From: an uncultured Thermoanaerobaculia bacterium
GTDB lineage: Bacteria; Acidobacteriota; Thermoanaerobaculia; Gp7-AA8
Direction of reading: 5' to 3'
Length of the DNA stretch: 64,000 bases
Assembly (NCBI GenBank): GCA_964558905.1
Contig: CAZLGP010000178.1
Coordinates: 44,339 to 108,338, forward strand
A model generated the notes under the pieces. That model ran no database searches and was not told the DNA's origin. It was given only the letters and a program-made list of their open reading frames with translations. The position numbers and the translations under genes were made by a program. Positions within the stretch are counted from its first letter, which is position 1, and every line of letters starts with the position of its first letter. This document shows, piece by piece, positions 1 to 64,000 of this stretch.

Positions 1-160
1 ACGGCACCATCAATGATGCCGACCGTACGATTTCCGCGGACACGAGCTGCGGGAGCCCGGTGACCGTGGCGCTGCACAGCCCGACGTCGTCGGCGTGGAT
101 GATCACGACGCGGTCCGATGCGCCGAATCCGAGCTTGCGGAGGAAGGGATTCACGCGCAT
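1..160 (-). CDS. ChbG/HpnK (YdjC-like) family carbohydrate deacetylase, N-terminal part only (gene runs off the window start)
   Basis: Reverse translation from ATG 160-158 gives MRVNPFLRKLGFGASDRVVIIHADDVGLCSATVTGLPQLVSAEIVRSASLMVP. The IHADDxG and S-x-SLMV pattern is typical of the YdjC/ChbG N-terminus. The start overlaps the stop of the upstream GT gene by 10 nt. Absent from the ORF track because it is truncated. Confidence 0.5.
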   Translation of the reverse strand, partial: MRVNPFLRKLGFGASDRVVIIHADDVGLCSATVTGLPQLVSAEIVRSASLMVP

Positions 161-1212
161 TGCGCGGCCTCGGAGCGTTCCAGCGTCGCATCGATGAAGC
201 CGCGGATGCGCCGGCCGACGACCGGCAACGCGAACTGCTGCGCCCAGCGGGACGCGTCGATGCGCGCCTCCGCGGCGAGGGCCTGCTCGACGAGGTCGAG
301 GATCGATCCGCGCGCGCCGCCGACGTTGCCGATCACGCGCGGCCGAAGCTCGCCATCCGCGAACCCGTCGTACGCGCCGTTGACCACGCAGGTCGTCCCG
401 CAGGCCATGGCCTCGACCATGGCCATGCAGAAACTCTCGGCCGGTGAGGCATTGACGAAGAGCCGCGCGCGGTTCAGCAGCGACGCCAGCGCGTGCGCAT
501 CGAGCCAGCTCCGCGGCGATGCCGGCGCGAGCGGATCGGCGGTGCAGCGCACGGCGGTCCCGTCGATGTACGGCGCGATGACGTCGTATGCCGATGCCGG
601 ATCGGGTCCGCCCGCGAGCACGAGCGGCAGTCCAAAGCGATCGTAGATGCGGTCCCGATAGCCCTGTACGAGCTCGAGCTGATTCTTCATCGAGCAGATG
701 CGCGCCACGCAGACCACCACTTCCTCGGCCTTTCGCTCCTTCCGGAAGATGGCCGGATCGAAAGACCCGCCTAGCACGAGCACGTCCTCGCGGCCGGCCA
801 CGGGCGTGTGCGTGATCGCACCGAGGAAACGGTCGAAGACCGGGGTCGGCGTGTAACGCTCGACGAAACAGAACGACGGGATCTCGTCCGCCAACGCCAG
901 CACCATCTCTTCTTCGGGGATCGGGTTGAAGAAGAGCGCGAACGCGGGATCGAGCCCGCACAGCGTATCGATCGACGGGGCGACGCCCACCACCTCGCCG
1001 TAGTGCAGCAGGCGCGCGACGCCGCGGTGGGGATTGTGCAGGAACCAGACGTCGTAGTCGGCGAAGACGTGGTTCTGGTAATCGGCGACCAGGCGCTCGC
1101 AACCGCCGGTGACGACGGGATACGGGCTGAAGCGGCAGACCAGCAGGATTTTCGTTTTCAATCGATCCGGAGGAGGGGATGCGCGCCCGTGACGCGCATC
1201 CCCTGCGTGCAT
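151..1212 (-). CDS. Glycosyltransferase family 4 (GT-B fold, GT1/GT4-like)
   Basis: ORF 151..1215. The C-terminal region NASPAESFCMAMVEAMACGTTCVVNG matches the GT4 nucleotide-sugar binding motif. ATG 1212-1210 overlaps the TGA (1214-1212) of the upstream gene, indicating translational coupling. Confidence 0.75.
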   Translation of the reverse strand: MHAGDARHGRASPPPDRLKTKILLVCRFSPYPVVTGGCERLVADYQNHVFADYDVWFLHNPHRGVARLLHYGEVVGVAPSIDTLCGLDPAFALFFNPIPEEEMVLALADEIPSFCFVERYTPTPVFDRFLGAITHTPVAGREDVLVLGGSFDPAIFRKERKAEEVVVCVARICSMKNQLELVQGYRDRIYDRFGLPLVLAGGPDPASAYDVIAPYIDGTAVRCTADPLAPASPRSWLDAHALASLLNRARLFVNASPAESFCMAMVEAMACGTTCVVNGAYDGFADGELRPRVIGNVGGARGSILDLVEQALAAEARIDASRWAQQFALPVVGRRIRGFIDATLERSEAAQCA

Positions 1213-4200
1213 CACGGTTGCGGCGGTGTGCTGGGGGCGTTGGGCGGCGGTTCGCTCTGCCCGCGCCTACGGAATTGCTCCGAGCGCTCCACCGGCTTCG
1301 ACGTCGGATGGGGATCGTCGGCCGGCGCCGCGGAAGTCGTGGTGGCGCTGCCCGGAGGACAGGTGCGTTGCGGCGGCGGTGGGCACGGGAGCGAGTCGCA
1401 GACCCGCACGAGGCCCCACAGACCGCCCTGGAAATCGGCCGCGGGGTAGGTGCGATAGAGATAATCGCCGGTCACGCCCGACCTGCCTCCTGCGCGCGCG
1501 ACCAACTCGAAGCGGTCGTTCGGACCGTGGAGGTCGCGCGACCCGAGCCAGTTCGACGTCGGGTTGTCGCCGATCGTGCGCGAGTGATCGCGGAACGGCA
1601 GCTCCTGCCAGGCGTGTCCGTGCAGCGTCATCACCTGCTCGTTGCCGCTGCCGCCCGGATGGAGCATGCGCATGCGCATCGGCTCGCCGGCTCGGGCCTG
1701 GAAGACCGGCGTCTGCGGGTCGGATCCGATGAGCGCGTTCGAGACGGCGCAGGAGATGTCGTTCGCGAAAAGGAACGACTGGTTCGTCGACGGCTGGTTG
1801 TAGCGGAACAGGATCGGTTCCGTGCGGTAGTTGATGGCGTCGTTCGTGGCGGTGCCGTAGGAGTTCTGCAGGTCGTCCTGTTGAACGGAGACGAACTCGT
1901 GGAAGAGCGGAGCGGGCCTGGTGGCGCCGAGTGACGGACAGGGGATGGTGCCCTGGTAGATCCGAGCCGAGGCGCGGGAGGAGGCGCTGCTGTTCGTGTT
2001 CGACCACCAGTCGAGGCAGTGCGTCGTGTTGCGCGGCTCGACCACCATGGCCGCGACGAGCCCCTGCGTGTTCTGGAAAAGCGGATCGGGGGGCATGATG
2101 TTCAGGCCTCCGAGCTCCACCGGCTCGGCCTTGGTCGGCCGGCCGTCGTTCCCGAGCTCCAGATCGCCGGCGTACCAGTAGTACGTCACCGTCCCGGCAT
2201 TCGCCGAGGCCGTCTTCGGCGCCGCGATCTGCGCGGTGTTGTACCCGACCGGTTGGCCGTTGCTGTGCGTCGCGTCGTATGCGAGCACCTGCGGCGTCAT
2301 GCCTGCGTATGTCGATGCGTAGAGCTTCGAGTCGAGGAACGGCGAGACCGTCTTCGGCAGATTATCGAAGGTCTGTGCGGTCGTCGTGTTCGCGAGGTCG
2401 ATGCCGTTCGTCAGTTCGACCTGGATACACTCGCCCGCATTCGCGCGGAGGATGAGCGGCTCGATCGGGACGCCCGCCTTCAGCACGCCGTTCTCTAGGT
2501 CCTCGGTCTTCACATAGAGGAGGCCGACGGGATACGTCCTGCCGTCGGGGCCGATCTGGTTGGTGGTGATCTTCGTGCCGCGCGAGTTGAGCACGATCGT
2601 GAAGCCCGGCTGCACAGCCTGCGACGCCGGCACGGCGGTGACGCGGAACTTCCGCGTCGGTGCATTCGGTGGGCAACTGTAGCCGGCTCGGTTCGTCGTC
2701 GGCGGTAGCGGTGCCGGCTTCGGATTGGTCGATAGCGGGACGAGGTCGTCCTGCTTCCGGCGATAGGCCCGAAAGATTCCCCACATGCCGTCGCTGAGAC
2801 CCGGTGCGCTCGTGTTCTGGTCGGCGCGGTAGAGATAGTCGGCGAAGTCGGCGTTGCCCGGAGAGCCGCTGGCGGTGCGCGGCACGCGGGTGAGCAGCTC
2901 GAAGTGCTCGGAGATGCCGATGGCCTGGAGGTTCCGGTACCCGGAGTTGTTGACGGACTTCGGGTCGACCGGCGTGCCCGGCTCGAAGAACCACTTCATG
3001 CCGTTGACGCCGAAGGTGTGGGGCAGCACGTGCGCGCCCGCGATGAGGCGGATCTGCACGTTGTCTCCTTCGTAGGCACGGAGCAGCGCCGTGTACGGAT
3101 CGTAGCCGGTCACGCCGCCGGTCAGCTTCGGCGGGTACTTGAAGCCGCTCGCGCCGATGGCGGCGCCGGGTGTCGGCTGAACGTTGAACTGCGGATTCGA
3201 CCGCTCGATCGACGCGAAGACGTACGCGAGATCGTTCGCCGGCGGCAGCGGCGCCGTCGACGTCGGTAGCGTGCCCGAGGCGTCCGTCAGTCGCGGCGGC
3301 AGCGGCTCGTTGCGATAGTTCACCGACATCGTGCCGGTCGTCCCGCCGCTGCTGACGAGCGATGGGCAGGGACCGATGCTGGCGTCGACACCGGGCGAGC
3401 ATCCCTGCGGATTGATGACCGGAAGCGTGGAGGGACTGGAGTACGCGGATGTCGGCTCGGCCCATGTGGGATTGTTCGGGCTGTACGACTCCGTGCCCGC
3501 GGACGAGCGGCTGTCTTTCGTGTACGCGAGCTGCGTATCGGCGAGGGCGATGGCGAACTCGCGATACGTGTCCGCGCTGGTCTGGCCGGGGTACGGCTCC
3601 GTCTCGATGACTGCCTGCCACGACGTCGGGCCGCCGTCGGCGCGACCGACGCCGAGCTGCACGCCGGTTTCGTTGTCGTACCACTTCGAGCGAGGCGGCT
3701 CCACGACGAGCGCGGCGTAGAGGCCGGTCTGCTGGTGCGTCGAGGGGCCGAAATGATCGTGCGTGAAGACGGTGCGGATGGTGCGATCCATCCCCTTGCC
3801 CGGCTCGTCGTTCAGCAGCGGGTCGGCGAACCAGCGCTGCACGGTGGTCTGCGCTCCCACCCAGTCGGCGGGACAGGGCGTGGCGACGTTCGAGCCGTCG
3901 GGGATGCCGGTGCAGATCTCCGCCGGCGGCGGCGTCGGCGCGCGCTTCGTGCGATTCGCCGTGCCGGCCGTGCAGTTGGGGATGCCGCTGTAGGGATTGG
4001 ACGGGTCGAACTGCAGGTTGAGCAGGCCGCCGCAGTCGTTGATGTCTTCGATGCGGCCGCGCACTTCATCCGGGCTGAACGTGCCGTCCTCGTAATTGAA
4101 GCCGTTGCCCGCGCCATCGGAGGCTGTGACGTCGAACTTCACGAGGTGGATGTGCTGGCCGATGATGTCCGTCGGCGTGCGCACCTGATAGTCGTCGAGG

Positions 4201-6779
4201 AGGTAATAGTCGGGGACGAGGTTGGTGTGCCAGTACTCGACCCCTTCGCCCGAGTTCGTGCGGAAGAAGAACGGTTGCGGCGGACGCGGCACCTGTCCCG
4301 GATCGCCGAGGGTTGGACGGACGTCGGACCAGAGCGCGAGCATGCGCGACTGCGGAAAGTGCCACCCGATCTTGTTGAGCACGAGGTCCGTCTGGAACAC
4401 CGCCGCGCGGTAGCGGCGGATGCGGTCCGACGGCAATGCGTGCGCGCGATTGTCGGCGCAGATGTCCTCGCGGTTCTGATTCTCGAAAATCGGATCGAGG
4501 GCCGGATCCGCGTACGGCGCGCCCGGCGCCGGCGGCAGGCCGTTGGTCCGGAAGCGTCCCCGGGTACCGTCAGGGAAGAACGTGTCGTGGAAGCAGACGG
4601 AGTGGAAGTCCATGGCCACCCGCTCGGTGGGCGTTCCTTCCTCCGGCAACTGCATGGCGTTGATGTTCTTCAGGTCCTTGCTGAAGTCGAAGCGATTGTG
4701 CTGTTCGTTCTCGATCGCACCGGTGAAGATGATGTGACGGGGCAGCCCACCGTCCAGCGTCTTGCCGTTGTCGACCGCGAAGTCGAGCGGCGGATGCGGC
4801 CCGCGCATGCCTCCGATGCCGGGGATGAAGAAGGGGAAACCGGGATTGCGTCCCTCCTTCAAATCGTCGGGGTGGACGGCAGTGGTGTAGCCGGCGGTGA
4901 GACCGTCGGCGGTCACCGGCACGAGCTTCACCCGCGCGGGGATCGGCGCCATCGGCACGTCGGGAAGAGGCACGACGGCGGGGATCGGCGTGCCGTTGGC
5001 GATCTCGCCGTCGGGCAGGGCCCGGGTCCAGTCCACGACCGAGGGGATGCCTTCGCGGTCGAGCAGCGTGCCGCCCTCGAAGACGTCGTGCGTCCGCCAG
5101 AGGCTCCACATGCCCGCCGCGAAGTGCGGATAGAAGTGACAGTGGAAGATGGAGTCGCCGACGGTCTTGTTGCGGTTGCCGCCTCCGTTGTAGGCGATGT
5201 CGAGCGTGTACGACGCCCCCATGGTGATCATCTGCGAGTCGAGGTACGTGCTCTCCTGGCTGTTCTCCGTGTGCAGCCACTGGTGGGCGTGCTGGTGATG
5301 CACGTGCGTGTTCACGCTGCCACCGTGAAGGATGCGGAACTTGACGTGATCGTTGATGTAGCTGTGGTAGACGTTCGACGGGTCGTCCGGGTAGAGGACG
5401 CGCTTCGCCTTGCGCAAGGGCACCATGTAGCCGGCGGAGTTGATCGAGCCGGCATCGACGAAGCACGGCGTCGATGGTGGAATCTTCAGCGTCGCTTGGG
5501 TGAGTTGTTCCGTAGTGCAGCGGCTGTTGGCCGTTCCCGGCCACTCCACCACCTGTGCCGGATCGCCGACTGCCCATGAGCTGAGGAAGAACTCCTCGAA
5601 CTTGCAGTCGGTGCAGCCTCCCTCGGGTCCGACGCCGAGCCGGTTGGCCAGCACCTCGGCGCCGATGCCGCCGGTGCCGTAGTTGATGGCGAAGTTGTCC
5701 TGTCCCGCGTTCATCACCGCGGCCAGGGAGTAGTCCGGTGGCGCGAGCGGGTCCCGCGACGGCGGCGAGTTGAAGCCGTAGAACTCGGGGAAGGCCTGCA
5801 CCGCGTCGTTGACCTCGTGATAGATGATCGTGAACTCGCGATACGCGCGGTGGCGCGCCGGCTCGGCGTAGTTCGGCGGAGGAGGAGGCGTGAACGGCGG
5901 CGCGATGAGCGCCGTCAGGTCGGTCGACACGAGGTTGTTGTCCTGGTCGAGCATCCGCAGGACCGGCGAGCCGGCCCGGTCGCCAGATCCCGGCGGATAG
6001 ACGGCGTTGTAGTTCAGGATCGGATGGCCGTCCGCGGTCTTCCCGGTCGCCGCGTACTCGAGATCCTGCCGTGTCACCTGGCTGCGGTACCACGTCGAGC
6101 CGGCTGGCTGGACGTTGATCGCGCCGAACAGGCCGCTCGCGAGCTGCGCCCCGTCGACGAGGCCCGCGTAGCCGCCGATGTCCGCCGCGGTGCTGAAGAG
6201 GAGGAAGCTCCCTTCCGCGTGGGCCTGCAGCGTGTAGACGGTCGGCGGAGCGGTGGTCGGCGACGGCGCGGCCAGACTGCTGGCATTCGCGCCGGCATTG
6301 CTGCCGTCGTCGCCGCTCGTCGATGTCCACTCCGTTCCCATGAGGTGCATCGACGCGGTGCGTGTCGCCGGCAGCAGGCCGGCACCCGGCAGTCCCGTGG
6401 TGGTCGGGCTGAGGAGGTTCCAAAAGCGGATCGTCAGACGGTCGCCCACGTTCATCCGCAGCACGATCGGCCGCGGACGCCTGTCACGCCGCAGCGAAAC
6501 CTGCCCCGGCTGCAAGTCGAACGGTCCGTGCGTACTGGCCGTGCAGTCGGCACCGCCCGAGTAACAGTTGCTCGGGACGACGTCGCGTCGCAGCGCGAAG
6601 ATCATCCCCTGCGGCAGCGCCGCACCGCGCCGGTTCAGCATGATCACCTGATCGAGCGCGACCACCTCTGCATGAAGGTGGCGCCCGCTCACAGGGGCCT
6701 TGCCCTGTGCCACCAGCGGGGACACGGACACGAAAAGCGCAAACGCGAGCCACGACCCGAACTTCGCGAGACGAAGCAT
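1212..6779 (-). CDS. Giant secreted multicopper-oxidase-like protein (~1855 aa, multiple cupredoxin-like domains)
   Basis: ORF 1212..6908. Internal ATG at 6779 begins a Sec-type signal peptide, MLRLAKFGSWLAFALFVSVSPLVAQG. Copper-site motifs: HVHHQHAHQW and FHCHFYPHFAAGMW (exact HCHxxxHxxxGM pattern). Second set: HIHLVKFD and THDHFGPSTHQQTGLY (Cys replaced by Asp). Third: LHGHAW. Pro-rich C-terminal tail. Confidence 0.8.
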   Translation of the reverse strand: MLRLAKFGSWLAFALFVSVSPLVAQGKAPVSGRHLHAEVVALDQVIMLNRRGAALPQGMIFALRRDVVPSNCYSGGADCTASTHGPFDLQPGQVSLRRDRRPRPIVLRMNVGDRLTIRFWNLLSPTTTGLPGAGLLPATRTASMHLMGTEWTSTSGDDGSNAGANASSLAAPSPTTAPPTVYTLQAHAEGSFLLFSTAADIGGYAGLVDGAQLASGLFGAINVQPAGSTWYRSQVTRQDLEYAATGKTADGHPILNYNAVYPPGSGDRAGSPVLRMLDQDNNLVSTDLTALIAPPFTPPPPPNYAEPARHRAYREFTIIYHEVNDAVQAFPEFYGFNSPPSRDPLAPPDYSLAAVMNAGQDNFAINYGTGGIGAEVLANRLGVGPEGGCTDCKFEEFFLSSWAVGDPAQVVEWPGTANSRCTTEQLTQATLKIPPSTPCFVDAGSINSAGYMVPLRKAKRVLYPDDPSNVYHSYINDHVKFRILHGGSVNTHVHHQHAHQWLHTENSQESTYLDSQMITMGASYTLDIAYNGGGNRNKTVGDSIFHCHFYPHFAAGMWSLWRTHDVFEGGTLLDREGIPSVVDWTRALPDGEIANGTPIPAVVPLPDVPMAPIPARVKLVPVTADGLTAGYTTAVHPDDLKEGRNPGFPFFIPGIGGMRGPHPPLDFAVDNGKTLDGGLPRHIIFTGAIENEQHNRFDFSKDLKNINAMQLPEEGTPTERVAMDFHSVCFHDTFFPDGTRGRFRTNGLPPAPGAPYADPALDPIFENQNREDICADNRAHALPSDRIRRYRAAVFQTDLVLNKIGWHFPQSRMLALWSDVRPTLGDPGQVPRPPQPFFFRTNSGEGVEYWHTNLVPDYYLLDDYQVRTPTDIIGQHIHLVKFDVTASDGAGNGFNYEDGTFSPDEVRGRIEDINDCGGLLNLQFDPSNPYSGIPNCTAGTANRTKRAPTPPPAEICTGIPDGSNVATPCPADWVGAQTTVQRWFADPLLNDEPGKGMDRTIRTVFTHDHFGPSTHQQTGLYAALVVEPPRSKWYDNETGVQLGVGRADGGPTSWQAVIETEPYPGQTSADTYREFAIALADTQLAYTKDSRSSAGTESYSPNNPTWAEPTSAYSSPSTLPVINPQGCSPGVDASIGPCPSLVSSGGTTGTMSVNYRNEPLPPRLTDASGTLPTSTAPLPPANDLAYVFASIERSNPQFNVQPTPGAAIGASGFKYPPKLTGGVTGYDPYTALLRAYEGDNVQIRLIAGAHVLPHTFGVNGMKWFFEPGTPVDPKSVNNSGYRNLQAIGISEHFELLTRVPRTASGSPGNADFADYLYRADQNTSAPGLSDGMWGIFRAYRRKQDDLVPLSTNPKPAPLPPTTNRAGYSCPPNAPTRKFRVTAVPASQAVQPGFTIVLNSRGTKITTNQIGPDGRTYPVGLLYVKTEDLENGVLKAGVPIEPLILRANAGECIQVELTNGIDLANTTTAQTFDNLPKTVSPFLDSKLYASTYAGMTPQVLAYDATHSNGQPVGYNTAQIAAPKTASANAGTVTYYWYAGDLELGNDGRPTKAEPVELGGLNIMPPDPLFQNTQGLVAAMVVEPRNTTHCLDWWSNTNSSASSRASARIYQGTIPCPSLGATRPAPLFHEFVSVQQDDLQNSYGTATNDAINYRTEPILFRYNQPSTNQSFLFANDISCAVSNALIGSDPQTPVFQARAGEPMRMRMLHPGGSGNEQVMTLHGHAWQELPFRDHSRTIGDNPTSNWLGSRDLHGPNDRFELVARAGGRSGVTGDYLYRTYPAADFQGGLWGLVRVCDSLPCPPPPQRTCPPGSATTTSAAPADDPHPTSKPVERSEQFRRRGQSEPPPNAPSTPPQP

Positions 6780-7002
6780 GACGACCTCCTGCTCGTTCGA
6801 CCCTTTCTGCGGAAGACGTTTTGCGGGCGCGGGTTGTGAAACGGGTGGCTTCGCGCCGTTGTCGCGAATCCTCGAGCGGAGTGTCGGATCGTCTTGATGG
6901 ACGGCCAAACTCCAGACAGCGCGCGTGCGCGCCGACGCCGGTGCCCTTGCCGCTTCGCCAACGACGAGCCTCCAAGGACTCGGGCGTCTGCCCGCGCGGG
7001 CC

Positions 7003-7042
7003 GCGTGCGCGTCAGCCGCCGAGTCGGCGGCTGACGCCTGGG
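7003..7042. repeat. Hairpin repeat, family H copy 1 (GCGTGCGCGTCAGCCGCC ... GGCGGCTGACGCCTGGG)
   Basis: Perfect 11-bp stem: cgtcagccgcc (7010-7020) and ggcggctgacg (7026-7036), with a 5-nt loop. The 18-nt left flank gcgtgcgcgtcagccgcc recurs at 43609-43626. Lies between the BlaR1-like stop (7080) and the MCO start (6779). Confidence 0.8.
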
Positions 7043-7079
7043 TTCGAGACGGGCGGTCCTTCCGCCCACTCCCCGAAGG

Positions 7080-9410
7080 TCAGTACTTCCACCTCGGATC
7101 GCGATGCAGACGGTCCAGGTCGTCGTCCCTGCGCGCGTGTTCGGCCACTTTGAATCCGCTCTCCTCGGCCTTCCGCAGCCATTCGAACGCCGCGTCGCGA
7201 TCTCCCTGGAGCGCATACGCGCAGGCCATGTTGTAGGACGACGTCCCGACGCGATAGTTCAGCTCGAGCGCGCGCCGGAACGCGTCCAGGGCCGTCGGAT
7301 AGTCGCGGGCCTGCAGTGAGGTGTAGCCGAGGTTGAACGATGCGCGGCCGGAAGTGGGGTGTTTCCGCACCATCGCCCGATGGTGCTCGACCGAGTTCCT
7401 CCAGTTGTCGAAGAAGAACGACGCCGGGCCGTCGCAGCATCCGCGCATCTCGAGGTCCTTCGCCTTTTCGCGGACGCGATCGAACCCGGGCTGCGTGCGG
7501 AGGAAGGCGACGTCGGGATCGTGCGCGAGCTTGTCGTCGTCCGAATAGCCGTTCTCGACCGCCTTGTCGAGCCAGGCCATGCCGTTGCGCGCATCGCCCT
7601 TGAGCGAGTACGCGCAGGCGATGTTGTACATGGACGAACCGATCTTCTCGCCCGCAACGATGGAGGCCTGGAACGCTTCGACGCTCTCATCGAGCTTGCG
7701 CAGCCTCAGGAGGTCGAGGCCGGCATCGAACCAGTCGTCGCCTTTGTGCTTCCGCGCATCGCGTTTCAGCCGCTCGACTTTCTCGATGACTCTGCGCTCG
7801 CGTCGTGTGACGACGTCGGACTGTTTCGATTCGAGCACCGCGCGGAAGCGGCCGTCGCTGCGGATCGGATCGAAGTCGGAGTCGTCGGCGATGTGATCGA
7901 AGTCGTCCCAGCCTGCGTCGATCGCCCGCTCGAGCTCGGCCATTGCCTGATTCGCATCGCCGAGGAGCGCCCACGAACAGGCGGCGTTGTAGTACGACGT
8001 CGCGGGACGATAGCCCTCGTCTCCGGCCCGGCGGAACGCCGCCGCAGCCTCGGCATAGCGATCGTTGCGATAGAAGTCGTACGCGCGCTCGTACCGTTCC
8101 TCGGCATTTCGTGGCTCGCGAATCCAGCGGTCGGCGCGCTTGTCGTATTTGCCGAGCTTGGCCAGGAGGTAGTCGCCGATGGCCTCGACGTCGGGTTTGA
8201 CGTCGACCTCGGCGTCGCTCCGGATCTCTTCCTCGATCTGGGCCTTCGTGTCCTCGATGATCACCTGCTTCGCGTTCTGCACCTCCGACGGGCGGGCGAT
8301 GAGGCGCAGCGCGGACACAGGGGCGATCACAGCGACGGCGAGCGCGCATGCGATGGCGACGTTCCGGCCGCTGAACGCCCGCCGCACCGTGTCTCTCTGC
8401 AGAATCGACAGGAGGCGTCCTTCGAGCTGCGTCTTTCGCGACATGGCGAGCGTCACGGAACGGAAGGGATCGAAGGCCGGCATCGTACGCGCGATCGCCA
8501 GTAGGTGATCGGCGTAGTCGGAGGGCTTCGTCCCGCTGGCGAGCACCAGGTCGTCGCATGCGCGCTCGCACTCGCTGCGGCCGGCGCGCTCGAGCGACCA
8601 GACCAGCGGATGGAACCAGAACAGGGAGACTGCCGCCCGAGTCAGGAGGAGCGATACGCCGTCCCAGCGCTTGAGGTGCGCGAGCTCGTGCAGCAGCACC
8701 ACGCGCAGGCGCTCGGCGGGCCAGGTGACGACGTCCGGCGGCAGAAGGAGGACAGGACGGAAGAACCCCCACACGATCGGCACGGCCACTCGGGGAGAAC
8801 GGAGAAGGCGGACGTCCCGCCCGAGGGCGAGACGGTCGCGTGCGGAGTCGAGCTCGAGCAGCGCAGTTGTGGAGGTCAGCTCCTCCGCGTCACGCCCGAC
8901 GAACCAGACACCCAGCATGCCCAGGAACATGTGGCCGAGCATCAGCAGCGAGCCGATGCCGATCGCCACGACGATCATCCCTTTCCAGGTCGAACGGACG
9001 ACGTTCGTCGTGCGCTCGATGACCGAGATGGGGGCATCGACGAGGCCGGTGGCCCTGGCGACGGAGATGGCGGTGGCGATGGGCTCGTTGTCGGAGAGGC
9101 CGACAGTTGCCTGTTGCCCGTTGCCCGTTGTCAGGGCTGTTTCGCCCGGGCGAGACTGCACGGGGAACGGGTCACGGGTCACGGGCAACTCCAGGGAGGG
9201 CAACACCAGCGTCGCGATCGGCATGGCCGCCACGGCAACCAATGCCGCGGTCGCCACCATGTGCTTCATGGCCGCGGAGGCTCTCGGCATTGCCATGAGC
9301 AGCAGGCGGGCGATGGCGAGGATGAGCGTGGCCTTGACGACCATCCACAGCATTCCTTCCGCGGCGTTCGCGGACTGCAGTCGTGCGGCGAGCTCGAACA
9401 GCGTCGTCAT
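7080..9410 (-). CDS. M56 family metallopeptidase (BlaR1-like signal transducer) with C-terminal TPR repeats
   Basis: HELAHLKRWD (HExxH of the M56/BlaR1 family), N-terminal TM segments, and a C-terminal half made of TPR-like repeats (YYNAACSWALLGDANQAMAELERAI, YNIACAYSLKGDARNGMAWLDKAV, YNMACAYALQGDRDAAFEWLRKA). Its start lies 1 nt downstream of the BlaI-like gene stop. Confidence 0.85.
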   Translation of the reverse strand: MTTLFELAARLQSANAAEGMLWMVVKATLILAIARLLLMAMPRASAAMKHMVATAALVAVAAMPIATLVLPSLELPVTRDPFPVQSRPGETALTTGNGQQATVGLSDNEPIATAISVARATGLVDAPISVIERTTNVVRSTWKGMIVVAIGIGSLLMLGHMFLGMLGVWFVGRDAEELTSTTALLELDSARDRLALGRDVRLLRSPRVAVPIVWGFFRPVLLLPPDVVTWPAERLRVVLLHELAHLKRWDGVSLLLTRAAVSLFWFHPLVWSLERAGRSECERACDDLVLASGTKPSDYADHLLAIARTMPAFDPFRSVTLAMSRKTQLEGRLLSILQRDTVRRAFSGRNVAIACALAVAVIAPVSALRLIARPSEVQNAKQVIIEDTKAQIEEEIRSDAEVDVKPDVEAIGDYLLAKLGKYDKRADRWIREPRNAEERYERAYDFYRNDRYAEAAAAFRRAGDEGYRPATSYYNAACSWALLGDANQAMAELERAIDAGWDDFDHIADDSDFDPIRSDGRFRAVLESKQSDVVTRRERRVIEKVERLKRDARKHKGDDWFDAGLDLLRLRKLDESVEAFQASIVAGEKIGSSMYNIACAYSLKGDARNGMAWLDKAVENGYSDDDKLAHDPDVAFLRTQPGFDRVREKAKDLEMRGCCDGPASFFFDNWRNSVEHHRAMVRKHPTSGRASFNLGYTSLQARDYPTALDAFRRALELNYRVGTSSYNMACAYALQGDRDAAFEWLRKAEESGFKVAEHARRDDDLDRLHRDPRWKY
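9105..9190. repeat. Family C tandem-heptamer hairpin embedded in the BlaR1-like CDS
   Basis: Left arm agttgcctgttgcccgttgcccgttg (9105-9130). Right arm aacgggtcacgggtcacgggcaact (9166-9190), about 80% complementary. Same GGGTCAC/GGGCAAC units as the intergenic copy at 17703-17752. Encodes the loop LPVTRDPFPVQSRPGETALTTGNGQQATV between TM segments. Confidence 0.7.
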
Positions 9411-9411
9411 G

Positions 9412-9801
9412 TCAGCGTCCTTCCTTGCGGGCCTGCTCGATCAGCGCCGAGAGGCGGTCCAGCTCCTGGTTCGACAACTTGCCTCTCTGGCGCTCGATCA
9501 GCGTGGCCACGACGGTCTCGGCGGAACCGTCGAAAAACGTGGTCAGGAGCTGGTCCAGCGCCGAGAGGCGCACCTTCTCGCGATTGCCCGTCGGCCTGTA
9601 TACGTAACGGGTCCCGTCATGTTCATGACGGAGGTGCCCTTTCTGCTCGAGCACCCGGAGCGTGGCTCGCACCGCCGAATAGCTCGGCGGATCGGCCATC
9701 GCCTCCAGGACCTCACCGGCCGTGGCTTTCCCTCGGGCGAAGATGATGTTCATCATCTCCCTCTCCCGCCGGCTGAGAGGGTCCTGCTGTTTTTTCACCA
9801 T
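9412..9801 (-). CDS. BlaI/MecI/CopY family transcriptional repressor
   Basis: From internal ATG 9801: MVKKQQDPLSRREREMMNIIFARGKATAGEVLEAMADPPSYSAVRATLRVLEQKGHLRHEHDGTRYVYRP, a typical winged-helix penicillinase-repressor family sequence. Sits directly upstream of the M56 gene. The longer ORF (to 9933) runs through the heptamer repeat and is unlikely. Confidence 0.85.
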   Translation of the reverse strand: MVKKQQDPLSRREREMMNIIFARGKATAGEVLEAMADPPSYSAVRATLRVLEQKGHLRHEHDGTRYVYRPTGNREKVRLSALDQLLTTFFDGSAETVVATLIERQRGKLSNQELDRLSALIEQARKEGR

Positions 9802-9819
9802 GTGCTGGAAATCTAGCAC
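9802..9819. promoter_or_regulatory. Imperfect palindrome abutting the blaI-like start codon (candidate operator)
   Basis: gtgctggaaatctagcac: half-sites GTGCT and AGCAC around an AT-rich centre, immediately 5' of ATG 9801 on the minus strand. No Shine-Dalgarno is visible between it and the ATG. Confidence 0.25.
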
Positions 9820-9865
9820 CCATCTGGCGAATCGGCAACCGCGTGGCAGAAAGTTCACCGGGGGA

Positions 9866-9976
9866 AGTGCTGGGTGCTGGGTGCTGAGTGCTGAGTCACA
9901 CCCACCCTGGGCCGGGGCGGGCGGTCTCAGCACTCAGCACTCAGCACTCAGCACTCAGCACTCAGCACTCAGCACT
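9866..9976. repeat. Tandem-repeat-armed hairpin, family A (heptamer GTGCTGA / TCAGCAC), copy A1
   Basis: Left arm agtgctgggtgctgggtgctgagtgctgagt (9866-9896). Loop with ccggggcgggcggt. Right arm (ctcagca)x7 at 9926-9976. Lies in the divergent region between the blaI-like gene (start 9801) and the DHS-like gene (start 10009). Confidence 0.9.
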
Positions 9977-10008
9977 TCGGTATGATTCGCGCCGTTTCAG
10001 GAGGTGCC

Positions 10009-10983
10009 ATGCCCGGACCCATCGCCCAGTTCATCGACCACCACTACCGCCACTTCAACGCCGCCGCGCTCAAAGCGGCCGCGATCGACTACAACAAACA
10101 CCTCGGGAAGGGCGGGCAGATGCTCGTCACGCTCGCGGGAGCGATGTCTACGGCCGAGCTCGGGCTGTCGCTCGCCGAGATGATCCGGCAGGACAAGGTG
10201 CAGGCCATCAGTTGCACGGGTGCCAATCTCGAGGAAGACATCTTCAATCTCGTCGCCCACGATTGCTACGAGCGCGTGCCGCACTACCGCTACCTTTCCG
10301 CGCTCGACGAACAGGCGCTGCTCGAGCGCCACATGAACCGCGTCACCGACACCTGCATCCCCGAGGGCGAGGCCATGCGCCGGATCGAGAAGGCCGTCCT
10401 CAGGCACTGGGTGGAGAAGGACCAGGCCGGCAAGCGGCTTTTCCCGCACGAGTTCATGTACGAGATCATCCGCGACGGTTCGATCGAAGAGTTCTACCAG
10501 ATCGATCCGAAGAGCTCCTGGATGGTCGCCGCTGCCGAGCGCAACCTCCCCATGTTCGTCCCTGGCTGGGAGGACTCCACCCTCGGGAACATGTACTCCG
10601 GCCACTGCATCTCGGGCGATGTGAAGAACGTCCACACCGTCCGCACCGGCATCGAGTACATGATCGAGCTCGCCGACTACTACACGAAGACCTCGGCGAG
10701 GTCGTCCATTGGTTTCTTCCAGATCGGCGGCGGCATCGCCGGCGACTTTCCGATCTGCGTCGTGCCGATGCTCCATCAGGACCTCCAGCGCGTCGAGGTC
10801 CCGCTCTGGGGCTACTTCTGCCAGATCAGCGACTCGACCACGAGCTTCGGCTCCTACTCGGGCGCGGTACCGAACGAGAAAATCACATGGGGCAAGCTCG
10901 GCGTCGACACGCCGAGCCACGTCATCGAGAGCGATGCCTCGATCGTCGCGCCGCTGGTGTTTGCCTACGTGCTGGGTTGGTAG
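10009..10983 (+). CDS. Deoxyhypusine synthase family protein (DHS-like / homospermidine-synthase-like)
   Basis: ORF 9982..10983. ATG 10009 is preceded by caggagg (9998-10004). LVTLAGAMSTAELG, CTGANLEEDIFNL, FFQIGGGIAGDFPICVVPM and SDSTTSFGSYSGAVPNEKITWGK are characteristic of bacterial DHS-like proteins. Confidence 0.8.
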   Translation: MPGPIAQFIDHHYRHFNAAALKAAAIDYNKHLGKGGQMLVTLAGAMSTAELGLSLAEMIRQDKVQAISCTGANLEEDIFNLVAHDCYERVPHYRYLSALDEQALLERHMNRVTDTCIPEGEAMRRIEKAVLRHWVEKDQAGKRLFPHEFMYEIIRDGSIEEFYQIDPKSSWMVAAAERNLPMFVPGWEDSTLGNMYSGHCISGDVKNVHTVRTGIEYMIELADYYTKTSARSSIGFFQIGGGIAGDFPICVVPMLHQDLQRVEVPLWGYFCQISDSTTSFGSYSGAVPNEKITWGKLGVDTPSHVIESDASIVAPLVFAYVLGW

Positions 10984-11008
10984 AGCACGATTCATTTAGG
11001 ATGGCGGC

Positions 11009-13792
11009 GTGAAATTCGTCGCCATCGCAATCCTTCTCCTCGCCTCCACGCAGGCACCAATCGAAACCCACATTCGTACGCTCTCCTCCGACTCGATGGA
11101 AGGTCGCGGGCTGGGCACGAAAGGGATCGGCAAGGCTGCCGACTACATCGAAAAAGAGCTCCGCACGATCGGTCTCGAGCCGGCCTTCGGAACGTCGTAC
11201 CGCCAGACGTTCCCTGTCAAAGTCGGCGTGTCTCTCGGCACCGACAATCACATCGACGGCCTGAACAACGATGAGTGGACGCCGCTCGGGTTCTCCAGCG
11301 CCGGGGCGTTCTCGGGACGGCTCGCCTTTGTCGGCTACGGCATCGAGGCGCCGCCGTTGAACTATCGCGAGCTCGAAGGCGTGGACCTGAAGGGCAAAGT
11401 TGCCCTGATGCTCCGCTACGAGCCCCAGGAGAAAGACGACCGCTCCGTCTTCGACGGCAGGAAGCCGAGCCGCTGGTCGGCGATGCGCTACAAGGCCATG
11501 CAGGCCCGCGAGCGCGGCGCGGTCGCGGTCGTCTTCGTCACCGGCCCGCTCCAGGATGAAGGAAAGGACAAGCTCCCCGCGCTCGCGAATGACGGTCCCG
11601 AGAGCCCGGCCGGCATTCCGATCATGCAGGTGAAGACGTCGACGGCGCAGAAGTGGCTCGACCTGGGCCAGTTTCAGACAGACGTCGACGCCGATCTGAG
11701 GCCGCGATCGCGGGTCCTCGACGCAACGCTCTCGGGCAATGTCGACGTGAAAGCGACGTTCGCCGAGGGGATCAACGTCGTGGGCGTCATTCCCGGTCGG
11801 GGCAGGCTCGCGAACGAGACCGTCGTCATCGGCGCGCACTACGATCACCTCGGCTACGGCGGCAAGGGCTCGATGCGGCCGAACGACACCGGGATCCACA
11901 ACGGTGCGGACGACAACGCCTCCGGTACAGCGGCGGTGCTCGTCGCCGCGAAGAACCTGCACGACGCGATGAAGACGGTGACGGTGCATCGCCGGATCGT
12001 CGTTGCGCTCTTCTCCGCGGAAGAGATGGGCCTCGGCGGCTCCGGGTATTTCGTCGAGAACGTGCCGATCCCGCTCGAGGGCATCAAAGCGATGGTGAAC
12101 CTCGACATGGTCGGGGCGATGAAGGACGACAAACTCGTCGCCCTCGGCGCGGAGTCGGCGCCGGAGTGGAAGCCGCTCCTCGATTCCATCGGCGGCGAGT
12201 TGAAGCTTGCCATCACCTCCAGCGGCGACGGCTACGGTCCCTCGGACCAGACGTCGTTCTACGCGAAGCAGATCCCGGTGCTGCACTTTTTCACCGGCTC
12301 TCACGAGCGCTATCACACACCCGATGACGACGCCGACGCGATCAACTTCGAAGGCGCCGCGAAGACCGCCGAGCTCACGGCCCGTGTGGCATCGACGATC
12401 GCGCGCGGCGAGGTCACCCCGACGTACGCGCGCATTGCCGCGGCGCCGGCGATGCAGGGCGACAGCCGAGGGTACGGCGCCTACCTCGGCACTGTCCCCG
12501 ACTTCACCGCGATGGAAGCTGCCGGCGGCGGCGTGAAGCTCGCCGACGTCCGCGCCGGCGGTCCCGCCGACAAAGCCGGCATCAAGGGCGGCGACGTGCT
12601 CGTCGAGATGGCGGGCACGCGTATCGAGAACCTCTACGACATGACCTACGCGCTGCAGGACCACAAGCCTGGCGAGACGATCGACGTGGTCGTGCTCCGC
12701 AACGGCGAGCGAGTCACGCTGCGAGCGACTCTCGGCTCTCGCGGAAGCATGGCCGCTCCTGCCGGAGCCCACGGCACGGCGCAAGCCTTCGAGATCAAGG
12801 CCGGCAAACCGTTCGAGAAGACGTTCGATGGCGAGAGACACCTCCAAAACGTCCGCCAGCTCACCTTCGGTGGCGAGAACGCCGAGGCCTACTTCAGTCC
12901 GGACGGGAAGAAGCTCATCTACCAGTCCACGCCGGAGCGCGGCGGATGCGATCAGCAGTACGTGATGGACCTCGCGACCGGCGAGACGAAGCTGGTGACG
13001 AGCGGCAAGGGCCGCACGACGTGCGGGTATGTCTCCTTCCCCGGGGGCGATCGTATTCTCTACGCGTCGACCGAAGCGTTCCAGAGCGAGTGCCCGCCGC
13101 CGCCTGACCGCAGCCGTGGCTACATCTGGGGCGTGTATCCCACCTACGACATCTTCATTGCGAAGGCCGACGGCTCGGAGAAGAAGCGCATCACCGAAAC
13201 GCCGGGATACGACGCCGAGGCGACCTGGTGCCACAAGGGGGGGAAGATCATCTTCACCTCGGTGCGCGACGGGGATCTCGAGCTCTATTCGATGAATGAA
13301 GACGGCGGCGACGTGAAGCGCCTCACCCACACCCCGGGGTACGACGGCGGCGCGTTCTACAACGCCGACTGCACGGAGATCGTCTGGCGCGCGTCGCGCT
13401 TCGCCGATCCCGCGGAGCTCGAGGACTACCGGAAGCTTCTCGCGGACGGATTCGTGAGGCCGTCGCGCATGGAGCTGTACGTGGCGAAGGCCGACGGATC
13501 GGACGCGAAGCAGATCACGAACAACGGCGCCGCCAACTTCGGCCCGTACTTCACGCCGGACGGCAAGCGCATCATCTACTCCTCGAACGTCCTCGATCCG
13601 CGCGGCCGGGAGTTCGACATCTTCATCGTGAACAAGGACGGCACCGGCGAGCCCGAACGGATCACGACCGCGCCCGCGTTCGACGGCTTCCCGATCTTCA
13701 GCCCCGATGGCAAGTGGATCGTGTGGGGCTCGAACCGTGCGAACCCCGAGGGACACGACACGAACCTGTTCATCGCGAAGTGGGTGGAGTGA
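11009..13792 (+). CDS. M28 family peptidase fused to a PDZ domain and a TolB-like beta-propeller
   Basis: GTG start. Signal peptide MKFVAIAILLLASTQA. M28 motifs VVIGAHYDHLGYG, HNGADDNASGTAAVL, FSAEEMGLGGSGYF. PDZ: GVKLADVRAGGPADKAGIKGGDVLVEMAG. C-terminal repeated FSPDGKKLIY / FTPDGKRIIY / FSPDGKWIVW propeller blades. Confidence 0.8.
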   Translation: MKFVAIAILLLASTQAPIETHIRTLSSDSMEGRGLGTKGIGKAADYIEKELRTIGLEPAFGTSYRQTFPVKVGVSLGTDNHIDGLNNDEWTPLGFSSAGAFSGRLAFVGYGIEAPPLNYRELEGVDLKGKVALMLRYEPQEKDDRSVFDGRKPSRWSAMRYKAMQARERGAVAVVFVTGPLQDEGKDKLPALANDGPESPAGIPIMQVKTSTAQKWLDLGQFQTDVDADLRPRSRVLDATLSGNVDVKATFAEGINVVGVIPGRGRLANETVVIGAHYDHLGYGGKGSMRPNDTGIHNGADDNASGTAAVLVAAKNLHDAMKTVTVHRRIVVALFSAEEMGLGGSGYFVENVPIPLEGIKAMVNLDMVGAMKDDKLVALGAESAPEWKPLLDSIGGELKLAITSSGDGYGPSDQTSFYAKQIPVLHFFTGSHERYHTPDDDADAINFEGAAKTAELTARVASTIARGEVTPTYARIAAAPAMQGDSRGYGAYLGTVPDFTAMEAAGGGVKLADVRAGGPADKAGIKGGDVLVEMAGTRIENLYDMTYALQDHKPGETIDVVVLRNGERVTLRATLGSRGSMAAPAGAHGTAQAFEIKAGKPFEKTFDGERHLQNVRQLTFGGENAEAYFSPDGKKLIYQSTPERGGCDQQYVMDLATGETKLVTSGKGRTTCGYVSFPGGDRILYASTEAFQSECPPPPDRSRGYIWGVYPTYDIFIAKADGSEKKRITETPGYDAEATWCHKGGKIIFTSVRDGDLELYSMNEDGGDVKRLTHTPGYDGGAFYNADCTEIVWRASRFADPAELEDYRKLLADGFVRPSRMELYVAKADGSDAKQITNNGAANFGPYFTPDGKRIIYSSNVLDPRGREFDIFIVNKDGTGEPERITTAPAFDGFPIFSPDGKWIVWGSNRANPEGHDTNLFIAKWVE

Positions 13793-13819
13793 TTCTCGGG
13801 AGGTAGGTAAGGGTCAGAC

Positions 13820-13917
13820 CCAGTCAGTCTCAAAGTCTCAAAGTCTCAAAGTCTCAAAGAGTGTTCTTGCCGCCCTCTTTGAGACTTTGAGACTTTGAGA
13901 CTTTGAGACTTGACTGG
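13820..13917. repeat. Tandem-repeat-armed hairpin, family B (octamer GTCTCAAA / TTTGAGAC), copy B1
   Basis: ccagtca(gtctcaaa)x4gag, 13-nt loop tgttcttgccgcc, then ctc(tttgagac)x4ttgactgg. Sits between convergent stops at 13792 and 13930. Confidence 0.9.
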
Positions 13918-13929
13918 ACGCTCCCCCTA

Positions 13930-14712
13930 CTAACTCGCCAGTGCGACCGTGATCGCGCCGAACGCGATCTCGCTCCAGCCGATCTTCTTCGCCGGCGGGA
14001 CGGCGGGGCGTGAGAGCTGCCATGCGGCTCGCGCGAACAGCACGACCATCGCGACGACCGCGAGCGGCCTCGCGAAGAGCGCCGCGAGGGCGATGGCGAT
14101 CGCGTGCAACGCCAGCGACGGCCACGACGCGGCGTCGCGGCCGTGTGAGCGCGCGAGCAGCGTGCGCACGTACACGATCGATGGAATCGCGCGCGCGACG
14201 ATGATCCCGGAGAGGACGAGCGCCGGCACGATCCGCATCCCGGAGGCGATGGCGATGGCCGCGGCGCTCGACGACATCGCGGCCGCGCCGCCGAGCTCGG
14301 GAAGGAGAGCGCGCCCGCGGTTCCGCGCGTCATAGAGGATCTGCGTGACTCCCATCGGCGCGACCAGGGCGATCGGAATCAGGATCGACCATCCGGACAC
14401 GAGCACGGCCAGCATCAGCGCGCCTCCCGCGCAGGCCGCGTATGCGGCGAAGAATGACCAGCACCAGCGTGTGCGCGGATACGCGCGGCCGCGCAGCGCG
14501 TCCTGCAGTCCCAGGCGGAGCGGCTGGCGGCAGAGAAAGCCGCCAAGGAACGCGAGCGCGACGAGGAATCCGCCGCGGGAGGGGGCGACCGCGAGACCGA
14601 GCACGATCGGCTCGAAGAGAAAGCCCCAGCCCCCGTGCTCGGTCGGCAGCGCGAGCGGACGCAGTGTCGGTCGGGGACGGGCAACCGGGGAGGCGAGGCT
14701 GGCAGAAGTCAT
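13930..14712 (-). CDS. YwiC-like family integral membrane protein
   Basis: N-terminal LPTEHGGWGFLFEPIVLGL resembles the YwiC-like signature. The rest is polytopic and hydrophobic (8 predicted helices by eye). Confidence 0.55.
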   Translation of the reverse strand: MTSASLASPVARPRPTLRPLALPTEHGGWGFLFEPIVLGLAVAPSRGGFLVALAFLGGFLCRQPLRLGLQDALRGRAYPRTRWCWSFFAAYAACAGGALMLAVLVSGWSILIPIALVAPMGVTQILYDARNRGRALLPELGGAAAMSSSAAAIAIASGMRIVPALVLSGIIVARAIPSIVYVRTLLARSHGRDAASWPSLALHAIAIALAALFARPLAVVAMVVLFARAAWQLSRPAVPPAKKIGWSEIAFGAITVALAS

Positions 14713-14767
14713 CGCACGGGCAAGTCTCGGCCAGGCTTGCTCCGCGAGGCATGACCAAAGTCATGCC

Positions 14768-15358
14768 TCACTCCGATTCGAGCTCGGCGAGCTCAGCCCA
14801 CAAGTCGTCGAGATCAACGGTAAGACCTGCGCAGCCGGGCACATCGTGCAGCGTGCCTTCGGTTCCCACAGCGGCGCGAGCGTAACGGTCGTCCACGAGC
14901 TCGAAGACCTCGAGCGATCGCAGCATCGGGTCGACGATCCAGTAGAAGCGGATCCCGAAACTCGCGTAGTCACTCATCTTTTCGATGCGGTCCCGGCGTT
15001 CGTCGCGGGGCGTGGGCGAGACGACTTCGATCGCGATATCGGGTGGCGTTGTCACGATCGCCCGGACGGCGAGCTTCACCCGGGTGAGGTAGATGGCAAG
15101 GTCCGGTTTTCGACCGCGGCCCTTGCTGACCGCAAATCGCGCGTCTGACGGAATGACCCAGCCCGCTTTTCCCAGCCAGCTCCGGAAAACGTGCACCAGC
15201 CAACTGACGACGATCTCGTGGTCAATCCCCGGTACCTCTTCCTCCTCGAGCCGGCCGTCGACGAGCTCGCCCGGCTCGTCTTCATCCATCGCCGCCCATT
15301 CCTCGAGAGTGATGGGCCGGCCGAGGATCGGCAGCGGGTGTTCCAGCGTAAATGACAT
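14768..15358 (-). CDS. Uma2 family (DUF820) endonuclease
   Basis: From ATG 15358: MSFTLEHPLPILGRPITLEEWAAMDEDEPGELVDGRLEEEEVPG..PDLAIY..PPDIAIEVVSPTPRDERRDRIEKMSDYASFGIRFYWIVDP. This is the PD-(D/E)xK core (D...E-V-x-S) typical of Uma2. The upstream 125 codons of the ORF are Arg/Ser-rich and unlikely to be coding. Confidence 0.75.
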   Translation of the reverse strand: MSFTLEHPLPILGRPITLEEWAAMDEDEPGELVDGRLEEEEVPGIDHEIVVSWLVHVFRSWLGKAGWVIPSDARFAVSKGRGRKPDLAIYLTRVKLAVRAIVTTPPDIAIEVVSPTPRDERRDRIEKMSDYASFGIRFYWIVDPMLRSLEVFELVDDRYARAAVGTEGTLHDVPGCAGLTVDLDDLWAELAELESE

Positions 15359-15440
15359 CGCGCGGTCGATTTTACTCCCGCACCGCCACGCATGATGAAA
15401 GTCATAGGAGCGGGCCTGGCCACGAGTACGCTGGGGAACA

Positions 15441-16823
15441 ATGAAACGCCTCGGCATGGCCGTGCTCGCTCTGATCCTCACGACGTCGGCGTTCGGGGAT
15501 TCCGTGGAGCTCTCCGGATCCCTGCGGCTGCGCGCGGAAAGCTGGTCGTTCTTCGAGACTCCCGGGTACGACGACGAGTACCTCTTCGGGGCCGCGCTGC
15601 TTCGCGCGTCCGCGGCCCAGCAGGTCACTTCGAATCTCGACTGGCAGTTCGAGCTCGTCGCGCCGATGCTGCTCGGACTTCCGGATCGTGCCGTCGCGCC
15701 CGCGCCACGCGGCCAACTCGGTCTCGGCGGCACGTACTACGCCGCGAACGCCGGCGAGGACGTCGCTGCGGTCTTTCCGAAGCAGGCCTTCGTCCGCTTC
15801 CGCAGCGGTGCTCATGCGATCCGCGCGGGGCGTTTCGAGCTCGGGGAAGGCGGCGAAGTCGTTCCGAAGAACGCTTCGCTCGCGGCGGTGAAGAACGCGC
15901 GCGTTGCGCAGCGGCTCATCGGCGCATTCGGCTTCTCGCACGTCGGGCGCAGTGCGGACGGTGCGCAGTACGTCTTCAACACGCCGACACTCAATCTCAC
16001 CGCGGCCGTCTTCCGTCCCACCGTCGGCGCGTTCAACACCGACGGCCTCGGCGAGGTCGACGATGTGGGCGTCGTCTACGCAGCGCTGACCCGCTCCGGC
16101 GCGAACGACGACGTGCGTCTCTTCGCGATGGGATATCGCGACAACCGACCGATCGTGAAAACCGACAACCGGCCCGCGGCCGTGCGCGCGCAGGACCTCG
16201 GCGACATCAGGGTGTCGACGATCGGCGCGCACTACCTTCGTGCCTTCGGCAACGCGAACGTGCTTGCGTGGATCGCCTTGCAGGGCGGCGACTGGGGCCT
16301 GCTCGAGCACCGCGGCTCCGCAATCGCTCTCGAGGGGGGATACAGCTTCGCCGGCGACCGGAAGCTGCGCGCCGGGCTCTTCGTCTCGAGCGGTGACGAC
16401 GATCCCGGCGACGACGAGCACGGCACGTTCTTTCAGGTTCTGCCCACGCCGCGCATCTACGCGCGCTTCCCGTTCTACAACGCGATGAACAGCAAGGACG
16501 CATTCGTGAAGTACTCGATGAAGCCGCACGCGAAGGTGACCCTCGCCAGCGAGCTGCACTTCCTGAAGTTGACCGAGGATCGAGACCTCTGGTACGCGGG
16601 CGGCGGAGCGTTCGAGGACCGGAGCTTCGGCTTCGCAGGACGCCCCGCGAACGGCAGCGACGATCTCGCGCGTGTGCTCGACGTCAGCATCGACTACGCG
16701 ATGAATCCGAAGACGAGCTTCGCCGCCTACGCCGGGTTCGCACGCGGAGGAGACGTCGTCGACGCGATCTTCGAGGACGAGAGGGCGCGGTTCGTGTACG
16801 TGGAGGTGACGCGGCGGTTCTGA
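15441..16823 (+). CDS. Outer-membrane beta-barrel, alginate-export (AlgE-like) family
   Basis: Signal peptide MKRLGMAVLALILTTSAFG. N-terminal SGSLRLRAESWSFFE, alternating beta-strand pattern, C-terminal aromatic end ...YVEVTRRF. Confidence 0.5.
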   Translation: MKRLGMAVLALILTTSAFGDSVELSGSLRLRAESWSFFETPGYDDEYLFGAALLRASAAQQVTSNLDWQFELVAPMLLGLPDRAVAPAPRGQLGLGGTYYAANAGEDVAAVFPKQAFVRFRSGAHAIRAGRFELGEGGEVVPKNASLAAVKNARVAQRLIGAFGFSHVGRSADGAQYVFNTPTLNLTAAVFRPTVGAFNTDGLGEVDDVGVVYAALTRSGANDDVRLFAMGYRDNRPIVKTDNRPAAVRAQDLGDIRVSTIGAHYLRAFGNANVLAWIALQGGDWGLLEHRGSAIALEGGYSFAGDRKLRAGLFVSSGDDDPGDDEHGTFFQVLPTPRIYARFPFYNAMNSKDAFVKYSMKPHAKVTLASELHFLKLTEDRDLWYAGGGAFEDRSFGFAGRPANGSDDLARVLDVSIDYAMNPKTSFAAYAGFARGGDVVDAIFEDERARFVYVEVTRRF

Positions 16824-16834
16824 GGTGGGCGGGG

Positions 16835-16984
16835 GAGTCTCAAAGTCTCAGAGTCTCAAAGTCTCAGAGTCTCAAAGTCTCAAAGTCTCAGAGTCTCAAA
16901 GTCTCAAAGTCTCAGAGTCTCAAAGTCTCAAAGAGTCCGTGATCACCCTCTTTGCGACTTTGCGACTTTGAGACTTTGAGACTC
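16835..16984. repeat. Tandem-repeat-armed hairpin, family B, copy B2 (asymmetric: 12 units versus 4)
   Basis: Left arm: 12 contiguous octamers alternating gtctcaaa/gtctcaga (16837-16932). Right arm: ctc tttgcgac tttgcgac tttgagac tttgagac tc (16948-16984). Preceded by ggtgggcggggg. Ends 9 nt before the crp/fnr ATG at 16994. Confidence 0.9.
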
Positions 16985-16993
16985 TAATAGCGA

Positions 16994-17677
16994 ATGCCGC
17001 TCGAACCGACCATCCCCTTCAACTCCATTCCGCTCCTGTCCGCGTTGCGGCCGGATGACCGTGAGGCGCTCGCGCCACTGTGCCGCATGCGCGGCTTCGA
17101 GAAGGGGGAGACGATCTTCCGCGAAGGCGAGCCCGCCGACCGCATCCATTTCGTCGTCCTTGGCCGCGTGAAGATCGTCAAGGCGGCCGGCGGGCGCGAC
17201 GTCATCCTCGAGCTTCTCGGTCCAGGCGAGCCGGTCGGGGCGGTTGCGGTTTTCGAGCGCCGGCCCTTTCCCGCCGGAGCGGTGACGCTCGAGGGGACGA
17301 GCATTCTCTCGATTCCGGAGCGTGAGTTCTTCCAGCTCCTCGAAACGCGGCCGGAGATGATGCGCCGCCTTCTCGCCGGCCTCACCTACCGCCTGATCAT
17401 GGTCAACAAGCGGCTCGCGGACATGACCGGCTCCGCCGAGTACCGCGCGGCCCGACTCTTCCTCACCCTCGGCGACCGCGTGGGCACGCCTCAGGCGGGC
17501 GGCCTGTTCATTCCCCTCGCGCTGTCGCGGCAGGAGATCGCGGATCTCATCGGTACGACCCTCGAAACCGCCATCCGCCTCATGAGCCGCTGGCAGAAGG
17601 ACGGAATGATCGTCACCGAGAAGAACGGGTTCGTGATTCCGGACCTGAATGGGCTGCGGGAGCTGACCGCGGAGTGA
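16994..17677 (+). CDS. Crp/Fnr family transcriptional regulator
   Basis: cNMP-binding fold (FEKGETIFREGEPADRIHFVVLGRVKIVK, GPGEPVGAVAVFE) and C-terminal HTH (LSRQEIADLIGTTLETAIRLMSRWQKDGMI). Confidence 0.85.
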   Translation: MPLEPTIPFNSIPLLSALRPDDREALAPLCRMRGFEKGETIFREGEPADRIHFVVLGRVKIVKAAGGRDVILELLGPGEPVGAVAVFERRPFPAGAVTLEGTSILSIPEREFFQLLETRPEMMRRLLAGLTYRLIMVNKRLADMTGSAEYRAARLFLTLGDRVGTPQAGGLFIPLALSRQEIADLIGTTLETAIRLMSRWQKDGMIVTEKNGFVIPDLNGLRELTAE

Positions 17678-17752
17678 GTGACCCGTTGCCCGGGGAGGCC
17701 TACGGGCGACGGGTCACGGGCAACGGGTCACGGGCAACGGGCAACGGGCAAC
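17678..17752. repeat. Tandem-repeat-armed hairpin, family C (heptamers CCCGTTG / GGGTCAC-GGGCAAC), copy C2
   Basis: Short left arm gtgacccgttgcccg (17678-17692). Long right arm of about 7 heptamers (17703-17752). Fills the whole gap between convergent stops at 17677 and 17752. Confidence 0.85.
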
Positions 17753-19641
17753 TACTCCTTCGCGAGGTGCTGATTCAGGAACGCGAGGATCGCCCCATAC
17801 GCCGCGATCTGGTTCTTCTTCTTCGTGAATCCGTGTCCCTCGTCGTCGAAGACGACGTACTCGACCGGGACGCCGTTCTTTTTCACGGCGGCGACGATGT
17901 CGTCGGACTCGGCCTTGATCACGCGGGGATCGTTCGCCCCCTGGATCACGATCAGCGGCTTCTTGATCTTGTCTGCGTGAAACAGCGGCGACGCGGCCTT
18001 CAGCATCTCCAACTCCGTCTCCGGATTGCCGATCTCGTCGTACAGCGACTGGCGGCCCGCTTCCCACCACGGCGGAATGCTCTGCAGCGTGCGCACCCAG
18101 TTCGTAACGCCGAAGATGTTCACGCCGACATCGAAGACATCCGGCTGGAACGCCAGGGCCGCGGCGACCATGTACCCGCCGTAGCTGCCGCCCATGATCG
18201 CGACGCGCGTGCCGTCGACGTAGGGCAGCGAAGAAAGATATTTCTTTGCCTCGACGCAATCCCAGAGCGGCTCGCGGCCGTGCTTGCGATCGTCGGCGGT
18301 GAAGAACGTCTTGCCGTATCCCGATGAACCGCGGTTGTTGATGTCGAGCACGACGTAGCCGTGATTGGCGAGGAACTGCGCGGAGTACTTGTAGCCGCGC
18401 CGTGCCTGTCCGCCCGGTCCGCCGTGCACCATCACGATTGCCGGAGCTTTCGCCTTCGCCGTGGCCTGGTGCGGCTTGTAGAGGATGCCGGGGATGACCA
18501 TGCCGTCGAAGGACTCGAAGCGGATGACCGCTGTGTCGACGAGATCTTCAGGGTCGACTGCCTTCGTCAGAGTGTCGGTGAGGCGCGCGGTCTTCCCGGT
18601 GGTGAAGTCGTGGACGTAGAGGTTCGAGGGCGCGCGATCGGCGTCCACGTACATCGCCATCAGCTTGTCGCTCGGAGAGAACCTCACGCTGTTCACATTG
18701 CTGCCGCTCGGGAGCTTCGGCAGAGCCACGGTCTTGCCGGACTTCACGTCGATGATGCGCACGCTCGAGCGCGCGTCCTCGTTCACGACCGTCACCCGGT
18801 ATTTGCCCGTCTCCGAGAACCACGCCCGCCAGATGTCCCAGTCCGCCTTCTCGACGTCCTCGGACTTGCCGGTGGCGAGCTCGTAGCGCCGCAGGCGCTG
18901 AAATTCCGATCCGTCGTTCGTTAGGAAATACAGCCACTTCGAGGACGGATCGAAATCGGCGGCGTTGAACTCCGAGCGCCCTTTGTGCTCGGAGATCTTC
19001 TTCGTCTCAACCTTCTCGGTGTCGTGAACGAAGAGATCGTTGTCGGCGGTGCTGATGGGCTTCTCGAGCGCGATCCAGCGTCCGTCGCGAGAGATGGCCG
19101 ATGGCCCGTACCCGTCCTCGTTCTTGTAGATCAACTTCCGCTCGTAGGTCGCGGCGTCATAGCGGTAGACGTCGAAGTACTTCGGGTCGCGCTCGTTCGT
19201 CCGGACGAAGAACGACTTCCTGTCGCCGCTCCACCCTTCGAACGAGGCCTTCAGCTTCTCGCCGGGCGTGAGATCGCGCTCGCTGCCGTCTTTCTCGCGG
19301 ACGTAGAGGTGATGCAACTCGTTGCCGCCCTGATCGCGCGTGTAGAGGAAACGCCTGTCGTTCGGGAAGAACGAGACCGACGACGTCGTGTCCGTCTTCG
19401 ACGTCGTCAGCGCGCGGGCCTTGCCTCCGGCGACCGGCACCGCGTAGACGTTGCGGATCCCGCTCTCGTCGGAAGAGAACAGGATCTCCTTCTCGTCCGG
19501 AGAGAACGAGGCGCCGCCGACGGCGATCGTGTTCATGAACTGTTCGATCGTGTACTGCTTCGACGGACGCGTTTTCGCGTGGAGTGCGGAGGTCGCGGCG
19601 AGCGTGACCAGGAGGAAGAGGTGAAGGACTTTCTGCCGCAT
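17752..19641 (-). CDS. S9 family serine peptidase (prolyl oligopeptidase / dipeptidyl-peptidase type) with N-terminal beta-propeller
   Basis: Signal peptide MRQKVLHLFLLVTLAATSALHA. Propeller repeats FSPDEKEILF and similar. Catalytic GGSYGGYM (GxSxGG), later QGANDPRV and DEGHGF (Asp/His of the triad). Confidence 0.85.
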   Translation of the reverse strand: MRQKVLHLFLLVTLAATSALHAKTRPSKQYTIEQFMNTIAVGGASFSPDEKEILFSSDESGIRNVYAVPVAGGKARALTTSKTDTTSSVSFFPNDRRFLYTRDQGGNELHHLYVREKDGSERDLTPGEKLKASFEGWSGDRKSFFVRTNERDPKYFDVYRYDAATYERKLIYKNEDGYGPSAISRDGRWIALEKPISTADNDLFVHDTEKVETKKISEHKGRSEFNAADFDPSSKWLYFLTNDGSEFQRLRRYELATGKSEDVEKADWDIWRAWFSETGKYRVTVVNEDARSSVRIIDVKSGKTVALPKLPSGSNVNSVRFSPSDKLMAMYVDADRAPSNLYVHDFTTGKTARLTDTLTKAVDPEDLVDTAVIRFESFDGMVIPGILYKPHQATAKAKAPAIVMVHGGPGGQARRGYKYSAQFLANHGYVVLDINNRGSSGYGKTFFTADDRKHGREPLWDCVEAKKYLSSLPYVDGTRVAIMGGSYGGYMVAAALAFQPDVFDVGVNIFGVTNWVRTLQSIPPWWEAGRQSLYDEIGNPETELEMLKAASPLFHADKIKKPLIVIQGANDPRVIKAESDDIVAAVKKNGVPVEYVVFDDEGHGFTKKKNQIAAYGAILAFLNQHLAKE

Positions 19642-19700
19642 GGCGCGCAGTCTACCGTGTCATCATCGTCGTCTCCGAAAATCCAGCGCGAGGGACGACG

Positions 19701-20363
19701 ATGCTCACACGAATTGCCAGGGGACGGACCGACCTCGTCTTCGACGCCGTCGCGGACGGGCTGCCGGCGACCGCCGCCGATGAGAATGGCGTGGCGTTGA
19801 TCCGGTGGTGCGCTTACTACGGCGATGTGAGCGCGATTCGATTCCTGCTCGATCATGGGGAGTCGCTTGCCGCTCTTTCGGCGACCTCGCTCAACGAAGC
19901 GGCCTTCCACGGCCACTGGAGGTTGTGCGAGTTCCTCATTGAACGCGGTGCCGATGTGAACCTCCCGCTCCCGGACACCGGCGAGACGCCCCTTCACGCC
20001 GCGCTGTGCACGGCCGATCGCGTAGCGCATGACCTCGTCCTGAAGATTCTCCTCGCCAACGGCGCGGATCCGAACCGCGCCACGACGCCGTCGGTCGAAA
20101 CCGGGGCCTTCATGCGGGACTGCCGAACGAAAGGCGAAACGCCCCTGCACAGGGCGGCGGCCTTCGGCACGGAGGAGACCATCCAGCTTCTTCTGGATCG
20201 TGGAGCGATCATCGACGCCAGAGACATGAATGGAGATTCGCCGCTGAGCTGGGCGAGTTGGTACGGGCGGCCCGACTCGATTCTGAGGAAGCTCTGTTAT
20301 GGCGGTTTTCTCATTCGTCCAGAGCGAAAGAGCATGAGGGCAAACCTTCAAGGAACCCCCTGA
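19701..20363 (+). CDS. Ankyrin repeat protein
   Basis: Repeats such as GETPLHAALC...LKILLANGADPN and GETPLHRAAAFGTEETIQLLLDRGAIIDARDMNGDSPLSWA. Confidence 0.8.
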   Translation: MLTRIARGRTDLVFDAVADGLPATAADENGVALIRWCAYYGDVSAIRFLLDHGESLAALSATSLNEAAFHGHWRLCEFLIERGADVNLPLPDTGETPLHAALCTADRVAHDLVLKILLANGADPNRATTPSVETGAFMRDCRTKGETPLHRAAAFGTEETIQLLLDRGAIIDARDMNGDSPLSWASWYGRPDSILRKLCYGGFLIRPERKSMRANLQGTP

Positions 20364-20380
20364 CGTTCACTCACGTCCGC

Positions 20381-21712
20381 ATGGAACCGCGACGGTTTCG
20401 TGAGACGATCTCCACTCGAATCGTGAGGATTTCCGGCCGATCCCCCTCCCTCGCCACATGGGCGTTGTTTGCTCTCGTCTGCGGCCTTGCCCTCGGGATG
20501 CTGGGGCATGGGCGGAATGCTCCGTTCTTCGGTCATCTCGAGACGATCGTCAAGCCCTTCGGCGCGATCTGGATGGCGGCACTGCAGTTCGTGCTGCTGC
20601 CGCTCATCGCCGGGCAGTTGCTCTCCGCAATTACTGGGGCCGGCGAAGGCGCGCGCGTGGGGCGGCTCGGGCTGCGGGCGATGGTGCTCTTCGTGGTCAT
20701 GCTGGCCGTGGCCGGAGTGTTCACGGCCATCATCACGCCTTCGATCCTCAGCCTCTATCGCGTCGATCCGGCGATGGCCACCTCGCTCGAAGGGAAAAGC
20801 GAGTTGCCGGCCGAGGCGCAGCGCGAGTCGGGAAGTGGGCTGCCGAACAATTTGATCGAGGCGGCGCGCAAGGGGCAGATCCTCCCCATCCTGATCTTCA
20901 CCGCCCTCTTCGGTGCGGCCGTGCGCCGCCTTCCGGATGAGCGACGGGTCCCCCTCACTCGCGTCTTTCAGGGACTGGCCGAGGCGATGCTGATCGTGGT
21001 GCGGTGGATCCTGATCGGCACGCCGGCCGGTGTGTTCGGGCTCACGTATGTCGCCGCGCTACACGCCGGCGGGGCCGCGGCCGGGATGATGACCGCGTTC
21101 ATCGTTCTCGTCTGCGCACTGCTGGCGCTCTGCATCGTCCTGCTCTATCCGATCACCGCGCTACTGGGCAGGACGTCGATGCGTACGTTCGCTCGGGCGG
21201 CCGCTCCGGCGCAGGTCGTGGCCGTCAGTACGTTGTCCTCGATCGCGGCTCTTCCCGCGCTGGTGCAGGGCGGCGCCGACCATCTCCGGCTGCCGGCGAA
21301 GTACACCGGCTTCGTCCTGCCGTTGTGCGTCTCGGTCTTCAAGTTGAACCGCACCGTCTCGGCGACGGCGAAGCTCCTCTTTCTCGCCTACATCTATGGC
21401 GTGCCGATCGGCATCGGAACGTTCGCCGTATTCCTGGTGACCGTGATCCTCCTCAGCTTCAGCGCGGTCGGCGTCCCGCAGGGTGGGGTGGCGTTCAGCA
21501 CGTTGCCGGCCTACGTGGCCGCCGGCATCCCGCTGGAGGGGATCATCGTTCTGGAGGCGACGGCGATGGCTCCCGACATGTTGAAAACGGTGCTCAACGT
21601 AACCGCCAACATGTCCGTGGCTACGTTGCTGTCGCGCTCCATCCGCGGCAGCGCCGGCGCGGAAGTGGACGGCGATCGAGTCCCTGCACTCGCTCCTGAG
21701 AGCATCGCGTGA
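20381..21712 (+). CDS. Dicarboxylate/amino acid:cation symporter (DAACS family)
   Basis: From ATG 20381. Polytopic, with VSTLSSIAALPALV (SSxxxLP-like reentrant loop) and GVPQGGVAFSTLPAYVAAGIPLEGIIVLEATAMAPDMLKTVLNVTANM (the family's D-x-x-x-T-x-x-N-V motif region). Confidence 0.7.
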   Translation: MEPRRFRETISTRIVRISGRSPSLATWALFALVCGLALGMLGHGRNAPFFGHLETIVKPFGAIWMAALQFVLLPLIAGQLLSAITGAGEGARVGRLGLRAMVLFVVMLAVAGVFTAIITPSILSLYRVDPAMATSLEGKSELPAEAQRESGSGLPNNLIEAARKGQILPILIFTALFGAAVRRLPDERRVPLTRVFQGLAEAMLIVVRWILIGTPAGVFGLTYVAALHAGGAAAGMMTAFIVLVCALLALCIVLLYPITALLGRTSMRTFARAAAPAQVVAVSTLSSIAALPALVQGGADHLRLPAKYTGFVLPLCVSVFKLNRTVSATAKLLFLAYIYGVPIGIGTFAVFLVTVILLSFSAVGVPQGGVAFSTLPAYVAAGIPLEGIIVLEATAMAPDMLKTVLNVTANMSVATLLSRSIRGSAGAEVDGDRVPALAPESIA

Positions 21713-23451
21713 AGGAGTCCCTCGCTCTTCCGCTCCGTCTTCTGCGCCTCGAGCCGCGCCACATCCTGCGATTTGCCGCCGCCTCGATCGGCCGCGCCGC
21801 GCTGACGTCGCTCTCGATTCTCATCATCTACCGGTTCCTGGCCGGCGTGCTGGTGAGGGGAGAAGGGCTTTCGCTCTGGCTGGCCGTCGGGCTCTTGCTC
21901 GTGGCCCAGCTCGGCGCCGCGGCGTTGGCCTATGACGCGCGCCTGAGCGAGCAGCGGGTCGTCGCCGTCATCGAGCTCGGGACGATGGATCGCCTGATCC
22001 GCCACATCCTCAGCCTCTCGGCCGGCTTCTTCGACGGCCGCACGCACGGCGATCTCGTTCAAAGCGTGCGTCAGGACGTGACCAACCTCCGTCTCGTCAC
22101 CGTCTCCGGCGCGCAACTGCTGCTCGAGAGCGTGCAGGCTGTCGGCCTCATCGCCGTCGCCGTCAGTCTCAGCCCGTCGCTCGCCGTCTGGGCGTTCCTG
22201 CTCATCCCGGTGGCCGCCGTTCCGATCACGCTCTTCGCCAAGCGAACGCTGGCCCGGTCGTTCGGCGTGCGGAGGGGGAGCGTGGTCATCTTCGACATGC
22301 TCCTGCAACTGCTGCACGGAATCCGGATCATCAAGATCTACGGGGCCGAGCAGGCCGAGGCCGAACGAACACACGATCGGACGCGCCAGTTCTACGACGA
22401 GCTGATCGGGATGGAGCGCGTGCGCGCCCTGGCCCGTGTGGCGCTCGAGTCGATGGCCGGGATCAGCATTGTCGCGGTGGTCATCGTGGGCGGGTTCCAG
22501 GTGCTGTCGGGAACCCTCGGCTGGCCCGAACTGCTGGCCTTCCTCCTCGCCGCTCGCGCCGTGCAGGGACCGCTGAACAACATCAATACGGCCTGGCTCG
22601 AGATCCAGCGTCACGGCGCCAGCGTGGCGAACATCGAGGCTCTGCTGCAGAGGATTCCGGACCTTCGTGATCGTCCGGATGCCCTGCGGCTGCACGAGGC
22701 GCCACGGCGCATCGTTGCACGCGACCTGGGGCTCGTCATCAACGGCTGCACGATCCTCGAGAAGGTCTCGTTCGAGATCCATGCGGGCGAGACGCTGGCC
22801 ATCATCGGACCCTCCGGCGGAGGGAAGACGAGCCTGCTCAACCTCCTGGCCCGCTTCTACGATCCGACCTCCGGCGCGGTCGAGTACGACGGGACGGACC
22901 TGCGCGACCTGCGGCTCACGGACGTTCACGCCAAAATGGCCCTCGTCGCGCAGGATCCGTTTCTCTTCCAGACTACGATCGCGGACAACATCCGCCGCGG
23001 CCGTCCCGACGCGACGGATGCCGAGGTGGAGGCGGCGGCGCGAGCGGCCGAGATTCACGACGACATCATGGCCATGCCCGATGGCTACGACACGCTCGTA
23101 GGCCATGGTGCGCGGGCGCTGTCGCGCGGCGAGGCCCAGCGCGTCAACATCGCCCGGGCCTTCCTGAAGGACGCTCCCATCCTCCTGCTCGACGAGGCGA
23201 CGTCGAGCCTCGATCCCTACGCCGAGGCGCGCGTGCAGCGGGCCGTGGACCGGCTGGTTGCGGGGCGTCTGGCGATCTCGGTCGCCCATCGCCTGGCCGC
23301 CGTTCGCAATGCGACGCGCATCGTCGTGCTGGAAGGGGGAAAGATGGTCGGCCGGGGCTCACATGCCGAGTTGCTGGCCGGCTGCACGACCTACCAGAGA
23401 CTGTGGAACGCGCAATCGCATCGCGAGACGCAACATCAGGACGTCGGATGA
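21709..23451 (+). CDS. ABC transporter, fused permease/ATPase exporter (MsbA-like type)
   Basis: GTG 21709 overlaps the symporter TGA (GTGA). Six-TM N-terminal half. Walker A GPSGGGKTSLLN, signature LSRGEAQRVNIARA, Walker B ILLLDEATSSLD, H-loop VAHRL. Confidence 0.9.
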   Translation: MKESLALPLRLLRLEPRHILRFAAASIGRAALTSLSILIIYRFLAGVLVRGEGLSLWLAVGLLLVAQLGAAALAYDARLSEQRVVAVIELGTMDRLIRHILSLSAGFFDGRTHGDLVQSVRQDVTNLRLVTVSGAQLLLESVQAVGLIAVAVSLSPSLAVWAFLLIPVAAVPITLFAKRTLARSFGVRRGSVVIFDMLLQLLHGIRIIKIYGAEQAEAERTHDRTRQFYDELIGMERVRALARVALESMAGISIVAVVIVGGFQVLSGTLGWPELLAFLLAARAVQGPLNNINTAWLEIQRHGASVANIEALLQRIPDLRDRPDALRLHEAPRRIVARDLGLVINGCTILEKVSFEIHAGETLAIIGPSGGGKTSLLNLLARFYDPTSGAVEYDGTDLRDLRLTDVHAKMALVAQDPFLFQTTIADNIRRGRPDATDAEVEAAARAAEIHDDIMAMPDGYDTLVGHGARALSRGEAQRVNIARAFLKDAPILLLDEATSSLDPYAEARVQRAVDRLVAGRLAISVAHRLAAVRNATRIVVLEGGKMVGRGSHAELLAGCTTYQRLWNAQSHRETQHQDVG

Positions 23452-24605
23452 TTCACTACCTGACGCTGACCGACCGCTGGATGTTCTCGGAATATCTCGA
23501 GTATTGGGGCCGCGAGCTCGCAGAGTCGAGGATTCGAATCCTCCGCTACGAGGCACTCCTGGGCGAGACCCGCTTCGAGCCCGGCACCTACGTTTTCTCC
23601 ACGATCGAAGAGGTCGCCCCGCCGATGGAGCGGTTCATCGACGAGCTCGCTCTGCGTCTCGCCGAGCAGCCCGGCGTGCATCTTTTCAATGACCCGAGGC
23701 GCGTGCTGAGGCGCTTCGATCTGCACGCGGAGCTTTGGCGGCAGGGGCGCAGCCGCTTCCGCAGCCTGCGCGTCACCGACGATCTGAGCGATGTTCGCTT
23801 CCCGGTGTTCCTCCGCTCGGAGCGATGTCACGACGGAGCGCTGTCGCCACTGCTCGACTCCCATCAGGAAGTGGAGACCTGGATCGGCCGGGCCCTCGCT
23901 CTCGGACGGCCGCTGCACGACCTGATGGTCGTCGAGTTCTGCGAGACCGCCGACGCCGCCGGGTGGTATCGCAAGTATGCCGCCTTCAACGTCGGCGGAC
24001 GGATCATCGCGCGCAGCATGAACTACGGGCGGCACTGGATGCTCAAGTTCGGCGACAACGAATTCACCGTGGCCATGGCGGAGGAGGAGCTCGAGTACGT
24101 GCGCCGCAACCCGCATGCGCAGGAGCTGGCGGAGATCTTCGCCATCGCCCGCACCGACTACGGGCGGATCGACTACTCGATCAAGGAGGGCCACGTACAA
24201 CCGTGGGAGATCAATCTCAATCCGACTATCGGGCGGGGACTGCGACCCTCGAGCCGGAACATCGAGCCGGAGCTGCGCGGGATTCGTGAGGAAACGAAGG
24301 GAGCCTTCTACGCGCGCTTCAACGAAGCGTGGGCGGCCGTCGAGGGGCCGGACATCGACCGGACGCCGATGACGATCCACCTCGATCCGGCGATCGTCGC
24401 CGCGGCACGCGCCGACCACAGAGGCCGCTGGCGTACCAGACCTGCGCTCATCGCCGCCGGCATGCGACTGGTGAAACCGCTGATGAAGACGCCGGTCCGG
24501 CCCCTGTTGCGCATGCTCTACCGCTTACCCAAGCGGCTCGTGCACGCCAGCGGCGCGCCCATCTTTCGACTCCTCGGCCGACGTGCGCGTCAGAAGCGCG
24601 CGTGA
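23448..24605 (+). CDS. Hypothetical protein, possibly ATP-grasp fold
   Basis: ATG 23448 overlaps the ABC gene TGA (ATGA). Segments FPVFLRSERCHDG, LMVVEFCE, YRKYAAFNVGGRIIA and YGRIDYSIKEGHVQPWEINLNP resemble the strand order and the D...E-x-N Mg/ATP site of ATP-grasp ligases. No family recognised with certainty. Confidence 0.4.
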   Translation: MIHYLTLTDRWMFSEYLEYWGRELAESRIRILRYEALLGETRFEPGTYVFSTIEEVAPPMERFIDELALRLAEQPGVHLFNDPRRVLRRFDLHAELWRQGRSRFRSLRVTDDLSDVRFPVFLRSERCHDGALSPLLDSHQEVETWIGRALALGRPLHDLMVVEFCETADAAGWYRKYAAFNVGGRIIARSMNYGRHWMLKFGDNEFTVAMAEEELEYVRRNPHAQELAEIFAIARTDYGRIDYSIKEGHVQPWEINLNPTIGRGLRPSSRNIEPELRGIREETKGAFYARFNEAWAAVEGPDIDRTPMTIHLDPAIVAAARADHRGRWRTRPALIAAGMRLVKPLMKTPVRPLLRMLYRLPKRLVHASGAPIFRLLGRRARQKRA

Positions 24606-25526
24606 GTAGGCGACCGACTCGCCCGCCAGCGATGCCGCGTGTCCGGCCATGGCCAGGGGCCAGGTCAACAGGAGCGTTCCGAGCTCGCCAGCCCGCAGAC
24701 AATGGACGAAGACGTGGCCCGCGACCTTCAGCAGCCGGATCGGAAGGACCGACACCGCGAGATAGAGCGCGATCGCGGGGCGCCGCTGCAGCCAAGCCGC
24801 CCGCATCCGACCATACACCTTTCCGCGCACGTAGCGCTCGGCCAGAAATCCACGGATCGACTGCGTGTGGTGATGCTCGACCACGGCCGTGCCGACGAAG
24901 GTCAATGTCCGGCCGAGAGCTTCGAGCGATCGGCTGAGCTCCACGTCGGCGACGTAGTGCTCGCCGCGCATCCTGCCCACGCGTTCGAAGTCTGATCGTG
25001 CGATGAGGAGGTTTGCGGTGGGACCGATGTCGATCGTTCGTACCCGGCCGGTCGGCAGGAACTTGCTGAACTTGCAGAGATGGATGGCCCGATGGCGGAG
25101 ATCGCGGCCATGACAGCCGATCGCGCCGACGATCACCTGCGAAGTGCGGTCGTAGGCGTTGACCAGCGTCTCCAGCCAATCAGGCCTCGCGTAGACATCG
25201 CCATCGAGGCAGACGAACAGCTCGCCCCTGGTCAGCGCCGCGCCGCGGTTGCGCGCCTCGTGGGGATACAACCTCGTCGCGCTCCGCTCGAACCGCACCT
25301 CCGGGAACCGCGAGACGACGCGCGCCGTCTCCTCGTCCGGCGAGCTGTCGACGACCACCACCTCGAAATCGCGATACGTCTGCGTGCGCAGCGACTCGAG
25401 ACATCGCCCGATCGTCGCCGACGCCAGGTATGCGGGGGTGACGACCGAGACTCGTGGTCGTCGCGGCTGCTCGCCACGGTCGGGGTGATCGGCAATGCAG
25501 CCGGCTGAGGACATCTTCGCGATCAT
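24525..25526 (-). CDS. Glycosyltransferase family 2 with C-terminal membrane segments (start uncertain: 25571, 25526 or 25514)
   Basis: VSVVTPAYLASATIGRCLESLRTQTYRDFEVVVVDSSPDEET ... LFVCLDGDV (GT-A DxD). The 3' end overlaps the convergent gene by 81 nt (24525-24605). Confidence 0.75.
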   Translation of the reverse strand: MIAKMSSAGCIADHPDRGEQPRRPRVSVVTPAYLASATIGRCLESLRTQTYRDFEVVVVDSSPDEETARVVSRFPEVRFERSATRLYPHEARNRGAALTRGELFVCLDGDVYARPDWLETLVNAYDRTSQVIVGAIGCHGRDLRHRAIHLCKFSKFLPTGRVRTIDIGPTANLLIARSDFERVGRMRGEHYVADVELSRSLEALGRTLTFVGTAVVEHHHTQSIRGFLAERYVRGKVYGRMRAAWLQRRPAIALYLAVSVLPIRLLKVAGHVFVHCLRAGELGTLLLTWPLAMAGHAASLAGESVAYSRALLTRTSAEESKDGRAAGVHEPLG

Positions 25527-25631
25527 ACACACGCCGCTCGAAACGTCACGTCGCAAGGTGACTCCGGTCACTCCCGCCCTCCCCCATCCGCACTGACGCG
25601 CTTTCCCTCTCGCATTCAGGCTGTCATCACC

Positions 25632-26975
25632 ATGACCATCTCTTTAGAGCACGACGTTGCACGCGCTTCCTTTGGTCTCATCAGCGCGGTCTTCACGTCA
25701 ATGGGGCGACACCTGCTCTGCCTCGATGAGAACTTCCGCGTCCTACATGCCTCTTCGAGCATGCGCGAGCTTCTCGGCGGTGAGACGTTTGGCCCGCTGG
25801 AGGGACGTCCCGTCGCAGACCTGATCGGCAAGGATCTCTTCGGTCACGACGCGCCGCTGCGCGACGCACTCCTCTCCGGCGAGCGCCGCGAGGGCTGGCG
25901 CGCACTTCTGCACACGGCCCAGGGAATCCGGCCGCTCGCGATCACCGCGGCGCCATTGACCGATGAGGCCGGTCAGGCCTGCGACCCGCGCGCGCGGTAC
26001 ATCGTGATGATCCTGCCGGCCGAGGACGAGCATTTCGCGGCCGGTGCGGGACCGGCTGTGCTGTCGGGTCTGATCGCGAGATCCACCGCGATGTCGCGCA
26101 TCTTCCATCTCGTCGAGAACCTGCAGTCGAGCGACGCTCCGGTACTGCTCACGGGCGAGCGGGGGACGGGAAAGGAGGTCGTCGCCAGAGCCATCCACGA
26201 GCATTCGCCGCGCCGCCGCGGACCGTTCGTGACCGTCAACTGCGCCGCGTTACCTCCGGAGCTGCTGGACAGCGAGCTGTTCGGTCATGTGCGCGGCGCG
26301 TTCGTGGGCGCGGTGCGGGATCGTGTGGGACGCTTCGAGCTCGCCGCGCAGGGGACGATTTTTCTCGACGAGGTCAATGAGATTCCGCTTGCGATTCAGA
26401 CGAAACTCCTGCGTGTTCTCCAGGAGCACACATATGAACGCGTCGGAGAAACGCAGACGCGCGTGACCGATGCACGCATGATCGCGGCGACGAACGTCGA
26501 CCTGCGGGACGCCGTCGCACGCGGCACGTTCCGCGAGGATCTTTACTACCGGCTGCGGACCGTGCCGATCGAGATCCCGCCGCTGCGTGCAAGGCGTGAG
26601 GACATCGAGCCGCTCGCCCGGCTGCTGCTCCGGCGCGTCGGCGAGTTGCACGGACGCCACCTGCGTTTCGCGCCGGAGGTGATCCGTCTCTTCCTCACTT
26701 ATTCGTGGCCCGGCAACGTCCAGGAGCTCGAGACGGCGATCGAGTACGCCGTTGCCGTGACGAAGGGGCCGGTGATCCAGCCGGAGGATGTGCCGGTGGA
26801 GCTCAACGGTCAGGCGGTGGTGCCGCCGGCCGCGGAGGCGGCGGTACTCTCGGAGTCGCAACAGCTGCGCACGGCGCTCGAATCGCACCGCTGGCGACGC
26901 GAAGAGACCGCCCGCGCCCTCGGCATCAGCCGCGCGACGCTGTGGCGGCGGATGCGGGAGTTCGGGCTGTTGTGA
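25632..26975 (+). CDS. Sigma-54-dependent transcriptional activator (PAS-like sensor, AAA+ domain, Fis-type HTH)
   Basis: Walker A LLTGERGTGKEVVARAIH. ELFGHVRGAFVGA (GAFTGA-type loop). Walker B TIFLDEV. R-finger region FREDLYYRL. C-terminal HTH ARALGISRATLWRRMREFGL. Confidence 0.9.
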   Translation: MTISLEHDVARASFGLISAVFTSMGRHLLCLDENFRVLHASSSMRELLGGETFGPLEGRPVADLIGKDLFGHDAPLRDALLSGERREGWRALLHTAQGIRPLAITAAPLTDEAGQACDPRARYIVMILPAEDEHFAAGAGPAVLSGLIARSTAMSRIFHLVENLQSSDAPVLLTGERGTGKEVVARAIHEHSPRRRGPFVTVNCAALPPELLDSELFGHVRGAFVGAVRDRVGRFELAAQGTIFLDEVNEIPLAIQTKLLRVLQEHTYERVGETQTRVTDARMIAATNVDLRDAVARGTFREDLYYRLRTVPIEIPPLRARREDIEPLARLLLRRVGELHGRHLRFAPEVIRLFLTYSWPGNVQELETAIEYAVAVTKGPVIQPEDVPVELNGQAVVPPAAEAAVLSESQQLRTALESHRWRREETARALGISRATLWRRMREFGLL

Positions 26976-26984
26976 CCCCCCCGT

Positions 26985-27130
26985 CAACTCTGAGCGCAGC
27001 GAAGAGTCAACGGAGCCCCCAACTCTGAGCGCAGCGAAGAGTCAACGGAGCCCTCTCGTGAAGCGATCCTCGTGCGCATGAGGCTCGCTTTACGAGAGGG
27101 CTCCCTTGATCCTTCGCTTCGCTCAGGATT
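26985..27130. repeat. Family E long hairpin element, copy E1 (left arm tandemly duplicated)
   Basis: caactctgagcgcagcgaagagtcaacggagccc occurs twice in tandem (26985-27018 and 27020-27053). Inner stem ggagccctctcgt / acgagagggctcc. Right arm gagggctcccttgatccttcgcttcgctcaggatt (27097-27130) is shared almost identically with E2 and E3. Lies between convergent stops at 26975 and 27142. Confidence 0.85.
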
Positions 27131-27141
27131 AGTTTAGTTGG

Positions 27142-27618
27142 TTAGCGTGTGACCGTCACCATCGTCGACGCGCTCGTCGGCGTGCCCGTGTCGTCGGCCG
27201 CTTCCACGCTGAGCTGCGCGGAGACGCCACCGAAGAGGCGCTCGTCCGGCACTTCCTTGCGCGGGGCGAAGCGATAGCGGAGCTCACCGTTCGGGGGGAC
27301 GGTCGTCGAGTACCCCAGCGAGCGGATGCGATCCGCGTCGTACGTCTCGCGCGCGAACGTGAGTCCGCCCGGACCGTGCACGGTCGCGCTGACGCGCCTC
27401 ACGTTCACGGGACGGCCGCCCGTTTCACGGACGATGACCTCGAACGGGAATTCATACGTCTCGCCGGAGACGTGCGTTGCGCGGATCGGGTTCGGCTCGA
27501 CCTGCACGGCGACGGCGCCGCGTCCGGGGACGGAGGTCACGTCGCTCTGCGGCCCGCCTCCGCACGCGGCGAGGGCGATGACGGAAAGGAAGAGTGCGAC
27601 TCGGGTAGTGGTGGTCAT
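27142..27618 (-). CDS. Hypothetical lipoprotein
   Basis: From ATG 27618: MTTTTRVALFLSVIALAACGG (lipobox LAAC). The start overlaps the sodC stop (ATGA). Confidence 0.6.
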   Translation of the reverse strand: MTTTTRVALFLSVIALAACGGGPQSDVTSVPGRGAVAVQVEPNPIRATHVSGETYEFPFEVIVRETGGRPVNVRRVSATVHGPGGLTFARETYDADRIRSLGYSTTVPPNGELRYRFAPRKEVPDERLFGGVSAQLSVEAADDTGTPTSASTMVTVTR

Positions 27619-28127
27619 TGCAGCGTGACCACACCACACGCAATCCGCCCCCCAGCGTTCCCGGTCGGCTGTGTGGTCAGGTCGTCGGGATTCGCGTGGA
27701 GAATGATCGCGCGACCGACGGCGCTGTACGCTCCCGCCTCGACGGTCACCGAGCGGGTCGTGAAGCGCGTGTCCACTTCGCCCGCCGCGTTCGCCGTGAC
27801 ATTGCCGAAGTCGCCCGCGTGATGCGGCGGCAGGTTCGGCGCGCCATGGTCGGTCGAGCCCGGGTTGAAGTGGCCGCCCGCGGCGTTGCCGTCGTCGCCG
27901 CAGTCGCCTTTCTCATGAACGTGAAAACCATGGACGCCGGCCGGCACGCCGCTGAGGTCGACCTGGACGTCGACGCTGCCGTCGGACAGCTGCGTGAGTC
28001 GCACCGTCCCCGCGGCTGTCTGGCCGCTGGTTGGCGCGAGCGTGGCGACTGCCGTCGGACGCGATCCCGTCGAGGCACACGCCGCCGCAACGAGGACGAG
28101 GAGAGAGAGCAGAGCGAATTTCTTCAT
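27615..28127 (-). CDS. sodC: Periplasmic Cu,Zn superoxide dismutase
   Basis: From ATG 28127: signal peptide MKKFALLSLLVLVAAACAS. Metal-ligand motifs GFHVHEKGDCG, GGHFNPG, HHAGDFGN, and ILHANPDDLTTQPTGNAGGRIACGVV. Confidence 0.9.
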   Translation of the reverse strand: MKKFALLSLLVLVAAACASTGSRPTAVATLAPTSGQTAAGTVRLTQLSDGSVDVQVDLSGVPAGVHGFHVHEKGDCGDDGNAAGGHFNPGSTDHGAPNLPPHHAGDFGNVTANAAGEVDTRFTTRSVTVEAGAYSAVGRAIILHANPDDLTTQPTGNAGGRIACGVVTLQ

Positions 28128-28225
28128 TTGCGAAAACCGTATCACGGCCGGCACGGCCGGCAGTTTGGTGGTCCAGGCCTTCTTGATGCCTGTCGCCTGG
28201 GGACCGGTTCACATTGCGCGCCACA

Positions 28226-29653
28226 TCACTGCGATATCGCCGCGACCAGCTTCCCGACCGCGCCGAGCCATCCCTTCGCCACTTCCTGGTAGTACAGCGA
28301 GGCCGTCTTCTGCACGCCGTCGGCGAGCGACGGGTAGGCGGAGATCCGTTGCGCGAGGTCGGTGATCCTCATTCCTTTGCGGCGGGCAAGCACGACCTCT
28401 TCGATCACCGTCGAGGCATTCGAGCACAACACGTGTGCGCCGAGGATGCGGCCCTTGCCGTCGCAGACGAACTTGATGAGACCGGAGGATGCCCGGTCGA
28501 CGACCGCCCGATCGACGTCGGCCATCTGGGTGACGTAGGTGCGCACATCGTCGCCATGTTTCTCGCGCGCCTCCTCTTCCGTCAGGCCGATGTGCCCGAC
28601 CTCGGGGTCGGTGTAGAGCGCCCAGGGGATGTTGGTGTAATCCGTCGCGGACTTGCCGGGGAAGAGCATGTTGCGCACGAGCTTCACGGCCTCGTACGCC
28701 GCCACGTGCGTGAACTGCATCCCGCCGTGGACGTCGCCGCAGGCCCAGATGCGGGGGACCGAGGTCTGCAGAAAGCGGTCGACCGTGATGAACGATCTTT
28801 CGACCTTCACACCCACTTGCTCGAGGCCGAGGTCTTCGGTGTTCCCGCGCCGTCCGGATGCGACGAAGATCTCGTCGGCGACGACCTCCCGCGATTCGCC
28901 GCGCTTGTTCTCGATGCGCGCGATCTTCGCCTCGCCTTCGCGCCGCACGGACTTCACCGCCCAACCGGTACGGAGCTCGATCTTCTCCTCGGCGAGGATC
29001 TCTCGGAGGCGCGTGATGATTGCGGCGTCTTCCTTGTTGATGATCTCGTCGAGCATCTCCACCACGGTCACGCGCGCGCCGAAGCGCGAGAAGATCTGCG
29101 CGAACTCGATGCCGATGGATCCGCCGCCGAGGATGAGGACGGAGGAGGGGAATGCATCCTGGGCGAGAAAGGTGGCGTGGTCGAGGAAGCCGTGCTCCTT
29201 CAGTCCGTCGACGGGAGGAACCGACGTGCGCGAGCCGGTGGCGATGACGATGTCCTTCGCGATCAGCGTGCGCCTGCCCACTTCCACTTCATTGCGGGCG
29301 ACGAGGCGTGCGTGGCCTTCCATGACGTCGATGCCGAGGCGGCGGAACTTCTCCGGATCGTCGTGGCGGCTGATGGCGCGCCGCTGCTCGCGCATCGAGT
29401 CCATCACCGACTTCGGCGTGATCCGGGGCGTCACCGGCTCGAGGCCGAGCGCATCCGCGTGCCGCATCTGATGCGCGAGCTTCGCCGACGCCACCAGCGC
29501 TTTCGTCGGAACGCACCCGGTCCAAAGGCAGTCGCCGCCGAGTGCCGCGCGCTCGATGAGCGCCACCTTCCGCCCGAGGCGCGCACACCCCGAGGCGGTG
29601 ACCAGCCCGGCGGTGCCGCCGCCGATCACTACGACGTCGAATGATTCGGCCAT
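28226..29653 (-). CDS. Class I pyridine nucleotide-disulfide oxidoreductase (dihydrolipoyl dehydrogenase / mercuric-reductase-like)
   Basis: From ATG 29653: FDVVVIGGGTAGLVTA (FAD GxGxxG), redox disulfide GGDCLWTGCVPTK, NAD site VLILGGGSIGIEFA, and a C-terminal dimerisation domain. Confidence 0.85.
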   Translation of the reverse strand: MAESFDVVVIGGGTAGLVTASGCARLGRKVALIERAALGGDCLWTGCVPTKALVASAKLAHQMRHADALGLEPVTPRITPKSVMDSMREQRRAISRHDDPEKFRRLGIDVMEGHARLVARNEVEVGRRTLIAKDIVIATGSRTSVPPVDGLKEHGFLDHATFLAQDAFPSSVLILGGGSIGIEFAQIFSRFGARVTVVEMLDEIINKEDAAIITRLREILAEEKIELRTGWAVKSVRREGEAKIARIENKRGESREVVADEIFVASGRRGNTEDLGLEQVGVKVERSFITVDRFLQTSVPRIWACGDVHGGMQFTHVAAYEAVKLVRNMLFPGKSATDYTNIPWALYTDPEVGHIGLTEEEAREKHGDDVRTYVTQMADVDRAVVDRASSGLIKFVCDGKGRILGAHVLCSNASTVIEEVVLARRKGMRITDLAQRISAYPSLADGVQKTASLYYQEVAKGWLGAVGKLVAAISQ

Positions 29654-29667
29654 TTTTTCGCTCCGAA

Positions 29668-29871
29668 GACGTAGTCTCAAAGTCTCAAAGTCTCAAAGTC
29701 TCAAAGCCTCAGAGTCTCAGAGTTTCAGTGTCTGAAGGTTCCTGAGTCTCGGAGTGTCAGAGCTGCAAGAGCTCAAAGCTGCAATCTCTCAAAGAGTGTG
29801 GGCAACGCCGTCTTTGAGACTTTGAGACTTTGAGACTTTGAGACTTTGAGACTCTGAGACTTTGAGACGTC
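29668..29871. repeat. Tandem-repeat-armed hairpin, family B, copy B3 (long decayed left arm)
   Basis: The left arm begins (gtctcaaa)x4, then degenerates (gcctcaga gtctcaga gtttcagt gtctgaag ... ctctcaaagag) to 29795. Loop tgtgggcaacgccg. Right arm has 7 units of tttgagac (29811-29871) touching the yjbQ stop codon (29870-29872). Confidence 0.85.
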
Positions 29872-30262
29872 AAGCCACGTACACAGTCACGCGCCTCTCG
29901 CGCGGGCCATCCAGTTCCACAAAGTACACCCCCTGCCACGTGCCCAGCACGAGCTTGCCGTTGCGATACGGCCACGACAGCGACGTGCCGATCATCATCG
30001 ACATGAGGTGCGCGTCGGAGTTTCCTTCATCGTGTTCGAACCTCACGTTCGGGATCATGGCCCGGATCGCCTTGACGAGATCGCGCGGGACGTCCGGGTC
30101 GGCGTTCTCGTTGACGGAGATCGCGCACGTCGTGTGAGGGACGACGATCGTCGCGATCCCCTCCGTCGCATCGAGGGATACGAGCGCGGCGTCGACCTCC
30201 CGGGTGACGATCACGATCTGCTCCCGCTCGCTGGTGCGCACTCGAAACGTCGTGTCCCGCAT
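29870..30262 (-). CDS. yjbQ: YjbQ family protein (UPF0047, secondary thiamine-phosphate synthase enzyme)
   Basis: VPHTTCAISVNENADPDVPRDL ... HDEGNSDAHLMSMMIGTSLSWPYRNGKLVLGTWQGVYFVELDGPRERRV, the family signature. Confidence 0.85.
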   Translation of the reverse strand: MRDTTFRVRTSEREQIVIVTREVDAALVSLDATEGIATIVVPHTTCAISVNENADPDVPRDLVKAIRAMIPNVRFEHDEGNSDAHLMSMMIGTSLSWPYRNGKLVLGTWQGVYFVELDGPRERRVTVYVA

Positions 30263-30290
30263 GATCCGATCATATAATTCCAGTTACACA

Positions 30291-30378
30291 CGGTTGGCGG
30301 TTGCCGGTTGGCGGTTGGCGGCACATCGAAACGAGCCCCCGCCCTCCCGCCAACCGCCAACTGCCAACCGTCAACCGG
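30291..30378. repeat. Tandem-repeat-armed hairpin, family D (heptamer GGTTGGC / GCCAACC), copy D1
   Basis: cggttggcggttgccggttggcggttggcgg (30291-30321). Loop with cccccgccctc. Right arm ccgccaaccgccaactgccaaccgtcaaccgg (30347-30378). Lies in a divergent region, and the right arm ends 4 nt before the kinase ATG at 30383. Confidence 0.9.
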
Positions 30379-30382
30379 TCCC

Positions 30383-31951
30383 ATGCCCTTCTTCTGCATC
30401 CACTGCAAAACGGAGATCGACTCCCGGTACAAGGCCTGCCCCTTCTGCGGAGAGGCGATCACCGATTTCCTGCGCCGGTATCTGGAGACGCCGCTCGACG
30501 GCAAGTACCGGATCCTCTCCCGTCTCGGCGTCGGCGGCATGGGCGAGGTCTACAAAGTCCTGCACACGCACCTCAACGCGATCCGGGTCATCAAGCTGAT
30601 GCGCTCCAACATCGCATCGGATGCCGGTGCGCACGAACGGTTTCTCCGCGAGGCGCGGCTGGCGACGAAGATCCAGCATCCCAACGTCGCGGCGCTCTTC
30701 GACTTCTCTACCCTCAATGACGGTGCGCATTACATGGTGTGGGAGTACATCGAGGGCATCAACCTGCACGAGCTGATCACCGAGCGCGGGCCGCTGTCGG
30801 CGCGCTACGCGGCGAAGCTCGCGGTGCAGGCGCTGATGGGGCTCGATGCGATCCATCGCGCCGGCATCGTCCATCGCGATGTGAGTCCCGAGAACCTGAT
30901 GATCGCGCGGGATGACGAGGGCAACGAGCGCGTGAAGATCATCGACCTGGGGATCGCGAAGTCGTCCGGAGCCGACGACGACAAGACCAAGACGGGGACG
31001 TTCGTCGGCAAGTGGAAATACTGCTCGCCGGAGCACCTGGGCATGCTTCCGCCCGGCGAGCGCATCGACGGCCGCGCGGACCTCTATTCGTTCGGCATCG
31101 TCCTGTACGAGATGCTCGCCGGCGTGCCGCCGTTCGTGTGCGACACGCCTCACGCCTATCTGATGAAGCACGCGTCCGAGCGCCCGAAGGCGCTGGCCGA
31201 GGTGAATCCCGGGGCAGTCGTGCCGCCACAGCTCGAGACGCTCCTCTTCCGCGCGCTGGAGAAAGACAGGACGAGGCGCTACACGTCGGCGCGCGAGTTT
31301 GCGCGCGAGCTCGAGCGGGTGGCGGCATCGTTGCCCGATACGGCGGGCGCTCCGCCGCCGGTTCCTCCGACCGCCGAGGTCACCGATGAAGCGACGAGCT
31401 ACGCCACGCGCTACGACGGCAATGCGGAGACGGTGGTGTCGATCGAGAGCCATGTGCCTGCCCCGGCGGTGCAGAAGACGCTCGATCGCGTGGCGTCCGC
31501 GGAGGAGCTCCCTCCCGCGAAGAAGGGCTCGCCGTGGCTGCTCTACGCCGCGGCGGCGGTCCTTGCCGTCGTTGCCTCCGTCGGCGGATGGATGCTGACG
31601 CGCGAGCGTCCCGCGCCGCGGGCGGCGCTTCCGGCGCCGGCACCGCTGACGGCTTCCGTCGTGCTGCCGGTCGGGCCGGGACGCGTCGCCGTGAACGCGT
31701 TCCCCTGGGCCAACGTCACCAGTGTGCGGAACGCCGACAGCGGAGCGACGATCGACATCGGTGCGAACGTCGTCACGCCGGCGCCTCTCGATCTCGCGCC
31801 AGGCCGGTACGAGGTCACGCTCGCGAATCCGAACTTTCCGCAGCCGATCATGCGCACGGTGGTTGTCGCATCGGGCGGCAACGTCGATCTTCACGTGACG
31901 TTCAGCGATCCCGCGGTGGCGTCCGTCCCGGACTTTGGAGTGGCGGAATGA
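30383..31951 (+). CDS. Ser/Thr protein kinase with N-terminal zinc-ribbon, one TM segment and a C-terminal PEGA-like domain
   Basis: From ATG 30383: CIHCKTEIDSRYKACPFCG. Kinase motifs GVGGMGEVYKV, HRDVSPENLMI, DLGIAK, SPEH. TM WLLYAAAAVLAVVASVGGWML. C-terminal VAVNAFPWANVTSV...LAPGRYEVTLANPNF. Confidence 0.9.
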   Translation: MPFFCIHCKTEIDSRYKACPFCGEAITDFLRRYLETPLDGKYRILSRLGVGGMGEVYKVLHTHLNAIRVIKLMRSNIASDAGAHERFLREARLATKIQHPNVAALFDFSTLNDGAHYMVWEYIEGINLHELITERGPLSARYAAKLAVQALMGLDAIHRAGIVHRDVSPENLMIARDDEGNERVKIIDLGIAKSSGADDDKTKTGTFVGKWKYCSPEHLGMLPPGERIDGRADLYSFGIVLYEMLAGVPPFVCDTPHAYLMKHASERPKALAEVNPGAVVPPQLETLLFRALEKDRTRRYTSAREFARELERVAASLPDTAGAPPPVPPTAEVTDEATSYATRYDGNAETVVSIESHVPAPAVQKTLDRVASAEELPPAKKGSPWLLYAAAAVLAVVASVGGWMLTRERPAPRAALPAPAPLTASVVLPVGPGRVAVNAFPWANVTSVRNADSGATIDIGANVVTPAPLDLAPGRYEVTLANPNFPQPIMRTVVVASGGNVDLHVTFSDPAVASVPDFGVAE

Positions 31952-33213
31952 AGCGGGTCCTCGCGGTCCTGCTGTTCGCCTCCACGGCCTTCGCCGCGGA
32001 GAGGTGGTGGGACTCGTACAACCGCGGTGTCGCGGCGGTGAACGAAAAGAACTACAACCTCGCCGCGAGTCTTCTGCAGAAGGCGATCGCGGAGAATCCA
32101 ACGGAAGGTACGGCCGTACGGGCGGGGAAGTCGATCATGACCTACGTCCCGCACTTCTGGCTCGGCATCGCGAAGTTCAACCTCGGCGACACGGACGGTG
32201 CGCTGCGCGAGTGGAGGATCTCAGAGGAGCAGGGCGCGGTCGCGCGGACGTCGTATTACTCGTCGATGAAGGACTGGGTCGCGCGCGCGCAAAAGGAGAA
32301 ACAGAGCGAAGCGCGCAGTGCGGTGAGCGGCCCGAGGAAAGCGGCCGAGGGTGCGATCAGCCGCGCGATGCAGATCCAGGGCGACGCGATGAGCGGGGGC
32401 GGCGACCGCACGCAGAGCTATCGTGACGCGCAGCGGAAGTTGCAGGACGCCCTGACCCAGTTCCGCAAGGCAGGGAATGACGCGAACGCATATGCCTCTG
32501 TTTCGCAGACCGCGGAGCAGGCGGCGAAGCTCTTCTCCGCGGCGTCCGAGGAGGGGAAGAAGGCGAAGGCGGCCGCGGCCGCGCGTCCGAAACCGGTGAA
32601 GCCGGTACCCACCAGGCCGGCGGAGGTCGCCGTGCCCGTCGAGACGTCCCCGGTGAAGACGGAGACCGTCGCTGCTCCTCCGAGAGTCGAAGCAGCACCC
32701 GTCGTCAGTCAGGCGAAGGTCGCGGCCGAGATCGCGGTGCAGGAGTTTCGTCGCAAGGCAGCGCGTGCCGAGGGGGAGAAGCTGCGCAGACAGCTCGCCG
32801 CGGCGAAGAACGACGCCGAATACGATGAGGTACGGCTCGCCGCGGAGAAGCGGCTCCTGGAGCTGACGAAGCCTGTGCCTGTCGAACCGGTGGTCGAGCC
32901 GCTCGTTGCGAGCGCGAAGTCGAGGATCGACGTCACGCCGGCGTATCGCGCGTTTGCCAATGGCGACCTCGCATCCGCGGAGCGACTGCTCACGAAGATG
33001 ATCGTCGAGACGCCGGCGGCCGAGGCGTACCTGCTGCGCGGATGCGTGCGCTACACGCGGGCCATGCTCTCGCGCACGCCCGACGCGTTGCTCGTCTCCG
33101 CCAACGACGACTTCAAGGCCGCGCTGCAGCGGAATCGGGCGCTGCGTCTCGACCCGCGCGTCTTCTCGCCGAAGCTGGTCGCGCGGTTCGAGCAGGTGCG
33201 CGGCGCGCAGTGA
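31948..33213 (+). CDS. Secreted TPR-like / coiled-coil protein, function unknown
   Basis: ATG 31948 overlaps the kinase TGA (ATGA). Signal peptide MKRVLAVLLFASTAFA. TPR-like N- and C-terminal ends flank an Ala/Lys/Pro-rich central region. Confidence 0.6.
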   Translation: MKRVLAVLLFASTAFAAERWWDSYNRGVAAVNEKNYNLAASLLQKAIAENPTEGTAVRAGKSIMTYVPHFWLGIAKFNLGDTDGALREWRISEEQGAVARTSYYSSMKDWVARAQKEKQSEARSAVSGPRKAAEGAISRAMQIQGDAMSGGGDRTQSYRDAQRKLQDALTQFRKAGNDANAYASVSQTAEQAAKLFSAASEEGKKAKAAAAARPKPVKPVPTRPAEVAVPVETSPVKTETVAAPPRVEAAPVVSQAKVAAEIAVQEFRRKAARAEGEKLRRQLAAAKNDAEYDEVRLAAEKRLLELTKPVPVEPVVEPLVASAKSRIDVTPAYRAFANGDLASAERLLTKMIVETPAAEAYLLRGCVRYTRAMLSRTPDALLVSANDDFKAALQRNRALRLDPRVFSPKLVARFEQVRGAQ

Positions 33214-34121
33214 TGGACCCGGTCGCAGCAGCAGGACGTCTCGCGCCGTACGCGAAGTGCCCCACGCCGCTCGTGCGCTCGCTGCTCCTGAGCGCGCAGC
33301 TCGGATGCGATCTCTGGGTGAAGAACGAGACCGTCTCGCCGATCGCGTCATTCAAGTGGCGCGGCGCGCTGAACGACATTCTCCGCGAGCCCAACGCAGC
33401 GGTGGTGACCTCGTCGACGGGCAATCACGGACAGGGTGTCGCGTGGGCGGCGCGTGTCGCGGGCGTGACCGCGCACGTGTTTCTGCCGCGCGGCGCGAAC
33501 GCCGTCAAGCGTGCGAAGATCGAGCTCCTCGGCGCGACGATCCACGACGCCGGCGATGACCTCGACGACGCGAAGCGACACGCGATGCAGTTCGCGCGCG
33601 ACGGGGGCCTGCGCTTCATCGACGACGGCGACAGCGCGGGCGTGATCGAAGGCGCGGGTACGGTGGGCGTGGAGATCGCGCGGCAGCTGGAGCGCGTCGA
33701 CGTCATCTACGTGCCGATGGGCAGCGGGTCGCTCGCGTCCGGAGTGGGGATGGCCATGCCGCACGCGCGGGTCATCGCGGTGCAGGCGAAGGGCTCGCCG
33801 GCGATGGCGGAGAGCTTTCACGCCCGGCGCGCGATCGAGCGTCCGATCGATACGCTCGCGGACGGGCTGGTCTGCCGCGTCCCGGCGCAACTCGCGCTCG
33901 ATGCTCTGATCGCGCACGTCGACGACGCGATGACCGTCACGGACGACGAGCTCCTCGCCGCGACGCGCGCGATGATCCTCGGCGCACATCTGCTCGTCGA
34001 GCCGTCGGGCGCGGCGGGACTGGCGGCGGCGATGAAGCACGAGCTGCGCGGGAAGACGGTCGTCGTGATTGCCACGGGGGCAAACATCACGGCCGAGGTG
34101 TTCGGGAGACTGCATGCGTGA
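33213..34121 (+). CDS. PLP-dependent enzyme, threonine/serine dehydratase-like (fold type II)
   Basis: ATG 33213 overlaps the upstream TGA by 1 nt. PLP-lysine motif ETVSPIASFKWRGALN, SSTGNHGQGVAWAA, and a glycine loop PMGSGSLASG. Confidence 0.8.
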   Translation: MDPVAAAGRLAPYAKCPTPLVRSLLLSAQLGCDLWVKNETVSPIASFKWRGALNDILREPNAAVVTSSTGNHGQGVAWAARVAGVTAHVFLPRGANAVKRAKIELLGATIHDAGDDLDDAKRHAMQFARDGGLRFIDDGDSAGVIEGAGTVGVEIARQLERVDVIYVPMGSGSLASGVGMAMPHARVIAVQAKGSPAMAESFHARRAIERPIDTLADGLVCRVPAQLALDALIAHVDDAMTVTDDELLAATRAMILGAHLLVEPSGAAGLAAAMKHELRGKTVVVIATGANITAEVFGRLHA

Positions 34122-34653
34122 AGTGCTCCTCCTCGGAGATCCCCGACTCCGCGTCCGCTCTTCCGAAGTCGCGTCGTGCGATGCCCGCGAGCTCGGCGAG
34201 CTCGCGGCGACGCTCGAGGAGTTCCGGCGGCGGCACGGCTTCGGTCGCGCCATCTCCGCGCCGCAGATCGGCATCGCCCGGCGCTTCATCGCCGTGAACC
34301 TCGGCAAGGGGACGTTCTTCGTCGTGAATCCGGTGATCACCTGGCGCAGCGAAGAGACGTTCACCATGTGGGACGACTGCATGAGCTTCCCCGACCTGCT
34401 CGTGCGCGTCGCGCGCGCGAAGTCGCTGTCGCTCGAGTACGGGGACGAGCAGGGAAAGCGGAAGGAGTGGCGCGAGCTCGACCAGGCCGCGGCCGAGCTC
34501 CTGCAGCACGAGATCGATCACCTGGACGGCGTGCTCGCCGTCGACCGTGCGATCGACGGAGAGTCTCTGGTGATGCGCCGCGAGTATGAGCGGAATCGCG
34601 AGTATTTCGACGCGAAGGTGGACTACGCGATCGTGCCGACGATCGAGGTCTGA
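34114..34653 (+). CDS. def: Peptide deformylase (variant motifs)
   Basis: ATG 34114 overlaps the upstream gene by 8 nt. Motif 1: GRAISAPQIG. Motif 2: DDCMSFP (Cys ligand retained). Motif 3: QHEIDHLDG. Confidence 0.8.
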   Translation: MREVLLLGDPRLRVRSSEVASCDARELGELAATLEEFRRRHGFGRAISAPQIGIARRFIAVNLGKGTFFVVNPVITWRSEETFTMWDDCMSFPDLLVRVARAKSLSLEYGDEQGKRKEWRELDQAAAELLQHEIDHLDGVLAVDRAIDGESLVMRREYERNREYFDAKVDYAIVPTIEV

Positions 34654-34654
34654 G

Positions 34655-34750
34655 AGTGCTGAGTGCTGAGTGCTGAGTGACGCTCCGCGTCAGGCAATCT
34701 TCGCGCCTGGGCGGGCGGGACTCAGCACTCAGCACTCAGCACTCAGCACT
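34655..34750. repeat. Tandem-repeat-armed hairpin, family A, copy A2
   Basis: agtgctgagtgctgagtgctgagt (34655-34678). 41-nt loop ending cctgggcgggcggg. Right arm actcagcactcagcactcagcactcagcact (34720-34750). Fills the gap between convergent stops at 34653 and 34754. Confidence 0.9.
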
Positions 34751-34753
34751 GCG

Positions 34754-35209
34754 TCAGCGGGTCAGCTCGACGCCGTTCGCCACGAACGAGACCTCGATCG
34801 CGCTGCCATCCTCGTTCCGGTTCAGCTTCGCGCCCTCTTCCTCGAGGTGATCGGCCTCGGCCTTCGAGAGCTTCTTCACCGTCGTGACGCCCTCGGCGCG
34901 AGCCTTCATCCCCTTCGAGTCGAGCGGGACGAAGAAGCCGTAGTCCTTGAACGTGACCCGGACGCTCTGGTCCGCGTCGGCTGCCGGCTGGAGTTGCATC
35001 CAGCAGCCCTTGCGCTCGCAGGCGTTGGTGACGACGCCTTCGACGACGACAGGGGTCTTCGTGTACTCGGCCGGCGAGGCGAGGACGGTCGCGAGCGGGA
35101 CCGGCTTCGCGTCCTTCGCGATCGCGGCGCCGCGGGAGATGGGCTCGCCCGCGAAAAGGGTGGTGGCAACGAGGAGCAGCGTGGCAACGAGCGTGATTCG
35201 CTTCATCAT
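34754..35209 (-). CDS. DUF4920 domain protein (secreted)
   Basis: Signal peptide MMKRITLVATLLLVATTLFA, and VVVEGVVTNACERKGCWMQL typical of DUF4920. Confidence 0.7.
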   Translation of the reverse strand: MMKRITLVATLLLVATTLFAGEPISRGAAIAKDAKPVPLATVLASPAEYTKTPVVVEGVVTNACERKGCWMQLQPAADADQSVRVTFKDYGFFVPLDSKGMKARAEGVTTVKKLSKAEADHLEEEGAKLNRNEDGSAIEVSFVANGVELTR

Positions 35210-35336
35210 GACGTCGATTCTATTGCTTCATGCGGGGCAGCGCTCTCGGAGCGGCAGCCGTTCGTGCACGCGCAACACCCGCCGGAAGGCGCGGAATCCC
35301 GAGCGTCGAGCGAGGGACCTGGGCGGGAGGGGCTCG

Positions 35337-35560
35337 AAAAGGCCGGAAGGCCGGAAGGATGAAGGCCGGAAGGTCGGATGCGCGTGCGTGCCGCGCCACC
35401 CGCTTCGTCATCGGATTCGTCGTCCACGCCGGTACGGACACTTTTCCGCTGGCGCCGAAGATCTCCGCGGTTGCGCTGGCGAGGATTACCTGACGACTTG
35501 CGTCTCGAGTGAGGCCCGCACCGGCCGCTGAACGGCCGGCCTTTCAGCCGGCCTTTGAAT
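35337..35560. repeat. Family G inverted tandem repeats (octamer AAGGCCGG / CCGGCCTT), copy G1, arms about 145 nt apart
   Basis: Left: aaaaggccggaaggccggaaggatgaaggccggaaggtcgg (35337-35377), preceded by cctgggcgggagggg. Right: ccggccgctgaacggccggcctttcagccggcctttgaat (35521-35560). Confidence 0.65.
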
Positions 35561-35573
35561 CGATGAACCGCGT

Positions 35574-38084
35574 TCAGTGCGAGTGCGCCGCGCCGTGGTC
35601 TCCGATGCGCATGCCATAAAACGACCGGTGCACGAAGAACATCGCGATCAGGAGGAACACGCCCGACAGGACCAGCGTGAGCGTGCCCTGTCCGGCGTTG
35701 GTCATTTCCACCGCGAGCTCGACAGCCAAAAGGCCGAAAAGGGTCGTGAACTTGATGACCGGGTTCATCGCCACCGACGACGTGTCCTTGAACGGATCGC
35801 CGACGGTATCGCCGACGACGACGGCCGCGTGCAGCGGCGTTCCCTTGGCCTTCATCTCCGTCTCGACGATCTTTTTCGCGTTGTCCCACGCGCCGCCGGC
35901 GTTGGCCATGAAGATCGCCTGGTACAGACCGAACAGCGCGATCGAGATGAGGTAGCCGATGAAGAAGAACGGCTCGAAGCAGGCAAATGCGAGCGTCGAG
36001 AAGAACACCACCATGAAGATGTTGAGCATTCCCTTCTGCGCGTACTGGGTGCAGATCTCGACGACCCTTTTCGAGTCTTCGACCGACGCCTTCTCCGCGC
36101 CGATGTCCAGCTTGATGTTGGCCTTGATGAACTCGACCGCGCGATAGGCGCCGGTCGACACGGCCTGCGTGGCCGCGCCGGTGAACCAGTAGATCACCGC
36201 GCCGCCGACGACCAGCCCGAGGAGGAACTGCGGGTGGAGGATGGAGAGCTTCTCGACGTTGATCGTGAGGCCGCGGGTGAGCATGACGATGATCGCGAAG
36301 ATCATCGTCGTGGCGCCGACGACGGCCGTGCCGATGAGCACCGGCTTGGCGGTGGCCTTGAAGGTATTGCCCGCGCCGTCGTTCTCCTCGAGGTAGTCCT
36401 TGCCCTTGTCCCACGCGGGAGTGAAGCCGAAGTCGCGCTGGATCTCTTCATCGATGCCGGGAAGCGTCTCGATGGTCGAGAGCTCGTAGACCGACTGGGC
36501 GTTGTCCGTGACCGGTCCGTACGAGTCGACGGCGATCGTCACCGGACCCATGCCCAGGAAGCCGAACGCGACGAGACCGAAGGCGAAGATGGCCGGCGCG
36601 ATCATGAGCGCGCCGGCGTCGATGGGGAACCTTCCGGCGATCCAGGCCGCGATGCCCATGAGACCGGCGATCGCCAGCCCCATCCAGTACGCGGAGAAGT
36701 TGCCGGCGATGAAGCCAGCGAGGATGTTCAGGGACGCTCCACCTTCCCGTGACGCGGTGACGACCTCGCGCACGTGGCGCGACTCGGTCGAGGTGAACAC
36801 CTTCACGAGCTCGGGGATGATCGCGCCGGCGAGCGTGCCGCAGGTGATGATCGTGGAGAGCTTCCACCACATCGTGGTGTCGCCGCCGAGGCTCGGGATG
36901 AGCACGTACGAGACGGCGTAGGTGACGGCCACCGAGAGGATCGATGTGAGCCACACCAGCGACGTCAACGGAGCCTCGAAGTTCATCTTGTCCGCGGAGC
37001 CGAAGCGCGCCTTGGCGAACGCTTCGTTGATGAAGTACGAGACGGCCGAGGTGATGACCATCAGCACGCGCATGACGAAGATCCAGACCAGGAGCTGGAC
37101 CTGGACGGCCGGATCGGTGACCGCGAGGAGGATGAACGTGATCAGCGCGACGCCGGTGACGCCGTAGGTCTCGAAGCCATCGGCAGTCGGCCCGACGGAG
37201 TCGCCCGCGTTGTCGCCGACGCAGTCCGCGATGACGCCCGGGTTGCGGGCGTCGTCTTCCTTGATGTTGAAGACGATCTTCATCAGATCGCTGCCGATGT
37301 CGGCGATCTTCGTGAAGATGCCGCCGGCGATGCGCAGCGCGGCGGCACCGAGGGACTCGCCGATGGCGAAGCCGATGAAGACCGGGCCGGCGTAGTCACC
37401 CGGCACGAACAGCAGAATCGCCAGCATGATCAGCAGCTCGGTGGAGATGAGGAGCATGCCGATCGACATGCCCGCCTTGAGAGGGATCGAGTAGGTGGGG
37501 AAGGGTTTGCCCCTCAGCGATACGAATGCGGTGCGCGAGTTCGCAAAGGTGTTGATGCGGATGCCGAACCAGGCCACACCGTAGCTGCCGGCGATGCCGA
37601 CGAGCGACGCGATGAGGATGATCACCACGCGCACGGCGTCGAAGTGACGCAGCAGGCCGAAATAGACCACCATGATCGCGCCGATGAAAAGCTCGAGCAG
37701 GAGGATGAACTTGCCCTGGGTGATGAGGTAGGTCTTGCAGGTCTCGTAGATCAGCTCCGAGATCTCGCGCATCGAGCGATGCACGGGCAGCCTCTCGAGC
37801 TGCACATACATCATCAGGCCGAAGAGCAGGCCGAAGACGCAGACGATCAGACCGCCGAGCAGAAGGCGATCGCCGCCCATCCCGAGGAACTGCACGCTGC
37901 CGAGATCCGGCAGCACGAGGTTGGCCTCGGAACGGTGTTCCATCGGCTGGCCCGCGAGCGGCGAGCTTCCCGGCGCGACCGCGGGATCCGCGGACGGATA
38001 CGCCTCCTGCGCGACGGCGACGCCACCGAGCGCGACGATACTGATCAGCGCGACGAGCAGTACGCGCATGGTCGTGGACTTCAT
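35574..38084 (-). CDS. hppA: Membrane-bound pyrophosphatase, divergent long form (836 aa) with Lys at the K+-independence position
   Basis: GGAGG lies 5 nt upstream of ATG 38084. N-terminal signal-like extension. Motifs IADCVGDNAGDSVGPTADGFETY, AGNTFKATAKP (Lys where K+-dependent enzymes have Ala), [33 protein letters not shown]. Confidence 0.9.
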   Translation of the reverse strand: MKSTTMRVLLVALISIVALGGVAVAQEAYPSADPAVAPGSSPLAGQPMEHRSEANLVLPDLGSVQFLGMGGDRLLLGGLIVCVFGLLFGLMMYVQLERLPVHRSMREISELIYETCKTYLITQGKFILLLELFIGAIMVVYFGLLRHFDAVRVVIILIASLVGIAGSYGVAWFGIRINTFANSRTAFVSLRGKPFPTYSIPLKAGMSIGMLLISTELLIMLAILLFVPGDYAGPVFIGFAIGESLGAAALRIAGGIFTKIADIGSDLMKIVFNIKEDDARNPGVIADCVGDNAGDSVGPTADGFETYGVTGVALITFILLAVTDPAVQVQLLVWIFVMRVLMVITSAVSYFINEAFAKARFGSADKMNFEAPLTSLVWLTSILSVAVTYAVSYVLIPSLGGDTTMWWKLSTIITCGTLAGAIIPELVKVFTSTESRHVREVVTASREGGASLNILAGFIAGNFSAYWMGLAIAGLMGIAAWIAGRFPIDAGALMIAPAIFAFGLVAFGFLGMGPVTIAVDSYGPVTDNAQSVYELSTIETLPGIDEEIQRDFGFTPAWDKGKDYLEENDGAGNTFKATAKPVLIGTAVVGATTMIFAIIVMLTRGLTINVEKLSILHPQFLLGLVVGGAVIYWFTGAATQAVSTGAYRAVEFIKANIKLDIGAEKASVEDSKRVVEICTQYAQKGMLNIFMVVFFSTLAFACFEPFFFIGYLISIALFGLYQAIFMANAGGAWDNAKKIVETEMKAKGTPLHAAVVVGDTVGDPFKDTSSVAMNPVIKFTTLFGLLAVELAVEMTNAGQGTLTLVLSGVFLLIAMFFVHRSFYGMRIGDHGAAHSH

Positions 38085-38209
38085 TGATTCCTCCGAGAAT
38101 TGGATGAAGAGACCGGCCGGGAGGCCGAACAGGCGCGCCGCTTCCGTGGCTGCGGGCTCCCAGGGCGCGCGGATTGTAGCAGGAGCAGCAGTCTTCCAGC
38201 CGGTTCAAA

Positions 38210-38238
38210 TTGCGGTGCATGGCGCCGCTCGTTATGAT
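38210..38238 (+). promoter_or_regulatory. Candidate sigma-70-type promoter for the second pyrophosphatase gene
   Basis: TTGCGG (38210-38215), 17-nt spacer, TATGAT (38233-38238), about 70 nt upstream of ATG 38308. AGGAG RBS at 38294-38298. Confidence 0.35.
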
Positions 38239-38307
38239 GCGCGGCACCGAGACAAGACCTGACCGGAACCTCGGTCATCGGCGATCACTCTTCAGGAGCT
38301 CTGACGA

Positions 38308-40377
<2,070 letters not shown>

Positions 40378-40385
40378 GAAATTAA

Positions 40386-40475
40386 GAGTTAAGTAGGGTC
40401 AGACCCGGAAACTCTACTTAACTCTCCGCCGCCCACCCGTTAAGTAGAGTTTCCGGGTCTGACCCTACTTAACTC
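40386..40475. repeat. Family F element: perfect 37-bp inverted repeat with self-complementary arms
   Basis: gagttaagtagggtcagacccggaaactctacttaac (40386-40422) and its exact reverse complement (40439-40475). 16-nt spacer tctccgccgcccaccc. Each arm is itself a hairpin (gagttaagtag ... ctacttaactc). Lies between convergent stops at 40377 and 40474. Confidence 0.9.
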
Positions 40476-41835
40476 ACCGCTCCACGAGCTCCAGGTCCGC
40501 GGCGATGTCGAGCGTGAACTTTCCTCGACCCGCCGGCGTGATCTGGACGGCAGGGCATTTCTCGCGGAGGCGGTGCTTGAGCAGGATCAGCCGGCTCTCG
40601 AGGTTGTCCTTGACCTCGGGCAAGCCGAGTCCGCGATCCATGCGCAGCTCGCGATTCGTGAACGACGTGCGCCCCTCGCGCTTCCACTGGCCGAGGAGTT
40701 TCCAGAGGATCCGTCCGGGGACATTGCGCACGAGATACTGGTCGTCGAGGAACACGCAGTCGTCGTCGCGGTAGTAGGTGAGGGTATGGCGCGTGCGCGC
40801 CGGTGGCGGAGGGGTGAGGCGCAGTGGCGGAGGGGTGTCCGGCTCGACCGGCGCGGCGTCTTCCTCCGTCATCCGCTCGATGCCGAGCGCGATCTGATTT
40901 GCAATGACGCCGAGGTAGGCCTCATCCCATTCGCCGAAGGCCATGGGGTCGCGTGATTCCGCGGCGAGGACGCCGACGAGACGGTCCTCGATCACCAGCG
41001 GCAGGATCAGTGCGCTCTGCGCGTCGGGGAGTCCGGGAAGCGGAATCTCCGGAGGAACGATGCGCCCGCCGTCCGACATCACCGCACGCCGCACGGCGCG
41101 TCCGTAGCGCAGTCCCTCATCGAGTCCGCTGATGCGCAGCACGCGCCGCTCGCGCGCAACGGTGCCGATCAGGCCCTCGCCGATCGTCACCTCCGCGCCG
41201 ACGCCGCCTCCGTAGCCGCGGCAGGCGATGGTGATCAGCTTTTGCGCGGGCTCGTCGCTGAGCAGCACGATCGTATTGGACATGCCGAAAAAGACGTCGA
41301 GCGCGTCGAGCGTCGCCGCGAGTAGGGTCTCCAGATCGTCGGCGCGATTGATGCGGTCGGAGACGAGCTGCAGTCCGCGGATCTCCGTCCGCCGTCCCGA
41401 GGGAGAGACGGTCTCGTTCGGAACGTCGGTCTCGGTGAGAAACCCTTCGACCTTCTCCGCGTGCAGGACTTCGAAGACGTCGGAGGCGATGAGGCGGAAC
41501 ACGCCATCCATGCCCGTGTGCGAGGCGATGGCCTGGATGCGCAGCTTCATCGTGTCGAACAGCGGGCCGCTCTTCTCGGAGCGGAGGAACTTCAGGCGCA
41601 GCCGGTAGGCCTGCATCGTCAGGGGGTCGTAGATCTCGGCCATCGCGTGGGGGTTCTCCGCGAGATTGCGCCGGGTCTTGTTGAAGAACTGCTGCGAGAG
41701 CGCGACGTGCATGTCGTCGACGAGGTAGATATGGCTGACGTATGCGACGTTCGGCAGGCCGGTCGCGTCGGCCGACGCGAGGAGGCTGGGAATGACACCT
41801 TGAAAACAGCGGAAGATCGCGGAGAGCTTCATCAT
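40474..41835 (-). CDS. PNPOx-like split-barrel domain, GAF domain and an uncharacterised C-terminal domain
   Basis: From ATG 41835 (overlaps the upstream TGA). N-terminal GVIPSLLASADATGLPNVAYVSHIYLVDDMHVALSQQFFNKTRRNLAENPHA (PNPOx-like). Central GAF: LLSDEPAQKLITIACRGYGGGVGAEVTIGEGLIGTVARERRVLRI...LILPLVIEDRLVGVLAAES. The C-terminal ~110 aa are unassigned. Confidence 0.65.
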   Translation of the reverse strand: MMKLSAIFRCFQGVIPSLLASADATGLPNVAYVSHIYLVDDMHVALSQQFFNKTRRNLAENPHAMAEIYDPLTMQAYRLRLKFLRSEKSGPLFDTMKLRIQAIASHTGMDGVFRLIASDVFEVLHAEKVEGFLTETDVPNETVSPSGRRTEIRGLQLVSDRINRADDLETLLAATLDALDVFFGMSNTIVLLSDEPAQKLITIACRGYGGGVGAEVTIGEGLIGTVARERRVLRISGLDEGLRYGRAVRRAVMSDGGRIVPPEIPLPGLPDAQSALILPLVIEDRLVGVLAAESRDPMAFGEWDEAYLGVIANQIALGIERMTEEDAAPVEPDTPPPLRLTPPPPARTRHTLTYYRDDDCVFLDDQYLVRNVPGRILWKLLGQWKREGRTSFTNRELRMDRGLGLPEVKDNLESRLILLKHRLREKCPAVQITPAGRGKFTLDIAADLELVER

Positions 41836-42293
41836 ACGAGGGGCGATCCTGCCTTCGGCCCGGGAGTCTGATCGAAGACCTGCTCGACGGAGACCTCGAT
41901 GGCGAACGCCGGCCAGTGTGCCATCCGGTGGGTCACGCGGCGCGGGAGTCCGAGCTCGGCCAGAACGGCCGCGAACTGGTGAAGGCGCATGCGCACGAAC
42001 GCTTCTTCGGCCGGCGGCGCGAGTTTCACGCCACGGCTCACGCCTTTGATCTGCACGGAGACGTGCGACAGCGGCTCCGTGCACGCGATCGCGACGCGCC
42101 GGGTGGTGGCGACGTTCGCGATCGTCTCCTGTCCCGTCGCCGCCGGAACGTACACCGTGACGGTCTCGAAGTCGTCCTTCGTAGTGAGGGCGATGGCTCG
42201 GCAGCAGGTCGGGACCTTGTCCGCGTCGACCGTCCCGACGAAGACGGAGATCCCTCCCTCGACGAACCTCTGCAACTGATGGTCGGTAGTCAT
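41832..42293 (-). CDS. Pyridoxamine 5'-phosphate oxidase-like (split-barrel flavin-binding) family protein
   Basis: GGISVFVGTVDADKVPTCCRAIALTTKDDFETVTVYVPAATGQETIANVATTRRVAIACTEPLSHVSVQIKG fits the PNPOx-like fold pattern. Translationally coupled to the GAF gene. Confidence 0.6.
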   Translation of the reverse strand: MTTDHQLQRFVEGGISVFVGTVDADKVPTCCRAIALTTKDDFETVTVYVPAATGQETIANVATTRRVAIACTEPLSHVSVQIKGVSRGVKLAPPAEEAFVRMRLHQFAAVLAELGLPRRVTHRMAHWPAFAIEVSVEQVFDQTPGPKAGSPLV

Positions 42294-42497
42294 GAGCGCC
42301 GGTGATTTTAGGATCTTTTCGCGACGCTGGTGCCGGGAGAGGTTGCGAGCTCCCCGTAGCGAGTTGCGACGACCGTCGCGCGTCGCACCGGTTTTCTCAT
42401 CGACGGGCGGAGGCGCGATCGTAGTGCGATTTTGCGTGGAAGTTATTGTTATGATGCTTTCCGGTCACGTCGCGATTTCATGGTTGGAGAGTCCTCA

Positions 42498-43571
42498 ATG
42501 TTTGTCGTCATCGCCGCCCTCGTCATCGAATCGTTGCAGCCGTTGCGCACTGTGGAGGTTCCACGGCATGAGGAGGCCCTCGGCGTGTTCCGATATGCCC
42601 GCGATGCCCAATACGAGTACCTCGGCACGCCGCGCGGTCTTCATCGCACGGACCGCATCGCCATCGGAACGCTCGAGATGATCGCGGAGCAACCGGTGTC
42701 CGCTCTCGCGGCTGAAGCGAACGTCCTGTATGTGAGCTTTGGTCTGACGAACGAGTCTCATGCCAGCGGCCACACGCTGCACCGCTCCGAGGATCACGGC
42801 GCCAGTTTCACGCCGATCGATGCCGGGTTGCTCGACTGCTCGCTCCTGCCCTGGGGTGAGCCATGCCGCTATCTCGTGTCCCGTCAGATCGAGATCGCGC
42901 CGGGACGATTGTTCGTGGAGGCGGGCGGAAACATCCTGGTCAGCGGTGACGACGGCGCGAGCTGGACGCGCCTGATGGGCGTTTCATCGGACGGAAAGCC
43001 GGCCGCGCAAACGTGTCCGATCGTCTTCACGCGGATCGGAACGCGCATGCTCACCGGCGGGGAGTGTCCGCTCGACTTCGGGTGGATCGGAGAAGGAACG
43101 CTTCGCGACGATCTCCTCGGATGGGTTGCGGAGCCCGAGCGATTCGATCTGCCGCTCGAGAACCGGAACGTGCACTTCATCCGACACGTGGGGAACGGCG
43201 TCGTCTACGCGAGCCCCGAGGGGGCGTTGCTCGAGAGTACCGACGGCGGAACGACCTGGCGGTTCGTCCTTCACCACCCGCTCGAAGGCGGCGAGCGCTA
43301 TCCGTACGCCTACCATTTTCTCGTCACGCCGCGGCTGATGGTCCTCGGCGGATTCGACAAGAAGAACGACGTCGGTTATCTCTCGTATTCGAACGACGGC
43401 GGAGAGACATGGATCGACGCCTCGCACCTCGTCGGCAACGCCCACGTGGAATTGCTGGCGGAAGATGTGGACGGGCGCCTGCTCCTCGGGATGTATGAGG
43501 GAGACACGTTCACGCTCGCGGAGCTCGTCGTGCGCGAGCGTCCTTCGCGGCGGCGCGCGGTACGTCGGTGA
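42498..43571 (+). CDS. BNR/Asp-box repeat beta-propeller protein (sialidase-like / Ycf48-like fold)
   Basis: GGAGAG lies 6 nt upstream of ATG 42498. Asp-box repeats SGDDGASWTRL, STDGGTTWRFV, SNDGGETWIDA and SEDHGASFTPI. Confidence 0.7.
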   Translation: MFVVIAALVIESLQPLRTVEVPRHEEALGVFRYARDAQYEYLGTPRGLHRTDRIAIGTLEMIAEQPVSALAAEANVLYVSFGLTNESHASGHTLHRSEDHGASFTPIDAGLLDCSLLPWGEPCRYLVSRQIEIAPGRLFVEAGGNILVSGDDGASWTRLMGVSSDGKPAAQTCPIVFTRIGTRMLTGGECPLDFGWIGEGTLRDDLLGWVAEPERFDLPLENRNVHFIRHVGNGVVYASPEGALLESTDGGTTWRFVLHHPLEGGERYPYAYHFLVTPRLMVLGGFDKKNDVGYLSYSNDGGETWIDASHLVGNAHVELLAEDVDGRLLLGMYEGDTFTLAELVVRERPSRRRAVRR

Positions 43572-43608
43572 AGGCGTGGCGGGAAGCCCCGCCCAGCGCG
43601 CGCGAGAC

Positions 43609-43696
43609 GCGTGCGCGTCAGCCGCCGGGACGGCGGCGGTCGGGAGAGTCGGCCCGTTCCAGCGGACCGCCGACGTCGCGCCGGCTGACGCCCGGG
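43609..43696. repeat. Hairpin repeat, family H copy 2 (expanded interior)
   Basis: gcgtgcgcgtcagccgcc (43609-43626) is identical to 7003-7020. cgtcagccg pairs with cggctgacg (43682-43690), followed by cccggg as in copy 1. Confidence 0.7.
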
Positions 43697-43765
43697 CGTC
43701 CCGCCCGCGCCCTGGAGTTTTGGACATTTCGGGGTGCCGCGGGCAGATCGTCCCGAAGGGACTTC

Positions 43766-43936
43766 AGAGGGTAGCCGGTGGCAAGCGCAAAAGCGCCGCC
43801 ACCGGAAGAAGACGGCATGCAGGAAGTCCGCCCCGGAGGGGCGGAAGAGGTTCTCTGCCGCCCCTCCGGGGCGGATCATTCGCGGACGCGCCGTTTCCGG
43901 TGGCGGCGCATTCGCGCTCGCCACCGGCTACCCTCT
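43766..43936. repeat. 171-bp nested palindrome (40-nt outer arms, perfect 17-bp inner inverted repeat)
   Basis: Outer arms: agagggtagccggtggcaagcgcaaaagcgccgccaccgg (43766-43805) and ccggtggcggcgcattcgcgctcgccaccggctaccctct (43897-43936), with about 4 mismatches. Each arm also self-pairs (ccggtggc...gccaccgg). Inner repeat: ccgccccggaggggcgg (43828-43844) and ccgcccctccggggcgg (43858-43874). Confidence 0.85.
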
Positions 43937-44092
43937 TTACGCGCCTCCGGCGCAGCTGCCCGAGGATAAAGTTAACGCCATTGCGGCTGAAAAGCCGGGG
44001 CTATTTCCTCATGCCCGCTACGCGGGCGTTTGGGCAACAGACCCTGAAGCGGGCCCGCGTAGCGGGCCCGCCCGCGCCCTTGAAGTCAACGA

Positions 44093-44755
44093 CTACGGGC
44101 CGGCCTGCTGCGGCGCGCGGATGTGAATCTCGACGCGGCGGTTGAGCTGGCGTCCCTCGGCGGTGTCGTTCGACCCCTTCGGGTCCGTCTCCCCATAGCC
44201 GTAGACGACCACGTTCCGCGAGGCGACGCCGCGGTCGATCAGGTAGTCGGCGACATTCGCGGCGCGTTGCTCGGAGAGCCGCTGGTTGTACGCGTCCGAA
44301 CCGGTCGAGTCCGTGTGACCCTCGACGATGATGTGATTGTCGGGGTACTGAGCGAAGTTCGTTGCCAGCTCGGTCAGGGTCGTGCGCGAAGCGGAACGCA
44401 GCGCGGCGGAGTCATAGTCGAAGAGGATGTCGCTCGTGAGGCGCACCTCGATCTCGCCCTCGGACGGGCGACTCACTTCGACTCCTTCGATCTGCCGGAG
44501 CTCTGCCTCCTGCTTGTCCATGCGGCGTCCGACGACCGCGCCCACCGCGGCGCCTGTCGCCGCGCCGACGACCGCGCCGGTGCGCTTGTTGCCGCTCTGA
44601 TTGCCGATCACCGCCCCGGCGACGCCGCCGACGACCGCGCCGATCACGGCGCCGCGTTTGGTCTTGCGATTCGGGTCGGTGCCCGTGTCATCCGTCGTCG
44701 CGCAGGCGAAGGCGAAGACGGCGATGAGGATGAAAACGAAACTTCTCTTCAACAT
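44093..44755 (-). CDS. OmpA family lipoprotein with glycine-zipper segment
   Basis: From ATG 44755 (GGAGG upstream): MLKRSFVFILIAVFAFACA (lipobox). GAVIGAVVGGVAGAVIGN glycine zipper. OmpA-C motifs FDYDSAALR, VEGHTDSTGSDAYNQRLSEQRA, NRRVEI. Confidence 0.85.
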   Translation of the reverse strand: MLKRSFVFILIAVFAFACATTDDTGTDPNRKTKRGAVIGAVVGGVAGAVIGNQSGNKRTGAVVGAATGAAVGAVVGRRMDKQEAELRQIEGVEVSRPSEGEIEVRLTSDILFDYDSAALRSASRTTLTELATNFAQYPDNHIIVEGHTDSTGSDAYNQRLSEQRAANVADYLIDRGVASRNVVVYGYGETDPKGSNDTAEGRQLNRRVEIHIRAPQQAGP

Positions 44756-44769
44756 TTGACCTCCCAGCC

Positions 44770-44796
44770 AAAAAAAGACGCTCGTTGCCGAGCGTC
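44770..44796 (-). terminator. Canonical Rho-independent terminator after the upstream OmpA paralog
   Basis: Minus strand reads gacgctcg gcaa cgagcgtc ttttttt: 8-bp GC-rich stem, 4-nt loop, 7-U tract. Confidence 0.8.
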
Positions 44797-44831
44797 GTTT
44801 GTGAATTGCACCATTGATACCGGATTGGTCC

Positions 44832-45491
44832 TCAGGCGTTGTTCGCCCTGACGTAGAGCTCCACGCGGCGATTCTGCTGTCGGCCGCTGGCGGTACCGTT
44901 CGACGACTTCGGCTTGGATTCCCCGTAGCCGTAAGCGTCGAGCCGCGAGCCTCGGACGCCGAGGTCTTCCAGGTAGCTCGAGACGACGCTGGCGCGACGC
45001 TCGGATAGACGCTGATTGTAGGCCGCGGAACCGGTCGAGTCGGTGTGCCCCGCGACAACGATGGTGGTGTCGTTGTAGCGGTTGAACACTCCGGCCATTT
45101 CGCGCAGCTCGTCACGCGAGCTCGAGCGGAGGCCGGCCGAGTCGAAATCGAACAGGATCTCGTTGCGAACCGTCACCTTCAGCTCGTCTTCACCCGTGCG
45201 GGTGACGTCGAGGCCTTCGATCTGACGAAGCTCGCGCTCCTGCCTGTCCATCATGGCGCCGACGATCGCGCCGGTGGCCGCGCCGACCGCGGTCCCGACG
45301 ACCGCGCCGCGCTTCGCGCTCCCTTTACCGCCGAGGCGCTTGTTGTTTCCGATGATCGTTCCGGCGATTGCCCCGGCGACACCGCCGATGATGGCGCCCT
45401 TTCGGGTTTTGTCGCGCTCCGTGGCGACGTCCGCGAGGGCCGCCGGCATGATCAGAACCGCGACGAGCATGGTGGCGATGAGGTGTTTCAT
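44832..45491 (-). CDS. OmpA family protein with glycine-zipper segment (paralog of the downstream gene)
   Basis: Signal peptide MKHLIATMLVAVLIMPAALA. GAIIGGVAGAIAGTIIGN. FDFDSAGLR, VAGHTDSTGSAAYNQRLSERRA, NRRVELY. Confidence 0.85.
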   Translation of the reverse strand: MKHLIATMLVAVLIMPAALADVATERDKTRKGAIIGGVAGAIAGTIIGNNKRLGGKGSAKRGAVVGTAVGAATGAIVGAMMDRQERELRQIEGLDVTRTGEDELKVTVRNEILFDFDSAGLRSSSRDELREMAGVFNRYNDTTIVVAGHTDSTGSAAYNQRLSERRASVVSSYLEDLGVRGSRLDAYGYGESKPKSSNGTASGRQQNRRVELYVRANNA

Positions 45492-45572
45492 TTGCTGTCT
45501 CCTTGTCTTACCTGCCGGCCCCTCATCGCAACGGACCTGCCACAGCGCGAATAACTATGGCAGGAAAGCGCG

Positions 45573-46742
45573 ATGACGCGGCTTCGGCCCGCGTCGCGCG
45601 GGTGTACCATGCGGGCCGTGCCGCCCGAGTCCAACCTGAGGAACGTTCTCCGCAACCTTCTGCAATACGGGGACTTAACCTTTCGCGACTTCGTCGAGCT
45701 GGCGCTGTATCACCCTGACTTCGGGTACTACGCGCGACACGAAAATCCGATCGGGAAGGGGGCGGATTACGTCACCGCTCCCACGCTCAGCCCCGTTTTT
45801 TCGTTCGCTCTCGGCAGCCTCGTCCGCGAGTTCGTGCGCCGCAGCGAGGGCGCACTGTGCTCCATCGTGGACATCGGATGTGGCGATGGCGGACTGATCG
45901 AAGCGCTTGCCCGTTGCCCGTTGCCCGTTGCCAGTCCGGTGAGATTTCTCGGAGTCGATCGCGAGCTGGGTCGTGCTGCGCCTGGCGACGCGACGCCTGG
46001 ACGACTCGTCGACTACGTCCGCACGGTCGACGAGCTTCCTCGTGACGGCGCACATCTCTTTCTCTCCAACGAGTTGTATGACGCGTTCCCGTTCGCCCGC
46101 CTGGTCCGTCGCGGCGAGCATGTGCACGAGCTCTGGGTTCGAGAGCGCGATGGAGCTCTCGACTGGACGGAGCGTGAGGCGCCGGCCGCATACGACGACT
46201 ACTTTGCCGATCACCGGATCGAGTTGGCCGAGGGTCAGTTCGCGGACGTCTCGCTGGAGTGGGAGGCGTTTCATGCCGATGTCGTGCGATTTCTGCAGCG
46301 CGGACTGATCGTCACGATCGACTACGGCCATCCTGCAAAGACGCTTTTTCATCCGCGCGCCCGGCGCTTCGGAACCGCGGCCGCCTACGCGGGCCAGCGC
46401 GTGTCGCGCGATCTTCTGGCGAATCCCGGCGAGCAGGATCTCACGGCGCACATCAACTTCAGCGACCTCGAGCGCGCCGGCGAGCGCCACGGCGCGACGA
46501 CGCTCTTCTTCGATCGTCTCGCGAAGTTCCTTCTGTCCCTCGGCATCGCCGAGCACGAGCTCTTCCGTCCCTTGCACGAGATGACCATCGAGAATCCGGA
46601 ACAGGGGCTGGCGCTCAGGGAGGCGCGGGAGGAAGCGCGGCGGCTCGTGCTGCCTGATGGGATCGGCGAGGAGATGCGTGTGCTGGTCCAGGCGAAGAAC
46701 GTCGAGCTCGCCGGCTGGTCATTCCAGACGTGGCCCTCGTAG
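45573..46742 (+). CDS. SAM-dependent methyltransferase, MidA/NDUFAF7 (DUF185) family
   Basis: FVELALYHPDFGYYA...GKGADYVTAPTLSPVFSFALG, SAM motif IVDIGCGDGGL, FLSNELYDAFP, DLTAHINFSDL, all typical of the MidA family. Alternative start at 45609. Confidence 0.8.
   Translation: MTRLRPASRGCTMRAVPPESNLRNVLRNLLQYGDLTFRDFVELALYHPDFGYYARHENPIGKGADYVTAPTLSPVFSFALGSLVREFVRRSEGALCSIVDIGCGDGGLIEALARCPLPVASPVRFLGVDRELGRAAPGDATPGRLVDYVRTVDELPRDGAHLFLSNELYDAFPFARLVRRGEHVHELWVRERDGALDWTEREAPAAYDDYFADHRIELAEGQFADVSLEWEAFHADVVRFLQRGLIVTIDYGHPAKTLFHPRARRFGTAAAYAGQRVSRDLLANPGEQDLTAHINFSDLERAGERHGATTLFFDRLAKFLLSLGIAEHELFRPLHEMTIENPEQGLALREAREEARRLVLPDGIGEEMRVLVQAKNVELAGWSFQTWPS
45907..45932. repeat. Family C heptamer array (TTGCCCG x3) inside the MidA CDS, single arm
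   Basis: ttgcccgttgcccgttgcccgttgcc. Three 7-nt units make 21 nt, so the frame is kept. Encodes LARCPLPVA directly after the GCGDGG SAM-binding loop. Confidence 0.8.
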
Positions 46743-46748
46743 CCCTGC

Positions 46749-46876
46749 GCGAGCGCAGCGAGTCGAAGGGCCAGGTTGGCACCTACGCCGAGCGAAGCCC
46801 AGCGTAGCCGCACGTTCAGCGACGTTGGCGCGCGCTGCGTTGCTGTTAACGTGGCTCCTCGACTCGCTGCGCTCGC
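46749..46876. repeat. Long-range inverted repeat (family E-like sequence flavour)
   Basis: gcgagcgcagcgagtcgaagg (46749-46769) pairs with cctcgactcgctgcgctcgc (46857-46876), 18 of 20 bases. The interior contains gagcgaagccc, reminiscent of the E arms. Lies between the MidA stop (46742) and the M15 peptidase start (46944). Confidence 0.6.
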
Positions 46877-46943
46877 TCGGAGTCAAACCAAGAACGCTGA
46901 AACGCTTTCGACCCTGGCTGCACTACTCGAACGGAGACCCAAG

Positions 46944-47813
46944 ATGCGATCCGCTTCGAGATGGCTGCCGACTCTCACCTTCGCGGCTCTCCTGTGCGCG
47001 TCCTGTCGCTGTGCGCCGCTGTCGCAGGCCGGCAACACGGCGACGGACGCGCCGCCTTCGGGAGATGACCTCACCGAAACCGCGTCGGAGGGCATCCGGA
47101 TCGTGGTGAAGACCCCGAGCGCCGACGACCGCACGCCCATTGCCTCGCGCTCGTTCGTCTCGACCGATCGCGTCGCGCTGATGTGCGAGGATGCGGAGGC
47201 CGTGTGGAAGCTCGACGAGGACGGATCCGACGGGACGCTCGATCCGGCGTCTCACAGCGGGCCCCTGTTCGAGATCGCCTTGCGGCCGAAGCAAGTCAAC
47301 GGAGCCCGACCTCGCCCGCTGAAGTACTCCGTGCTCGCGTCGGTAGGAGATCGCGCCACGACGCTCGTGCTCGAGCAGGATCCGATCGACACGATCCGCC
47401 AGCAGTACATCGACATGGCCAAGCGGCTCACGCCCTCGCGGTCGGAGTTCCTCAGGGGCGGGCGCAGCCCGCGCGGCTACTTCCGCTTCGCGGAGATCCA
47501 GAGCCGCGACGGCGCGCCATGGGCGGTGTTCACCGCGCTCGACCAGCTCGACCAATGGCGCGAGAACTACGGCGGACCGCTGAAGGTGAACCGCGGCTTC
47601 TCGACGCCGCGACACAACGCGAAGATCAAAGGTGCGGCGAAGAACAGCCAGCACCTCTACGGCCGGGCCGCCGACATCGATTCGGACGCGAGCGACTGGC
47701 ACGCCAAGCGCGACGCCGCGCGCGACGCCGGCGCGTGTCTGGAGCCGCTGGCAATCTCCGGATATGGTCACGTGCACGGCGATTGGAGGGAGCAATGTCC
47801 GCCAGGATGGTGA
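46944..47813 (+). CDS. Peptidase M15 (D-Ala-D-Ala carboxypeptidase / YcbK-like) family metallohydrolase, lipoprotein-like
   Basis: GGAG upstream of ATG 46944. MRSASRWLPTLTFAALLCASC. Zn motif SQHLYGRAADID (H-x6-D) and C-terminal GYGHVHGDW. Confidence 0.7.
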   Translation: MRSASRWLPTLTFAALLCASCRCAPLSQAGNTATDAPPSGDDLTETASEGIRIVVKTPSADDRTPIASRSFVSTDRVALMCEDAEAVWKLDEDGSDGTLDPASHSGPLFEIALRPKQVNGARPRPLKYSVLASVGDRATTLVLEQDPIDTIRQQYIDMAKRLTPSRSEFLRGGRSPRGYFRFAEIQSRDGAPWAVFTALDQLDQWRENYGGPLKVNRGFSTPRHNAKIKGAAKNSQHLYGRAADIDSDASDWHAKRDAARDAGACLEPLAISGYGHVHGDWREQCPPGW

Positions 47814-48568
47814 GGTGTGCGTTCCTGCTGATCGTCGGGTTCGCAGCGTCAGCCCAACCGGTGATCACGCGCCATCAGGGACTCACCCACGTGCGTCCCG
47901 TCCAGGTGATCGACATCCCGAACGAGAAGCCGTTCCCTCCGCCCGCCGATCCGGCCGCGGATGCGCGTTGGCAGCAGGGGTGGGAGTCGCGGGCCACTCG
48001 GTTCGAATCGATCCGCGACAAGCCGACAGACGCGGGCAAGCTTTGGGCGATGCAGACGCTCTATCTCGAAGCGGCATTCATGCAGCGCCACTTCACGCGC
48101 ACGGGAGAGCCGCTCGGCGAGGACTACGGCGCGTACTACATCGACCTCGGCTTATTCGTGACTGGACTCAAAGATCCGCGCTCGATCGAAGCCCTCGCGG
48201 TGGCCACGGACATCGCCCCCTCGGTCTCCTCCACGCTCGCTGAGTTCGGGGATCCCGCCGTCGAGGCCGTCGTGCGAACGCTGAACAACCCCTTCCTCCG
48301 CGAGAGTGGCGCATTCACCCTCGGCAAGTTTCTCCAGGGGTCGAACGAGCGGCGGATTCGGGTCGCGCCGGCCAAGATGCAAACGATCCGAGGCGCGCTG
48401 ACGAAGGCCGTCGTCAACGGAACGCCGCAGTTGCAGAAGAACGCGGTGCGTGCGCTGAGGCACGTGAGGCTGACCGAGGACGAGAAAAAGATCCTCCGGA
48501 GCGTGGAGAGGAATACCAGGACGACGCCTGCCGTGAGAGGCGAGATCCAGCGCTCCATTCGACCGTGA
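47795..48568 (+). CDS. Hypothetical secreted protein, HEAT/ARM-like helical repeats
   Basis: GGAGGGAG upstream of ATG 47795. Overlaps the upstream gene by 19 nt. Signal peptide MSARMVRCAFLLIVGFAASA. Helical, with no catalytic motif recognised. Confidence 0.5.
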   Translation: MSARMVRCAFLLIVGFAASAQPVITRHQGLTHVRPVQVIDIPNEKPFPPPADPAADARWQQGWESRATRFESIRDKPTDAGKLWAMQTLYLEAAFMQRHFTRTGEPLGEDYGAYYIDLGLFVTGLKDPRSIEALAVATDIAPSVSSTLAEFGDPAVEAVVRTLNNPFLRESGAFTLGKFLQGSNERRIRVAPAKMQTIRGALTKAVVNGTPQLQKNAVRALRHVRLTEDEKKILRSVERNTRTTPAVRGEIQRSIRP

Positions 48569-48601
48569 TCCAGCACGTGGGGCGGCCGTGACGTTCCTTC
48601 C

Positions 48602-48629
48602 TTGACTCTTCGGGTTCGCCGGCTAGAAT
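48602..48629 (+). promoter_or_regulatory. Candidate sigma-70-type promoter of the nuo operon
   Basis: TTGACT (48602-48607), 16-nt spacer, TAGAAT (48624-48629), 41 nt upstream of the nuoA ATG. Confidence 0.5.
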
Positions 48630-48669
48630 GGCCGGCGGTCTGTAGAAGTCCTGTCGAGCGAGCGATCCA

Positions 48670-49029
48670 ATGGCCAACTACTCAGTGTTGCTGGTAGCCG
48701 TGCTCATCGTCCTCTCCGTCCCGATTTTGGCCCTGTTCATCATCGCCCCGCTGGTGCGGGCCTCGCGAGTGAACAAGGTGAAACTCGAGCCGTATGAATG
48801 CGGCATCGCTCCCACCTCCCTGGCCTTCGATCACCGCTTCTCGGTACGCTACTTCCTCATCGCGGTCCTGTTCATCATCTTCGATGTCGAAACGGTGTTC
48901 CTCTTCCCCTGGGCGATCCGCTTCAAACAGCTCGGCTGGTTCGGGGCCATCGAGATGGCGATCTTTCTCGCGATCCTGCTGATCGGTTACTTCTACGCCT
49001 GGAAGAGGAAGGTCCTTTCATGGGTCTGA
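48670..49029 (+). CDS. nuoA: NADH-quinone oxidoreductase subunit A
   Basis: Three TM segments. KLEPYECGI and [21 protein letters not shown] are the NuoA/ND3 signature. Confidence 0.95.
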
Positions 49030-50045
49030 TCGAGGACCGCTTCGAGTCGAACGTTCTCACCACGAACGTCGACAAGTTCTTCAACTGGGCCCGCAAATCT
49101 TCCCTCTGGCCGATGCAGTTCGGCCTGGCCTGCTGCGCCATCGAGATGATGGCCGTCCTCGATCCCCGTCACGACATGGCCCGCTTCGGCGCCGAGGTCT
49201 TCCGCGCCACGCCGCGCCAGGCGGACCTGATGATCGTCTCCGGCACGGTCACCGAGAAGATGGCGCCGATCGTCCGCCGGCTGTGGGACCAGATGCCGGA
49301 GCCGAAGTGGGTCATCGCGATGGGCTCGTGCGCCACGTGCGGCGGTCCGTACGACACGTACGCCGTCACGCAGGGCGTCGATCGTCTCATCCCCGTCGAC
49401 GTCTACATCCCCGGATGTCCTCCACGTCCCGAGGCGCTGATCTGGGGACTGATCGAGCTGCAGAAGAAGATCGAGAAGATGCACATCCTGCGGAAGGGCG
49501 GCGAGGCGTATGACTTCGCCCGGGCCGCGGTGCGCGATTCACTCCGCCCGGCGCATGAGGGTCCGGCGCTCCGCGCCGAGCAGGCGGCGGCGACGCAGCT
49601 CAAGCAGGCGCCGATCTCGGGGGTGAAGCGCGCGCCCGCGCCGCCCTCGGCGCCCAAGCCGGCACCCGCTCCCGCCGCCGCGGTCGCGGAAGCATCCACG
49701 GTGTCGGAGGCGGAGATCCAGCAGGCCGCGGCTCCGGAGATCCCGCTCGAGCAGGAGGCCGAGACGGGGGCCTCTCCCGCCGTGCCATTCCATCGCGACG
49801 ACCTCACGCTTCCCGAGCGCATGGAGATGGCCAAGGAGATCGGCGACAAGTGGGAGACGCGGCTCTTCGCCGCCATGGCGCAGACGGACTGCGGCGCGTG
49901 CGGATGGGACTGCGAAGGCTACGCGAACGCGCTCGCCACCGCCGAGACCGACGATATCTCATTGTGCGTCCCCGGGGAGTCGGAGACGCTGGACATGCTG
50001 AAAGCACTGATGGAGGAGAAAGGGAAGAGCTACTCGGGAGGATAG
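49020..50045 (+). CDS. nuoB: NADH-quinone oxidoreductase subunit B with a ~180-aa C-terminal extension ending in a 4-Cys domain
   Basis: ATG 49020 overlaps nuoA by 10 nt. Core motifs [23 protein letters not shown] (cluster N2 ligands) fall within aa 1-160. A Pro/Ala-rich linker follows, then [35 protein letters not shown] (Cys291, Cys294, Cys298, Cys316). Confidence 0.9.
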
Positions 50046-50139
50046 TTGGATCGTTGCCCGTTGCCAGTTGCCCGTTACCAGTGCTGTTTTCGCCCGCGCG
50101 AGAAACGCACTGGTAACTGGTAGCTGGGAACCAGCAACT
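50044..50139. repeat. Family C hairpin, copy C4, in the nuoB-nuoC junction
   Basis: agttggatcgttgcccgttgccagttgcccgttaccagtgc (50044-50084) pairs imperfectly with gcactggtaactggtagctgggaaccagcaact (50107-50139). The loop has its own small stem (gttttcgc / gcgagaaac). Confidence 0.75.
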
Positions 50140-50141
50140 CA

Positions 50142-50966
50142 ATGTCAGAGCAAACTCCCCCAAGCCCAGCGCCGCCACCGGCCGCACCCGCCGGCCGCAG
50201 CGTCGACGAACTGAAGCGCGACCCGCTCGTCGCGGCTGCCGTCAGTCGTGTCGACGATGCGGTCCTCGGCGCGAAGGAGCTCGCCGGCGAGATCACGCTC
50301 TTCTTCGACAGAGACCGCATCGTCGAAGTGGCCCGCGCCTTCAAGGACGCCGGCTTCGTTTATCTGGTCGATCTCTGCGGCGTCGACTATTCGAAGTATC
50401 CGGGCCACACCGGTCTGCGGTTCAGCGTCTCGTACACCCTGTACTCCTTCCAGCAGAACGCACGCGTCCGCCTGCGTGTCTGGACCGATGAGAAGTGGCC
50501 CGTTCCCTCGGTGACGTCGATCTGGCGCACGGCGAACTGGCACGAGCGCGAGACGTACGACATGCTCGGCATCGAGTTCTCCGGCCATCCGAACCTCGAG
50601 CGCATCCTGATGTGGGAAGGCTTCAACGGCCATCCCCTCCGCAAGGACTTCCCCGTCCGCGGCATCGACACCGGCGCGCGCATCTACCCCGAGGTCTTCC
50701 CCGAGGGTGGTGGACCGAAGGCAGGATCGACCGGCAAGGACGTGAAAGACGTCAATCTCTACAAGGGCGAATGGAAGCGATACGGCCAGTGGCCCGTCGC
50801 CCAGATCGGCGGCGGAGGAAACGGCGGCGCAAAAGCGCCTGCACCCGCCCCGAAGCCCGCGCCGAAGCCGGTTGCAGAGGCTCCCGCGGCGCCGAAGCCG
50901 GTGGCCGCCGCCCCCGCCGAGGCTGCGCCGCCCACCGAGCCAGATGTGGAGGAGGAGACCGAATGA
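50142..50966 (+). CDS. nuoC: NADH-quinone oxidoreductase subunit C with Pro/Ala-rich C-terminal tail
   Basis: WRTANWHERETYDMLGIEFSGHPNLERILM...HPLRKDFP is the NuoC/30-kDa signature. Tail: GGAKAPAPAPKPAPKPVAEAPAAPKPVAAAPAEAAPPTE. Confidence 0.95.
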   Translation: MSEQTPPSPAPPPAAPAGRSVDELKRDPLVAAAVSRVDDAVLGAKELAGEITLFFDRDRIVEVARAFKDAGFVYLVDLCGVDYSKYPGHTGLRFSVSYTLYSFQQNARVRLRVWTDEKWPVPSVTSIWRTANWHERETYDMLGIEFSGHPNLERILMWEGFNGHPLRKDFPVRGIDTGARIYPEVFPEGGGPKAGSTGKDVKDVNLYKGEWKRYGQWPVAQIGGGGNGGAKAPAPAPKPAPKPVAEAPAAPKPVAAAPAEAAPPTEPDVEEETE

Positions 50967-50976
50967 AGCCTCTTCT

Positions 50977-51009
50977 CCCGCCAACCGCCAACCGCCAACC
51001 GCCAACCGG
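50977..51009. repeat. Family D heptamer array (GCCAACC x4), single arm, in the nuoC-nuoD junction
   Basis: cccgccaaccgccaaccgccaaccgccaaccgg. No complementary arm seen nearby. Followed by GGGAGG (51012-51017) and the nuoD GTG at 51024. Confidence 0.85.
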
Positions 51010-51023
51010 CCGGGAGGTGGCTC

Positions 51024-52139
51024 GTGTTTGACGTCCATGAAATGGAGGTCAACTTCGGTCCGCAGCATCCGTCGACGCACGGTGTGCTGCGCGTCATCCT
51101 GAAGATCGACGGAGAGCGCATCATCGACGCAAAGCCGATCATCGGCTATCTCCATCGCGGCACGGAGAAGCTCTTCGAGCACATGGCCTATCCGCAGTGC
51201 ATCCCCCACACGGACCGGATGGACTACGTCGCCTCGGCCACGAACAACCTCGGCTTCGTCGAGGCGGTCGAGAAGCTGATGGGGATCACCGCGAACATCC
51301 CGAAGCGAGCGCAGCTCATGCGCGTGATGTTGTCTGAGCTGCAGCGCCTCTCGTCGCACCTGTTGTGGCTCGCGACGCACGCCATCGACCTCGGGGCCAT
51401 GACGCCGTTCTTCTACACGTTCCGCGAGCGCGAGCAGATCCTCGATTTCTTCGAGTCCTATTGCGGCGCGCGTCTCACGCTGAACTGCATGCGCATCGGC
51501 GGCATGCCGGACGATCTGCCGCACGGCTGGCTCGAGGACGTCGAGGCCTTCGTCGACAAGTTCGACGCCTGCATGGACGAGTACGAGGCCCTGTTGACGA
51601 ACAACCGCATCTGGAAGAAGCGGACCATCGGCATCGGCGTGATCTCTCCCGAGGAGGCCATCGACTGGGGCATCACCGGACCGCCCCTGCGCGGGTCGGG
51701 CGTCGAGTGGGATCTCCGTCGCGCTCAGCCGTACGAGTGCTATCCGGAACTGCAGTTCGAGATCCCGATCGGCAAGAACGGCGATACCTACGATCGATAT
51801 CTCGTCCGCATGGAAGAGATGCGGCAGTCCAACCGCATCCTCAAGCAGTGCTTCCCGCTCGTCCGCGCGACGCCGGAAGGCGACATCAAGGCGAAGATCT
51901 CCAAGGTCATTCGTCCGCCGGAAGGCGAGGTCTATCACTCGATCGAGTCGCCCAAGGGTGAGCTCGGCTACTACATCGTCAGCGACGGCAAGACCCAGAA
52001 CGCGTATCGCTGTCACGTGCGGCCGCCCTCTTTCGTCAATCTGCAGGCGCTGCCGGCGATGGCGAAGGGGCACCTCGTGTCGGATCTCGTCGCCCTGATC
52101 GGGACGATCGACATCGTCCTGGGGGAGGTGGACCGGTGA
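51024..52139 (+). CDS. nuoD: NADH-quinone oxidoreductase subunit D
   Basis: GTG start with GGGAGG 6 nt upstream. NFGPQHPSTHGVLRV, GYLHRGTEK and C-terminal DIVLGEVDR. Confidence 0.95.
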   Translation: MFDVHEMEVNFGPQHPSTHGVLRVILKIDGERIIDAKPIIGYLHRGTEKLFEHMAYPQCIPHTDRMDYVASATNNLGFVEAVEKLMGITANIPKRAQLMRVMLSELQRLSSHLLWLATHAIDLGAMTPFFYTFREREQILDFFESYCGARLTLNCMRIGGMPDDLPHGWLEDVEAFVDKFDACMDEYEALLTNNRIWKKRTIGIGVISPEEAIDWGITGPPLRGSGVEWDLRRAQPYECYPELQFEIPIGKNGDTYDRYLVRMEEMRQSNRILKQCFPLVRATPEGDIKAKISKVIRPPEGEVYHSIESPKGELGYYIVSDGKTQNAYRCHVRPPSFVNLQALPAMAKGHLVSDLVALIGTIDIVLGEVDR

Positions 52140-52144
52140 GGCGA

Positions 52145-52247
52145 AGTGCTGAGTGCTGTGTGCTGAGTGCTGAGTCCCGCCCACCGGGGCGCGAATCGAC
52201 CACGGCTCGGAGAGCCACTCAGCACTCAGCACTCAGCACCCAGCACT
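52145..52247. repeat. Tandem-repeat-armed hairpin, family A, copy A3, in the nuoD-nuoH junction (opposite orientation to A1/A2)
   Basis: agtgctgagtgctgtgtgctgagtgctgagt (52145-52175). The loop starts cccgcccacc. Right arm actcagcactcagcactcagcacccagcact (52217-52247). Confidence 0.9.
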
Positions 52248-52275
52248 GCACGGCCGAGGCGATGGAGGCGAGTTC

Positions 52276-53412
52276 TTGAACGAAGCGTTGATGACATACC
52301 TGATCTGGCCGGTCGCGAAGTACATCGCGGCGTTCGTGGTCGTCCTCACCATCGTGGCGGTGATGACCTGGATCGAGCGCCGCGGGTTGGGCCTGATGCA
52401 GGCCCGGCTCGGTCCGAACCGCGTCGGCCCGCAGGGTCTCCTTCAGATCATCGCCGATCCGGTGAAGCTGCTCCTCAAGGAAGACATCCTCCCCGCGCGG
52501 GCCGAGAAGGTCGCGTACTTCCTCGGACCGATGCTGCCGATCGTTCCGGCCCTGATCGTGTGGTGTCTGATTCCGTTCGGCCCGCCGCCGGATTTCGCGG
52601 TGACGCGGGTGAACGTGGCCCTGCTGCTCATCCTGGCCCTCACCTCCACGTCGGTCTACGGCATCATCCTCGGCGGCTGGGCATCGAACAACAAGTACTC
52701 GCTGATGGGCGGGCTGCGCTCGGCCGCGCAGGCGATCTCCTACGAGGTGCCGTTCGGGCTGTCGGTCATCGGCGTGCTGATGATCACCGGCAGCCTCGAT
52801 CTCGTGCAGATCGTGCGGTATCAGGAGGCCAACGGCTGGAACCTCCTCACGCAGATCGTGGCCGCGTTCATCTTCTTCGTGTCGATGAACGCGGAGAGCA
52901 ACCGCACGCCGTTCGATCTTCCTGAAGCGGAGTCGGAGCTCGTCGCCGGCTACCACACCGAGTATTCGGGGATGAAGTTTGCGTTCTTCATGCTCTCCGA
53001 ATACGCGGCCATGCTCGTCAACTCCGCCCTTCTGGTGACGCTGTTCTTCGGAGGGTGGTCGCTGGGGATGTTCGGCTTTGGGCTGACCACAGAAGTCATG
53101 GCCGGTATGGGCATCATGGGTGGCCTGCTCGGGGTGCTGATCTTCCTCGGCAAAGTGATGTTCTTCATGGTCGTCTTCGTCTGGTTCCGGGCGACCTTCC
53201 CCCGGTTCCGCTTCGATCAGCTCATGGACCTCGGCTGGAAGTTCATGATCCCCCTCGCGCTGGCGAACATCTTCGTCACCGGGATCTTCATTCTCGCTGG
53301 CCAGGAGCGGCTGATGACATGGGTCGGCCTCGGCACGATCGCCCTCATCGCGTTCTACCTCTTCCGGCCGAAACGCGTACCGGCGAAGCAGAAGGTGGCT
53401 CATGCAAGTTGA
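52276..53412 (+). CDS. nuoH: NADH-quinone oxidoreductase subunit H
   Basis: TTG start with GGAGG 7 nt upstream. ERRGLGLMQARLGPNRVGPQGLLQ, ESNRTPFDLPEAESELVAGYHTEYSGMKF. Confidence 0.95.
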   Translation: MNEALMTYLIWPVAKYIAAFVVVLTIVAVMTWIERRGLGLMQARLGPNRVGPQGLLQIIADPVKLLLKEDILPARAEKVAYFLGPMLPIVPALIVWCLIPFGPPPDFAVTRVNVALLLILALTSTSVYGIILGGWASNNKYSLMGGLRSAAQAISYEVPFGLSVIGVLMITGSLDLVQIVRYQEANGWNLLTQIVAAFIFFVSMNAESNRTPFDLPEAESELVAGYHTEYSGMKFAFFMLSEYAAMLVNSALLVTLFFGGWSLGMFGFGLTTEVMAGMGIMGGLLGVLIFLGKVMFFMVVFVWFRATFPRFRFDQLMDLGWKFMIPLALANIFVTGIFILAGQERLMTWVGLGTIALIAFYLFRPKRVPAKQKVAHAS

Positions 53413-53965
53413 GTATCCGAAGCCGAGGTGGTCGGAGAAGTTCCTGCTCCTGGACCTTCTCGAGGGTCTGAAGACGACGCTACGCGAGCTCTTCAAGCCG
53501 AAAGTGACCATCCGCTATCCGGAAGAGCGGATGGAGCCGGTGGACCGGTTCCGGGGCATGTTCAAGTTCTCCTATGACCGTTGCATCGCCTGCAAGCTCT
53601 GCGCGGTGGCCTGTCCGATCGACATCATCTACATCGACGTCCACGACGACATGATCGAAGAGGGCGGAAAGAAGAAGAAGGTCAAGGTCCTCGACCGCTA
53701 CGACATCGACGTGAAGCGCTGCATGTTCTGCTCGCTCTGCGAAGAAGCGTGTCCCACGAAACCGAAATCGATCTGGCTCACCACCAAGACCTACGAGTTG
53801 GCGAGCTACGACCGCAACGATCTCTATTTCAACATGCAGCAGCTCGAGTATTGGGACGACCGTCCTAAGTACACCGGGCTGCCGGACGACGAAAAGCCGG
53901 CCATCGACGATGCCCGGCTGCTCTCGGATGGGAGCAAGGATGAAGGAGGAAGGATGAAGGGATGA
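53402..53965 (+). CDS. nuoI: NADH-quinone oxidoreductase subunit I (2x[4Fe-4S])
   Basis: CIACKLCAVACP and CMFCSLCEEACP. Overlaps nuoH by 11 nt. The last ~10 codons (SKDEGGRMKG) lie in the family G repeat arm. Confidence 0.95.
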   Translation: MQVEYPKPRWSEKFLLLDLLEGLKTTLRELFKPKVTIRYPEERMEPVDRFRGMFKFSYDRCIACKLCAVACPIDIIYIDVHDDMIEEGGKKKKVKVLDRYDIDVKRCMFCSLCEEACPTKPKSIWLTTKTYELASYDRNDLYFNMQQLEYWDDRPKYTGLPDDEKPAIDDARLLSDGSKDEGGRMKG

Positions 53966-54022
53966 ATGATGCAGGCCGGCCGCGGAGCGATCCGTCCTTC
54001 CGCCTTCATCTTTCGACCTTCA
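53936..54022. repeat. Family G hairpin (AAGGATG-type units), copy G2, spanning the nuoI 3' end and the nuoI-nuoJ junction
   Basis: aaggatgaaggaggaaggatgaagggatgaatgatg (53936-53971) versus tccgtccttccgccttcatctttcgaccttca (53991-54022). Confidence 0.7.
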
Positions 54023-54036
54023 GTTTTCCCTGAGCA

Positions 54037-54717
54037 ATGGACAGCGTCACTTCACAGATGCCCCTCCTCGTGTTCCTGGTGATCGGGACGATCGCCGTCG
54101 CGTCGTCGATTCTCGTCGTGGCGATGCGCAATCCCGTTCACTCCGCGCTCTTCCTGCTGCTGACGTTCCTCTGCGTGGCGGTGCTCTTCGTCATCAAGTC
54201 CGCGGAGTTCGTCGCGGCCGTGCAGGTGCTCGTCTATGCGGGCGGCATCATGGTCCTGTTTCTGTTCGTGGTGATGCTGATCAACTACCGGCATCTGCCC
54301 GAGGAGCGGGTGATGTCGAAGGTGTGGCTCGGCGGAATCGGCGTCGGCCTGGCGGTCTTCGTCCTCTTCTTCTTCCTCGTGCGCAACGGTACCTACGCCG
54401 AACAGGTGCCGGACGCGGCGAAGAAGCTCGGCACGGTGACCGAGACGTATCTCACGGAGCACCCGAGCGACCCGAGCAAGATGGTCCGGCGCACCCGCGA
54501 GCGCGAGAACCGGAACTCCGAGGCTCTGGGGATGGCCCTGTATCGCGACTATCTCGTGCCGTTCGAGGTCGTATCGCTGTTCCTGCTCGTGGCCATGATC
54601 GGCGCGATCGTCATCGGCAAGCGGGAGTTGTCCGCCGAGGAGGAGGAGGCCACGCCGCACTTCATCCTCGAGAGGGCGGAAGTGGAGAAGGAAGTGAAGG
54701 AGGCCATGAATGCCTAG
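54037..54717 (+). CDS. nuoJ: NADH-quinone oxidoreductase subunit J
   Basis: NPVHSALFLLLTFLCVAVLFV...AEFVAAVQVLVYAGGIMVLFLFVVML is the NuoJ/ND6 signature. Confidence 0.9.
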   Translation: MDSVTSQMPLLVFLVIGTIAVASSILVVAMRNPVHSALFLLLTFLCVAVLFVIKSAEFVAAVQVLVYAGGIMVLFLFVVMLINYRHLPEERVMSKVWLGGIGVGLAVFVLFFFLVRNGTYAEQVPDAAKKLGTVTETYLTEHPSDPSKMVRRTRERENRNSEALGMALYRDYLVPFEVVSLFLLVAMIGAIVIGKRELSAEEEEATPHFILERAEVEKEVKEAMNA

Positions 54718-54723
54718 CCGCGG

Positions 54724-54829
54724 GTCAACTCTGAGCCGCGCAGCGGGGAAGAGTCAGGTGAGCCCACTGGAGGCCCGTGGTTTTGCACCTCGTGAGGGCT
54801 CCCTTGATCCTTCGCTTCGCTCAGGATTG
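54724..54829. repeat. Family E long hairpin element, copy E2, in the nuoJ-nuoK junction
   Basis: Left arm gtcaactctgagccgcgcagcggggaagagtcaggtgagccc. Right arm gagggctcccttgatccttcgcttcgctcaggattg. Followed by GGGGAGG and the nuoK ATG at 54843. Confidence 0.85.
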
Positions 54830-54842
54830 CGGGGAGGCTCCC

Positions 54843-55145
54843 ATGCCTAGCACCGCCCAATACCTGATGCTCTCCGGCACTCTGTTCGCGGTCGGTCTGG
54901 TCGGTGTGATCGTCCGCCGGAACATGATCACGGTGCTGATGTGCATCGAGCTGATGCTCAATGCCGTGAACATCAATCTCGTGGCCTTCGCCCATCGCCT
55001 GGCGGACCTGCAGGGGCAGGTCTTCACCGTGTTCGTGATCACGATCGCGGCCGGCGAGGCGGCGGTCGGCCTGGCCATCATCATCCAGTTGTACCGGATG
55101 CGGTCGACGATCAACGTGGACGAGGTCAAGACGCTCCATGGATAG
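54843..55145 (+). CDS. nuoK: NADH-quinone oxidoreductase subunit K
   Basis: From ATG 54843: [40 protein letters not shown]...[13 protein letters not shown] is the NuoK/ND4L signature. Confidence 0.95.
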
Positions 55146-55153
55146 CCGCCGAA

Positions 55154-55256
55154 ATACTCTGAAGAGCGAAGCGAAGAAGAGTCAGCGGAGCCCCCGCGTG
55201 GCCTGTGGCTCGGGTGTCGAGAGGGCCCCCTTGATCCTTCGCTTCGCTCAGGATTG
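55154..55256. repeat. Family E long hairpin element, copy E3, in the nuoK-nuoL junction
   Basis: Left arm atactctgaagagcgaagcgaagaagagtcagcggagccccc. Right arm gagggcccccttgatccttcgcttcgctcaggattg, ending 3 nt before the nuoL ATG at 55260. Confidence 0.85.
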
Positions 55257-55259
55257 ACC

Positions 55260-57416
<2,157 letters not shown>

Positions 57417-57433
57417 AGGGGAGAGACGAGTCG

Positions 57434-59032
57434 ATGGATCCGATACTGAACATCATTACCTACATTCCGCTGGTCGGCGCGCTGGTGATCCTGTTCTTCG
57501 TGAACAAGAACAGCACGCGCGCGATCCGGATGATGGCCACGGGAACGGCGGTCGTGGATTTCATCGTCTCGCTCTATCTGTGGTTCAACTTCGATCCGAA
57601 CAAGCTGTGGCAGTTCGAGTTCAAGGTGTCGTGGATCCCATCCCTTGGCGTGGACTATCACTTCGGTGTGGACGGAATCGCCATCCTGCTGATCCTCATG
57701 ACGACCTTCATGGGGATCATCGCCATCGTCTCCTCCTACAGCGCCATCCATCACCGCGAGAAAGAGTATTACGTGCTCCTACTCATGCTGCAGACCGGCA
57801 TGATCGGCACGTTCTGCGCGCTGGACTTCTTCCTCTTCTACGTGTTCTGGGAAATCATGCTCGTGCCGATGTACTTCATCATCGGCATCTGGGGCGGCGC
57901 TCGGAAGCTCTACGCCGCGATCAAGTTCTTCCTGTATACGCTCGCCGGATCGGTGCTCATGCTGCTCTCGATCCTGGCGTTGTTCTTCTTCAATGACGGC
58001 GGCATCCCCTTCCTCAACATCGCCGGACTCGGGAACCCCGGCACCTTCAGCGTGCTCCAGTTCCACGAGGTCGGCCACCTGATCCCGGCGGCATTGCAGT
58101 TCTGGATCTTCCTCGGCTTCTTCTTCGGCTTCGCCATCAAGGTGCCGATGTTCCCGTTCCATACGTGGCTGCCCGACGCCCACGTCGAGGCGCCCACGGC
58201 CGGCTCGATCATCCTCGCCGCCGTTCTCCTCAAGATGGGGACCTACGGGTTCGTGCGGTTCGCGCTGCCGATCCTTCCGGACGCGACGAAGCAGCTTCTC
58301 GTGCCGGTGGCCGTGTTGTCAGTCATCGGGATCATCTACGGCGCGCTCGTGTCGCTCGTCCAGAAGGACATGAAGAAGCTCGTCGCGTACTCCTCGGTGT
58401 CGCACCTCGGATTCGTCATGCTCGGCCTGTTCGCGCTCAATCCCGCCGGCATCCAGGGATCGGTCATTCAGATGATCAATCACGGCATCTCCACCGGCGC
58501 GCTCTTCCTTCTCGTCGGCATGATCTACGAGCGCCGGCATACGAGGATGATCGCGGACTATGGCGGCCTCGCCAAACAGATGCCCATGTATGCGACGCTG
58601 TTCCTCATTGCGGCCCTATCCTCGATGGGCTTGCCGGGGCTGAATGGGTTCATCGGCGAGTTCACGATCCTGCTCGGCACCGCGAGCTCCAGCGCCTACG
58701 GCACGATCGCCTACGCCGTGTTCGCCGCGGTCGGCATCGTCCTCGGCGCCGCGTATCTCCTCTGGCTCTATCAGCGCGTTTTTTGGGGGCCGATCGACAA
58801 TCCGGCGAATGCCGTCCTGAAGGACGTCAATCGGCGCGAGCTCGGAATGATGCTCGCTCTAATCGTCCTGATGGTGTGGATCGGCGTCTACCCGAAGCCG
58901 CTCTTCGATTTCATTGCAAAGCCGGTCGACTACGTCGTGCAGAAGGTCGATCCCGGATACTTCGAGAGGCAGCCGGTCACGTACCCGGCGTCGCCGGCTC
59001 CCGTTGAGCACCACGAGGTCGCCGCGAAATGA
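57434..59032 (+). CDS. nuoM: NADH-quinone oxidoreductase subunit M
   Basis: From ATG 57434: FYVFWEIMLVPMYFIIGIWGG, KVPMFPFHTWLPDAHVEAPTAGSIILAAVLLKMGTYG. Confidence 0.95.
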   Translation: MDPILNIITYIPLVGALVILFFVNKNSTRAIRMMATGTAVVDFIVSLYLWFNFDPNKLWQFEFKVSWIPSLGVDYHFGVDGIAILLILMTTFMGIIAIVSSYSAIHHREKEYYVLLLMLQTGMIGTFCALDFFLFYVFWEIMLVPMYFIIGIWGGARKLYAAIKFFLYTLAGSVLMLLSILALFFFNDGGIPFLNIAGLGNPGTFSVLQFHEVGHLIPAALQFWIFLGFFFGFAIKVPMFPFHTWLPDAHVEAPTAGSIILAAVLLKMGTYGFVRFALPILPDATKQLLVPVAVLSVIGIIYGALVSLVQKDMKKLVAYSSVSHLGFVMLGLFALNPAGIQGSVIQMINHGISTGALFLLVGMIYERRHTRMIADYGGLAKQMPMYATLFLIAALSSMGLPGLNGFIGEFTILLGTASSSAYGTIAYAVFAAVGIVLGAAYLLWLYQRVFWGPIDNPANAVLKDVNRRELGMMLALIVLMVWIGVYPKPLFDFIAKPVDYVVQKVDPGYFERQPVTYPASPAPVEHHEVAAK

Positions 59033-60501
59033 CCTGGAGCGACGTCGTCTACCTCCTGCCGGAGATCGTGATTGCGATCGGTGCATGCGTGCTGCTCATC
59101 GCGCCGGTGACGGGATTCCGGCGATTCGCGTCGGCGAAGTGGACGATGCTCGCGCTGCTGGGGATCACGGCCGTGGCGGTCGTCGTCTGTTCCCGGGTGG
59201 TGGTGGATCTCCCCCAGACCGCGGGCTTTGCCTCGATGTTCGTGCTCGACGGCTTTGCGATCTTCTTCAAGCTCCTCTTCATCGTCACCATCGCCATGGT
59301 CACGCTGCTGTCGGATGACTTTTTCCGCGGTACGCGGTACTCGCCGTGGGAGTACTACTCGCTGCTGGCGTTTGCCCTCTGCGGCATGTTGTTCATGGTC
59401 AGCGGCATTCATCTGGCGTCGATCTACGTCGGCCTCGAGCTGATGTCACTGTCGAGCTACATCCTGGCCGGATACTTCAAGAACGAGCAGAAGAGCACCG
59501 AGGCGGCGATGAAATACTTCATCCTCGGGGCGGTGAGCTCGGCGATTCTGCTCTACGGCATCTCCCTCATCTACGGCGTCACCGGGTCGCTGAGTCTCGT
59601 GGACATCGCCAACTCGATGTCGACGCTGATGACGAACGACGCGCTGATGTTCGGGATCATGCTTCTCGGCGCCGGACTGTGCTTCAAGATCGCGGCCGTC
59701 CCGTTTCACGTCTGGACGCCCGATGTCTATGAAGGTGCGCCGACGCCGGTGACCGCTTTCCTATCGACCGCGTCCAAGGCCGCGGCGTTCGCGATCTTCG
59801 CGCGCATCTTCTATGTCGGGCTGCATCACTTCCACCTCGACTGGCAGTACGTCCTGGCGGCGATCGCTGCCCTGTCGATGATCCTCGGCAACCTCGCGGC
59901 GATCACCCAGGACAGCGTCAAGCGCATGCTCGCGTACTCGTCGATCGCCCACGCCGGATACGTCCTGCTGGGCATCCTCGCCGTCAGCGAGATGGGCCTG
60001 TACGGCATCCTCGTCTACTCCGTCGTCTACGTGTTCGCGACGCTCGGCATCTGGGCCACGGTGCTGATGCTCGAGCGGCACGAGTATGCGGGCGAGGCGG
60101 TGAACGACTTCGACGGTCTGCACAAGCGGGCACCGTTTTACGCGTTTGCGATGGTCGTCTTTCTCCTCTCGCTGGGCGGCATCCCCCCGACGGCGGGCTT
60201 CATCGGCAAGTACTTCCTCTTCTATGCCGCGGTCGGCGCGGGTTTCGGCTGGCTGGCGATCATCGCGGTTCTGATGTCCGCCGTCTCGGTGTTCTTCTAC
60301 TTCCGCCTGGTGATGGCGATGTACCTCAAAGAGGGACGCGAGGCGGTGGTGACAGGCGGTGGAGCGCTGAAGTTCGTGGTCGCGGTGGCGCTCGTCGTCA
60401 CGCTGTTCTTCGGCGTCCTGCCGTCGCTCCTGATCGACCAGGCGAAAGACTCCGGCGGTTGGGTGGCCTCGCGCGTGGCCGCGGTCGTCCCCGGGCAATA
60501 G
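59029..60501 (+). CDS. nuoN: NADH-quinone oxidoreductase subunit N
   Basis: ATGA overlap with nuoM. GLELMSLSSYILAG, KIAAVPFHVWTPDVYEGAPTPVTAFLS. Confidence 0.95.
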   Translation: MTWSDVVYLLPEIVIAIGACVLLIAPVTGFRRFASAKWTMLALLGITAVAVVVCSRVVVDLPQTAGFASMFVLDGFAIFFKLLFIVTIAMVTLLSDDFFRGTRYSPWEYYSLLAFALCGMLFMVSGIHLASIYVGLELMSLSSYILAGYFKNEQKSTEAAMKYFILGAVSSAILLYGISLIYGVTGSLSLVDIANSMSTLMTNDALMFGIMLLGAGLCFKIAAVPFHVWTPDVYEGAPTPVTAFLSTASKAAAFAIFARIFYVGLHHFHLDWQYVLAAIAALSMILGNLAAITQDSVKRMLAYSSIAHAGYVLLGILAVSEMGLYGILVYSVVYVFATLGIWATVLMLERHEYAGEAVNDFDGLHKRAPFYAFAMVVFLLSLGGIPPTAGFIGKYFLFYAAVGAGFGWLAIIAVLMSAVSVFFYFRLVMAMYLKEGREAVVTGGGALKFVVAVALVVTLFFGVLPSLLIDQAKDSGGWVASRVAAVVPGQ

Positions 60502-60504
60502 CCG

Positions 60505-60717
60505 GTGATGGACGAGAAGGACCGGCGCGAGTACCGCAAGCTGTTCGAGGCCTCGGCCCTGGCCTGGATGTTCCCGATCTCCATCGGCCTCGGTGCGCTG
60601 TGGGGGTGGGGGATGGACAGGCTGTTCGGGACGTCTCCGTGGCTGACGGCGATCTTCGCGCTCCTCGGCCTTGCCGCGGCGTTCATTCATCTCTTCCGCA
60701 TCGGCCTCCGAGGATGA
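60505..60717 (+). CDS. atpZ: AtpZ/AtpI family small membrane protein
   Basis: Starts 3 nt after the nuoN stop (GTG 60505 / ATG 60508). Two TM segments. ALAWMFPISIGLGALWGWGMDRLFGTSPWLTAIFALLG resembles the AtpZ family. Confidence 0.65.
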   Translation: MMDEKDRREYRKLFEASALAWMFPISIGLGALWGWGMDRLFGTSPWLTAIFALLGLAAAFIHLFRIGLRG

Positions 60718-61118
60718 CCGACGAACCTCCCTGGTACGACCGTGAGACGCCCCGCGACGTGCTGCGGAGGATCAAGCGGACGGCGCTGGCGGCGGCGGCC
60801 GTATTCGCGGTTTTCAGCGCGATTACAGGCGGTTTTCGGGGGTTTCTCGGGTTGACTTGCAGTGCAGCCGTCACTATGATCAGCTTCCTTTGGCTGGAGG
60901 AGATCGTCGATGTTCTCCTCCAGCCGGCGGCACACCTGCACGCTCGGAGGCTGACGTTGCGCACCCTGGCGCGCTTTGTTCTCCTCGGTGTGGCGCTCAC
61001 GGTCACGATCATCATTGCTCGTTTCAACGCTGTTAGTGTGTTGCTGGGATTCTCGATCATCGTGGTGGGAATCTGCGGCGAAGCTGTGTACTCCCTGTAC
61101 CGCAGTCTCGCCGGTTGA
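60714..61118 (+). CDS. atpI: ATP synthase protein I-like membrane protein
   Basis: ATGA overlap with the previous gene. Four hydrophobic segments, and the position immediately upstream of atpB is typical for AtpI. No strong sequence motif. Confidence 0.5.
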   Translation: MTDEPPWYDRETPRDVLRRIKRTALAAAAVFAVFSAITGGFRGFLGLTCSAAVTMISFLWLEEIVDVLLQPAAHLHARRLTLRTLARFVLLGVALTVTIIIARFNAVSVLLGFSIIVVGICGEAVYSLYRSLAG

Positions 61119-61135
61119 GAGGTCGCTCGAGGTCA

Positions 61136-61837
61136 ATGGAACACCATCATTCAATTCTGTACGAGCCGGTGAATCGCCTGCTGGAGCGGCTCTTTCACAT
61201 TCACGCGCCCGACCACGTCATCATGGCGGCGCTGGTCCTGCTGCTGAGCTGCATCGTCTTCCCGCTGGTGTCGCGCCGGATCAGCCGCGACAACCCCAGC
61301 GGCTTCCAGCATTTTCTCGAGCTGATCGTCGGCGGGCTGAAGGACCTGCTCGAGGACATCGTCGGGCACGGCGCCTCGAAGAAGTATCTCTACATCATCG
61401 GAGGGTTCGCCAGCTTCATCTTCATGTCGAACATCTTCGGTCTGTTCTTCTTCCTGCAGCCGCCGACCGGCAATCCCAATACGACCTTCGGCCTCGCCCT
61501 GACCGCCTTCCTCTACTACAACTGGCAGGGCATCAAGACGCAGGGCCTCGGGCACTACATCAAGCACTTCATGGGGCCGATGCCGCTGCTCGCGCCGCTG
61601 ATGTTCCCGATCGAGTTGATCGGTCACTTCGCGCGCATCCTGTCGCTGGGCATGCGGTTGTTCGGGAACATCTTCGGTGAGCACACCGCCACCGGGATCT
61701 TCATGGGCATGCTGCCGTTCGTCATTCCCTGGCCGATGATGGGCCTGGGGATCTTCGGCGCGTTCCTGCAGACGTTCGTCTTCATCATGTTGACGATGGT
61801 GTACATCGGTGGCGCCGTCGCGACGGAAGAGCACTAG
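61136..61837 (+). CDS. atpB: F0F1 ATP synthase subunit a
   Basis: ARILSLGMRLFGNIFGEH (essential Arg in the R-L-F-G-N motif) and FVFIMLTMVYIGGA. Alternative TTG start at 61115. Confidence 0.9.
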   Translation: MEHHHSILYEPVNRLLERLFHIHAPDHVIMAALVLLLSCIVFPLVSRRISRDNPSGFQHFLELIVGGLKDLLEDIVGHGASKKYLYIIGGFASFIFMSNIFGLFFFLQPPTGNPNTTFGLALTAFLYYNWQGIKTQGLGHYIKHFMGPMPLLAPLMFPIELIGHFARILSLGMRLFGNIFGEHTATGIFMGMLPFVIPWPMMGLGIFGAFLQTFVFIMLTMVYIGGAVATEEH

Positions 61838-61884
61838 TTTCGTAGAGACCTACGGGTTCGTACATTCAAAGGAGGGAGTATCAA

Positions 61885-62196
61885 GTGACCAAGAAGCACA
61901 TCATCCTGTTCGTGCTCCTCGCGCTGACCGCGTTCTCCGCGTTCGGCCAGGATGCACCGGCCGCGCCGGGCACGGGCGTCCGATGGGGCGTCATCGGCGC
62001 CGCGTTCGTCCTCGGCATCGCCGCCGCGGCCGGTGCCATGGGGCAGTCCCGGGCGATCGTCGCGGCCTGCGACGGCATCGCCCGCAATCCCGGCGCCGCC
62101 GGCGCGATCCGTCTGGCGATGATCATCGGTCTCGCGCTCATTGAGTCGCTGGTCATCTACGCGCTGCTGATCGCGTTCTTCGTCTACCAGCTCTGA
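61885..62196 (+). CDS. atpE: F0F1 ATP synthase subunit c with N-terminal signal-like extension
   Basis: GTG start with AAGGAGGGAG upstream. Hairpin core GAMGQSRAIVAACDGIARNPGAAGAIRLAMIIGLALIESLVIYALLIAFF (R-N-P loop, carboxylate Glu). Preceded by MTKKHIILFVLLALTAFSAFG. Confidence 0.9.
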   Translation: MTKKHIILFVLLALTAFSAFGQDAPAAPGTGVRWGVIGAAFVLGIAAAAGAMGQSRAIVAACDGIARNPGAAGAIRLAMIIGLALIESLVIYALLIAFFVYQL

Positions 62197-62225
62197 GACG
62201 ACGAATCGGCTTCACGCCAGATCGG

Positions 62226-62257
62226 AAGAGCCCGGCATCCGCCGGGCTCTTTTGCGT
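62226..62257 (+). terminator. Rho-independent terminator after atpE
   Basis: aagagcccggc atcc gccgggctctt followed by ttgcgtt: 11-bp stem, 4-nt loop, short U-rich tail. Confidence 0.7.
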
Positions 62258-62300
62258 TCCGGCAGCGGATTTGCTGAGTCAGCTCTCCGGAGGTACGGCT

Positions 62301-62468
62301 GTGAACTGGTTCAACCTGTCGTTCATCGGATGGCTGATCGTGATCATCGCCCTGGGGCTGGTCGCGTACCGCTACGACGTCCCGCCGTTCTGGATCGGCA
62401 TCGGGGCGCTGCTCCTCGTCGGCGTCGGCATCATCACGTCGGTGAAGCACTCGAAGCCACGCATCTGA
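62301..62468 (+). CDS. Hypothetical small two-TM membrane protein (55 aa)
   Basis: GGAGGT lies 6 nt upstream of GTG 62301. VNWFNLSFIGWLIVIIALGLVAYRYDVPPFWIGIGALLLVGVGIITSV. No homolog recognised. Confidence 0.35.
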   Translation: MNWFNLSFIGWLIVIIALGLVAYRYDVPPFWIGIGALLLVGVGIITSVKHSKPRI

Positions 62469-62549
62469 GCCGTAGGCGGTGGAGCGTGACGGACGACCGG
62501 CTGATTCCGGGCTGGCGATCGTCGCGGTATCGCCAAAGGCGACGAGCTG

Positions 62550-62586
62550 AAAAGAAAAAGCCGGTGCGTATTCCGCACCGGCTTTT
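62550..62586. terminator. Bidirectional Rho-independent terminator
   Basis: aaaagaaaaa gccggtgcg tattc cgcaccggc tttt. The A-tract on one side and T-tract on the other mean it can serve the plus-strand small ORF and the minus-strand gene ending at 62610. Confidence 0.7.
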
Positions 62587-62609
62587 CGACGTTTGGTTTT
62601 CGCTTGGCG

Positions 62610-63611
62610 TCAGTGACCGCTCACGAGGCGGCGCACTGCATCGACCGCGGCAGCGGGGGAGACATCGTCTCCGACCTTGATCACGTGCGAATCCGACCAG
62701 TTGCCTTCCTGGAGCATCACGTAACGGACGTGGTCTTCGGCGACTATGTAAAAGGCGAGGCGGTTGCTGTCGCCGTAGACGCCCTCGATGCGGCTGTTGG
62801 CCACCTCCATCGCTGGAGCGCGGAAGCTGCCTTCGCGCTTGCCTCCCGGAACGCGGAGACGTCCGTTGCCGATGATCTTGCGCGGAGTGATGCGCACCTC
62901 GTTGACCGTACCGGTCCGGACATCGCCGAACACGAGCACGACGCTGTCCTGCGTCGGAGTCGTGAAGAGCATGGGCTGGTTCAGGAAGTTCTTGTCGACC
63001 TCCTCGGCCGGCAGGAGGTCGTCCGGCACGAGCTCGGAGAGCTGGAGCGGTTCGAAGTCGACGATCTGGCCGTGTCGAATCGAAGCCATCACGTACTTTG
63101 CCGACTCTCTTCCGGTGGTGGTGTTGAGCTCCCACCAGGCAAGGTGCACGCTGATCCCGGAGCGGAGGTCGCCGTCGTCATCGCGGAACTTCCGCGTCAC
63201 GGCGACTCTGAGGTTCTTCCGTTGGTCGCCCCAGTCGCCGAACGTCGCGGCCGGCGCCCAGACGCCTTCGGCATCGCGCGACGTGAACATGAGCTGGCTG
63301 AGAATCCCGACGTTGCGGAGCCAGAACACGAACAACATTCCGGATTCCGAGTCGTACGCGAGCATCGCGTTGTGGTTGCCGCCGCGGTCCTCGGTGGATG
63401 CGGGAATGACCTCGTGAGTGACGACTTCGCCCTTGCGGGCGGTCAGTTTCAAGTACGCGGACGAGGTGGTAACGACGTCGGGGTGCTCCTCGGCTCGCTC
63501 GAACTGCACCGAGTAGAGGGTTCCGTCGGGCGTGAGCACTGCGTCCGATTGCTGCGCACTCGCGAGCAGCGGGACGAAAAGCAGAGCAACGACTACGATC
63601 AGCTTTTTCAT
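62610..63611 (-). CDS. Hypothetical secreted protein
   Basis: Signal peptide MKKLIVVVALLFVPLLASA. ATG 63611 overlaps the TGA of the upstream TPR gene (ATGA). No motif recognised. Confidence 0.6.
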   Translation of the reverse strand: MKKLIVVVALLFVPLLASAQQSDAVLTPDGTLYSVQFERAEEHPDVVTTSSAYLKLTARKGEVVTHEVIPASTEDRGGNHNAMLAYDSESGMLFVFWLRNVGILSQLMFTSRDAEGVWAPAATFGDWGDQRKNLRVAVTRKFRDDDGDLRSGISVHLAWWELNTTTGRESAKYVMASIRHGQIVDFEPLQLSELVPDDLLPAEEVDKNFLNQPMLFTTPTQDSVVLVFGDVRTGTVNEVRITPRKIIGNGRLRVPGGKREGSFRAPAMEVANSRIEGVYGDSNRLAFYIVAEDHVRYVMLQEGNWSDSHVIKVGDDVSPAAAVDAVRRLVSGH

Positions 63612-64000
63612 AACTTGAGGTTCACCATCGACCGCAGATCGATCGCGTACAACAGGTTTTTCAGGTTGCGGAACTGCGGGTAGAATTTTGAAAGCTCGCT
63701 GAAGTGGAAGTCGGCCCCATCGACGTCGCCCGACTTGTAGCAGGCCTCGCCGAGGAGGTAATGCGCGTTGCGCGTCTGGCGCGGGTCCTTCGCGATCTCG
63801 AGGCCCGCCTGTCCGTAGAACAGAGCCTTCTCGTATTGCCCCTTTTCGATGTAGCCGTAGCAGAGATCGATGTATGCCTCGGCCCGGCCGATCGGATCGT
63901 GCAGGAGCTCGAGAGCCTCGTAGATGCGCGCGAGACCGGTCTCGACTTCGCCCTGCAGGAGCAGGCAGTATCCGAGGTTCTCGAGAGCGTAGCTGTGGCT
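63608..64000 (-). CDS. TPR repeat protein, C-terminal part only (gene runs off the window end)
   Basis: Reverse translation reads ...YALENLGYCLLLQGEVETGLARIYEALELLHDPIGRAEAYIDLCYGYIEKGQYEKALFYGQAGLEIAKDPRQTRNAHYLLGEACYKSGDVDGADFHF...SMVNLKL, stop at 63610-63608. Absent from the ORF track because it is truncated. Confidence 0.6.
   Translation of the reverse strand, partial: SHSYALENLGYCLLLQGEVETGLARIYEALELLHDPIGRAEAYIDLCYGYIEKGQYEKALFYGQAGLEIAKDPRQTRNAHYLLGEACYKSGDVDGADFHFSELSKFYPQFRNLKNLLYAIDLRSMVNLKL

Follow-up and report, generated by a model that had tools for sequence, protein, structure and literature searches.

In the literature, hairpin-capable 7-bp-repeat sequences of the STRR type have been described as 'not unusual in filamentous cyanobacteria', e.g., at hupS-hupL, and a role in transcript stability or termination has been suggested for these hairpins (PMC2670836). 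For Xanthomonas, 70-75 convergent inverted pairs of GGGAATC heptamer arrays have been reported per genome; these arrays form G-quadruplexes (G4), by which the authors have explained them (Rehm et al. 2015, PMC4692102). In addition, according to the summary in PMC4679880, Mrazek (2007) has observed an excess of heptanucleotide tandem repeats in scattered phyla, with long SSR (LSSR) units of 5-11 nt, and has proposed slippage as the cause.

We have analysed the hairpins with tandem-repeat arms in a 64-kb stretch of DNA (hereafter the window, i.e., the whole stretch at its full length) from a 65% G+C soil member of the Acidobacteriota (Thermoanaerobaculia); the proteins encoded in the window share 99-100% identity with those of Thermoanaerobaculia MAGs. 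A sequence-only reading of the same DNA had taken them for an undescribed class. Actually, this is not so, since paired heptamer arrays were already known from cyanobacteria (PMC2670836) and Xanthomonas (PMC4692102). The elements resemble STRRs in their tandem 7-nt units, in the multiple unrelated units per genome, in their intergenic or intercistronic location, and in inverted arrays capable of intergenic hairpin formation, as at hupS-hupL. As expected of STRRs or heptamer LSSRs, there are head-to-tail tandem copies, unrelated units lying mainly outside genes, and foldable inverted arrays. Paired GTGCTGA arrays, which form one family here, are present in Nostoc, Calothrix, Anabaena and others, including the complete genomes of Calothrix PCC 7716 and Nostoc NIES-4103. 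On the other hand, the host is not a heterocystous cyanobacterium, as in the original definition of STRRs; one family has an 8-nt unit; and 14 of 21 arrays are paired in the window, compared with ~17% in low-GC loci. Polarity, co-evolution of the arms and seed hairpins, all treated below, are in no STRR description that we have found in the literature. With LSSRs the elements share the heptamer excess and slippage as a proposed cause, but hairpin pairing, polarity and arm co-evolution are absent from the PMC4679880 summary.

The GGGAATC arrays of Xanthomonas are likewise adjacent tandem heptamer arrays on opposite strands, intergenic, and arranged as convergent inverted pairs; both there and here, species differ in array length but keep the single or paired type. 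However, one G4-forming unit dominates in Xanthomonas, whereas the 64 kb studied here contain at least five unrelated units. Overall, the design itself is known and its mechanism unexplained; what is added here is the co-evolving arms, the polarity and an apparent growth from small hairpins.

Using TRF, our own scan, an inverted-repeat search and RNAfold, we have found in the window 12 hairpins whose facing arms are tandem 7- or 8-nt arrays, together with two lone arrays (Table 1). The repeat and hairpin coordinates proposed earlier all hold on re-detection, and the non-tandem hairpins E and F are real (by alignment of the E copies and by the inverted-repeat search for F). RNAfold predicts the tandem-array hairpins as well, with stem energies of -48 to -111 kcal/mol. 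The anatomy is far from random: we count 25 arrays with units of 6-9 nt and seven strict inverted pairs (with five imperfect pairs besides) in the window, while 40 dinucleotide-preserving shuffles of it have on average 2.0 arrays and 0 inverted pairs. According to TRF, the period is 7 nt in 16 arrays and 8 nt in eight, and every array has at least 2.8 copies. The 64 kb contain five unit families, in agreement with the earlier claim of several mutually unrelated families with one common hairpin design. It is the period, not the unit sequence, that the families have in common. The arrays also spread broadly over taxa. For other phyla (0.88 Mb), 337 of ~420 arrays have a 7-nt period, with dozens of unrelated units, and at least eight phyla have (GTGCTGA)n arrays, frequently as pairs. 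We have rejected this last observation as evidence of horizontal transfer: the loci concerned hold dozens of other heptamer units, so the recurrence of any single unit among 185,000 species is expected.

Table 1 Repeat elements and the associated terminator in the window.
Element	Type	Position	Strand	Units and arms	Site
A1	hairpin	9866-9976	.	(GTGCTGR)x4.4, 30-nt loop, (TCAGCAC)x7.3	divergent region, blaI-like (-) / deoxyhypusine synthase (+)
A2	hairpin	34654-34750	.	GTGCTGA x3.7 / TCAGCAC x4.4	convergent def (+) / DUF4920 (-)
A3	hairpin	52145-52247	.		nuoD-nuoH junction within nuo operon
B1	hairpin	13826-13911	.	(AGTCTCAA)x4.2 / (CTTTGAGA)x4.4, perfect 36-bp stem	convergent M28 peptidase (+) / YwiC (-)
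B2	hairpin	16836-16983	.	arms unequal, 12.2 vs 4.2 units	alginate-export gene (+) / crp (+)
B3	hairpin	29673-29868	.	6.9 / 7.1 units, interior units degenerate	yjbQ (-) / lpd-like (-)
C1	hairpin	17678-17752	.	GACCCGTTGCCC / GGGCAAC, GGGTCAC units; longer right arm	convergent crp (+) / S9 peptidase (-)
C2	hairpin	50052-50138	.	family C, GTTGCCC	nuoB-nuoC junction
C3	hairpin	9104-9190	.	GTTGCCC	intragenic, BlaR1-like M56 peptidase gene (7080-9410, -)
C4	lone array	45904-45932	.	(TTGCCCG)x3.7	intragenic in Methyltransf_28 gene
D1	hairpin	30291-30377	.	(CGGTTGG)x4.4 / (CCGCCAA)x4.4	from TATAAT box (30273-30278) to kinase ATG (30383)
D2	lone array	50975-51008	.	(CCGCCAA)x4.4	nuoC-nuoD junction
G1	array	35339-35378 (full G1 site 35339-35560)	.	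(AAGGCCGG)x5	
G1 terminator	terminator hairpin	35533-35560	-	GGCCGGC...GCCGGCC then TTT	downstream of H+-PPase (-) gene
G2	hairpin	53931-54022	.	AAGGATG/AAGGAGG units vs CCTTCAT	nuoI-nuoJ junction
E1	non-tandem hairpin	27025-27126	+	~105 nt; 35-nt direct duplication at 26985-27053	
E2	non-tandem hairpin	54725-54842	+		nuoJ-nuoK junction
E3	non-tandem hairpin	55146-55253	+		nuoK-nuoL junction
F	inverted repeat	40386-40475	.	perfect 37-bp inverted repeat	convergent H+-PPase (+) / GAF (-)

Searching both strands of the 64 kb against Rfam at the gathering score has given 0 matches. The elements are also distinct from CRISPR, as had been noted: instead of 25-40-nt direct repeats with unique spacers, they have contiguous 7-8-nt units in inverted pairs.

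We have compared the loci with those of relatives at 82-92% identity (labelled L121-L141). The arms gain and lose units independently of each other: TRF finds unequal arms in A1 and B2 (Table 1), variant units in one arm of B2 and of B3 have no mirror in the other arm, and G2 differs in copy number from its L121 counterpart in both arms, a change of the kind anticipated between strains. The units themselves differ too. For the nuoC-nuoD array, the window has (CGCCAAC)4 and L121 (TGCGCTC)4, with position, phase and copy number equal, and L122 has a complete hairpin at this D2 site, with a right arm (GCGCAACC) similar to the window unit. In L130, every C3 unit reads GTTGCCG rather than GTTGCCC, while C2 is kept in L121 with point changes. 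At the C4 site, L121 has a 7-periodic stretch of equal length that is degenerate, from which we conclude that the window copy has been homogenised in frame.

The clearest series comes from A3, with orthologous hairpins of diverged units in L121, L122 and L138. Across four species the nuoD-nuoH units are GCTGAGT, GCAGAGC, GCAGAAG and GTTGAAT; four of the seven unit positions are altered on both arms, with 96.4% of cells paired. For consensus units in a phase of our choice over these four species (the matching right-arm variant being used for L138), the covariation score is 0.619, compared with 0.266 in shuffles, and none of 500 shuffles reaches it. Compensatory two-arm change is thus seen at this junction, which supports the earlier suggestion that slippage plus conversion and/or selection keeps the arms complementary. 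On the other hand, the L121 stem has a C.C mismatch in each unit. A wholesale replacement of the hairpin between the window and L121 has been considered and revised, as five of seven positions agree when the units are aligned in the same register relative to the stop codon, and the loop is orthologous in part. Overall, the aligned sequences show concerted unit change with compensatory substitutions, as well as change in copy number.

Some sites in relatives look like seeds. The G1 array appears to have arisen by amplification of the 5' arm of the terminator at 35533-35560, which would be the seed of the unit AAGGCCGG; L128 and L129 retain the orthologous canonical terminator as AAAGGCCGGCG-TTTC-CGCCGGCCTT, with T as the next base in L128 and C in L129. 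At the D1 site, L129 has only CCGGTT-acacag-AACCCGG and L128 has a decaying D1, in which the changes break pairs. The B3 site in L128 has 22 nt between the aligned flanks, within which lies a 20-nt palindrome-like stretch, GCAGAGTCGTCGACTACTGC, containing CAGAGTC, and the A1 site in L130 has two units, with another hairpin nested in the loop. The direction is ambiguous at such sites, since a short palindrome could be a deletion remnant and not a seed. Besides these seed-like sites, the alignments show presence/absence polymorphism without target duplications. B1, B2, B3 and F are missing from sister genomes at 85-90% identity: B1 and B2 are absent in L130, where a different non-tandem hairpin occupies the B1 site, and F is absent in L128, where the convergent PPase and GAF genes are just 6 nt apart. 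At the A2 site, an E-type non-tandem hairpin is found in the sister genome L128. E2 is ~97% identical to the L121 copy and E3 is absent in L121; among the relatives' loci compared, the exact E right arm occurs in L121 only.

With moderate confidence, we read the elements as slippage-amplified palindromic microsatellites of the STRR or long-SSR type, whose complementarity would be maintained via conversion and/or selection and which may be tolerated or terminator-like. The seed would be a short intergenic stem-loop, which could be a small palindrome or a REP-like hairpin but also an ordinary terminator. Duplication of 7-8 nt of each arm, followed by replication slippage, would give a tandem array, and the amplification would lengthen the stem to 30-55 bp of repeat units. 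Units would then be gained and lost in each arm independently, and unit variants would sweep the arrays so that each arm is homogenised (concerted evolution). Recombination or gene conversion, between arms and between loci, and/or selection for stem stability would restore arm complementarity and the identity of dispersed copies. The hairpins would last at places where a strong stem does no harm or is of use, such as directly after stop codons at convergent ends, between cistrons ahead of the next ribosome-binding site, and in 5'UTRs. We infer from these comparisons that slippage could be the engine and conversion the coupling, with a terminator or stabiliser role. Slippage alone, however, leaves the amplification of both arms, and the polarity, unexplained.

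As for the polarity, the G-rich arm of paired arrays is the 5' arm in most families. In the 5' arm of non-A pairs, G exceeds C in 40 cases, is fewer than C in six and ties in 10, and in A pairs the GTGCTGA arm comes first in 36 of 36. That is, the G-rich array strand points 5'->3' to the hairpin centre, as if two telomere-like arrays were fused head to head. A metagenome scan has revealed seven real hairpins of opposite polarity, so that one polarity is strongly preferred but not absolute; on viral contigs, hairpins of neither polarity were found. As we read its wording, 'convergent' in PMC4692102 means that the G-rich arm is 5', and the same polarity holds across cyanobacteria, Acidobacteriota and Xanthomonas. 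It can be explained neither by the thermodynamics of the stem nor by strand-specific transcription or replication. A tentative reading, which we regard as doubtful, is that one specific polar DNA process, hitherto undescribed and acting across phyla, has left the hairpins as its footprints, which would then be neither selected RNAs nor products of plain slippage. Such a process would break the hairpin at its centre in the manner of SbcCD, after which two G/T-rich 3' ends would invade out of register or be extended, and both arms would be amplified jointly with one polarity favoured.

When open reading frames are masked crudely, 21% of the window is left as non-coding, and this part holds 10 of the 14 sites (P = 6e-5), an intergenic enrichment within the window; once the gene starts are set by orthologues, 12 of 14 sites are intergenic. 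The sites are convergent gene ends, divergent or 5'UTR regions, and operon interiors, in support of the earlier description. D1 is probably a 5'UTR element, and the G2 left arm encodes the final codons and stop codon of nuoI. The three canonical U-tract terminators named by the sequence-only reading are real and, together with the G1 seed hairpin, are the only canonical ones in the window, where terminator-like sites of this kind are nowhere above shuffle expectation. We have found no T run after any of the tandem hairpins. U-tract-less 'I-shaped' stems are a type of intrinsic terminator in high-GC bacteria. The elements resemble intrinsic terminators in having a strong GC-rich stem right after stop codons, bidirectional at convergent genes, and one array unit (that of G1) apparently comes from a canonical terminator arm; they differ in the missing U-tract, in the 30-55 bp repeat-built stems, and in their presence also in operons, 5'UTRs and genes. 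The hairpins at convergent ends are probably U-tract-less bidirectional terminators or 3'-end protectors.

If this is extended to all the elements, they would be selected RNA elements, i.e., terminators without U-tract, 3'-end protectors like the REP/BIME sequences of enterobacterial operons, or RNase III sites that set nuo stoichiometry, and the tandem make-up would be merely a side effect. A long hairpin indeed stands at all five well-separated convergent junctions checked (B1, C1, E1, A2 and F), and at two of them relatives have some other hairpin. The nuo-operon hairpins stop 5' of the GGAGG of the next gene, i.e., before its ribosome-binding site. The scarcity of canonical terminators, the origin of the G1 unit from a real one, the compensatory nuoD-nuoH changes, and the roles proposed for cyanobacterial STRR hairpins (PMC2670836) also speak for such selection. 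However, the sense-strand RNA folds more stably than the antisense in seven of 19 operon-internal hairpins and less so in 12; as a test of RNA-level selection this folding shows no bias, and G.U-compatible pairing has no sense-strand excess either. A hairpin relevant to expression should not be missing in close relatives, as B1, B2, B3 and F are (the last with its 6-nt convergent gap in L128), or decay like D1 in L128. The nuo operons of L139 and L140 manage without tandem-repeat hairpins: in these compact operons nuoD overlaps nuoH by 4 nt, and there is one intergenic hairpin in L139 (non-tandem, nuoC-nuoD) and none in L140. Some arrays are lone or intragenic (C3, C4), and five strong stems in an 11-gene operon are hard to square with termination. 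We therefore consider this explanation unlikely for the elements as a whole.

Copying between loci is suggested by the loops. Loop sequence is common within families, as between A2 and A3, A1 and A2, and C2 and C3. The A3 loop is chimeric, with one part orthologous to the L121 loop (score 17, at the 99th percentile of shuffles) and another paralogous to that of A2 (score 25, exceeding the 99th percentile). As same-family loops are similar, whole elements or conversion tracts have apparently been copied between loci, and the claim that self-copying could not yield the design was too strong, since family copies share loop sequence. A loop inversion ('flip-flop') between the window and L121 is unsupported, with the inverted match only at the 95th percentile of shuffles.

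Copying of this kind could also be the work of non-autonomous mobile elements, i.e., REPIN- or MITE-like hairpins that a transposase encoded elsewhere inserts as copies at further intergenic sites, perhaps within other hairpins, with the tandem units as secondary slippage. Families A, B and C recur at three or four sites each, despite ~1,170 possible heptamer classes, with loop sequence common to copies and A3 inverted relative to A2. B3 and F are present or absent among sister genomes; the window region has far more elements than its syntenic counterparts in L128, L129 and L130; and E/H-type hairpins are nested in tandem-hairpin loops in L130 and L122. Like REP, BIME and REPIN sequences, the elements are intergenic hairpin-forming repeats 3' of genes and between cistrons. 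A REPIN consists of two inverted copies forming a long hairpin, to which F and the E family look similar; F has two inverted GTAGGGTCAGACCC motifs, as GTAG-tagged palindromes in REPIN fashion (PMC3733652). The motif GGGTCAGACCC occurs only beside B1 and in both F arms. However, a REP family has one conserved 20-40-nt imperfect palindrome and not an array of 7-nt units, and the tandem hairpins lack a conserved tag. Copies of A, B, C and D have the 7-8-nt unit in common and the loop only partly, so that, as stated earlier, they differ from REP, and a single shared palindrome is found in E and F alone, which are elements apart from these. The empty B3 and F sites, in comparison with L128, have neither the target-site duplication that a MITE leaves beside its terminal inverted repeats nor a clean boundary. 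No Y1_Tnp (RAYT) domain or other transposase was found among the called genes of ~150 kb of relatives' loci or the 20 window proteins scanned. Orthologous hairpins shift their unit gradually, with five of seven positions shared stepwise and no replacement, and lone arrays and intragenic homogenisation (C4) are not products of transposition. Nearby junctions are often of one family (nuoB-C and nuoD-H in L125, nuoC-D and nuoD-H in L121), which fits local conversion. Mobility as the main explanation is thus quite improbable in our view.

As to DNA-level elements, i.e., phased protein-binding sites or G-quadruplex, i-motif or cruciform DNA, as proposed for Xanthomonas GGGAATC, the strand-symmetric polarity and the lack of sense-strand bias fit a DNA rather than an RNA property, and G4 formation has been demonstrated for GGGAATC arrays (Rehm et al., PMC4692102). 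However, no single sequence-specific binder fits unrelated units, the 7-8-nt period is out of phase with the helix, and none of the window units (GTGCTGA, AGTCTCAA, GTTGCCC, CGGTTGG, AAGGATG) has the G3 tract that G4 needs, which makes such elements very improbable. Finally, although the contig belongs to a MAG binned from a short-read metagenome, in which exact array copy numbers could be mis-assembled, an assembly artefact is hardly credible, because the architecture recurs at syntenic sites in independent assemblies from other samples and centres (L121-L141) and in complete isolate genomes (Calothrix PCC 7716, Nostoc NIES-4103); moreover, a read pair is longer than any of the arrays.

In several large bacterial phyla, heptamer tandem repeats rank with the most abundant of the repeats still unexplained, and their hairpin form had previously been noted only in passing. 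The present loci constitute a clean comparative series, with corresponding operon junctions over ~8 relatives. This series gives testable handles on the origin of the repeats and on a terminator role in bacteria with few canonical terminators. In practice, the elements go along with the loss of a radical-SAM gene, extend the nuoI coding region and will confuse the assembly and annotation of soil MAGs.

Tandem arrays were found at every coordinate where the sequence-only reading had placed them. Tandem Repeats Finder (TRF) gave units of 7 or 8 nt, perfect or near-perfect, and our own periodicity scan concurs. According to the repeat search, the arrays are opposed as inverted arms of 30–55 nt with a complementarity of 85–100%, and the tandem-arm hairpins fold with RNAfold into single long stems (−48 to −111 kcal/mol). 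The window holds 12 tandem-arm hairpins (three each of families A, B and C, plus D1, G1 and G2, in which the letter denotes the unit family and the number the site), two lone arrays and four long non-tandem hairpins (three copies of E, and F). In total, 25 arrays and seven strict inverted pairs are present, with a period of 7 nt in 16 arrays and 8 nt in eight, while 40 dinucleotide-preserving shuffles of the window show a mean of 2.0 arrays and no pairs. The non-random architecture is real, and the original observation of it was correct and careful.

The window has a G+C content of ~65%; its NuoD shares 99% identity with a Thermoanaerobaculia MAG protein, and two more of its proteins have 100% matches, both encoded on one NCBI contig. 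It carries a blaI/blaR1-like pair, peptidases, two H+-pyrophosphatases (H+-PPases), a Ser/Thr kinase and an 11-gene nuo operon. The sites are enriched between genes: with an ORF mask that was crude on purpose, 10 of 14 fall in the 21% of sequence outside the mask (P = 6e-5), and 12 of 14 are intergenic when orthologues set the gene starts, the exceptions being C3 and C4. D1 occupies the gap from a TATAAT box to the start codon of the kinase gene, so it is probably a 5′UTR hairpin. In the nuo operon, the hairpins stop just upstream of the GGAGG of the next gene. The three U-tract terminators reported earlier are real, and canonical terminator-like sites show no excess over shuffles in the scan of the window. 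As for the genes themselves, the nuo operon lacks nuoE, nuoF and nuoG and is followed by ATP synthase genes in three related loci (L122, L125, L126); the two adjacent membrane H+-PPase genes keep their divergent arrangement in L128.

Features of the window and of syntenic Thermoanaerobaculia loci (L numbers), with coordinates in the respective sequence
Feature	Sequence	Coordinates	Context or character
B1	window		convergent gene ends, M28 peptidase / YwiC
C1	window		convergent gene ends, crp / S9 peptidase
A2	window		convergent gene ends, def / DUF4920
E1	window	27025-27126	convergent gene ends
F	window	40386-40475	convergent gene ends
B2	window		between co-directional genes
B3	window		between co-directional genes
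G1	window		between co-directional genes
C2	window		nuoB-C
D2	window		nuoC-D
A3	window		nuoD-H
G2	window	53931-53965 (left arm)	nuoI-J
E2	window	54725-54842	nuoJ-K
E3	window	55146-55253	nuoK-L
A1	window		divergent region
D1	window		divergent region
C3	window		in BlaR1-like M56 peptidase gene
C4	window		in Methyltransf_28 gene
Lone array (C4)	window	45904-45932	
Lone array (D2)	window	50975-51008	
E copy	L121	10263-10387	non-tandem hairpin
E copy	L128	14275-14385	non-tandem hairpin
H hairpin	L130	~4330-4470	A1-site orthologue
H hairpin	L122	16548-16650	nuoL-M
H hairpin	L122	12916-13037	
H hairpin	L129	15765-15800	
H half copy	window	35298-35335	
Long inverted repeat	window	43596-43710	GC-rich, non-tandem; arms 46 nt, 83% complementarity
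Long inverted repeat	window	43737-43965	GC-rich, non-tandem; arms 71 nt, 79% complementarity, 87 nt between
F motif, third copy	window	13807-13821	just left of B1
H+-PPase terminator	window	35533-35560	
H+-PPase gene	window	35574-38084 (-)	
H+-PPase gene	window	38308-40377 (+)	
Segment in place of radical-SAM/SPASM gene	window	35298-35513	216 nt
Radical-SAM/SPASM gene	L128	14921-15956	between DUF4920 and H+-PPase
Radical-SAM/SPASM gene	L129	16362-17390	between DUF4920 and H+-PPase
nuo operon	window	48.6-60.5 kb	nuoA-B-C-D-H-I-J-K-L-M-N
nuoC-D lone array	L121	6547-6573	
nuoD-nuoH left arm	L121	7712-7742	
ORF, 1,898 codons	window	1212-6908 (-)	coding-like GC3 (0.88), no Pfam domain

The sequence-only reading did not recognise a described repeat class in these hairpins, but for the most part they do belong to one. 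The short tandemly repeated repetitive (STRR) sequences of cyanobacteria are mostly 7 bp repeats able to form hairpin loops; such hairpins are ‘not unusual in filamentous cyanobacteria’, with a hupS-hupL case in four species, and their function is unknown, with transcript stability, translational coupling or termination suggested as possibilities (PMC2670836). In Xanthomonas, two convergent GGGAATC heptamer arrays on opposite strands occur in 70 and 75 cases per genome, and the array length differs among species with the paired type kept (PMC4692102). The account of Mrazek 2007 in PMC4679880 presents heptanucleotide repeats as the commonest long simple sequence repeat (SSR) class in many genomes, and offers slippage as their cause. 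The window elements therefore belong to a known kind, i.e., STRR or long-SSR heptamer arrays in hairpin configuration (PMC2670836, PMC4692102). The window has no match in Rfam, and we have found no literature report of STRR-type hairpin arrays in Acidobacteriota.

A scan for (GTGCTGA)3, with one genome per species, gave at least 120 loci, and the matches listed include Nostocales, Chloroflexota, Gemmatimonadota (Longimicrobium), Planctomycetota, Chlorobiaceae, Nitrospirota and others, as well as Blastocatellia, Pyrinomonadaceae and Thermoanaerobaculia within Acidobacteriota. Among the loci listed, 337 of ~420 arrays have period 7, with dozens of unrelated units, and an inverted partner within 250 nt accompanies ~27% of the arrays where the locus is high in GC and 17% where it is low; in the window, 14 of 21 arrays have an inverted partner. 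The occurrence of the GTGCTGA unit in several phyla was rejected as evidence of transfer, since each such genome carries many units.

We have compared syntenic DNA from relatives with NuoD proteins 82%–99% identical to that of the window and nucleotide identities of ~76% to 92%: L121 (nuo region) and L128 at 89–92%, L129 and L130 mostly at 82–90% with a single L130 block at 76%, and L122, L125 and L138–L141 (nuo region), whose NuoD is 82–88% identical. Between orthologous regions the number of units differs, and in either arm: both arms of G2 are unlike those of L121, and the A1 arms, with 4.4 and 7.3 units in the window, have 2 each in L130. The last seven residues of NuoI and its stop codon are encoded by the G2 left arm; relative to L121, a 1-nt indel moves the frame into the array, and a conserved protein has therefore been extended by it. 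The units differ as well. The nuoC-nuoD array is (CGCCAAC)4 in the window and (TGCGCTC)4 in L121, at equal position, phase and copy number, with 4 of 7 positions different in every unit; the C3 unit, GTTGCCC in the window, is GTTGCCG throughout in L130; and C4, perfect in the window, is degenerate yet 7-periodic in L121, with equal length. Judged from these alignments, array units evolve in concert.

Whole elements also come and go. In L128, the B3 site has a 22-nt segment instead, including the 20-nt palindrome-like GCAGAGTCGTCGACTACTGC, and the F site has 6 nt instead of F; L130 has neither B1 nor B2. No target duplications were seen at gain/loss sites in the L128 and L130 comparisons. In L139 and L140, nuoD and nuoH overlap by 4 nt, and the L140 nuo operon has no intergenic hairpin whatsoever. 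Tandem hairpins are far fewer in the syntenic 21–43 kb of L128, L129 and L130 than in the window. Furthermore, the same junction holds different hairpins in different genomes: def/DUF4920 has A2 in the window versus an E-type hairpin in L128, and M28/YwiC has B1 in the window versus another palindrome family in L130.

That the two arms are kept complementary, as the earlier reading supposed, is borne out at nuoD-nuoH, where both arms have changed at 4 of 7 positions and pairing is kept. Counted in one phase from the stop codon, the left-arm units read GCTGAGT (window), GCAGAGC (L121), GCAGAAG (L122) and GTTGAAT (L138), and neighbours in this series have 5 of 7 positions in common. The right arms track the left ones, with 96.4% of cells paired in the unit-level alignment. 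The covariation score, obtained with consensus units of four species, a phase picked by the analyst and, for L138, the right-arm variant that matches, is 0.619 versus 0.266 in shuffles (0 of 500 reach 0.619), and the signal is lost when the partner is slid. Since the L121 hairpin has a C·C mismatch in each unit, an intermediate state, the arms appear to be homogenised separately, with complementarity regained later. The lone nuoC-D array of L121 consists mainly of (CTGCGCT)n, its last two units being CTGCGCC (TRF, 95% matches). The (CTGCGCT)n exactly complements the nuoD-nuoH left arm (AGAGCGC)n, 1.1 kb off, so L121 nuoD lies between two arrays that are complementary over a long range.

Two arrangements of an inverted pair are possible, (X)n-loop-(rcX)n and (rcX)n-loop-(X)n; both are strand-symmetric, and they fold equally. 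GTGCTGA comes first in 36 of 36 A-family pairs of the window and the 120 loci listed. For the 56 other pairs in the window and loci L001–L141, the 5′ arm has more G than C in 40, less in 6 and a tie in 10, while purine excess (35:15) and A over T (29:22) are weaker predictors; after duplicate loci were taken out by hand, G-rich versus C-rich 5′ arms stand at ~29:2, with 6 ties. In Thermoanaerobaculia loci picked irrespective of unit, a hand count gives a G-rich 5′ arm in 14 families, not in two, with one tied; the two that depart from the rule, B and C, are both from the window. When metagenomes were scanned for the opposite A arrangement only, 7 genuine hairpins turned up, thus the polarity is a strong bias and not absolute. 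If we interpret the wording of PMC4692102 correctly, this polarity also holds for the ‘convergent’ Xanthomonas pairs. Stem thermodynamics is ruled out as the cause by the equal folding of both arrangements, and the directions of transcription and replication are ruled out by the strand symmetry. Speculatively, slippage could occur where a G-rich nascent 3′ end stalls on reaching the base of a template hairpin, G-rich nascent strands could prime by fold-back, or an SbcCD-type break at the hairpin centre could leave G/T-rich 3′ strands on either side. Recombination proteins favour G/T-rich 3′ strands.

Some relatives carry short hairpins at the array sites. The H+-PPase terminator AAAGGCCGGCG-TTTC-CGCCGGCCTT of L128 and L129 is kept in the window, and the G1 array, (AAGGCCGG)5, is an arm of this terminator amplified ~150 nt off. 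At the D1 site, L129 has a small hairpin, CCGGTT-acacag-AACCCGG, the D unit being CGGTTGG, and at the B3 site, the palindrome-like L128 sequence includes a B-like CAGAGTC. These short hairpins are candidate seeds, and may instead be remnants. Regarding spread between loci, the A3 loop part GAATCGACCACGGCTCG resembles the loop at the orthologous L121 site (score 17, on a par with the 99th percentile of shuffles), and the part CCCGCCCACCGGGGCGCGAA resembles the A2 loop inverted (score 25, over the 99th percentile). Loop sequence is also common to A1 and A2, and to C2 and C3, and nearby sites often have the same family (nuoB-C and D-H in L125, C-D and D-H in L121, B1 and B2 in the window). Loop likeness and neighbouring same-family sites fit better with patchy ectopic conversion than with transposition.

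Other hairpin families occur beside the arrays. E, a non-tandem hairpin of ~105 nt, has a right arm, GGGCTCCCTTGATCCTTCGCTTCGCTCAGGATT, of high conservation, and E3 is an insertion relative to L121. All E copies are oriented like the upstream gene, and the G·T pairs of the stem, found on the strand of that gene, hint that the element acts at the RNA level or is specific to orientation. Hairpins of a related family, H (GTCATCCTGAGC...GCTCAGGATGAC, core CCTGGGCGGG), are nested within tandem-heptamer hairpin loops of two relatives, and the window has a half copy next to its G1 array; it seems that hairpins build up within one another. Two inverted GTAGGGTCAGACCC motifs make up F, a GTAG-tagged palindrome with a REPIN-like layout that L128 lacks. 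A third copy of its motif reads GTAAGGGTCAGACCC, and the core GGGTCAGACCC, with at most 1 mismatch, has 6 matches (three sites, both strands) versus 1.6 expected. The radical-SAM/SPASM gene of L128 and L129, ~1 kb, is absent from the window, where the H half-element and the G1 array stand in its place, which suggests that its loss may have been a repeat-associated deletion.

A weak test on 19 hairpins whose sense strand is unambiguous shows the sense fold to be stabler in 7 and the antisense fold in 12, hence there is no sign of transcript-specific tolerance of G·U pairs. Together with the polymorphism among relatives, this speaks against the view that RNA function is the primary cause. Since long hairpins are regular at convergent junctions, canonical terminators are scarce and ribosome-binding sites are left free, the data suggest that effects on expression at least act as a filter on the hairpins, which may also be used as terminators. 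Overall, the best explanation is that of hairpin-seeded palindromic microsatellites. Arrays would start from hairpin seeds, lengthen and shorten by slippage, and be homogenised within each arm; conversion and/or selection would keep the arms complementary and spread the elements between loci, and elements would last where hairpins are tolerated or of use. Three results seem to be new, namely the covariation of units at orthologous sites, the seed in the form of a terminator arm, and the polarity rule; they make the origin of bacterial heptamer repeats, an old question, more testable.

Follow-up and report, generated by a model that had tools for sequence, protein, structure and literature searches.

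Mycobacterial intercistronic repeats, the MIRU reportedly described by Supply et al. in 1997, are said to lie in operons at the boundary between a stop and a start codon, as direct tandem repeats of 40-100 bp whose small ORFs run into the stop of one neighbour and the start of the other. REPs measure 20-40 nt and share a conserved GTAG/CGTC tag (PMC3733652), and RAYT transposases are associated with them (PMC2817692); in the account given in PMC12306157, which cites Liang et al. 2015, REPs no more than 15 nt from a stop codon cause ribosome stalling and lower translation in E. coli. The MITEs Correia/NEMIS, ERIC and RUP are non-coding elements of about 100-200 bp with terminal inverted repeats and long stem-loops, and the traits of MITEs include duplication of the target site, presence in some strains and absence from others, transcription along with neighbours and occasional fusion to the end of an ORF (PMC2229807, PMC2649163). 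Heptameric repeats (GGGNATC) of Xanthomonas and Nostoc form intergenic 7-nt arrays of variable copy number, and 70-75 Xanthomonas arrays are convergent inverted pairs capable of forming stem-loops (PMC4692102). TAACTGA arrays lie just upstream of start codons, ribosomal protein operons included (PMC4679880).

The window analysed here is a 64-kb stretch of DNA from a soil acidobacterium of the Thermoanaerobaculia (Acidobacteriota). In the literature searched, no description was found of the repeat content of the soil Acidobacteriota in this class, which are abundant and uncultured. Six junctions of the nuo operon in the window carry repeat elements. We consider it probable that the six are tolerated mobile or self-homogenising palindromes and not a conserved regulatory design.

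The nuo operon and its junction elements

The operon contains 11 genes, nuoA-B-C-D-H-I-J-K-L-M-N, without nuoEFG. Pfam supported the identities of nuoA, B, C, D, H, I, J, K, L and M, and nuoN was identified by position and by tblastn comparison with relatives. The original prediction had named these genes and junctions and had placed repeat elements at B-C, C-D, D-H, I-J, J-K and K-L; Pfam, gene starts and tblastn to relatives bore out the former, and all six elements are present, in gaps of 96, 57, 136, 71, 125 and 114 nt, respectively. The other junctions, as it had also held, overlap or are separated by at most 17 nt (A-B -10, H-I -11, L-M 17, M-N -4). The features of the locus are as follows; z-scores compare the folding of each element with 200 dinucleotide shuffles.

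48602-48629: sigma-70-like promoter match before the nuo operon (promoter scan)
48670..60501, + strand: nuo operon, 11 genes (Pfam, gene starts, tblastn)
50036..50042, + strand: GGGAGGA, Shine-Dalgarno (SD) directly 5' of the nuoB stop (sequence)
50053..50138, + strand: nuoB-C hairpin, GTTGCCC-type heptad arms, inner mini-hairpin loop GTTTTCGCCCGCGCGAGAAAC (z = -8.0)
50978..51008, + strand: nuoC-D element, (CCGCCAA)x4.4, single arm, no hairpin (tandem-repeat scan; z = -0.7)
52145..52247, + strand: nuoD-H hairpin, GTGCTGA heptad arms (z = -5.1)
53936..54022, + strand: nuoI-J hairpin, AAGGATG-type arms, family G (z = -2.0)
54710..54718, + strand: left ATGCCTAGC of a 9-nt direct duplication, holds the nuoJ stop (sequence, relatives)
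54730..54830, + strand: nuoJ-K family-E palindromic element CTCTGAGC...GCTCAGGATTG, 5' arm decayed (z = -0.4)
54843..54851, + strand: right ATGCCTAGC of the 9-nt direct duplication, holds the nuoK start (sequence, relatives)
55138..55145, + strand: left ATGGATAG of a duplicated nuoK-stop/nuoL-start block (relatives)
55158..55257, + strand: nuoK-L family-E palindromic element (z = -2.6)
55260-55267: right, diverged copy ATGCAGAC of the nuoK-stop/nuoL-start block

By the shuffle z-scores, four elements (B-C, D-H, K-L and I-J) fold much better than shuffled sequence, and the six stable hairpins originally proposed reduce to three strong hairpins, one moderate hairpin, a decayed copy at J-K and an array at C-D that is not a hairpin, the last having been described correctly as a single arm. 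The elements are 85-105 nt long, the arms at B-C, D-H, I-J and K-L measure 19-41 nt, and period-7 TRF arrays are present on both arms at B-C, D-H and I-J.

The arms of the nuoB-C hairpin are 41 nt each (50053-50093 and 50098-50138), and the stem extends from 7 nt past the nuoB stop to 3 nt short of the nuoC ATG (50142). The hairpin sits between GGGAGGA and that ATG. In relatives GGGAGGA putatively serves an adjacent nuoC start (the empty B-C junction of L001 and L032 reads ggagtgTAAATG), and in the window it would come near the nuoC ATG only if the hairpin folds. The loop is common to a copy at 9105-9190 and to the B-C elements of relatives L007 and L021. The nuoC-D arm is equivalent to the 3' half of the CGGTTGG/CCGCCAA type of hairpin, exemplified at 30291-30377, and is followed by the SD GGGAGG (51012-51017) and GTG (51024); a nearly identical half-element occupies the C-D junction of L016. 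At D-H, the stem begins 5 nt past the nuoD stop, the two 31-nt arms (52145-52175 and 52217-52247) are 94% complementary, and an SD (GGAGG, 52264-52268) and a TTG start (52276) follow. The arms at I-J span 53936-53960 and 53995-54022, the 5' arm lying within nuoI, where it encodes the last nine residues (KDEGGRMKG), with the stop at 53963-53965. The nuoJ-K element is 76% identical to a copy at 27076-27130 and has the SD GGGGAGG (54831-54837) directly 3' of it. The nuoK-L element, with arms at 55164-55176 and 55237-55249 and beyond, is 87% identical to the same copy, and its terminal CTCAGGATTG supplies the AGGA (55250-55253) found 6 nt 5' of the nuoL ATG.

Both kinds of element, the hairpins with arms made of tandem 7-8 nt units and the palindrome of about 105 nt (family E), occur elsewhere in the window. 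The paralogous copies are listed without strand.

9105..9190: GTTGCCC-family hairpin outside nuo (loop shared with the B-C copy)
9864..9978: GTGCTGA-family hairpin upstream of a divergent gene pair
26985..27130: family-E element between convergent genes, 35-nt left arm duplicated
30291..30377: complete CGGTTGG/CCGCCAA hairpin, family of the C-D half-element
34654..34750: GTGCTGA-family hairpin between convergent genes

The claim that the nuo elements belong to repeat families is thus upheld by dispersed copies for GTTGCCC (which also has single arms at 17702 and 45907), GTGCTGA, CCGCCAA/CGGTTGG and family E (76-87% identity between 26985-27130 and the nuo copies); no second copy of AAGGATG was found within the window. 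Family E was also seen at loci in near and distant Thermoanaerobaculia. The units found were GTTGCCC, GTGCTGA, CCGCCAA, AAGGATG and AGTCTCAA, the last three times in 64 kb, and arms are near-perfect, with up to 36-37 nt at 100% complementarity. About 16 further elements lie in convergent, divergent and co-directional gaps of the window, usually 0-30 nt from genes, and when paired heptad hairpins were counted in the window together with near relatives, 54 of 58 fell outside ORFs or at their edges. Elements were found at 6/10 nuo junctions and at 16/42 junctions in the rest of the window, which is not a significant enrichment (Fisher p=0.29). Pfam scans of the window ORFs revealed no transposase, RAYT or other mobilising gene, nor did any autonomous element with matching ends come to light.

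Flanking duplications, occupancy and concerted change

The ancestral J-K junction is one overlapping GTGCCTGA/ATGCCTAG block, as in 11 relatives, and in the window this region carries the two copies of ATGCCTAGC that flank the element. L001 has GTGCCTGA twice at J-K. Relatives have a single ATGGATAA overlap at K-L, where degenerate 8-nt copies (ATGGnTAn x2) were found, and xTGA lies on both sides of D-H. Insertion doubles the stop/start block, and the left copy still ends the upstream gene while the right copy still starts the downstream one. Short gaps in which two copies of the block remain (L022 and L023, ATGAtctccATGA; L013, GTGCCTGAagcgATGCC) look like excision scars. Similarity between left and right flanks reaches 15-20 nt, including the SD, at K-L of L025 and at D-H of L006 and L014, which makes these cases a poor fit to a simple, fixed duplication of 8-9 bp. 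Elements away from operon junctions gave no readable target duplications. Across 66 strong junction hairpins, the medians were 2 nt from stop to stem and 12.5 nt from stem to start. An SD lies directly 3' of the stem in most insertions; the exceptions in the window are nuoC, with none, and nuoJ, with a weak GAG.

Thirty orthologous nuo operons were compared, with denominators that vary by junction. Elements occupied B-C in 10/25, C-D in 12/29, D-H in 24/29, I-J in 6/25, J-K in 7/23, K-L in 9/23 and L-M in 6/21, and A-B, H-I and M-N in none (0/20-26). A single junction can host many different families across relatives. The check for empty junctions, proposed with the original prediction, was answered largely by the two closest relatives, L001 and L032 (NuoD 95-96% identical), in which B-C (gap 0), C-D (-8), I-J (2) and K-L (-8) are empty, as is J-K (-8) in L032; five of the six junctions are therefore empty in one or both, and D-H is not among them. 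Since elements are gained and lost between related species, they resemble insertions that are tolerated, and not built-in control. Junctions with an ancestral overlap of at least 10 nt (A-B 10, H-I 11/26) were never occupied and those with 8 nt or less were, a limit that would agree with duplication of 8-9 bp on insertion.

At orthologous sites, the heptads of an element change together, both within one arm and across the two arms. Flanks and loop are kept between L011 (CAGAAGG) and L013 (CAGAAAC) while every heptad has changed, and an intermediate CAGAAAG unit exists. The D-H unit of L016, GATGAAC, matches the ancestral cGATGAAC overlap, and in L024 the end of nuoI falls inside its own (GAACGAT)n array. 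One family often occupies neighbouring junctions of the same genome, as at D-H and J-K in L005, D-H and I-J in L016, and I-J and K-L in L020.

Explanations for the elements

Of the three candidates first put forward, namely segmental mRNA stabilisation or processing, control of translational pausing or coupling, and tolerance of a very active repeat-insertion process, the third is the one that stood, given family copies throughout the genome, variable occupancy and the lack of enrichment in nuo. We propose that palindromic non-coding families populate intergenic DNA throughout this genome and its relatives, and that their entry into nuo would be restricted to survivable sites, where neighbouring cistrons abut or overlap briefly at stop and start, and from which they may also be lost again. 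In the mRNA the insert would fold away, bringing stop, SD and start close together so that the downstream cistron is still translated, and insertions would be tolerated for this reason. A resident element probably then evolves in concert by slippage and arm-to-arm or ectopic conversion. The punctuation of nuo would thus be for the most part the trace left by an active repeat system, and not a regulatory layout that is conserved. Side-effects on segmental mRNA stabilisation, on processing or on coupling are possible, and any influence on mRNA stability, RNase III processing or termination of the upstream cistron would be a by-product.

If the hairpins were selected RNA punctuation, acting as 3'-exonuclease barriers or RNase III sites that divide the transcript into stretches differing in stability, or in tuning termination and re-initiation between cistrons, they would adjust subunit output. 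Long, near-perfect stems 0-12 nt past stop codons, the stalling ascribed to REPs close to stops in the E. coli account cited above, the binding or cutting of Correia elements by RNase III (PMC2649163, PMC2229807) and the occupancy of D-H in relatives favour such a role, as does the B-C family, in which pairing is preserved across 15 compensatory pair changes that could also reflect selection for structure. However, occupancy and family vary among close relatives, five of the junctions are empty in L001 and/or L032, identical families lie between convergent and divergent genes, the J-K fold is lost and C-D has just half an element. Neither G·U pairs (174 sense, 174 antisense) nor fold stability (sense more stable in 33/66) gave any sign of conservation specific to the mRNA strand in the 66 hairpins, and we regard selected punctuation as unlikely. 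Equally good pairing on both strands, near-perfect arms and the presence of elements in every type of intergenic gap would suit a role at the DNA level, in which cruciform or hairpin sites serve nucleoid proteins, gyrase or replication/repair factors, as proposed for REP/BIME, and the nuo location is incidental; dozens of unrelated units with no common protein-binding motif, together with variable occupancy, make this quite unlikely. That the elements are intrinsic terminators or attenuators splitting the operon into separate transcription units is most improbable. The stems are stable and CAGTTTTCCC follows the I-J stem, but 0/6 elements matched the terminator scan, no sigma-70 promoter pattern was found within or following any of the six, and termination inside an operon for a 1:1 complex without downstream promoters would be deleterious.

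Local origin without transposition, in which heptamer slippage is followed by palindromic duplication or template switching and ectopic gene conversion homogenises the loci, would account for heptads that match local sequence (L016, L024), for the retention of flanks and loop while all heptads change (L011 and L013) and for the shared families at neighbouring junctions (L005, L016, L020). It is not a likely origin, as identical 7-8 nt units and loops are found at unrelated loci (AGTCTCAA three times; the GTTGCCC loop at 9105 and at B-C), the clean 8-9 nt flanking duplications resemble insertion events and family E behaves in the same way without any tandem units. Neutral insertion alone does not predict the excess at D-H (24/29 compared to 50/146 at other junctions, p=2e-6; compared to 0/20 at M-N, p=2e-9) or its arm orientation, with the purine-rich arm first in 20/22, and D-H alone among the junctions hints at something maintained. 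A fuller reading, which we offer tentatively and think unlikely, is that Thermoanaerobaculia carry a class of self-renewing "heptad-armed" palindromes new to description, with dozens of units on one architecture, whose insertion duplicates overlapping stop/start codons and whose heptads are all replaced in concert by arm-to-arm or ectopic conversion or by dedicated mobilisation machinery, and that the nuoD-H hairpin has been selected in the clade as a boundary between the nuoA-D and nuoH-N halves of one complex I transcript.

The nuo loci are a natural experiment in how much structured insert can be absorbed by an operon whose tightly coupled genes encode a 1:1 membrane complex, and they identify the permissive junctions, those with an overlap no longer than 8 nt; an overlap of at least 10 nt was never permissive. 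Concerted change of both arms is a clean case for how palindromes retain symmetry. In practice, the elements will mislead gene callers into overlong ORFs and spurious small proteins and will break short-read assemblies in Thermoanaerobaculia. Should the D-H hairpin be under selection, it would suggest that 11-subunit operons control complex I expression by segment.

Comparison with known systems

Rfam had nothing at the gathering threshold in the window, with only sub-threshold, miRNA-precursor-like matches to generic hairpins, and intrinsic terminators, with a G+C-rich stem and U-run, were rejected on the scan result above. The nuo elements resemble MIRU in their intercistronic stop/start location, but they are inverted and not direct, and three-frame translation of the six junctions gave no consistent bridging ORF. 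REP/BIME of enterobacteria and pseudomonads are likewise extragenic palindromes that occur in abundance, in many cases between co-transcribed genes and near stops. They can stabilise upstream mRNA (PMC12306157) and evolve partly through gene conversion. The nuo elements differ in their length (85-105 nt, with arms of 30-40 nt) and their mostly tandem-heptad arms; they have no GTAG/CGTC tag, and their ends read GTTGCCC, AGTGCTG, AAGGATG and CTCTGAGC, so they do not match the imperfect palindrome of 20-40 nt, tagged at one end, by which a REP is recognised.

Like MITEs, the nuo elements are non-coding and shorter than 300 bp, with inverted-repeat arms (19-41 nt at B-C, D-H, I-J and K-L) and no consistent ORF; they show target-site duplication (ATGCCTAGC x2 at J-K, GTGCCTGA x2 in L001, 8 nt at K-L), although some cases look longer, as well as insertion polymorphism among relatives and paralogous copies dispersed over the window. 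A+T-rich sequence, TA termini and a conserved core mark the classic MITEs, whereas the nuo elements have dozens of arm sequences on one architecture, variable heptad copy number and no known parent IS. Heptameric arrays (GGGNATC; TAACTGA, in Beggiatoaceae, cyanobacteria and Bacteroidetes) prefer gaps between co-directional ORFs, near stop and start codons. The nuo elements agree with the paired arrays of the Xanthomonas GGGAATC type in having convergent period-7 arrays on both arms at B-C, D-H and I-J, able to form a stem-loop and 0-28 nt from genes. The G-rich GGGNATC unit, with four G-tracts for a G-quadruplex, was rejected, as GTTGCCC, GTGCTGA, CCGCCAA, AAGGATG and AGTCTCAA have no G-tract periodicity. 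Genomes with GGGNATC or TAACTGA have one dominant unit, for which G-quadruplex formation or regulator binding has been proposed; in contrast, this clade has many unrelated units, nearly all of its arrays are paired in hairpins, and both arms change in concert.

Intercistronic elements of the nuo operon

The 11-gene nuo operon (nuoA-B-C-D-H-I-J-K-L-M-N; 48670-60501) lacks nuoEFG and is preceded, just 5' of nuoA, by a sigma-70-like promoter match in a pattern scan (48602-48629). Pfam identified nuoA through nuoM; nuoN (59029-60501), which lay outside the Pfam scan, was assigned from its position and by tblastn against relatives. The best NuoD matches placed the window in Thermoanaerobaculia, a class of Acidobacteriota; its closest genomes are metagenome-assembled genomes (MAGs) with NuoD 93-96% identical and DNA ~85-89% identical to the window. 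Intercistronic gaps were measured after start codons had been adjusted by homology, and they agreed exactly with the gene identities and junction layout originally predicted. For comparison, 80 loci with NuoD relatives were fetched and their gene boundaries were set automatically by tblastn. Thirty genomes with orthologous operons formed the near clade, in which a junction was scored as occupied when the gap was at least 40 nt.

Junctions of the nuo operon: gap in the window; element; stability of the predicted fold (z-score against dinucleotide shuffles); Shine-Dalgarno (SD) sequence of the downstream gene; near-clade loci with the junction occupied
nuoA-nuoB: gap -10 nt; occupied in 0/24
nuoB-nuoC: gap 96 nt; arms 50053-50093 and 50098-50138, GTTGCCC-type heptads flanking a small inner hairpin; z -8.0; occupied in 10/25
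nuoC-nuoD: gap 57 nt; (CCGCCAA)x4.4, partner arm missing; z -0.7; SD GGGAGG; occupied in 12/29
nuoD-nuoH: gap 136 nt; 31-nt arms 52145-52175 and 52217-52247, (GTGCTGA)n and its complement, 94% complementary; z -5.1; SD GGAGG, followed after 7 nt by a TTG aligned with the ATG or GTG of relatives; occupied in 24/29
nuoH-nuoI: gap -11 nt; occupied in 0/26
nuoI-nuoJ: gap 71 nt; arms 53936-53960 and 53995-54022, AAGGATG-type; z -2.0; weak GAG only, 2 nt before the ATG; occupied in 6/25
nuoJ-nuoK: gap 125 nt; one copy of family E; z -0.4; SD GGGGAGG; occupied in 7/23
nuoK-nuoL: gap 114 nt; one copy of family E; z -2.6; AGGA supplied by the end of family E itself; occupied in 9/23
nuoL-nuoM: gap 17 nt; occupied in 6/21
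nuoM-nuoN: gap -4 nt; occupied in 0/20

Family E is a palindrome of ~105 nt that starts with CTCTGAGCG and ends with CGCTCAGGATTG. All six elements of the original prediction were real, but their description as six stable hairpins held only in part: by fold z-score three are strong, one is moderate, one is decayed and one is a half-element. The decayed nuoJ-nuoK copy is recognizable by its sequence family only. At nuoI-nuoJ the 5' arm encodes the last nine residues of NuoI (KDEGGRMKG) and the stop codon; NuoI exceeds its counterpart in L001, the closest relative, by 11 residues, with the extended C-terminus at 53931-53965.

Two further features of the coding sequences were seen. The nuoK stop (TAG) is in frame with the nuoL ATG (55143-55262) with no further stop across the family-E element, and read-through would fuse NuoK and NuoL. 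NuoB (~340 aa; 49020-50045) carries a C-terminal extension of ~150 residues with an Ala/Pro-rich linker; the Cys-rich end of this extension matches PF04060 (Putative Fe-S cluster) just below threshold (22.4 bits, cut-off 23; E=1e-4). L001, L032 and L004, all loci of relatives, retain the 3' end of the extension, which may act as an adaptor for electron input into a complex without NuoEFG.

The same families recur in the window. Further copies of the GTGCTGA hairpin were found at 9864 and 34654, of the GTTGCCC hairpin at 9105 (with the inner loop of the nuoB-nuoC copy; single arms at 17702 and 45907) and of family E at 26985-27130, and a full hairpin at 30291 has CCGCCAA as its 3' arm. Repeat elements occupy convergent, divergent and co-directional gaps, usually 0-30 nt from the flanking genes. 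Occupancy was not significantly higher in the nuo operon (6/10 junctions) than in the rest of the window (16/42; p=0.29), so the operon is not special in element density; the notable point is that insertions inside it are tolerated. Pfam found no transposase or RAYT among the 40 window ORFs scanned, which are ordinary chromosomal genes. Rfam gave no family match over the whole window at the gathering threshold and, at E<=1 across 49.9-55.4 kb, only spurious miRNA-precursor-like matches to generic hairpins. A tRNA/tmRNA scan found none.

Several other palindromes and arrangements were noted in the window. One GTTGCCC hairpin (9105-9190) lies within a long BlaR1-like ORF, 5' of its Pfam-matched part, and a single arm (45907-45932) lies within an ORF that encodes a Methyltransf_28 protein. 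Either mis-called starts or rare intragenic copies would account for them. Two H+-translocating pyrophosphatase genes stand side by side, divergently transcribed, at 35574-40377. A perfect hairpin with a 37-bp stem (40386-40475), between convergent H+-PPase and GAF-domain genes, has the motif GGGTCAGACCC in common with 13802-13825, the flank of a AGTCTCAA element at 13826, and may be another repeat family. One 551-nt gap holds two large G+C-rich palindromes, 43596-43710, which is 85% identical to 6990-7036 over 47 nt, and 43737-43965, a 229-nt palindrome that folds at -180 kcal/mol. Directly 5' of the nuo promoter region, ~1.6 kb (46730-48591) with a Peptidase_M15-domain ORF and two small ORFs is missing in L001 and mostly missing in L032; the segment begins at a family-E-like palindrome (46749-46876).

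Occupancy, insertion footprints and turnover in relatives

Comparison with relatives, proposed earlier as a check, revealed empty sites. L001 and L032, the two relatives nearest to the window, have most of the six junctions empty, with gaps of 0 nt at nuoB-nuoC, -8 at nuoC-nuoD, 2 at nuoI-nuoJ and -8 at nuoK-nuoL; nuoJ-nuoK of L032 is also -8. Their nuoD-nuoH junctions hold other families, AGTCTCAA, an octamer hairpin with three copies elsewhere in the window, and the 9-mer ATAGGACAA. Clade-wide, nearly every occupant is a hairpin: 66 of 79 long spacers have predicted folds at -25 kcal/mol or better. The units are very diverse and include AATTGAA, GAATGTT, GAATGCA, GAAGGCA, GAAACCA, GATGAAC, GGGTGTC, AGCTCTT and GGCCAGC as well as family-E-like elements. 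The elements are not assembly artefacts, since they are present in the complete long-read chromosomes of L003 (OY970380.1) and L011 (OY970284.1). Paired heptad hairpins occur in some distant Thermoanaerobaculia and are absent from many. These relatives are MAGs of different species (~85-89% DNA identity); a metagenome scan with NuoH found no genome of the same species in which empty and filled sites could be compared, its top match being only 80% identical. Composite occupants were seen in L026, where nuoJ-nuoK (13719-13948) contains a tandem duplication that takes in the opening 24 nt of nuoK together with another copy of the 3' half of the hairpin, and at nuoL-nuoM the loop of a heptad hairpin encloses a family-E-like element.

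Occupied junctions carry footprints of insertion: where stop and start ancestrally overlap by 8 nt, this block is found on both sides of the element. At nuoJ-nuoK of the window, ATGCCTAGC stands both at the nuoJ stop (54710-54718) and at the nuoK start (54843-54851), and in L001 GTGCCTGA is likewise present twice at this junction. At nuoK-nuoL, ATGGATAG on the left faces a diverged ATGCAGAC on the right where relatives have a single ATGGATAA, and xTGA flanks the nuoD-nuoH element on either side in nearly all genomes. Two copies of the ancestral block also occur within short gaps of 4-17 nt, at nuoD-nuoH in L022/L023 (ATGAtctccATGA) and at nuoJ-nuoK in L013 (GTGCCTGAagcgATGCC), L004, L008 and L021. 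From their sequences, these gaps with a doubled block look like excision scars.

The never-occupied nuoA-nuoB and nuoH-nuoI junctions have overlaps of 10, 11 or 26 nt. We infer that an 8-9 bp duplication cannot span overlaps of at least 10 nt and that overlaps of up to 8 nt are permissive; nuoM-nuoN, with an overlap of 4 and never occupied, is the exception. The duplication is clear as 8-9 nt at nuoJ-nuoK, and at some junctions (nuoK-nuoL of L025, nuoD-nuoH of L006 and L014) left/right similarity extends to 15-20 nt and includes the SD, which may reflect a longer duplication or an SD re-created at the required distance. At non-operon elements, whose ends are undefined and for which there are no empty sites for comparison, target duplications were not readable. 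In a few cases (nuoD-nuoH and nuoI-nuoJ of L016, nuoI-nuoJ of L024) the heptad unit GATGAAC/GAACGAT is identical to the stop/start sequence at the site (cGATGAAC), and in L024 the end of nuoI falls within the heptad array. This identity suggests microhomology-guided insertion or local repeat seeding.

Elements with common flanks were found to differ in their heptads. At nuoD-nuoH, L011 (11114-11237) and L013 (3021-3131) have the left flank TGAtcaaag and the right flank TGAtttcaa... in common and loops ~85% identical, yet in both arms the units are CAGAAGG in L011, which keeps one intermediate CAGAAAG, and CAGAAAC in L013. Likewise, at nuoL-nuoM the unit is GAGATCA in L003 (16278-16379) and GTGGTCA in L013 (8262-8360) after a common left flank; in both pairs the heptads differ at two positions in both arms. 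At nuoD-nuoH, GAATGTT (L003, L018) and GAATGCA (L025) all follow TGAgaagcgaa. Thus units turn over together, within and across arms, probably by slippage plus arm-to-arm or ectopic conversion.

Occupancy of the nuoD-nuoH junction (24/29) far exceeded that of the other permissive junctions (50/146; p=2e-6) and that of nuoM-nuoN (0/20; p=2e-9). In 20 of 22 of its hairpins the purine-rich arm precedes its partner, and variants of GAAnnnn make up many of its units. The pattern is explained most economically by a single old insertion in the near-clade ancestor, persisting with arm turnover, together with a few replacements (including the GTGCTGA copy of the window) and 4-5 losses, which are scattered on the tree of the single gene nuoD. 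In the distant clade the junction is mostly empty. Its persistence may reflect either selection where the nuoA-D part meets nuoH-N or simply a low rate of loss.

RNA structure and translation signals

Pairing within the elements is kept. When the nuoB-nuoC elements of six genomes were aligned with the paralogue at 9105, compensatory changes were found in 15 of 35 pairs and 91% of cells were paired, compared with 82% in shuffles, none of 500 of which reached the observed value; slid controls collapsed. Such conservation is equally expected for a DNA palindrome held symmetric by a mechanism of its own. The strands tell these readings apart, since selection on the mRNA would be expected to tolerate G·U but not A·C on the sense strand. 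No G·U asymmetry was present in the 66 near-clade junction hairpins (174 sense, 174 antisense), the sense fold was the more stable one in 33 of the 66, and in a wider set the excess of G·U was on the antisense strand. Together these results give no sign that the transcript strand is maintained.

The placement of the stems is regular. Among the 66 strong hairpins at junctions, the median spacing between stop codon and stem is 2 nt, that between stem and start codon 12.5 nt, and most have an SD in the short 3' tail after the stem. L001, in which nuoI-nuoJ is empty, likewise lacks a clear SD for nuoJ. No SD was found after the stem at nuoB-nuoC; here GGGAGGA, the SD of the adjacent nuoC start in relatives, now precedes the nuoB stop, and only a folded hairpin would place it within ~13 nt of the nuoC ATG. 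Folding of an insert would keep stop, SD and start close in space, and coupled or SD-driven initiation could thereby survive insertion. The proposed folding resembles the split ribosome-binding sites of phage T4 genes, which are bridged by hairpins. Two other readings of the elements were rejected: as intrinsic terminators or internal promoters, 0/6 having matched terminator-like or promoter-like scan patterns, and as MIRU-like bridging ORFs, which are not present at the nuo junctions.

Relationship to known intergenic repeats

The idea that the six hairpins form a designed control layer over complex I expression is unsupported, since relatives lack most of the elements, the families occur throughout the genome and the mRNA strand shows no special conservation. 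Literature searches found no description of repeats in Thermoanaerobaculia and no match to the family-E terminal sequence. Two features merit further attention: the heptad arms, which evolve in concert, and the nuoD-nuoH hairpin, which is long-lived.

In behaviour the elements are like REP/BIME and the Correia and ERIC MITEs, being co-transcribed palindromes with insertion polymorphism. Those repeats have effects on mRNA decay and RNase III cleavage, and on translation when the stop of the cistron lies within 15 nt (PMC2229807, PMC2649163, PMC12306157). By size and by the GTAG/CGTC tag, however, the nuo elements fall outside the definition of REP (PMC3733652). Nearest in architecture are the heptameric GGGAATC repeats of Xanthomonas, 70-75 arrays in convergent pairs that prefer gaps between co-directional ORFs, near stops (PMC4692102); also close are the TAACTGA arrays of Beggiatoaceae and cyanobacteria, which lie directly 5' of start codons (PMC4679880). 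The elements are best filed as a variant of the known palindromic/heptameric intergenic repeats. While a single unit dominates in the genomes of Xanthomonas, Beggiatoaceae and cyanobacteria, here many unrelated units take one hairpin design and change in concert.

What the first reader, a model, noticed from the sequence alone, without database searches (positions are those of the whole stretch)
49500..50045. NuoB fused through a Pro/Ala linker to a C-terminal 4-Cys domain resembling the RnfB/CFeSP N-terminal Fe-S motif
The NuoB core, with all N2-cluster ligands, ends near aa 160. The same reading frame continues for about 180 more residues. These form a low-complexity Ala/Pro linker ([20 protein letters not shown]...) and then a compact domain, ...[65 protein letters not shown].

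The Cys pattern is C-x2-C-x3-C-x17-C (nt 49890-49967). It spans 26 residues, the same as the C-x2-C-x4-C-x16-C putative [4Fe-4S] motif found at the N-terminus of RnfB and of the corrinoid Fe-S protein large subunit. I recognise that domain as Pfam FeS, PF04060, from memory.

This operon has no nuoE, nuoF or nuoG, so the complex has no NADH-oxidising module. An extra cluster tethered to the subunit that holds the terminal cluster N2 is a plausible docking or electron-entry site for a non-NADH donor such as ferredoxin, flavodoxin or a separate dehydrogenase.
Basis: partly seen in the sequence, partly recalled or inferred. Interest (0 to 1): 0.7.

Follow-up and report, generated by a model that had tools for sequence, protein, structure and literature searches.

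The report
Complex I NuoB with tethered iron-sulfur domain
In this soil-type Acidobacteriota (Thermoanaerobaculia) genome, complex I lacks its NADH-oxidising module, and its NuoB subunit carries a small RnfB-type four-cysteine iron-sulfur domain on a long flexible tether, most likely a built-in ferredoxin that brings electrons in from a non-NADH donor.

Summary

**What is there**
- nuoB (49020-50045, 341 aa) is one uninterrupted, coding-quality ORF.
- It has four parts: the NuoB core with the N2 ligands, a conserved ~40-aa extension, a variable Ala/Pro linker, and an ~80-aa four-helix domain.
- The domain carries Cys291/294/298/316 (nt 49890-49967, C-x2-C-x3-C-x17-C).

**What the domain is**
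- Scanned alone it passes Pfam PF04060 (24.9 bits; gathering score 23).
- It matches RnfB models at about 1e-8.
- It matches the N-terminus of FeS-FNR "sulfite reductase alpha" proteins at 7e-25.

**How widespread it is**
- The fusion is intact in 75 of 77 Thermoanaerobaculia species loci.
- 42 of 81 loci carry a second copy on NuoC.
- In Verrucomicrobiota the same domain is fused to NuoI.
- Every operon examined lacks nuoEFG.
- Elsewhere the domain links an FNR module to sirohaem sulfite reductase.

**Reading**
It is most likely a tethered, mobile [4Fe-4S] electron-input domain, a covalent ferredoxin feeding cluster N6a. This is inferred, not shown.

**Not resolved**
- The electron donor.
- Whether nuoEFG lies elsewhere in the genome.
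- Metal binding.

**Status**
I found no literature on it, and databases label these proteins as plain NuoB. I class it as a new variant of a known kind, of fairly high interest.

The parts
48670..49029 (+). nuoA (119 aa); its stop overlaps the nuoB start
   Evidence: ORF. tblastn shows synteny in 80 loci. PF00507 is recorded on the syntenic genes.
49020..50045 (+). nuoB, 341 aa: core + conserved extension + Ala/Pro linker + 4-Cys domain in one ORF
   Evidence: The exact protein is present in the NCBI-derived collection on a 118-kb contig.
49020..49490 (+). NuoB core (aa 1-157) with N2 ligands C38, C39, C104, C133
   Evidence: PF01058 E 2e-29. NF005012 scores 251 bits against a cutoff of 116. 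Cys positions. Column conservation is 0.96.
49491..49619 (+). Conserved post-core extension (aa ~158-200: [32 protein letters not shown]...GVKR). It probably packs on the complex and serves as the base of the tether.
   Evidence: Mean column conservation is 0.86, and identity to relatives is 0.92, close to the core value. Many invariant columns. The structural role is inferred.
49620..49784 (+). Variable Ala/Pro-rich flexible linker (aa ~201-255)
   Evidence: Composition. Column conservation is only 0.58, but length is constrained: 74-106 aa from aa 160 to the tblastn start of the tail match, 87-106 in 75 of 77 loci. pLDDT is below 50 in the full-length model.
49785..50024 (+). PF04060-type four-helix domain (aa 256-335) predicted to bind one [4Fe-4S]. 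The Cys motif C291-x2-C294-x3-C298-x17-C316 lies at nt 49890-49967.
   Evidence: The AF2 model has pLDDT 92.8 and four helices. Weak structural and sequence matches to CFeSP and RnfB.
50045..50141 (+). nuoB-nuoC spacer with a long hairpin whose arms are tandem heptamers. It is not part of the protein feature; its role is unknown.
   Evidence: RNA MFE -57 kcal/mol, z -7.5.
50142..50966 (+). nuoC (274 aa). The core is followed by a 59-aa Gly/Ala/Pro-rich tail (from ~nt 50787) that lacks the Cys domain. In 42 of 81 related loci NuoC carries a second copy of the domain at this position.
   Evidence: PF00329. Sequence. NuoC tails in relatives.
51024..52139 (+). nuoD (371 aa)
   Evidence: PF00346 E 1e-104.
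52276..53412 (+). nuoH. It follows nuoD directly, so there is no room for nuoEFG.
   Evidence: PF00146. The gap is 136 nt here and 0-273 nt in 68 loci.
53402..53965 (+). nuoI (187 aa, 2x[4Fe-4S], clusters N6a/N6b). This is the inferred acceptor of the tethered cluster.
   Evidence: Fer4 families. The acceptor role is inferred from complex I architecture and from the NuoI fusions in Verrucomicrobiota.
54037..60501 (+). nuoJ (54037-54717), nuoK (54777-55145), nuoL (55254-57416), nuoM (57434-59032), nuoN (59029-60501)
   Evidence: Pfam. nuoM start checked.

Best explanation
The C-terminal 4-Cys domain of NuoB is an RnfB-FdI / CFeSP-type [4Fe-4S] domain held on a ~100-residue tether: a conserved anchoring segment followed by a flexible Ala/Pro linker. 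It serves as a covalently attached, mobile ferredoxin for an 11-subunit complex I that has no NuoEFG module.

Proposed path, all inferred:
1. The oxidised domain swings out and is reduced by a cytoplasmic low-potential donor. Candidates are a ferredoxin-reducing oxidoreductase, soluble ferredoxin or flavodoxin, or an FNR-type flavoprotein.
2. It then docks on the surface that NuoG covers in canonical complex I, next to NuoI.
3. It passes one electron at a time to N6a, then N6b, then N2, then menaquinone, and this is coupled to proton pumping.

Where NuoC also carries the domain, on a shorter ~35-aa linker, two such arms serve the same site or relay to each other.

Shown here: the domain's identity, its conservation, the fusion, and its association with operons lacking nuoEFG. 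Inferred: cluster binding, the docking site, the direction of flow and the donor.
For: **Domain identity**
- PF04060 scores 24.9 bits for the isolated tail.
- RnfB models match at 1e-7 to 1e-9, and PRK06214 at 7e-25.
- The four Cys are invariant in the aligned relatives.
- The AF2 model is a confident four-helix domain, pLDDT 92.8.
- The only low-rmsd PDB hit is the CFeSP large subunit, 2.4 A over 51 columns.
- All four Cys align to A. vinelandii RnfB, 8ahx_B.

**Selection on the fusion**
- One ORF in 75 of 77 species loci.
- At least 120 distinct full-length protein clusters.
- Linker sequence is free but its length is constrained.

**Repeated recruitment to neighbouring Q-module subunits**
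- NuoC in 42 of 81 Thermoanaerobaculia loci, and in another lineage.
- NuoI in at least 120 clusters, of which every one that carries an organism name is from Verrucomicrobiota.

**Operons without nuoEFG**
- Every operon seen with the domain lacks nuoEFG.

**The same subfamily acts as an electron carrier elsewhere**
- At 45-60% identity, the same domain sits between an FNR module and a sirohaem reductase.
- This is seen in a SiRHP-FeS-FNR fusion and in FeS-FNR genes next to NIR_SIR genes.
- There the domain takes the place of ferredoxin or flavodoxin.

**Literature**
- The RnfB FdI domain is a highly mobile [4Fe-4S] domain between flexible linkers, proposed to shuttle electrons by swinging. 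It resembles the CFeSP N-domain (PMC9588780).
- The donor of 11-subunit complex I-like enzymes is an acknowledged open question (PMC11238625).
Against: - No experimental or metal-site evidence exists.
- Foldseek found no statistically significant match to any solved Fe-S domain; the best E is 4.8. Sequence searches against the PDB were non-significant; RnfB gave E 0.5.
- The Cys spacing (x3/x17) differs from the canonical x4/x16.
- PF04060 falls just below the gathering score in the full-length protein (21.2 bits against 23).
- No candidate donor gene is linked to the operon. No FNR-like or NuoF-like gene lies within +-10 kb in 88 loci or anywhere in the window.
- Whether nuoEFG or hoxEFU-like genes exist elsewhere in these genomes could not be tested.
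- The docking site could not be modelled. No multimer tool was available, and the full-length monomer model was poor, pLDDT 46.
- The window's own lineage has lost the NuoC copy, so the two arms are at least partly dispensable.
Confidence: 0.6

Rival explanations
1. The electron flow is the reverse. The tethered cluster is an exit. The complex uses proton-motive force to drive electrons from menaquinol up to the low-potential tethered [4Fe-4S]. That cluster then reduces ferredoxin-dependent enzymes. This would be reverse electron transport, as proposed for EFG-less '2M' complex I in Nitrospirales.
For: - PF04060-type clusters in RnfB and CFeSP work at low potential. This rests on established knowledge and on PMC9588780.
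- The Verrucomicrobiota operons with the NuoI fusion have four antiporter-like subunits. That is the architecture for which quinol-to-ferredoxin reverse transport has been proposed (PMC10579370 citing Chadwick 2018).
- Complex I is reversible in general.
Against: - The window's operon has the ordinary three antiporter-like subunits, NuoL, NuoM and NuoN.
- The only cultured member of the class that I recall, Thermoanaerobaculum aquaticum, is a heterotroph (own knowledge, not checked here), so a forward respiratory role is the simpler reading.
- Nothing in the window indicates ferredoxin-dependent CO2 fixation.
Confidence: 0.12
2. The domain is a static extra cluster. It docks permanently on NuoI/NuoC/NuoD and lengthens the wire by one cluster, taking the place of NuoG's N4/N5. 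This creates a surface-exposed entry point for diffusible ferredoxin. The long linker is only topological slack needed to reach from the NuoB C-terminus near the membrane.
For: - The domain is fused to three different subunits that all surround the same region, which fits a fixed binding site.
- The NuoC linker is short and uniform, 33-38 aa in 36 of 42 loci.
- The domain surface is highly conserved, 0.90.
Against: - Homologous domains in Rnf are mobile and unresolved in cryo-EM (PMC9588780).
- Genomes that carry both a NuoB and a NuoC copy cannot place both at one fixed site.
- Ala/Pro-rich linkers are typical of swinging arms such as the 2-oxoacid dehydrogenase E2 lipoyl domains (established knowledge).
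Confidence: 0.15
3. The tail is a docking or adaptor domain for an NADH-oxidising module encoded elsewhere, such as a NuoEFG- or HoxEFU-like set or an FNR-type flavoprotein. The enzyme would still be NAD(P)H-dependent, and the tail would be the interface or connecting cluster.
For: - The closest relatives of the domain are fused in cis to CysJ-type FAD/NADPH modules: PRK06214 at E 7e-25, and 45 of 141 representatives.
- Whole-genome absence of nuoEFG was not tested.
Against: - No FNR-like or NuoF-like gene lies within +-10 kb of the operon in 88 loci or anywhere in the 64-kb window.
- The NuoEFG module normally needs no such adaptor.
Confidence: 0.1
4. The four cysteines bind zinc, or serve a regulatory, redox-sensing or assembly role, rather than carrying electrons into the chain.
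For: - Metal identity is untested.
- The Cys spacing is non-canonical.
- No significant structural match to solved Fe-S proteins was found.
Against: - The sequence is homologous to domains with established or strongly inferred [4Fe-4S] clusters.
- The same subfamily sits between FNR and sirohaem reductase modules, where an electron carrier is required.
- It associates only with redox subunits.
Confidence: 0.03

Closest known systems
RnfB N-terminal 'FdI' domain (Pfam PF04060; TIGR01944 positions ~42-91)
   Same: - Homologous small helical 4-Cys domain.
- Flanked by flexible linkers.
- Proposed to swing and shuttle single electrons between fixed clusters (PMC9588780).
   Different: - In RnfB it lies between an N-terminal membrane helix and 2x[4Fe-4S] ferredoxin domains, and it delivers electrons to RnfA/E. 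Here it is at the C-terminus of a complex I subunit.
- Spacing is x3/x17 instead of x4/x16.
- The score stays below the RnfB family cutoff (35 bits against 68.7), so the protein is not an RnfB.
Corrinoid iron-sulfur protein large subunit (AcsC/CfsA) N-terminal [4Fe-4S] domain
   Same: - Same Pfam family.
- It is the only low-rmsd structural match: 9fzy_F, 2.4 A over 51 columns, 22% identity.
- It is a flexibly linked low-potential cluster domain used for electron input.
   Different: - It serves reductive activation of a corrinoid, not a respiratory chain.
- The Foldseek E-value of 6 is not significant.
PRK06214-type 'sulfite reductase subunit alpha' (FeS-FNR proteins) and SiRHP-FeS-FNR fusions
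   Same: - Closest sequence relatives of the tail: E 7e-25, 45-52% identity over ~80 aa, including the PWHD...ERM helix that precedes the Cys motif.
- An Ala/Pro linker is also present.
   Different: - There the domain is N-terminal to, or placed between, a FAD/NADPH module and a sirohaem reductase.
- The window protein has no FNR module (87.6 bits against a cutoff of 432).
Photosynthetic NDH-1 of cyanobacteria and chloroplasts (ferredoxin-dependent, 11 core subunits)
   Same: - A complex I core without NuoEFG.
- Electrons enter from a [Fe-S] protein at the NuoI (NdhI) side.
   Different: - NDH-1 uses diffusible [2Fe-2S] ferredoxin captured by accessory subunits NdhS, NdhV and NdhO (own knowledge).
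- Here the carrier is a [4Fe-4S]-type domain covalently fused to NuoB.
- No search for NdhS-like proteins was run.
Other EFG-less or EFG-substituted complex I relatives: archaeal Fpo (FpoF or ferredoxin), Campylobacter NuoX/NuoY with flavodoxin, 11-subunit enzymes of Desulfitobacterium and Dehalococcoides
   Same: They pose the same question of which alternative input module or donor replaces NuoEFG. This is stated to be open in PMC11238625.
   Different: None is reported to carry a tethered PF04060 domain on NuoB, NuoC or NuoI. No such report was found.
Lipoyl-domain swinging arms of 2-oxoacid dehydrogenase E2 (mechanistic analogue only)
   Same: A small carrier domain on an Ala/Pro-rich flexible linker visits separate active sites (established knowledge).
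   Different: The fold and cofactor are unrelated. No homology is claimed.

Membership tests
Pfam PF04060 (FeS; RnfB/CFeSP-type putative [4Fe-4S] domain) | HMM score at or above the gathering score (23 bits) | tested here: met
   - The tail scanned alone scores 24.9 bits, E 1.7e-5.
- In the whole protein the same match scores 21.2 bits, just below the gathering score.
- Six other proteins carrying the domain score 25.2-27.8 bits, and four score 23.2-23.9.
- Most full-length orthologues have PF04060 precomputed.
Pfam PF04060 (FeS; RnfB/CFeSP-type putative [4Fe-4S] domain) | Four conserved Cys in a C-x2-C-x4-C-x16-C pattern | tested here: met
   - The four Cys are invariant in the aligned relatives.
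- The spacing is a variant, x2/x3/x17, with the same 26-residue span.
- The HMM alignment to RnfB 8ahx_B pairs all four Cys with a one-residue shift.
Pfam PF04060 (FeS; RnfB/CFeSP-type putative [4Fe-4S] domain) | Small helical fold like the CFeSP N-domain and RnfB FdI | tested here: inconclusive
   - The AF2 model is confident: pLDDT 92.8, four helices.
- Foldseek against the PDB gives no significant hit.
- CFeSP chain 9fzy_F aligns at rmsd 2.4 A over 51 columns, TM 0.45, but with E 6.1.
Pfam PF04060 (FeS; RnfB/CFeSP-type putative [4Fe-4S] domain) | Actually binds a redox-active [4Fe-4S] cluster | not testable with these tools
   Requires expression, iron analysis, UV-vis and EPR.
NuoB / Nqo6 / PSST (PF01058; NCBIfam NF005012) | Family HMM above cutoff, and the four N2 cluster ligands | tested here: met
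   - PF01058 scores 102 bits against a cutoff of 27.
- NF005012 scores 251 bits against a cutoff of 116.
- C38, C39, C104 and C133 lie in the CC...GSC...PGCPP motifs.
11-subunit (NuoEFG-less) complex I-like enzyme | Contiguous nuoA-D and nuoH-N with no nuoE/F/G in the cluster | tested here: met
   - Pfam identifies C, D, H, I, J, K, L, M and N.
- nuoD to nuoH is 136 nt here, and 0-273 nt in 68 related loci.
11-subunit (NuoEFG-less) complex I-like enzyme | No NuoEFG module anywhere in the genome that serves this complex | not testable with these tools
   - Only the 64-kb window and +-10 kb of related loci could be read.
RnfB (TIGR01944 / NF003475) | Full-length architecture: N-terminal membrane helix, FdI, then 2x[4Fe-4S] ferredoxin domains, scoring above the family cutoff | tested here: not met
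   Only model positions 42-91 match. The score is 35.1 bits against a cutoff of 68.7. The protein is not an RnfB.
PRK06214 (NF004859) FeS-FNR 'sulfite reductase subunit alpha' | FAD_binding_1 and NAD_binding_1 modules after the FeS domain, scoring above the cutoff of 432 bits | tested here: not met
   - Only profile positions 67-147 of 539 match, at 87.6 bits.
- No FNR module is present in the protein.
- JGI labels of tail fragments as 'sulfite reductase flavoprotein' are mis-annotations.
Ferredoxin-dependent photosynthetic NDH-1 | Accessory ferredoxin-binding subunits (NdhS, NdhV, NdhO) | not tested
None of the Pfam-scanned window genes suggests them.

The most novel reading that the evidence does not exclude
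The tethered PF04060-type domains are a general, previously unrecognised input module of NuoEFG-less complex I. They were acquired independently on NuoB, NuoC and NuoI in at least two phyla. They would work as covalent ferredoxin arms that plug the proton-pumping core directly into cytoplasmic oxidoreductases without a diffusible carrier. Partners could include FNR-type NADPH flavoproteins, whose own fused FeS domain is the closest relative of the tail. In some lineages the arms might run in reverse to make low-potential reductant. If so, these enzymes name the long-sought electron entry route of 11-subunit complex I, and they define a third solution beside NuoEFG and NdhS-bound ferredoxin.
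Probability: 0.35. Interest if true: 0.85.

Novelty: new variant of a known kind. Interest (0 to 1): 0.68.

Why it matters
Many bacteria encode an 11-subunit complex I without the NADH-oxidising NuoEFG module. What feeds electrons into it is an acknowledged open question (PMC11238625).

Here the answer may be written into the subunits themselves. A ferredoxin-like cluster domain is covalently tethered to NuoB. In relatives it is tethered to NuoC or NuoI, all around the exposed end of the cluster chain.

This gives a concrete, testable handle:
- a defined domain to express;
- a defined docking surface to look for by cryo-EM or multimer modelling;
- natural variants with one or two arms to compare.

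It also shows how redox modules are shuffled. The same domain serves as a built-in ferredoxin in sulfite reductase systems.

It flags systematic annotation gaps as well. These proteins are labelled as plain NuoB or NuoI, and their fragments are labelled as "sulfite reductase flavoprotein".

Tried and rejected
1. **"The tail is a separate small gene."** The first protein search returned only 55-177-aa proteins with PF04060 and no NuoB domain, which suggested this reading. I rejected it after reading the DNA.
   - The tail lies in frame with the NuoB core, with no stop, in L002 and in 75 of 77 loci.
   - The short hits are contig-end fragments, internal-start gene calls, or come from a frameshifted long-read contig (L001 = L082).
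   - A later full-length search recovered at least 120 fused proteins.
2. **Single-sequence phmmer of the tail against PDB sequences** gave nothing relevant. The profile search gave RnfB only at E 0.5.
3. **Foldseek of the confident tail model against the PDB** gave no significant hit.
4. **The full-length NuoB AF2 model** with 38 close homologues was poor (pLDDT 46). It is uninformative about the conserved extension or any docking.
5. **Search for a linked donor.** tblastn with a CysJ-type FNR module, a sirohaem reductase and a from-memory E. coli NuoF found nothing in 1.27 Mb of related loci plus the window. Pfam scans of the coding-quality window ORFs showed no obvious partner.
6. **Literature searches** for NuoB extensions, PF04060, Thermoanaerobaculia complex I and RnfB-like fusions found no description of this architecture. 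Chadwick et al. 2018 could not be read.
7. **A look-up of the window's own NuoB in the contig index** failed, so the source assembly was not identified. The class assignment rests on relatives that are 83-97% identical.
Full report
**1. The observation**

The window is 65% GC. It carries an 11-gene nuo operon:

| Gene | Coordinates |
|---|---|
| nuoA | 48670-49029 |
| nuoB | 49020-50045 |
| nuoC | 50142-50966 |
| nuoD | 51024-52139 |
| nuoH | 52276-53412 |
| nuoI | 53402-53965 |
| nuoJ | 54037-54717 |
| nuoK | 54777-55145 |
| nuoL | 55254-57416 |
| nuoM | 57434-59032 |
| nuoN | 59029-60501 |

An ATP-synthase a-subunit gene follows.

nuoB is one 341-codon ORF. The frame carries a strong coding signal from start to stop, with third-position GC of 0.73-1.00. 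It is 0.83-0.97 across the linker and tail. Both alternative frames contain stops.

Pfam finds the NuoB domain at aa 38-146 (E 2e-29) and PF04060 "FeS" at aa 288-318. The N2 ligands are C38, C39, C104 and C133.

**2. Anatomy**

I aligned 75 full-length orthologues. The protein divides into four parts:

| Part | Residues | Mean column conservation |
|---|---|---|
| NuoB core | 1-157 | 0.96 |
| Post-core segment ([32 protein letters not shown]...) | ~158-200 | 0.86 |
| Variable Ala/Pro-rich linker | ~201-255 | 0.58 |
| 4-Cys domain | 256-335 | 0.77-0.90 |

- The post-core segment is nearly as conserved as the core, so it is structured protein and not linker.
- The linker varies in sequence, yet its overall length is held at 87-106 residues in 75 of 77 loci, measured from aa 160 to the tblastn start of the tail match.
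- The 4-Cys domain starts with a conserved FH..L.L.ERM helix.
- AlphaFold2 models the isolated domain with high confidence as four helices (pLDDT 92.8).
- The full-length model was poor and is not used.

**3. Identity of the domain**

- The tail scanned alone passes the PF04060 gathering score (24.9 bits against 23). In the context of the whole protein the same match scores 21.2 bits.
- NCBIfam gives E 1e-7 to 1e-9 against RnfB models. It gives E 7e-25 against the N-terminal region (positions 67-147 of 539) of PRK06214 "sulfite reductase subunit alpha".
- Sequence searches against PDB chains are weak. RnfB of A. vinelandii (8ahx_B) comes at E 0.5, though all four Cys align.
- Foldseek finds no significant match. 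The only low-rmsd hit is the corrinoid Fe-S protein large subunit (9fzy_F): 2.4 A over 51 columns, 22% identity, E 6.
- That figure mirrors the published relation between the RnfB FdI domain and the CFeSP N-domain, rmsd 2.2 A at 21% identity (PMC9588780).
- I conclude that the tail belongs to the PF04060 superfamily. It forms a distinct, tightly conserved subfamily with the signature PWHD..L...ERM.LA....[11 protein letters not shown][WY]DC.GYA.A...GE..D..LC.PG..ET.
- Binding of a [4Fe-4S] cluster is inferred from homology. It is not shown.

**4. The fusion is real and under selection**

- A scan of one genome per species (GTDB) with the tail profile found 288 confirmed stretches. The best 80 loci are all Thermoanaerobaculia or Acidobacteriota MAGs.
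- In 75 of the 77 loci where the NuoB core is on the contig, core, linker and tail form one uninterrupted ORF.
- The two exceptions are the same frameshift-ridden long-read contig.
- A full-length protein search returns at least 120 distinct 90%-identity clusters of 334-351 aa, each covering 100% of the query.
- Most have PF01058 and PF04060 precomputed. Sources name them only [quoted passage not shown].
- The window's exact protein is in the collection on a 118-kb NCBI contig.

**5.

*(a) A second copy on NuoC.*
- In 42 of 81 Thermoanaerobaculia loci NuoC carries a second copy of the domain at its C-terminus. The linker is shorter, 33-38 aa in 36 of the 42.
- The copy is about 66% identical to the NuoB copy of the same genome. 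It usually reads CTAC where NuoB reads CGAC.
- The window's NuoC keeps a 59-aa Gly/Ala/Pro-rich tail but has no domain. Most of its closest relatives also lack the NuoC copy, while the more distant loci mostly have it. This suggests secondary loss.

*(b) NuoC fusion in another lineage.* A different, unidentified lineage has NuoC plus the domain in a nuoA-B-C operon (P0106).

*(c) NuoI fusion in Verrucomicrobiota.*
- At least 120 protein clusters are NuoI plus the same domain, 293-400 aa long. Most have PF04060 precomputed, and every cluster that carries an organism name is from Verrucomicrobiota.
- They sit in operons ordered nuoA-B-C-D-I*-H-J-K-L-M-M-N.

*(d) No nuoEFG in any such operon.* The nuoD-to-nuoH distance is 0-273 nt in 68 Thermoanaerobaculia loci. 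In the Verrucomicrobiota operons nuoD is followed directly by nuoI* and then nuoH.

*(e) Hosts outside complex I.*
- A search of 1.84 billion representatives found 628 proteins with the domain.
- The most frequent host identified among the top representatives is a CysJ-type FAD/NADPH module. That accounts for 45 of 141, and 85 had no recognised partner domain.
- One protein is a sirohaem sulfite/nitrite reductase-FeS-FNR triple fusion (P0176).
- One FeS-FNR gene lies directly after a NIR_SIR gene.
- In those systems the domain sits where CysJ has its flavodoxin domain, or where plants use ferredoxin. It is therefore an intramolecular one-electron carrier.

**6. Mechanism**

Complex I architecture, from established knowledge of the T. 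thermophilus and other structures, sets the frame.
- Without NuoEFG, the cluster nearest the surface is N6a in NuoI.
- NuoC, NuoD and NuoI form the face that NuoG normally covers.
- The NuoB C-terminus lies lower, near the membrane.

Four observations point to one reading:
- The domain has been attached to three subunits around that face.
- The linker length grows with the expected distance: about 35 aa from NuoC and about 95 aa from NuoB.
- Homologous RnfB FdI domains are mobile shuttles.
- The same subfamily acts as a built-in ferredoxin in sulfite reductases.

Together these indicate a tethered, mobile [4Fe-4S] electron-input domain. It would be reduced by a cytoplasmic donor and would deliver electrons to N6a, then N6b, then N2, then menaquinone. 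I put this at about 0.6.

Other readings remain open:
- reverse flow, from quinol to a low-potential acceptor. This is more attractive for the four-antiporter Verrucomicrobiota operons;
- a statically docked extra cluster that creates a ferredoxin site;
- an adaptor for an NAD(P)H-oxidising flavoprotein encoded elsewhere;
- a non-redox role, which I consider unlikely.

The donor is unknown. No FNR-like or NuoF-like gene lies within +-10 kb of the operon in 88 loci or anywhere in the window. The window's other genes offer no obvious partner.

**7. Comparison with what is known**

- By mechanism it works like the RnfB FdI shuttle and the CFeSP N-domain.
- By logic it resembles ferredoxin-dependent NDH-1.
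- It is not an RnfB (35 bits against a cutoff of 68.7; no membrane helix and no ferredoxin domains).
- It is not a PRK06214 protein (no FNR module).
- It is a bona fide NuoB in an 11-subunit complex I-like operon.
- Literature searches found no description of a PF04060 domain on NuoB, NuoC or NuoI.
- PMC11238625 states that the direct donor of 11-subunit enzymes remains unknown.

**8. Verdict**

- The electron-entry function is the best-supported inference but is undemonstrated.
- Novelty: a new variant of a known kind.
- Interest: 0.68. It bears directly on a standing question in bioenergetics and gives an experimentally tractable handle.

**Main gaps**
- No metal or activity data.
- No multimer model.
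- The donor is unknown.
- Genome-wide absence of nuoEFG is untested.

Noticed in passing
window 50045-50141, 52140-52275, 55146-55253; also 50967-51023: Spacers between genes of the nuo operon carry very stable hairpins whose arms are tandem short repeats.
- nuoB-nuoC: GTTGCCC/GTTACCA units, -57 kcal/mol, z -7.5.
- nuoD-nuoH: GTGCTGA x4, -77.9 kcal/mol, z -5.1.
- nuoK-nuoL: CGAAG-type repeats, -48.5 kcal/mol, z -2.8.
- The nuoC-nuoD spacer has CCGCCAA x4 without a hairpin.
- Similar heptamer runs occur at 45907-45935, 17730-17752 and 9106-9155.

They could be REP-like elements or mRNA-processing or stability signals.
   Followed up: partly
window 45573-46742 (+); L001 5648-6778; L002 6064-7155: A PF02636 Methyltransf_28 gene lies upstream of nuoA and is syntenic in relatives. 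This is the family of mitochondrial NDUFAF7/MidA, which as I recall methylates an arginine of the NuoD homologue during complex I assembly. It hints at a conserved bacterial complex I maturation factor.
   Followed up: no
L001 8287-9564; 42 of 81 related loci; window 50787-50963: In about half of the related species NuoC also ends in a copy of the same 4-Cys domain. The window's NuoC retains only a Gly/Ala/Pro-rich stub, which is probably a remnant of a lost domain.
   Followed up: yes
L087 5750-6727; L089 10001-11026; L090 7315-8340: In Verrucomicrobiota MAGs the same domain is fused to the C-terminus of NuoI. The operons are ordered nuoA-B-C-D-I-H-J-K plus four antiporter-like subunits, a '2M'-type complex I, and again lack nuoEFG. 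The linker also contains a conserved PFNxEQRxWL-like motif. As I recall, that motif also occurs at the N-terminus of FeS-FNR proteins.
   Followed up: partly
P0176 (984 aa); L091 462-4002: A sirohaem sulfite/nitrite reductase-FeS-FNR triple fusion exists, and an FeS-FNR gene lies directly downstream of a NIR_SIR gene. This looks like an apparently uncharacterised NADPH-sulfite/nitrite reductase type in which the PF04060-like cluster domain replaces the CysJ flavodoxin domain.
   Followed up: partly
P0089/P0092/P0103; L083 10001-10783: A family of ~250-aa proteins has an N-terminal domain with no Pfam match plus the same C-terminal 4-Cys domain. It sits in a non-nuo context, next to a CitMHS_2 transporter gene. 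P0086 is three tandem copies of the domain.
   Followed up: no
L002 8001-8534; hits P0001-P0084: Annotation artefacts:
- NCBI calls a 177-aa '(Fe-S)-binding protein' from an internal start inside the continuous NuoB ORF.
- JGI labels tail fragments 'sulfite reductase (NADPH) flavoprotein alpha-component'.
   Followed up: yes
window 35577-38084 (-) and 38308-40377 (+): Two divergently oriented H+-pyrophosphatase genes (836 and 689 aa) lie just upstream of the nuo region. The pairing is also seen in L002.
   Followed up: no
window 1215-6908 (-): A 1898-aa ORF with good coding statistics has no Pfam match at E <= 1e-5.
   Followed up: no
NCBIfam NF011394 (PRK14819): The best-scoring NuoB model is 264 positions long, but the window protein matches only positions 14-162. 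Another NuoB subfamily therefore has a different ~100-aa C-terminal extension. NuoB C-terminal extensions may be a recurrent theme.
   Followed up: no
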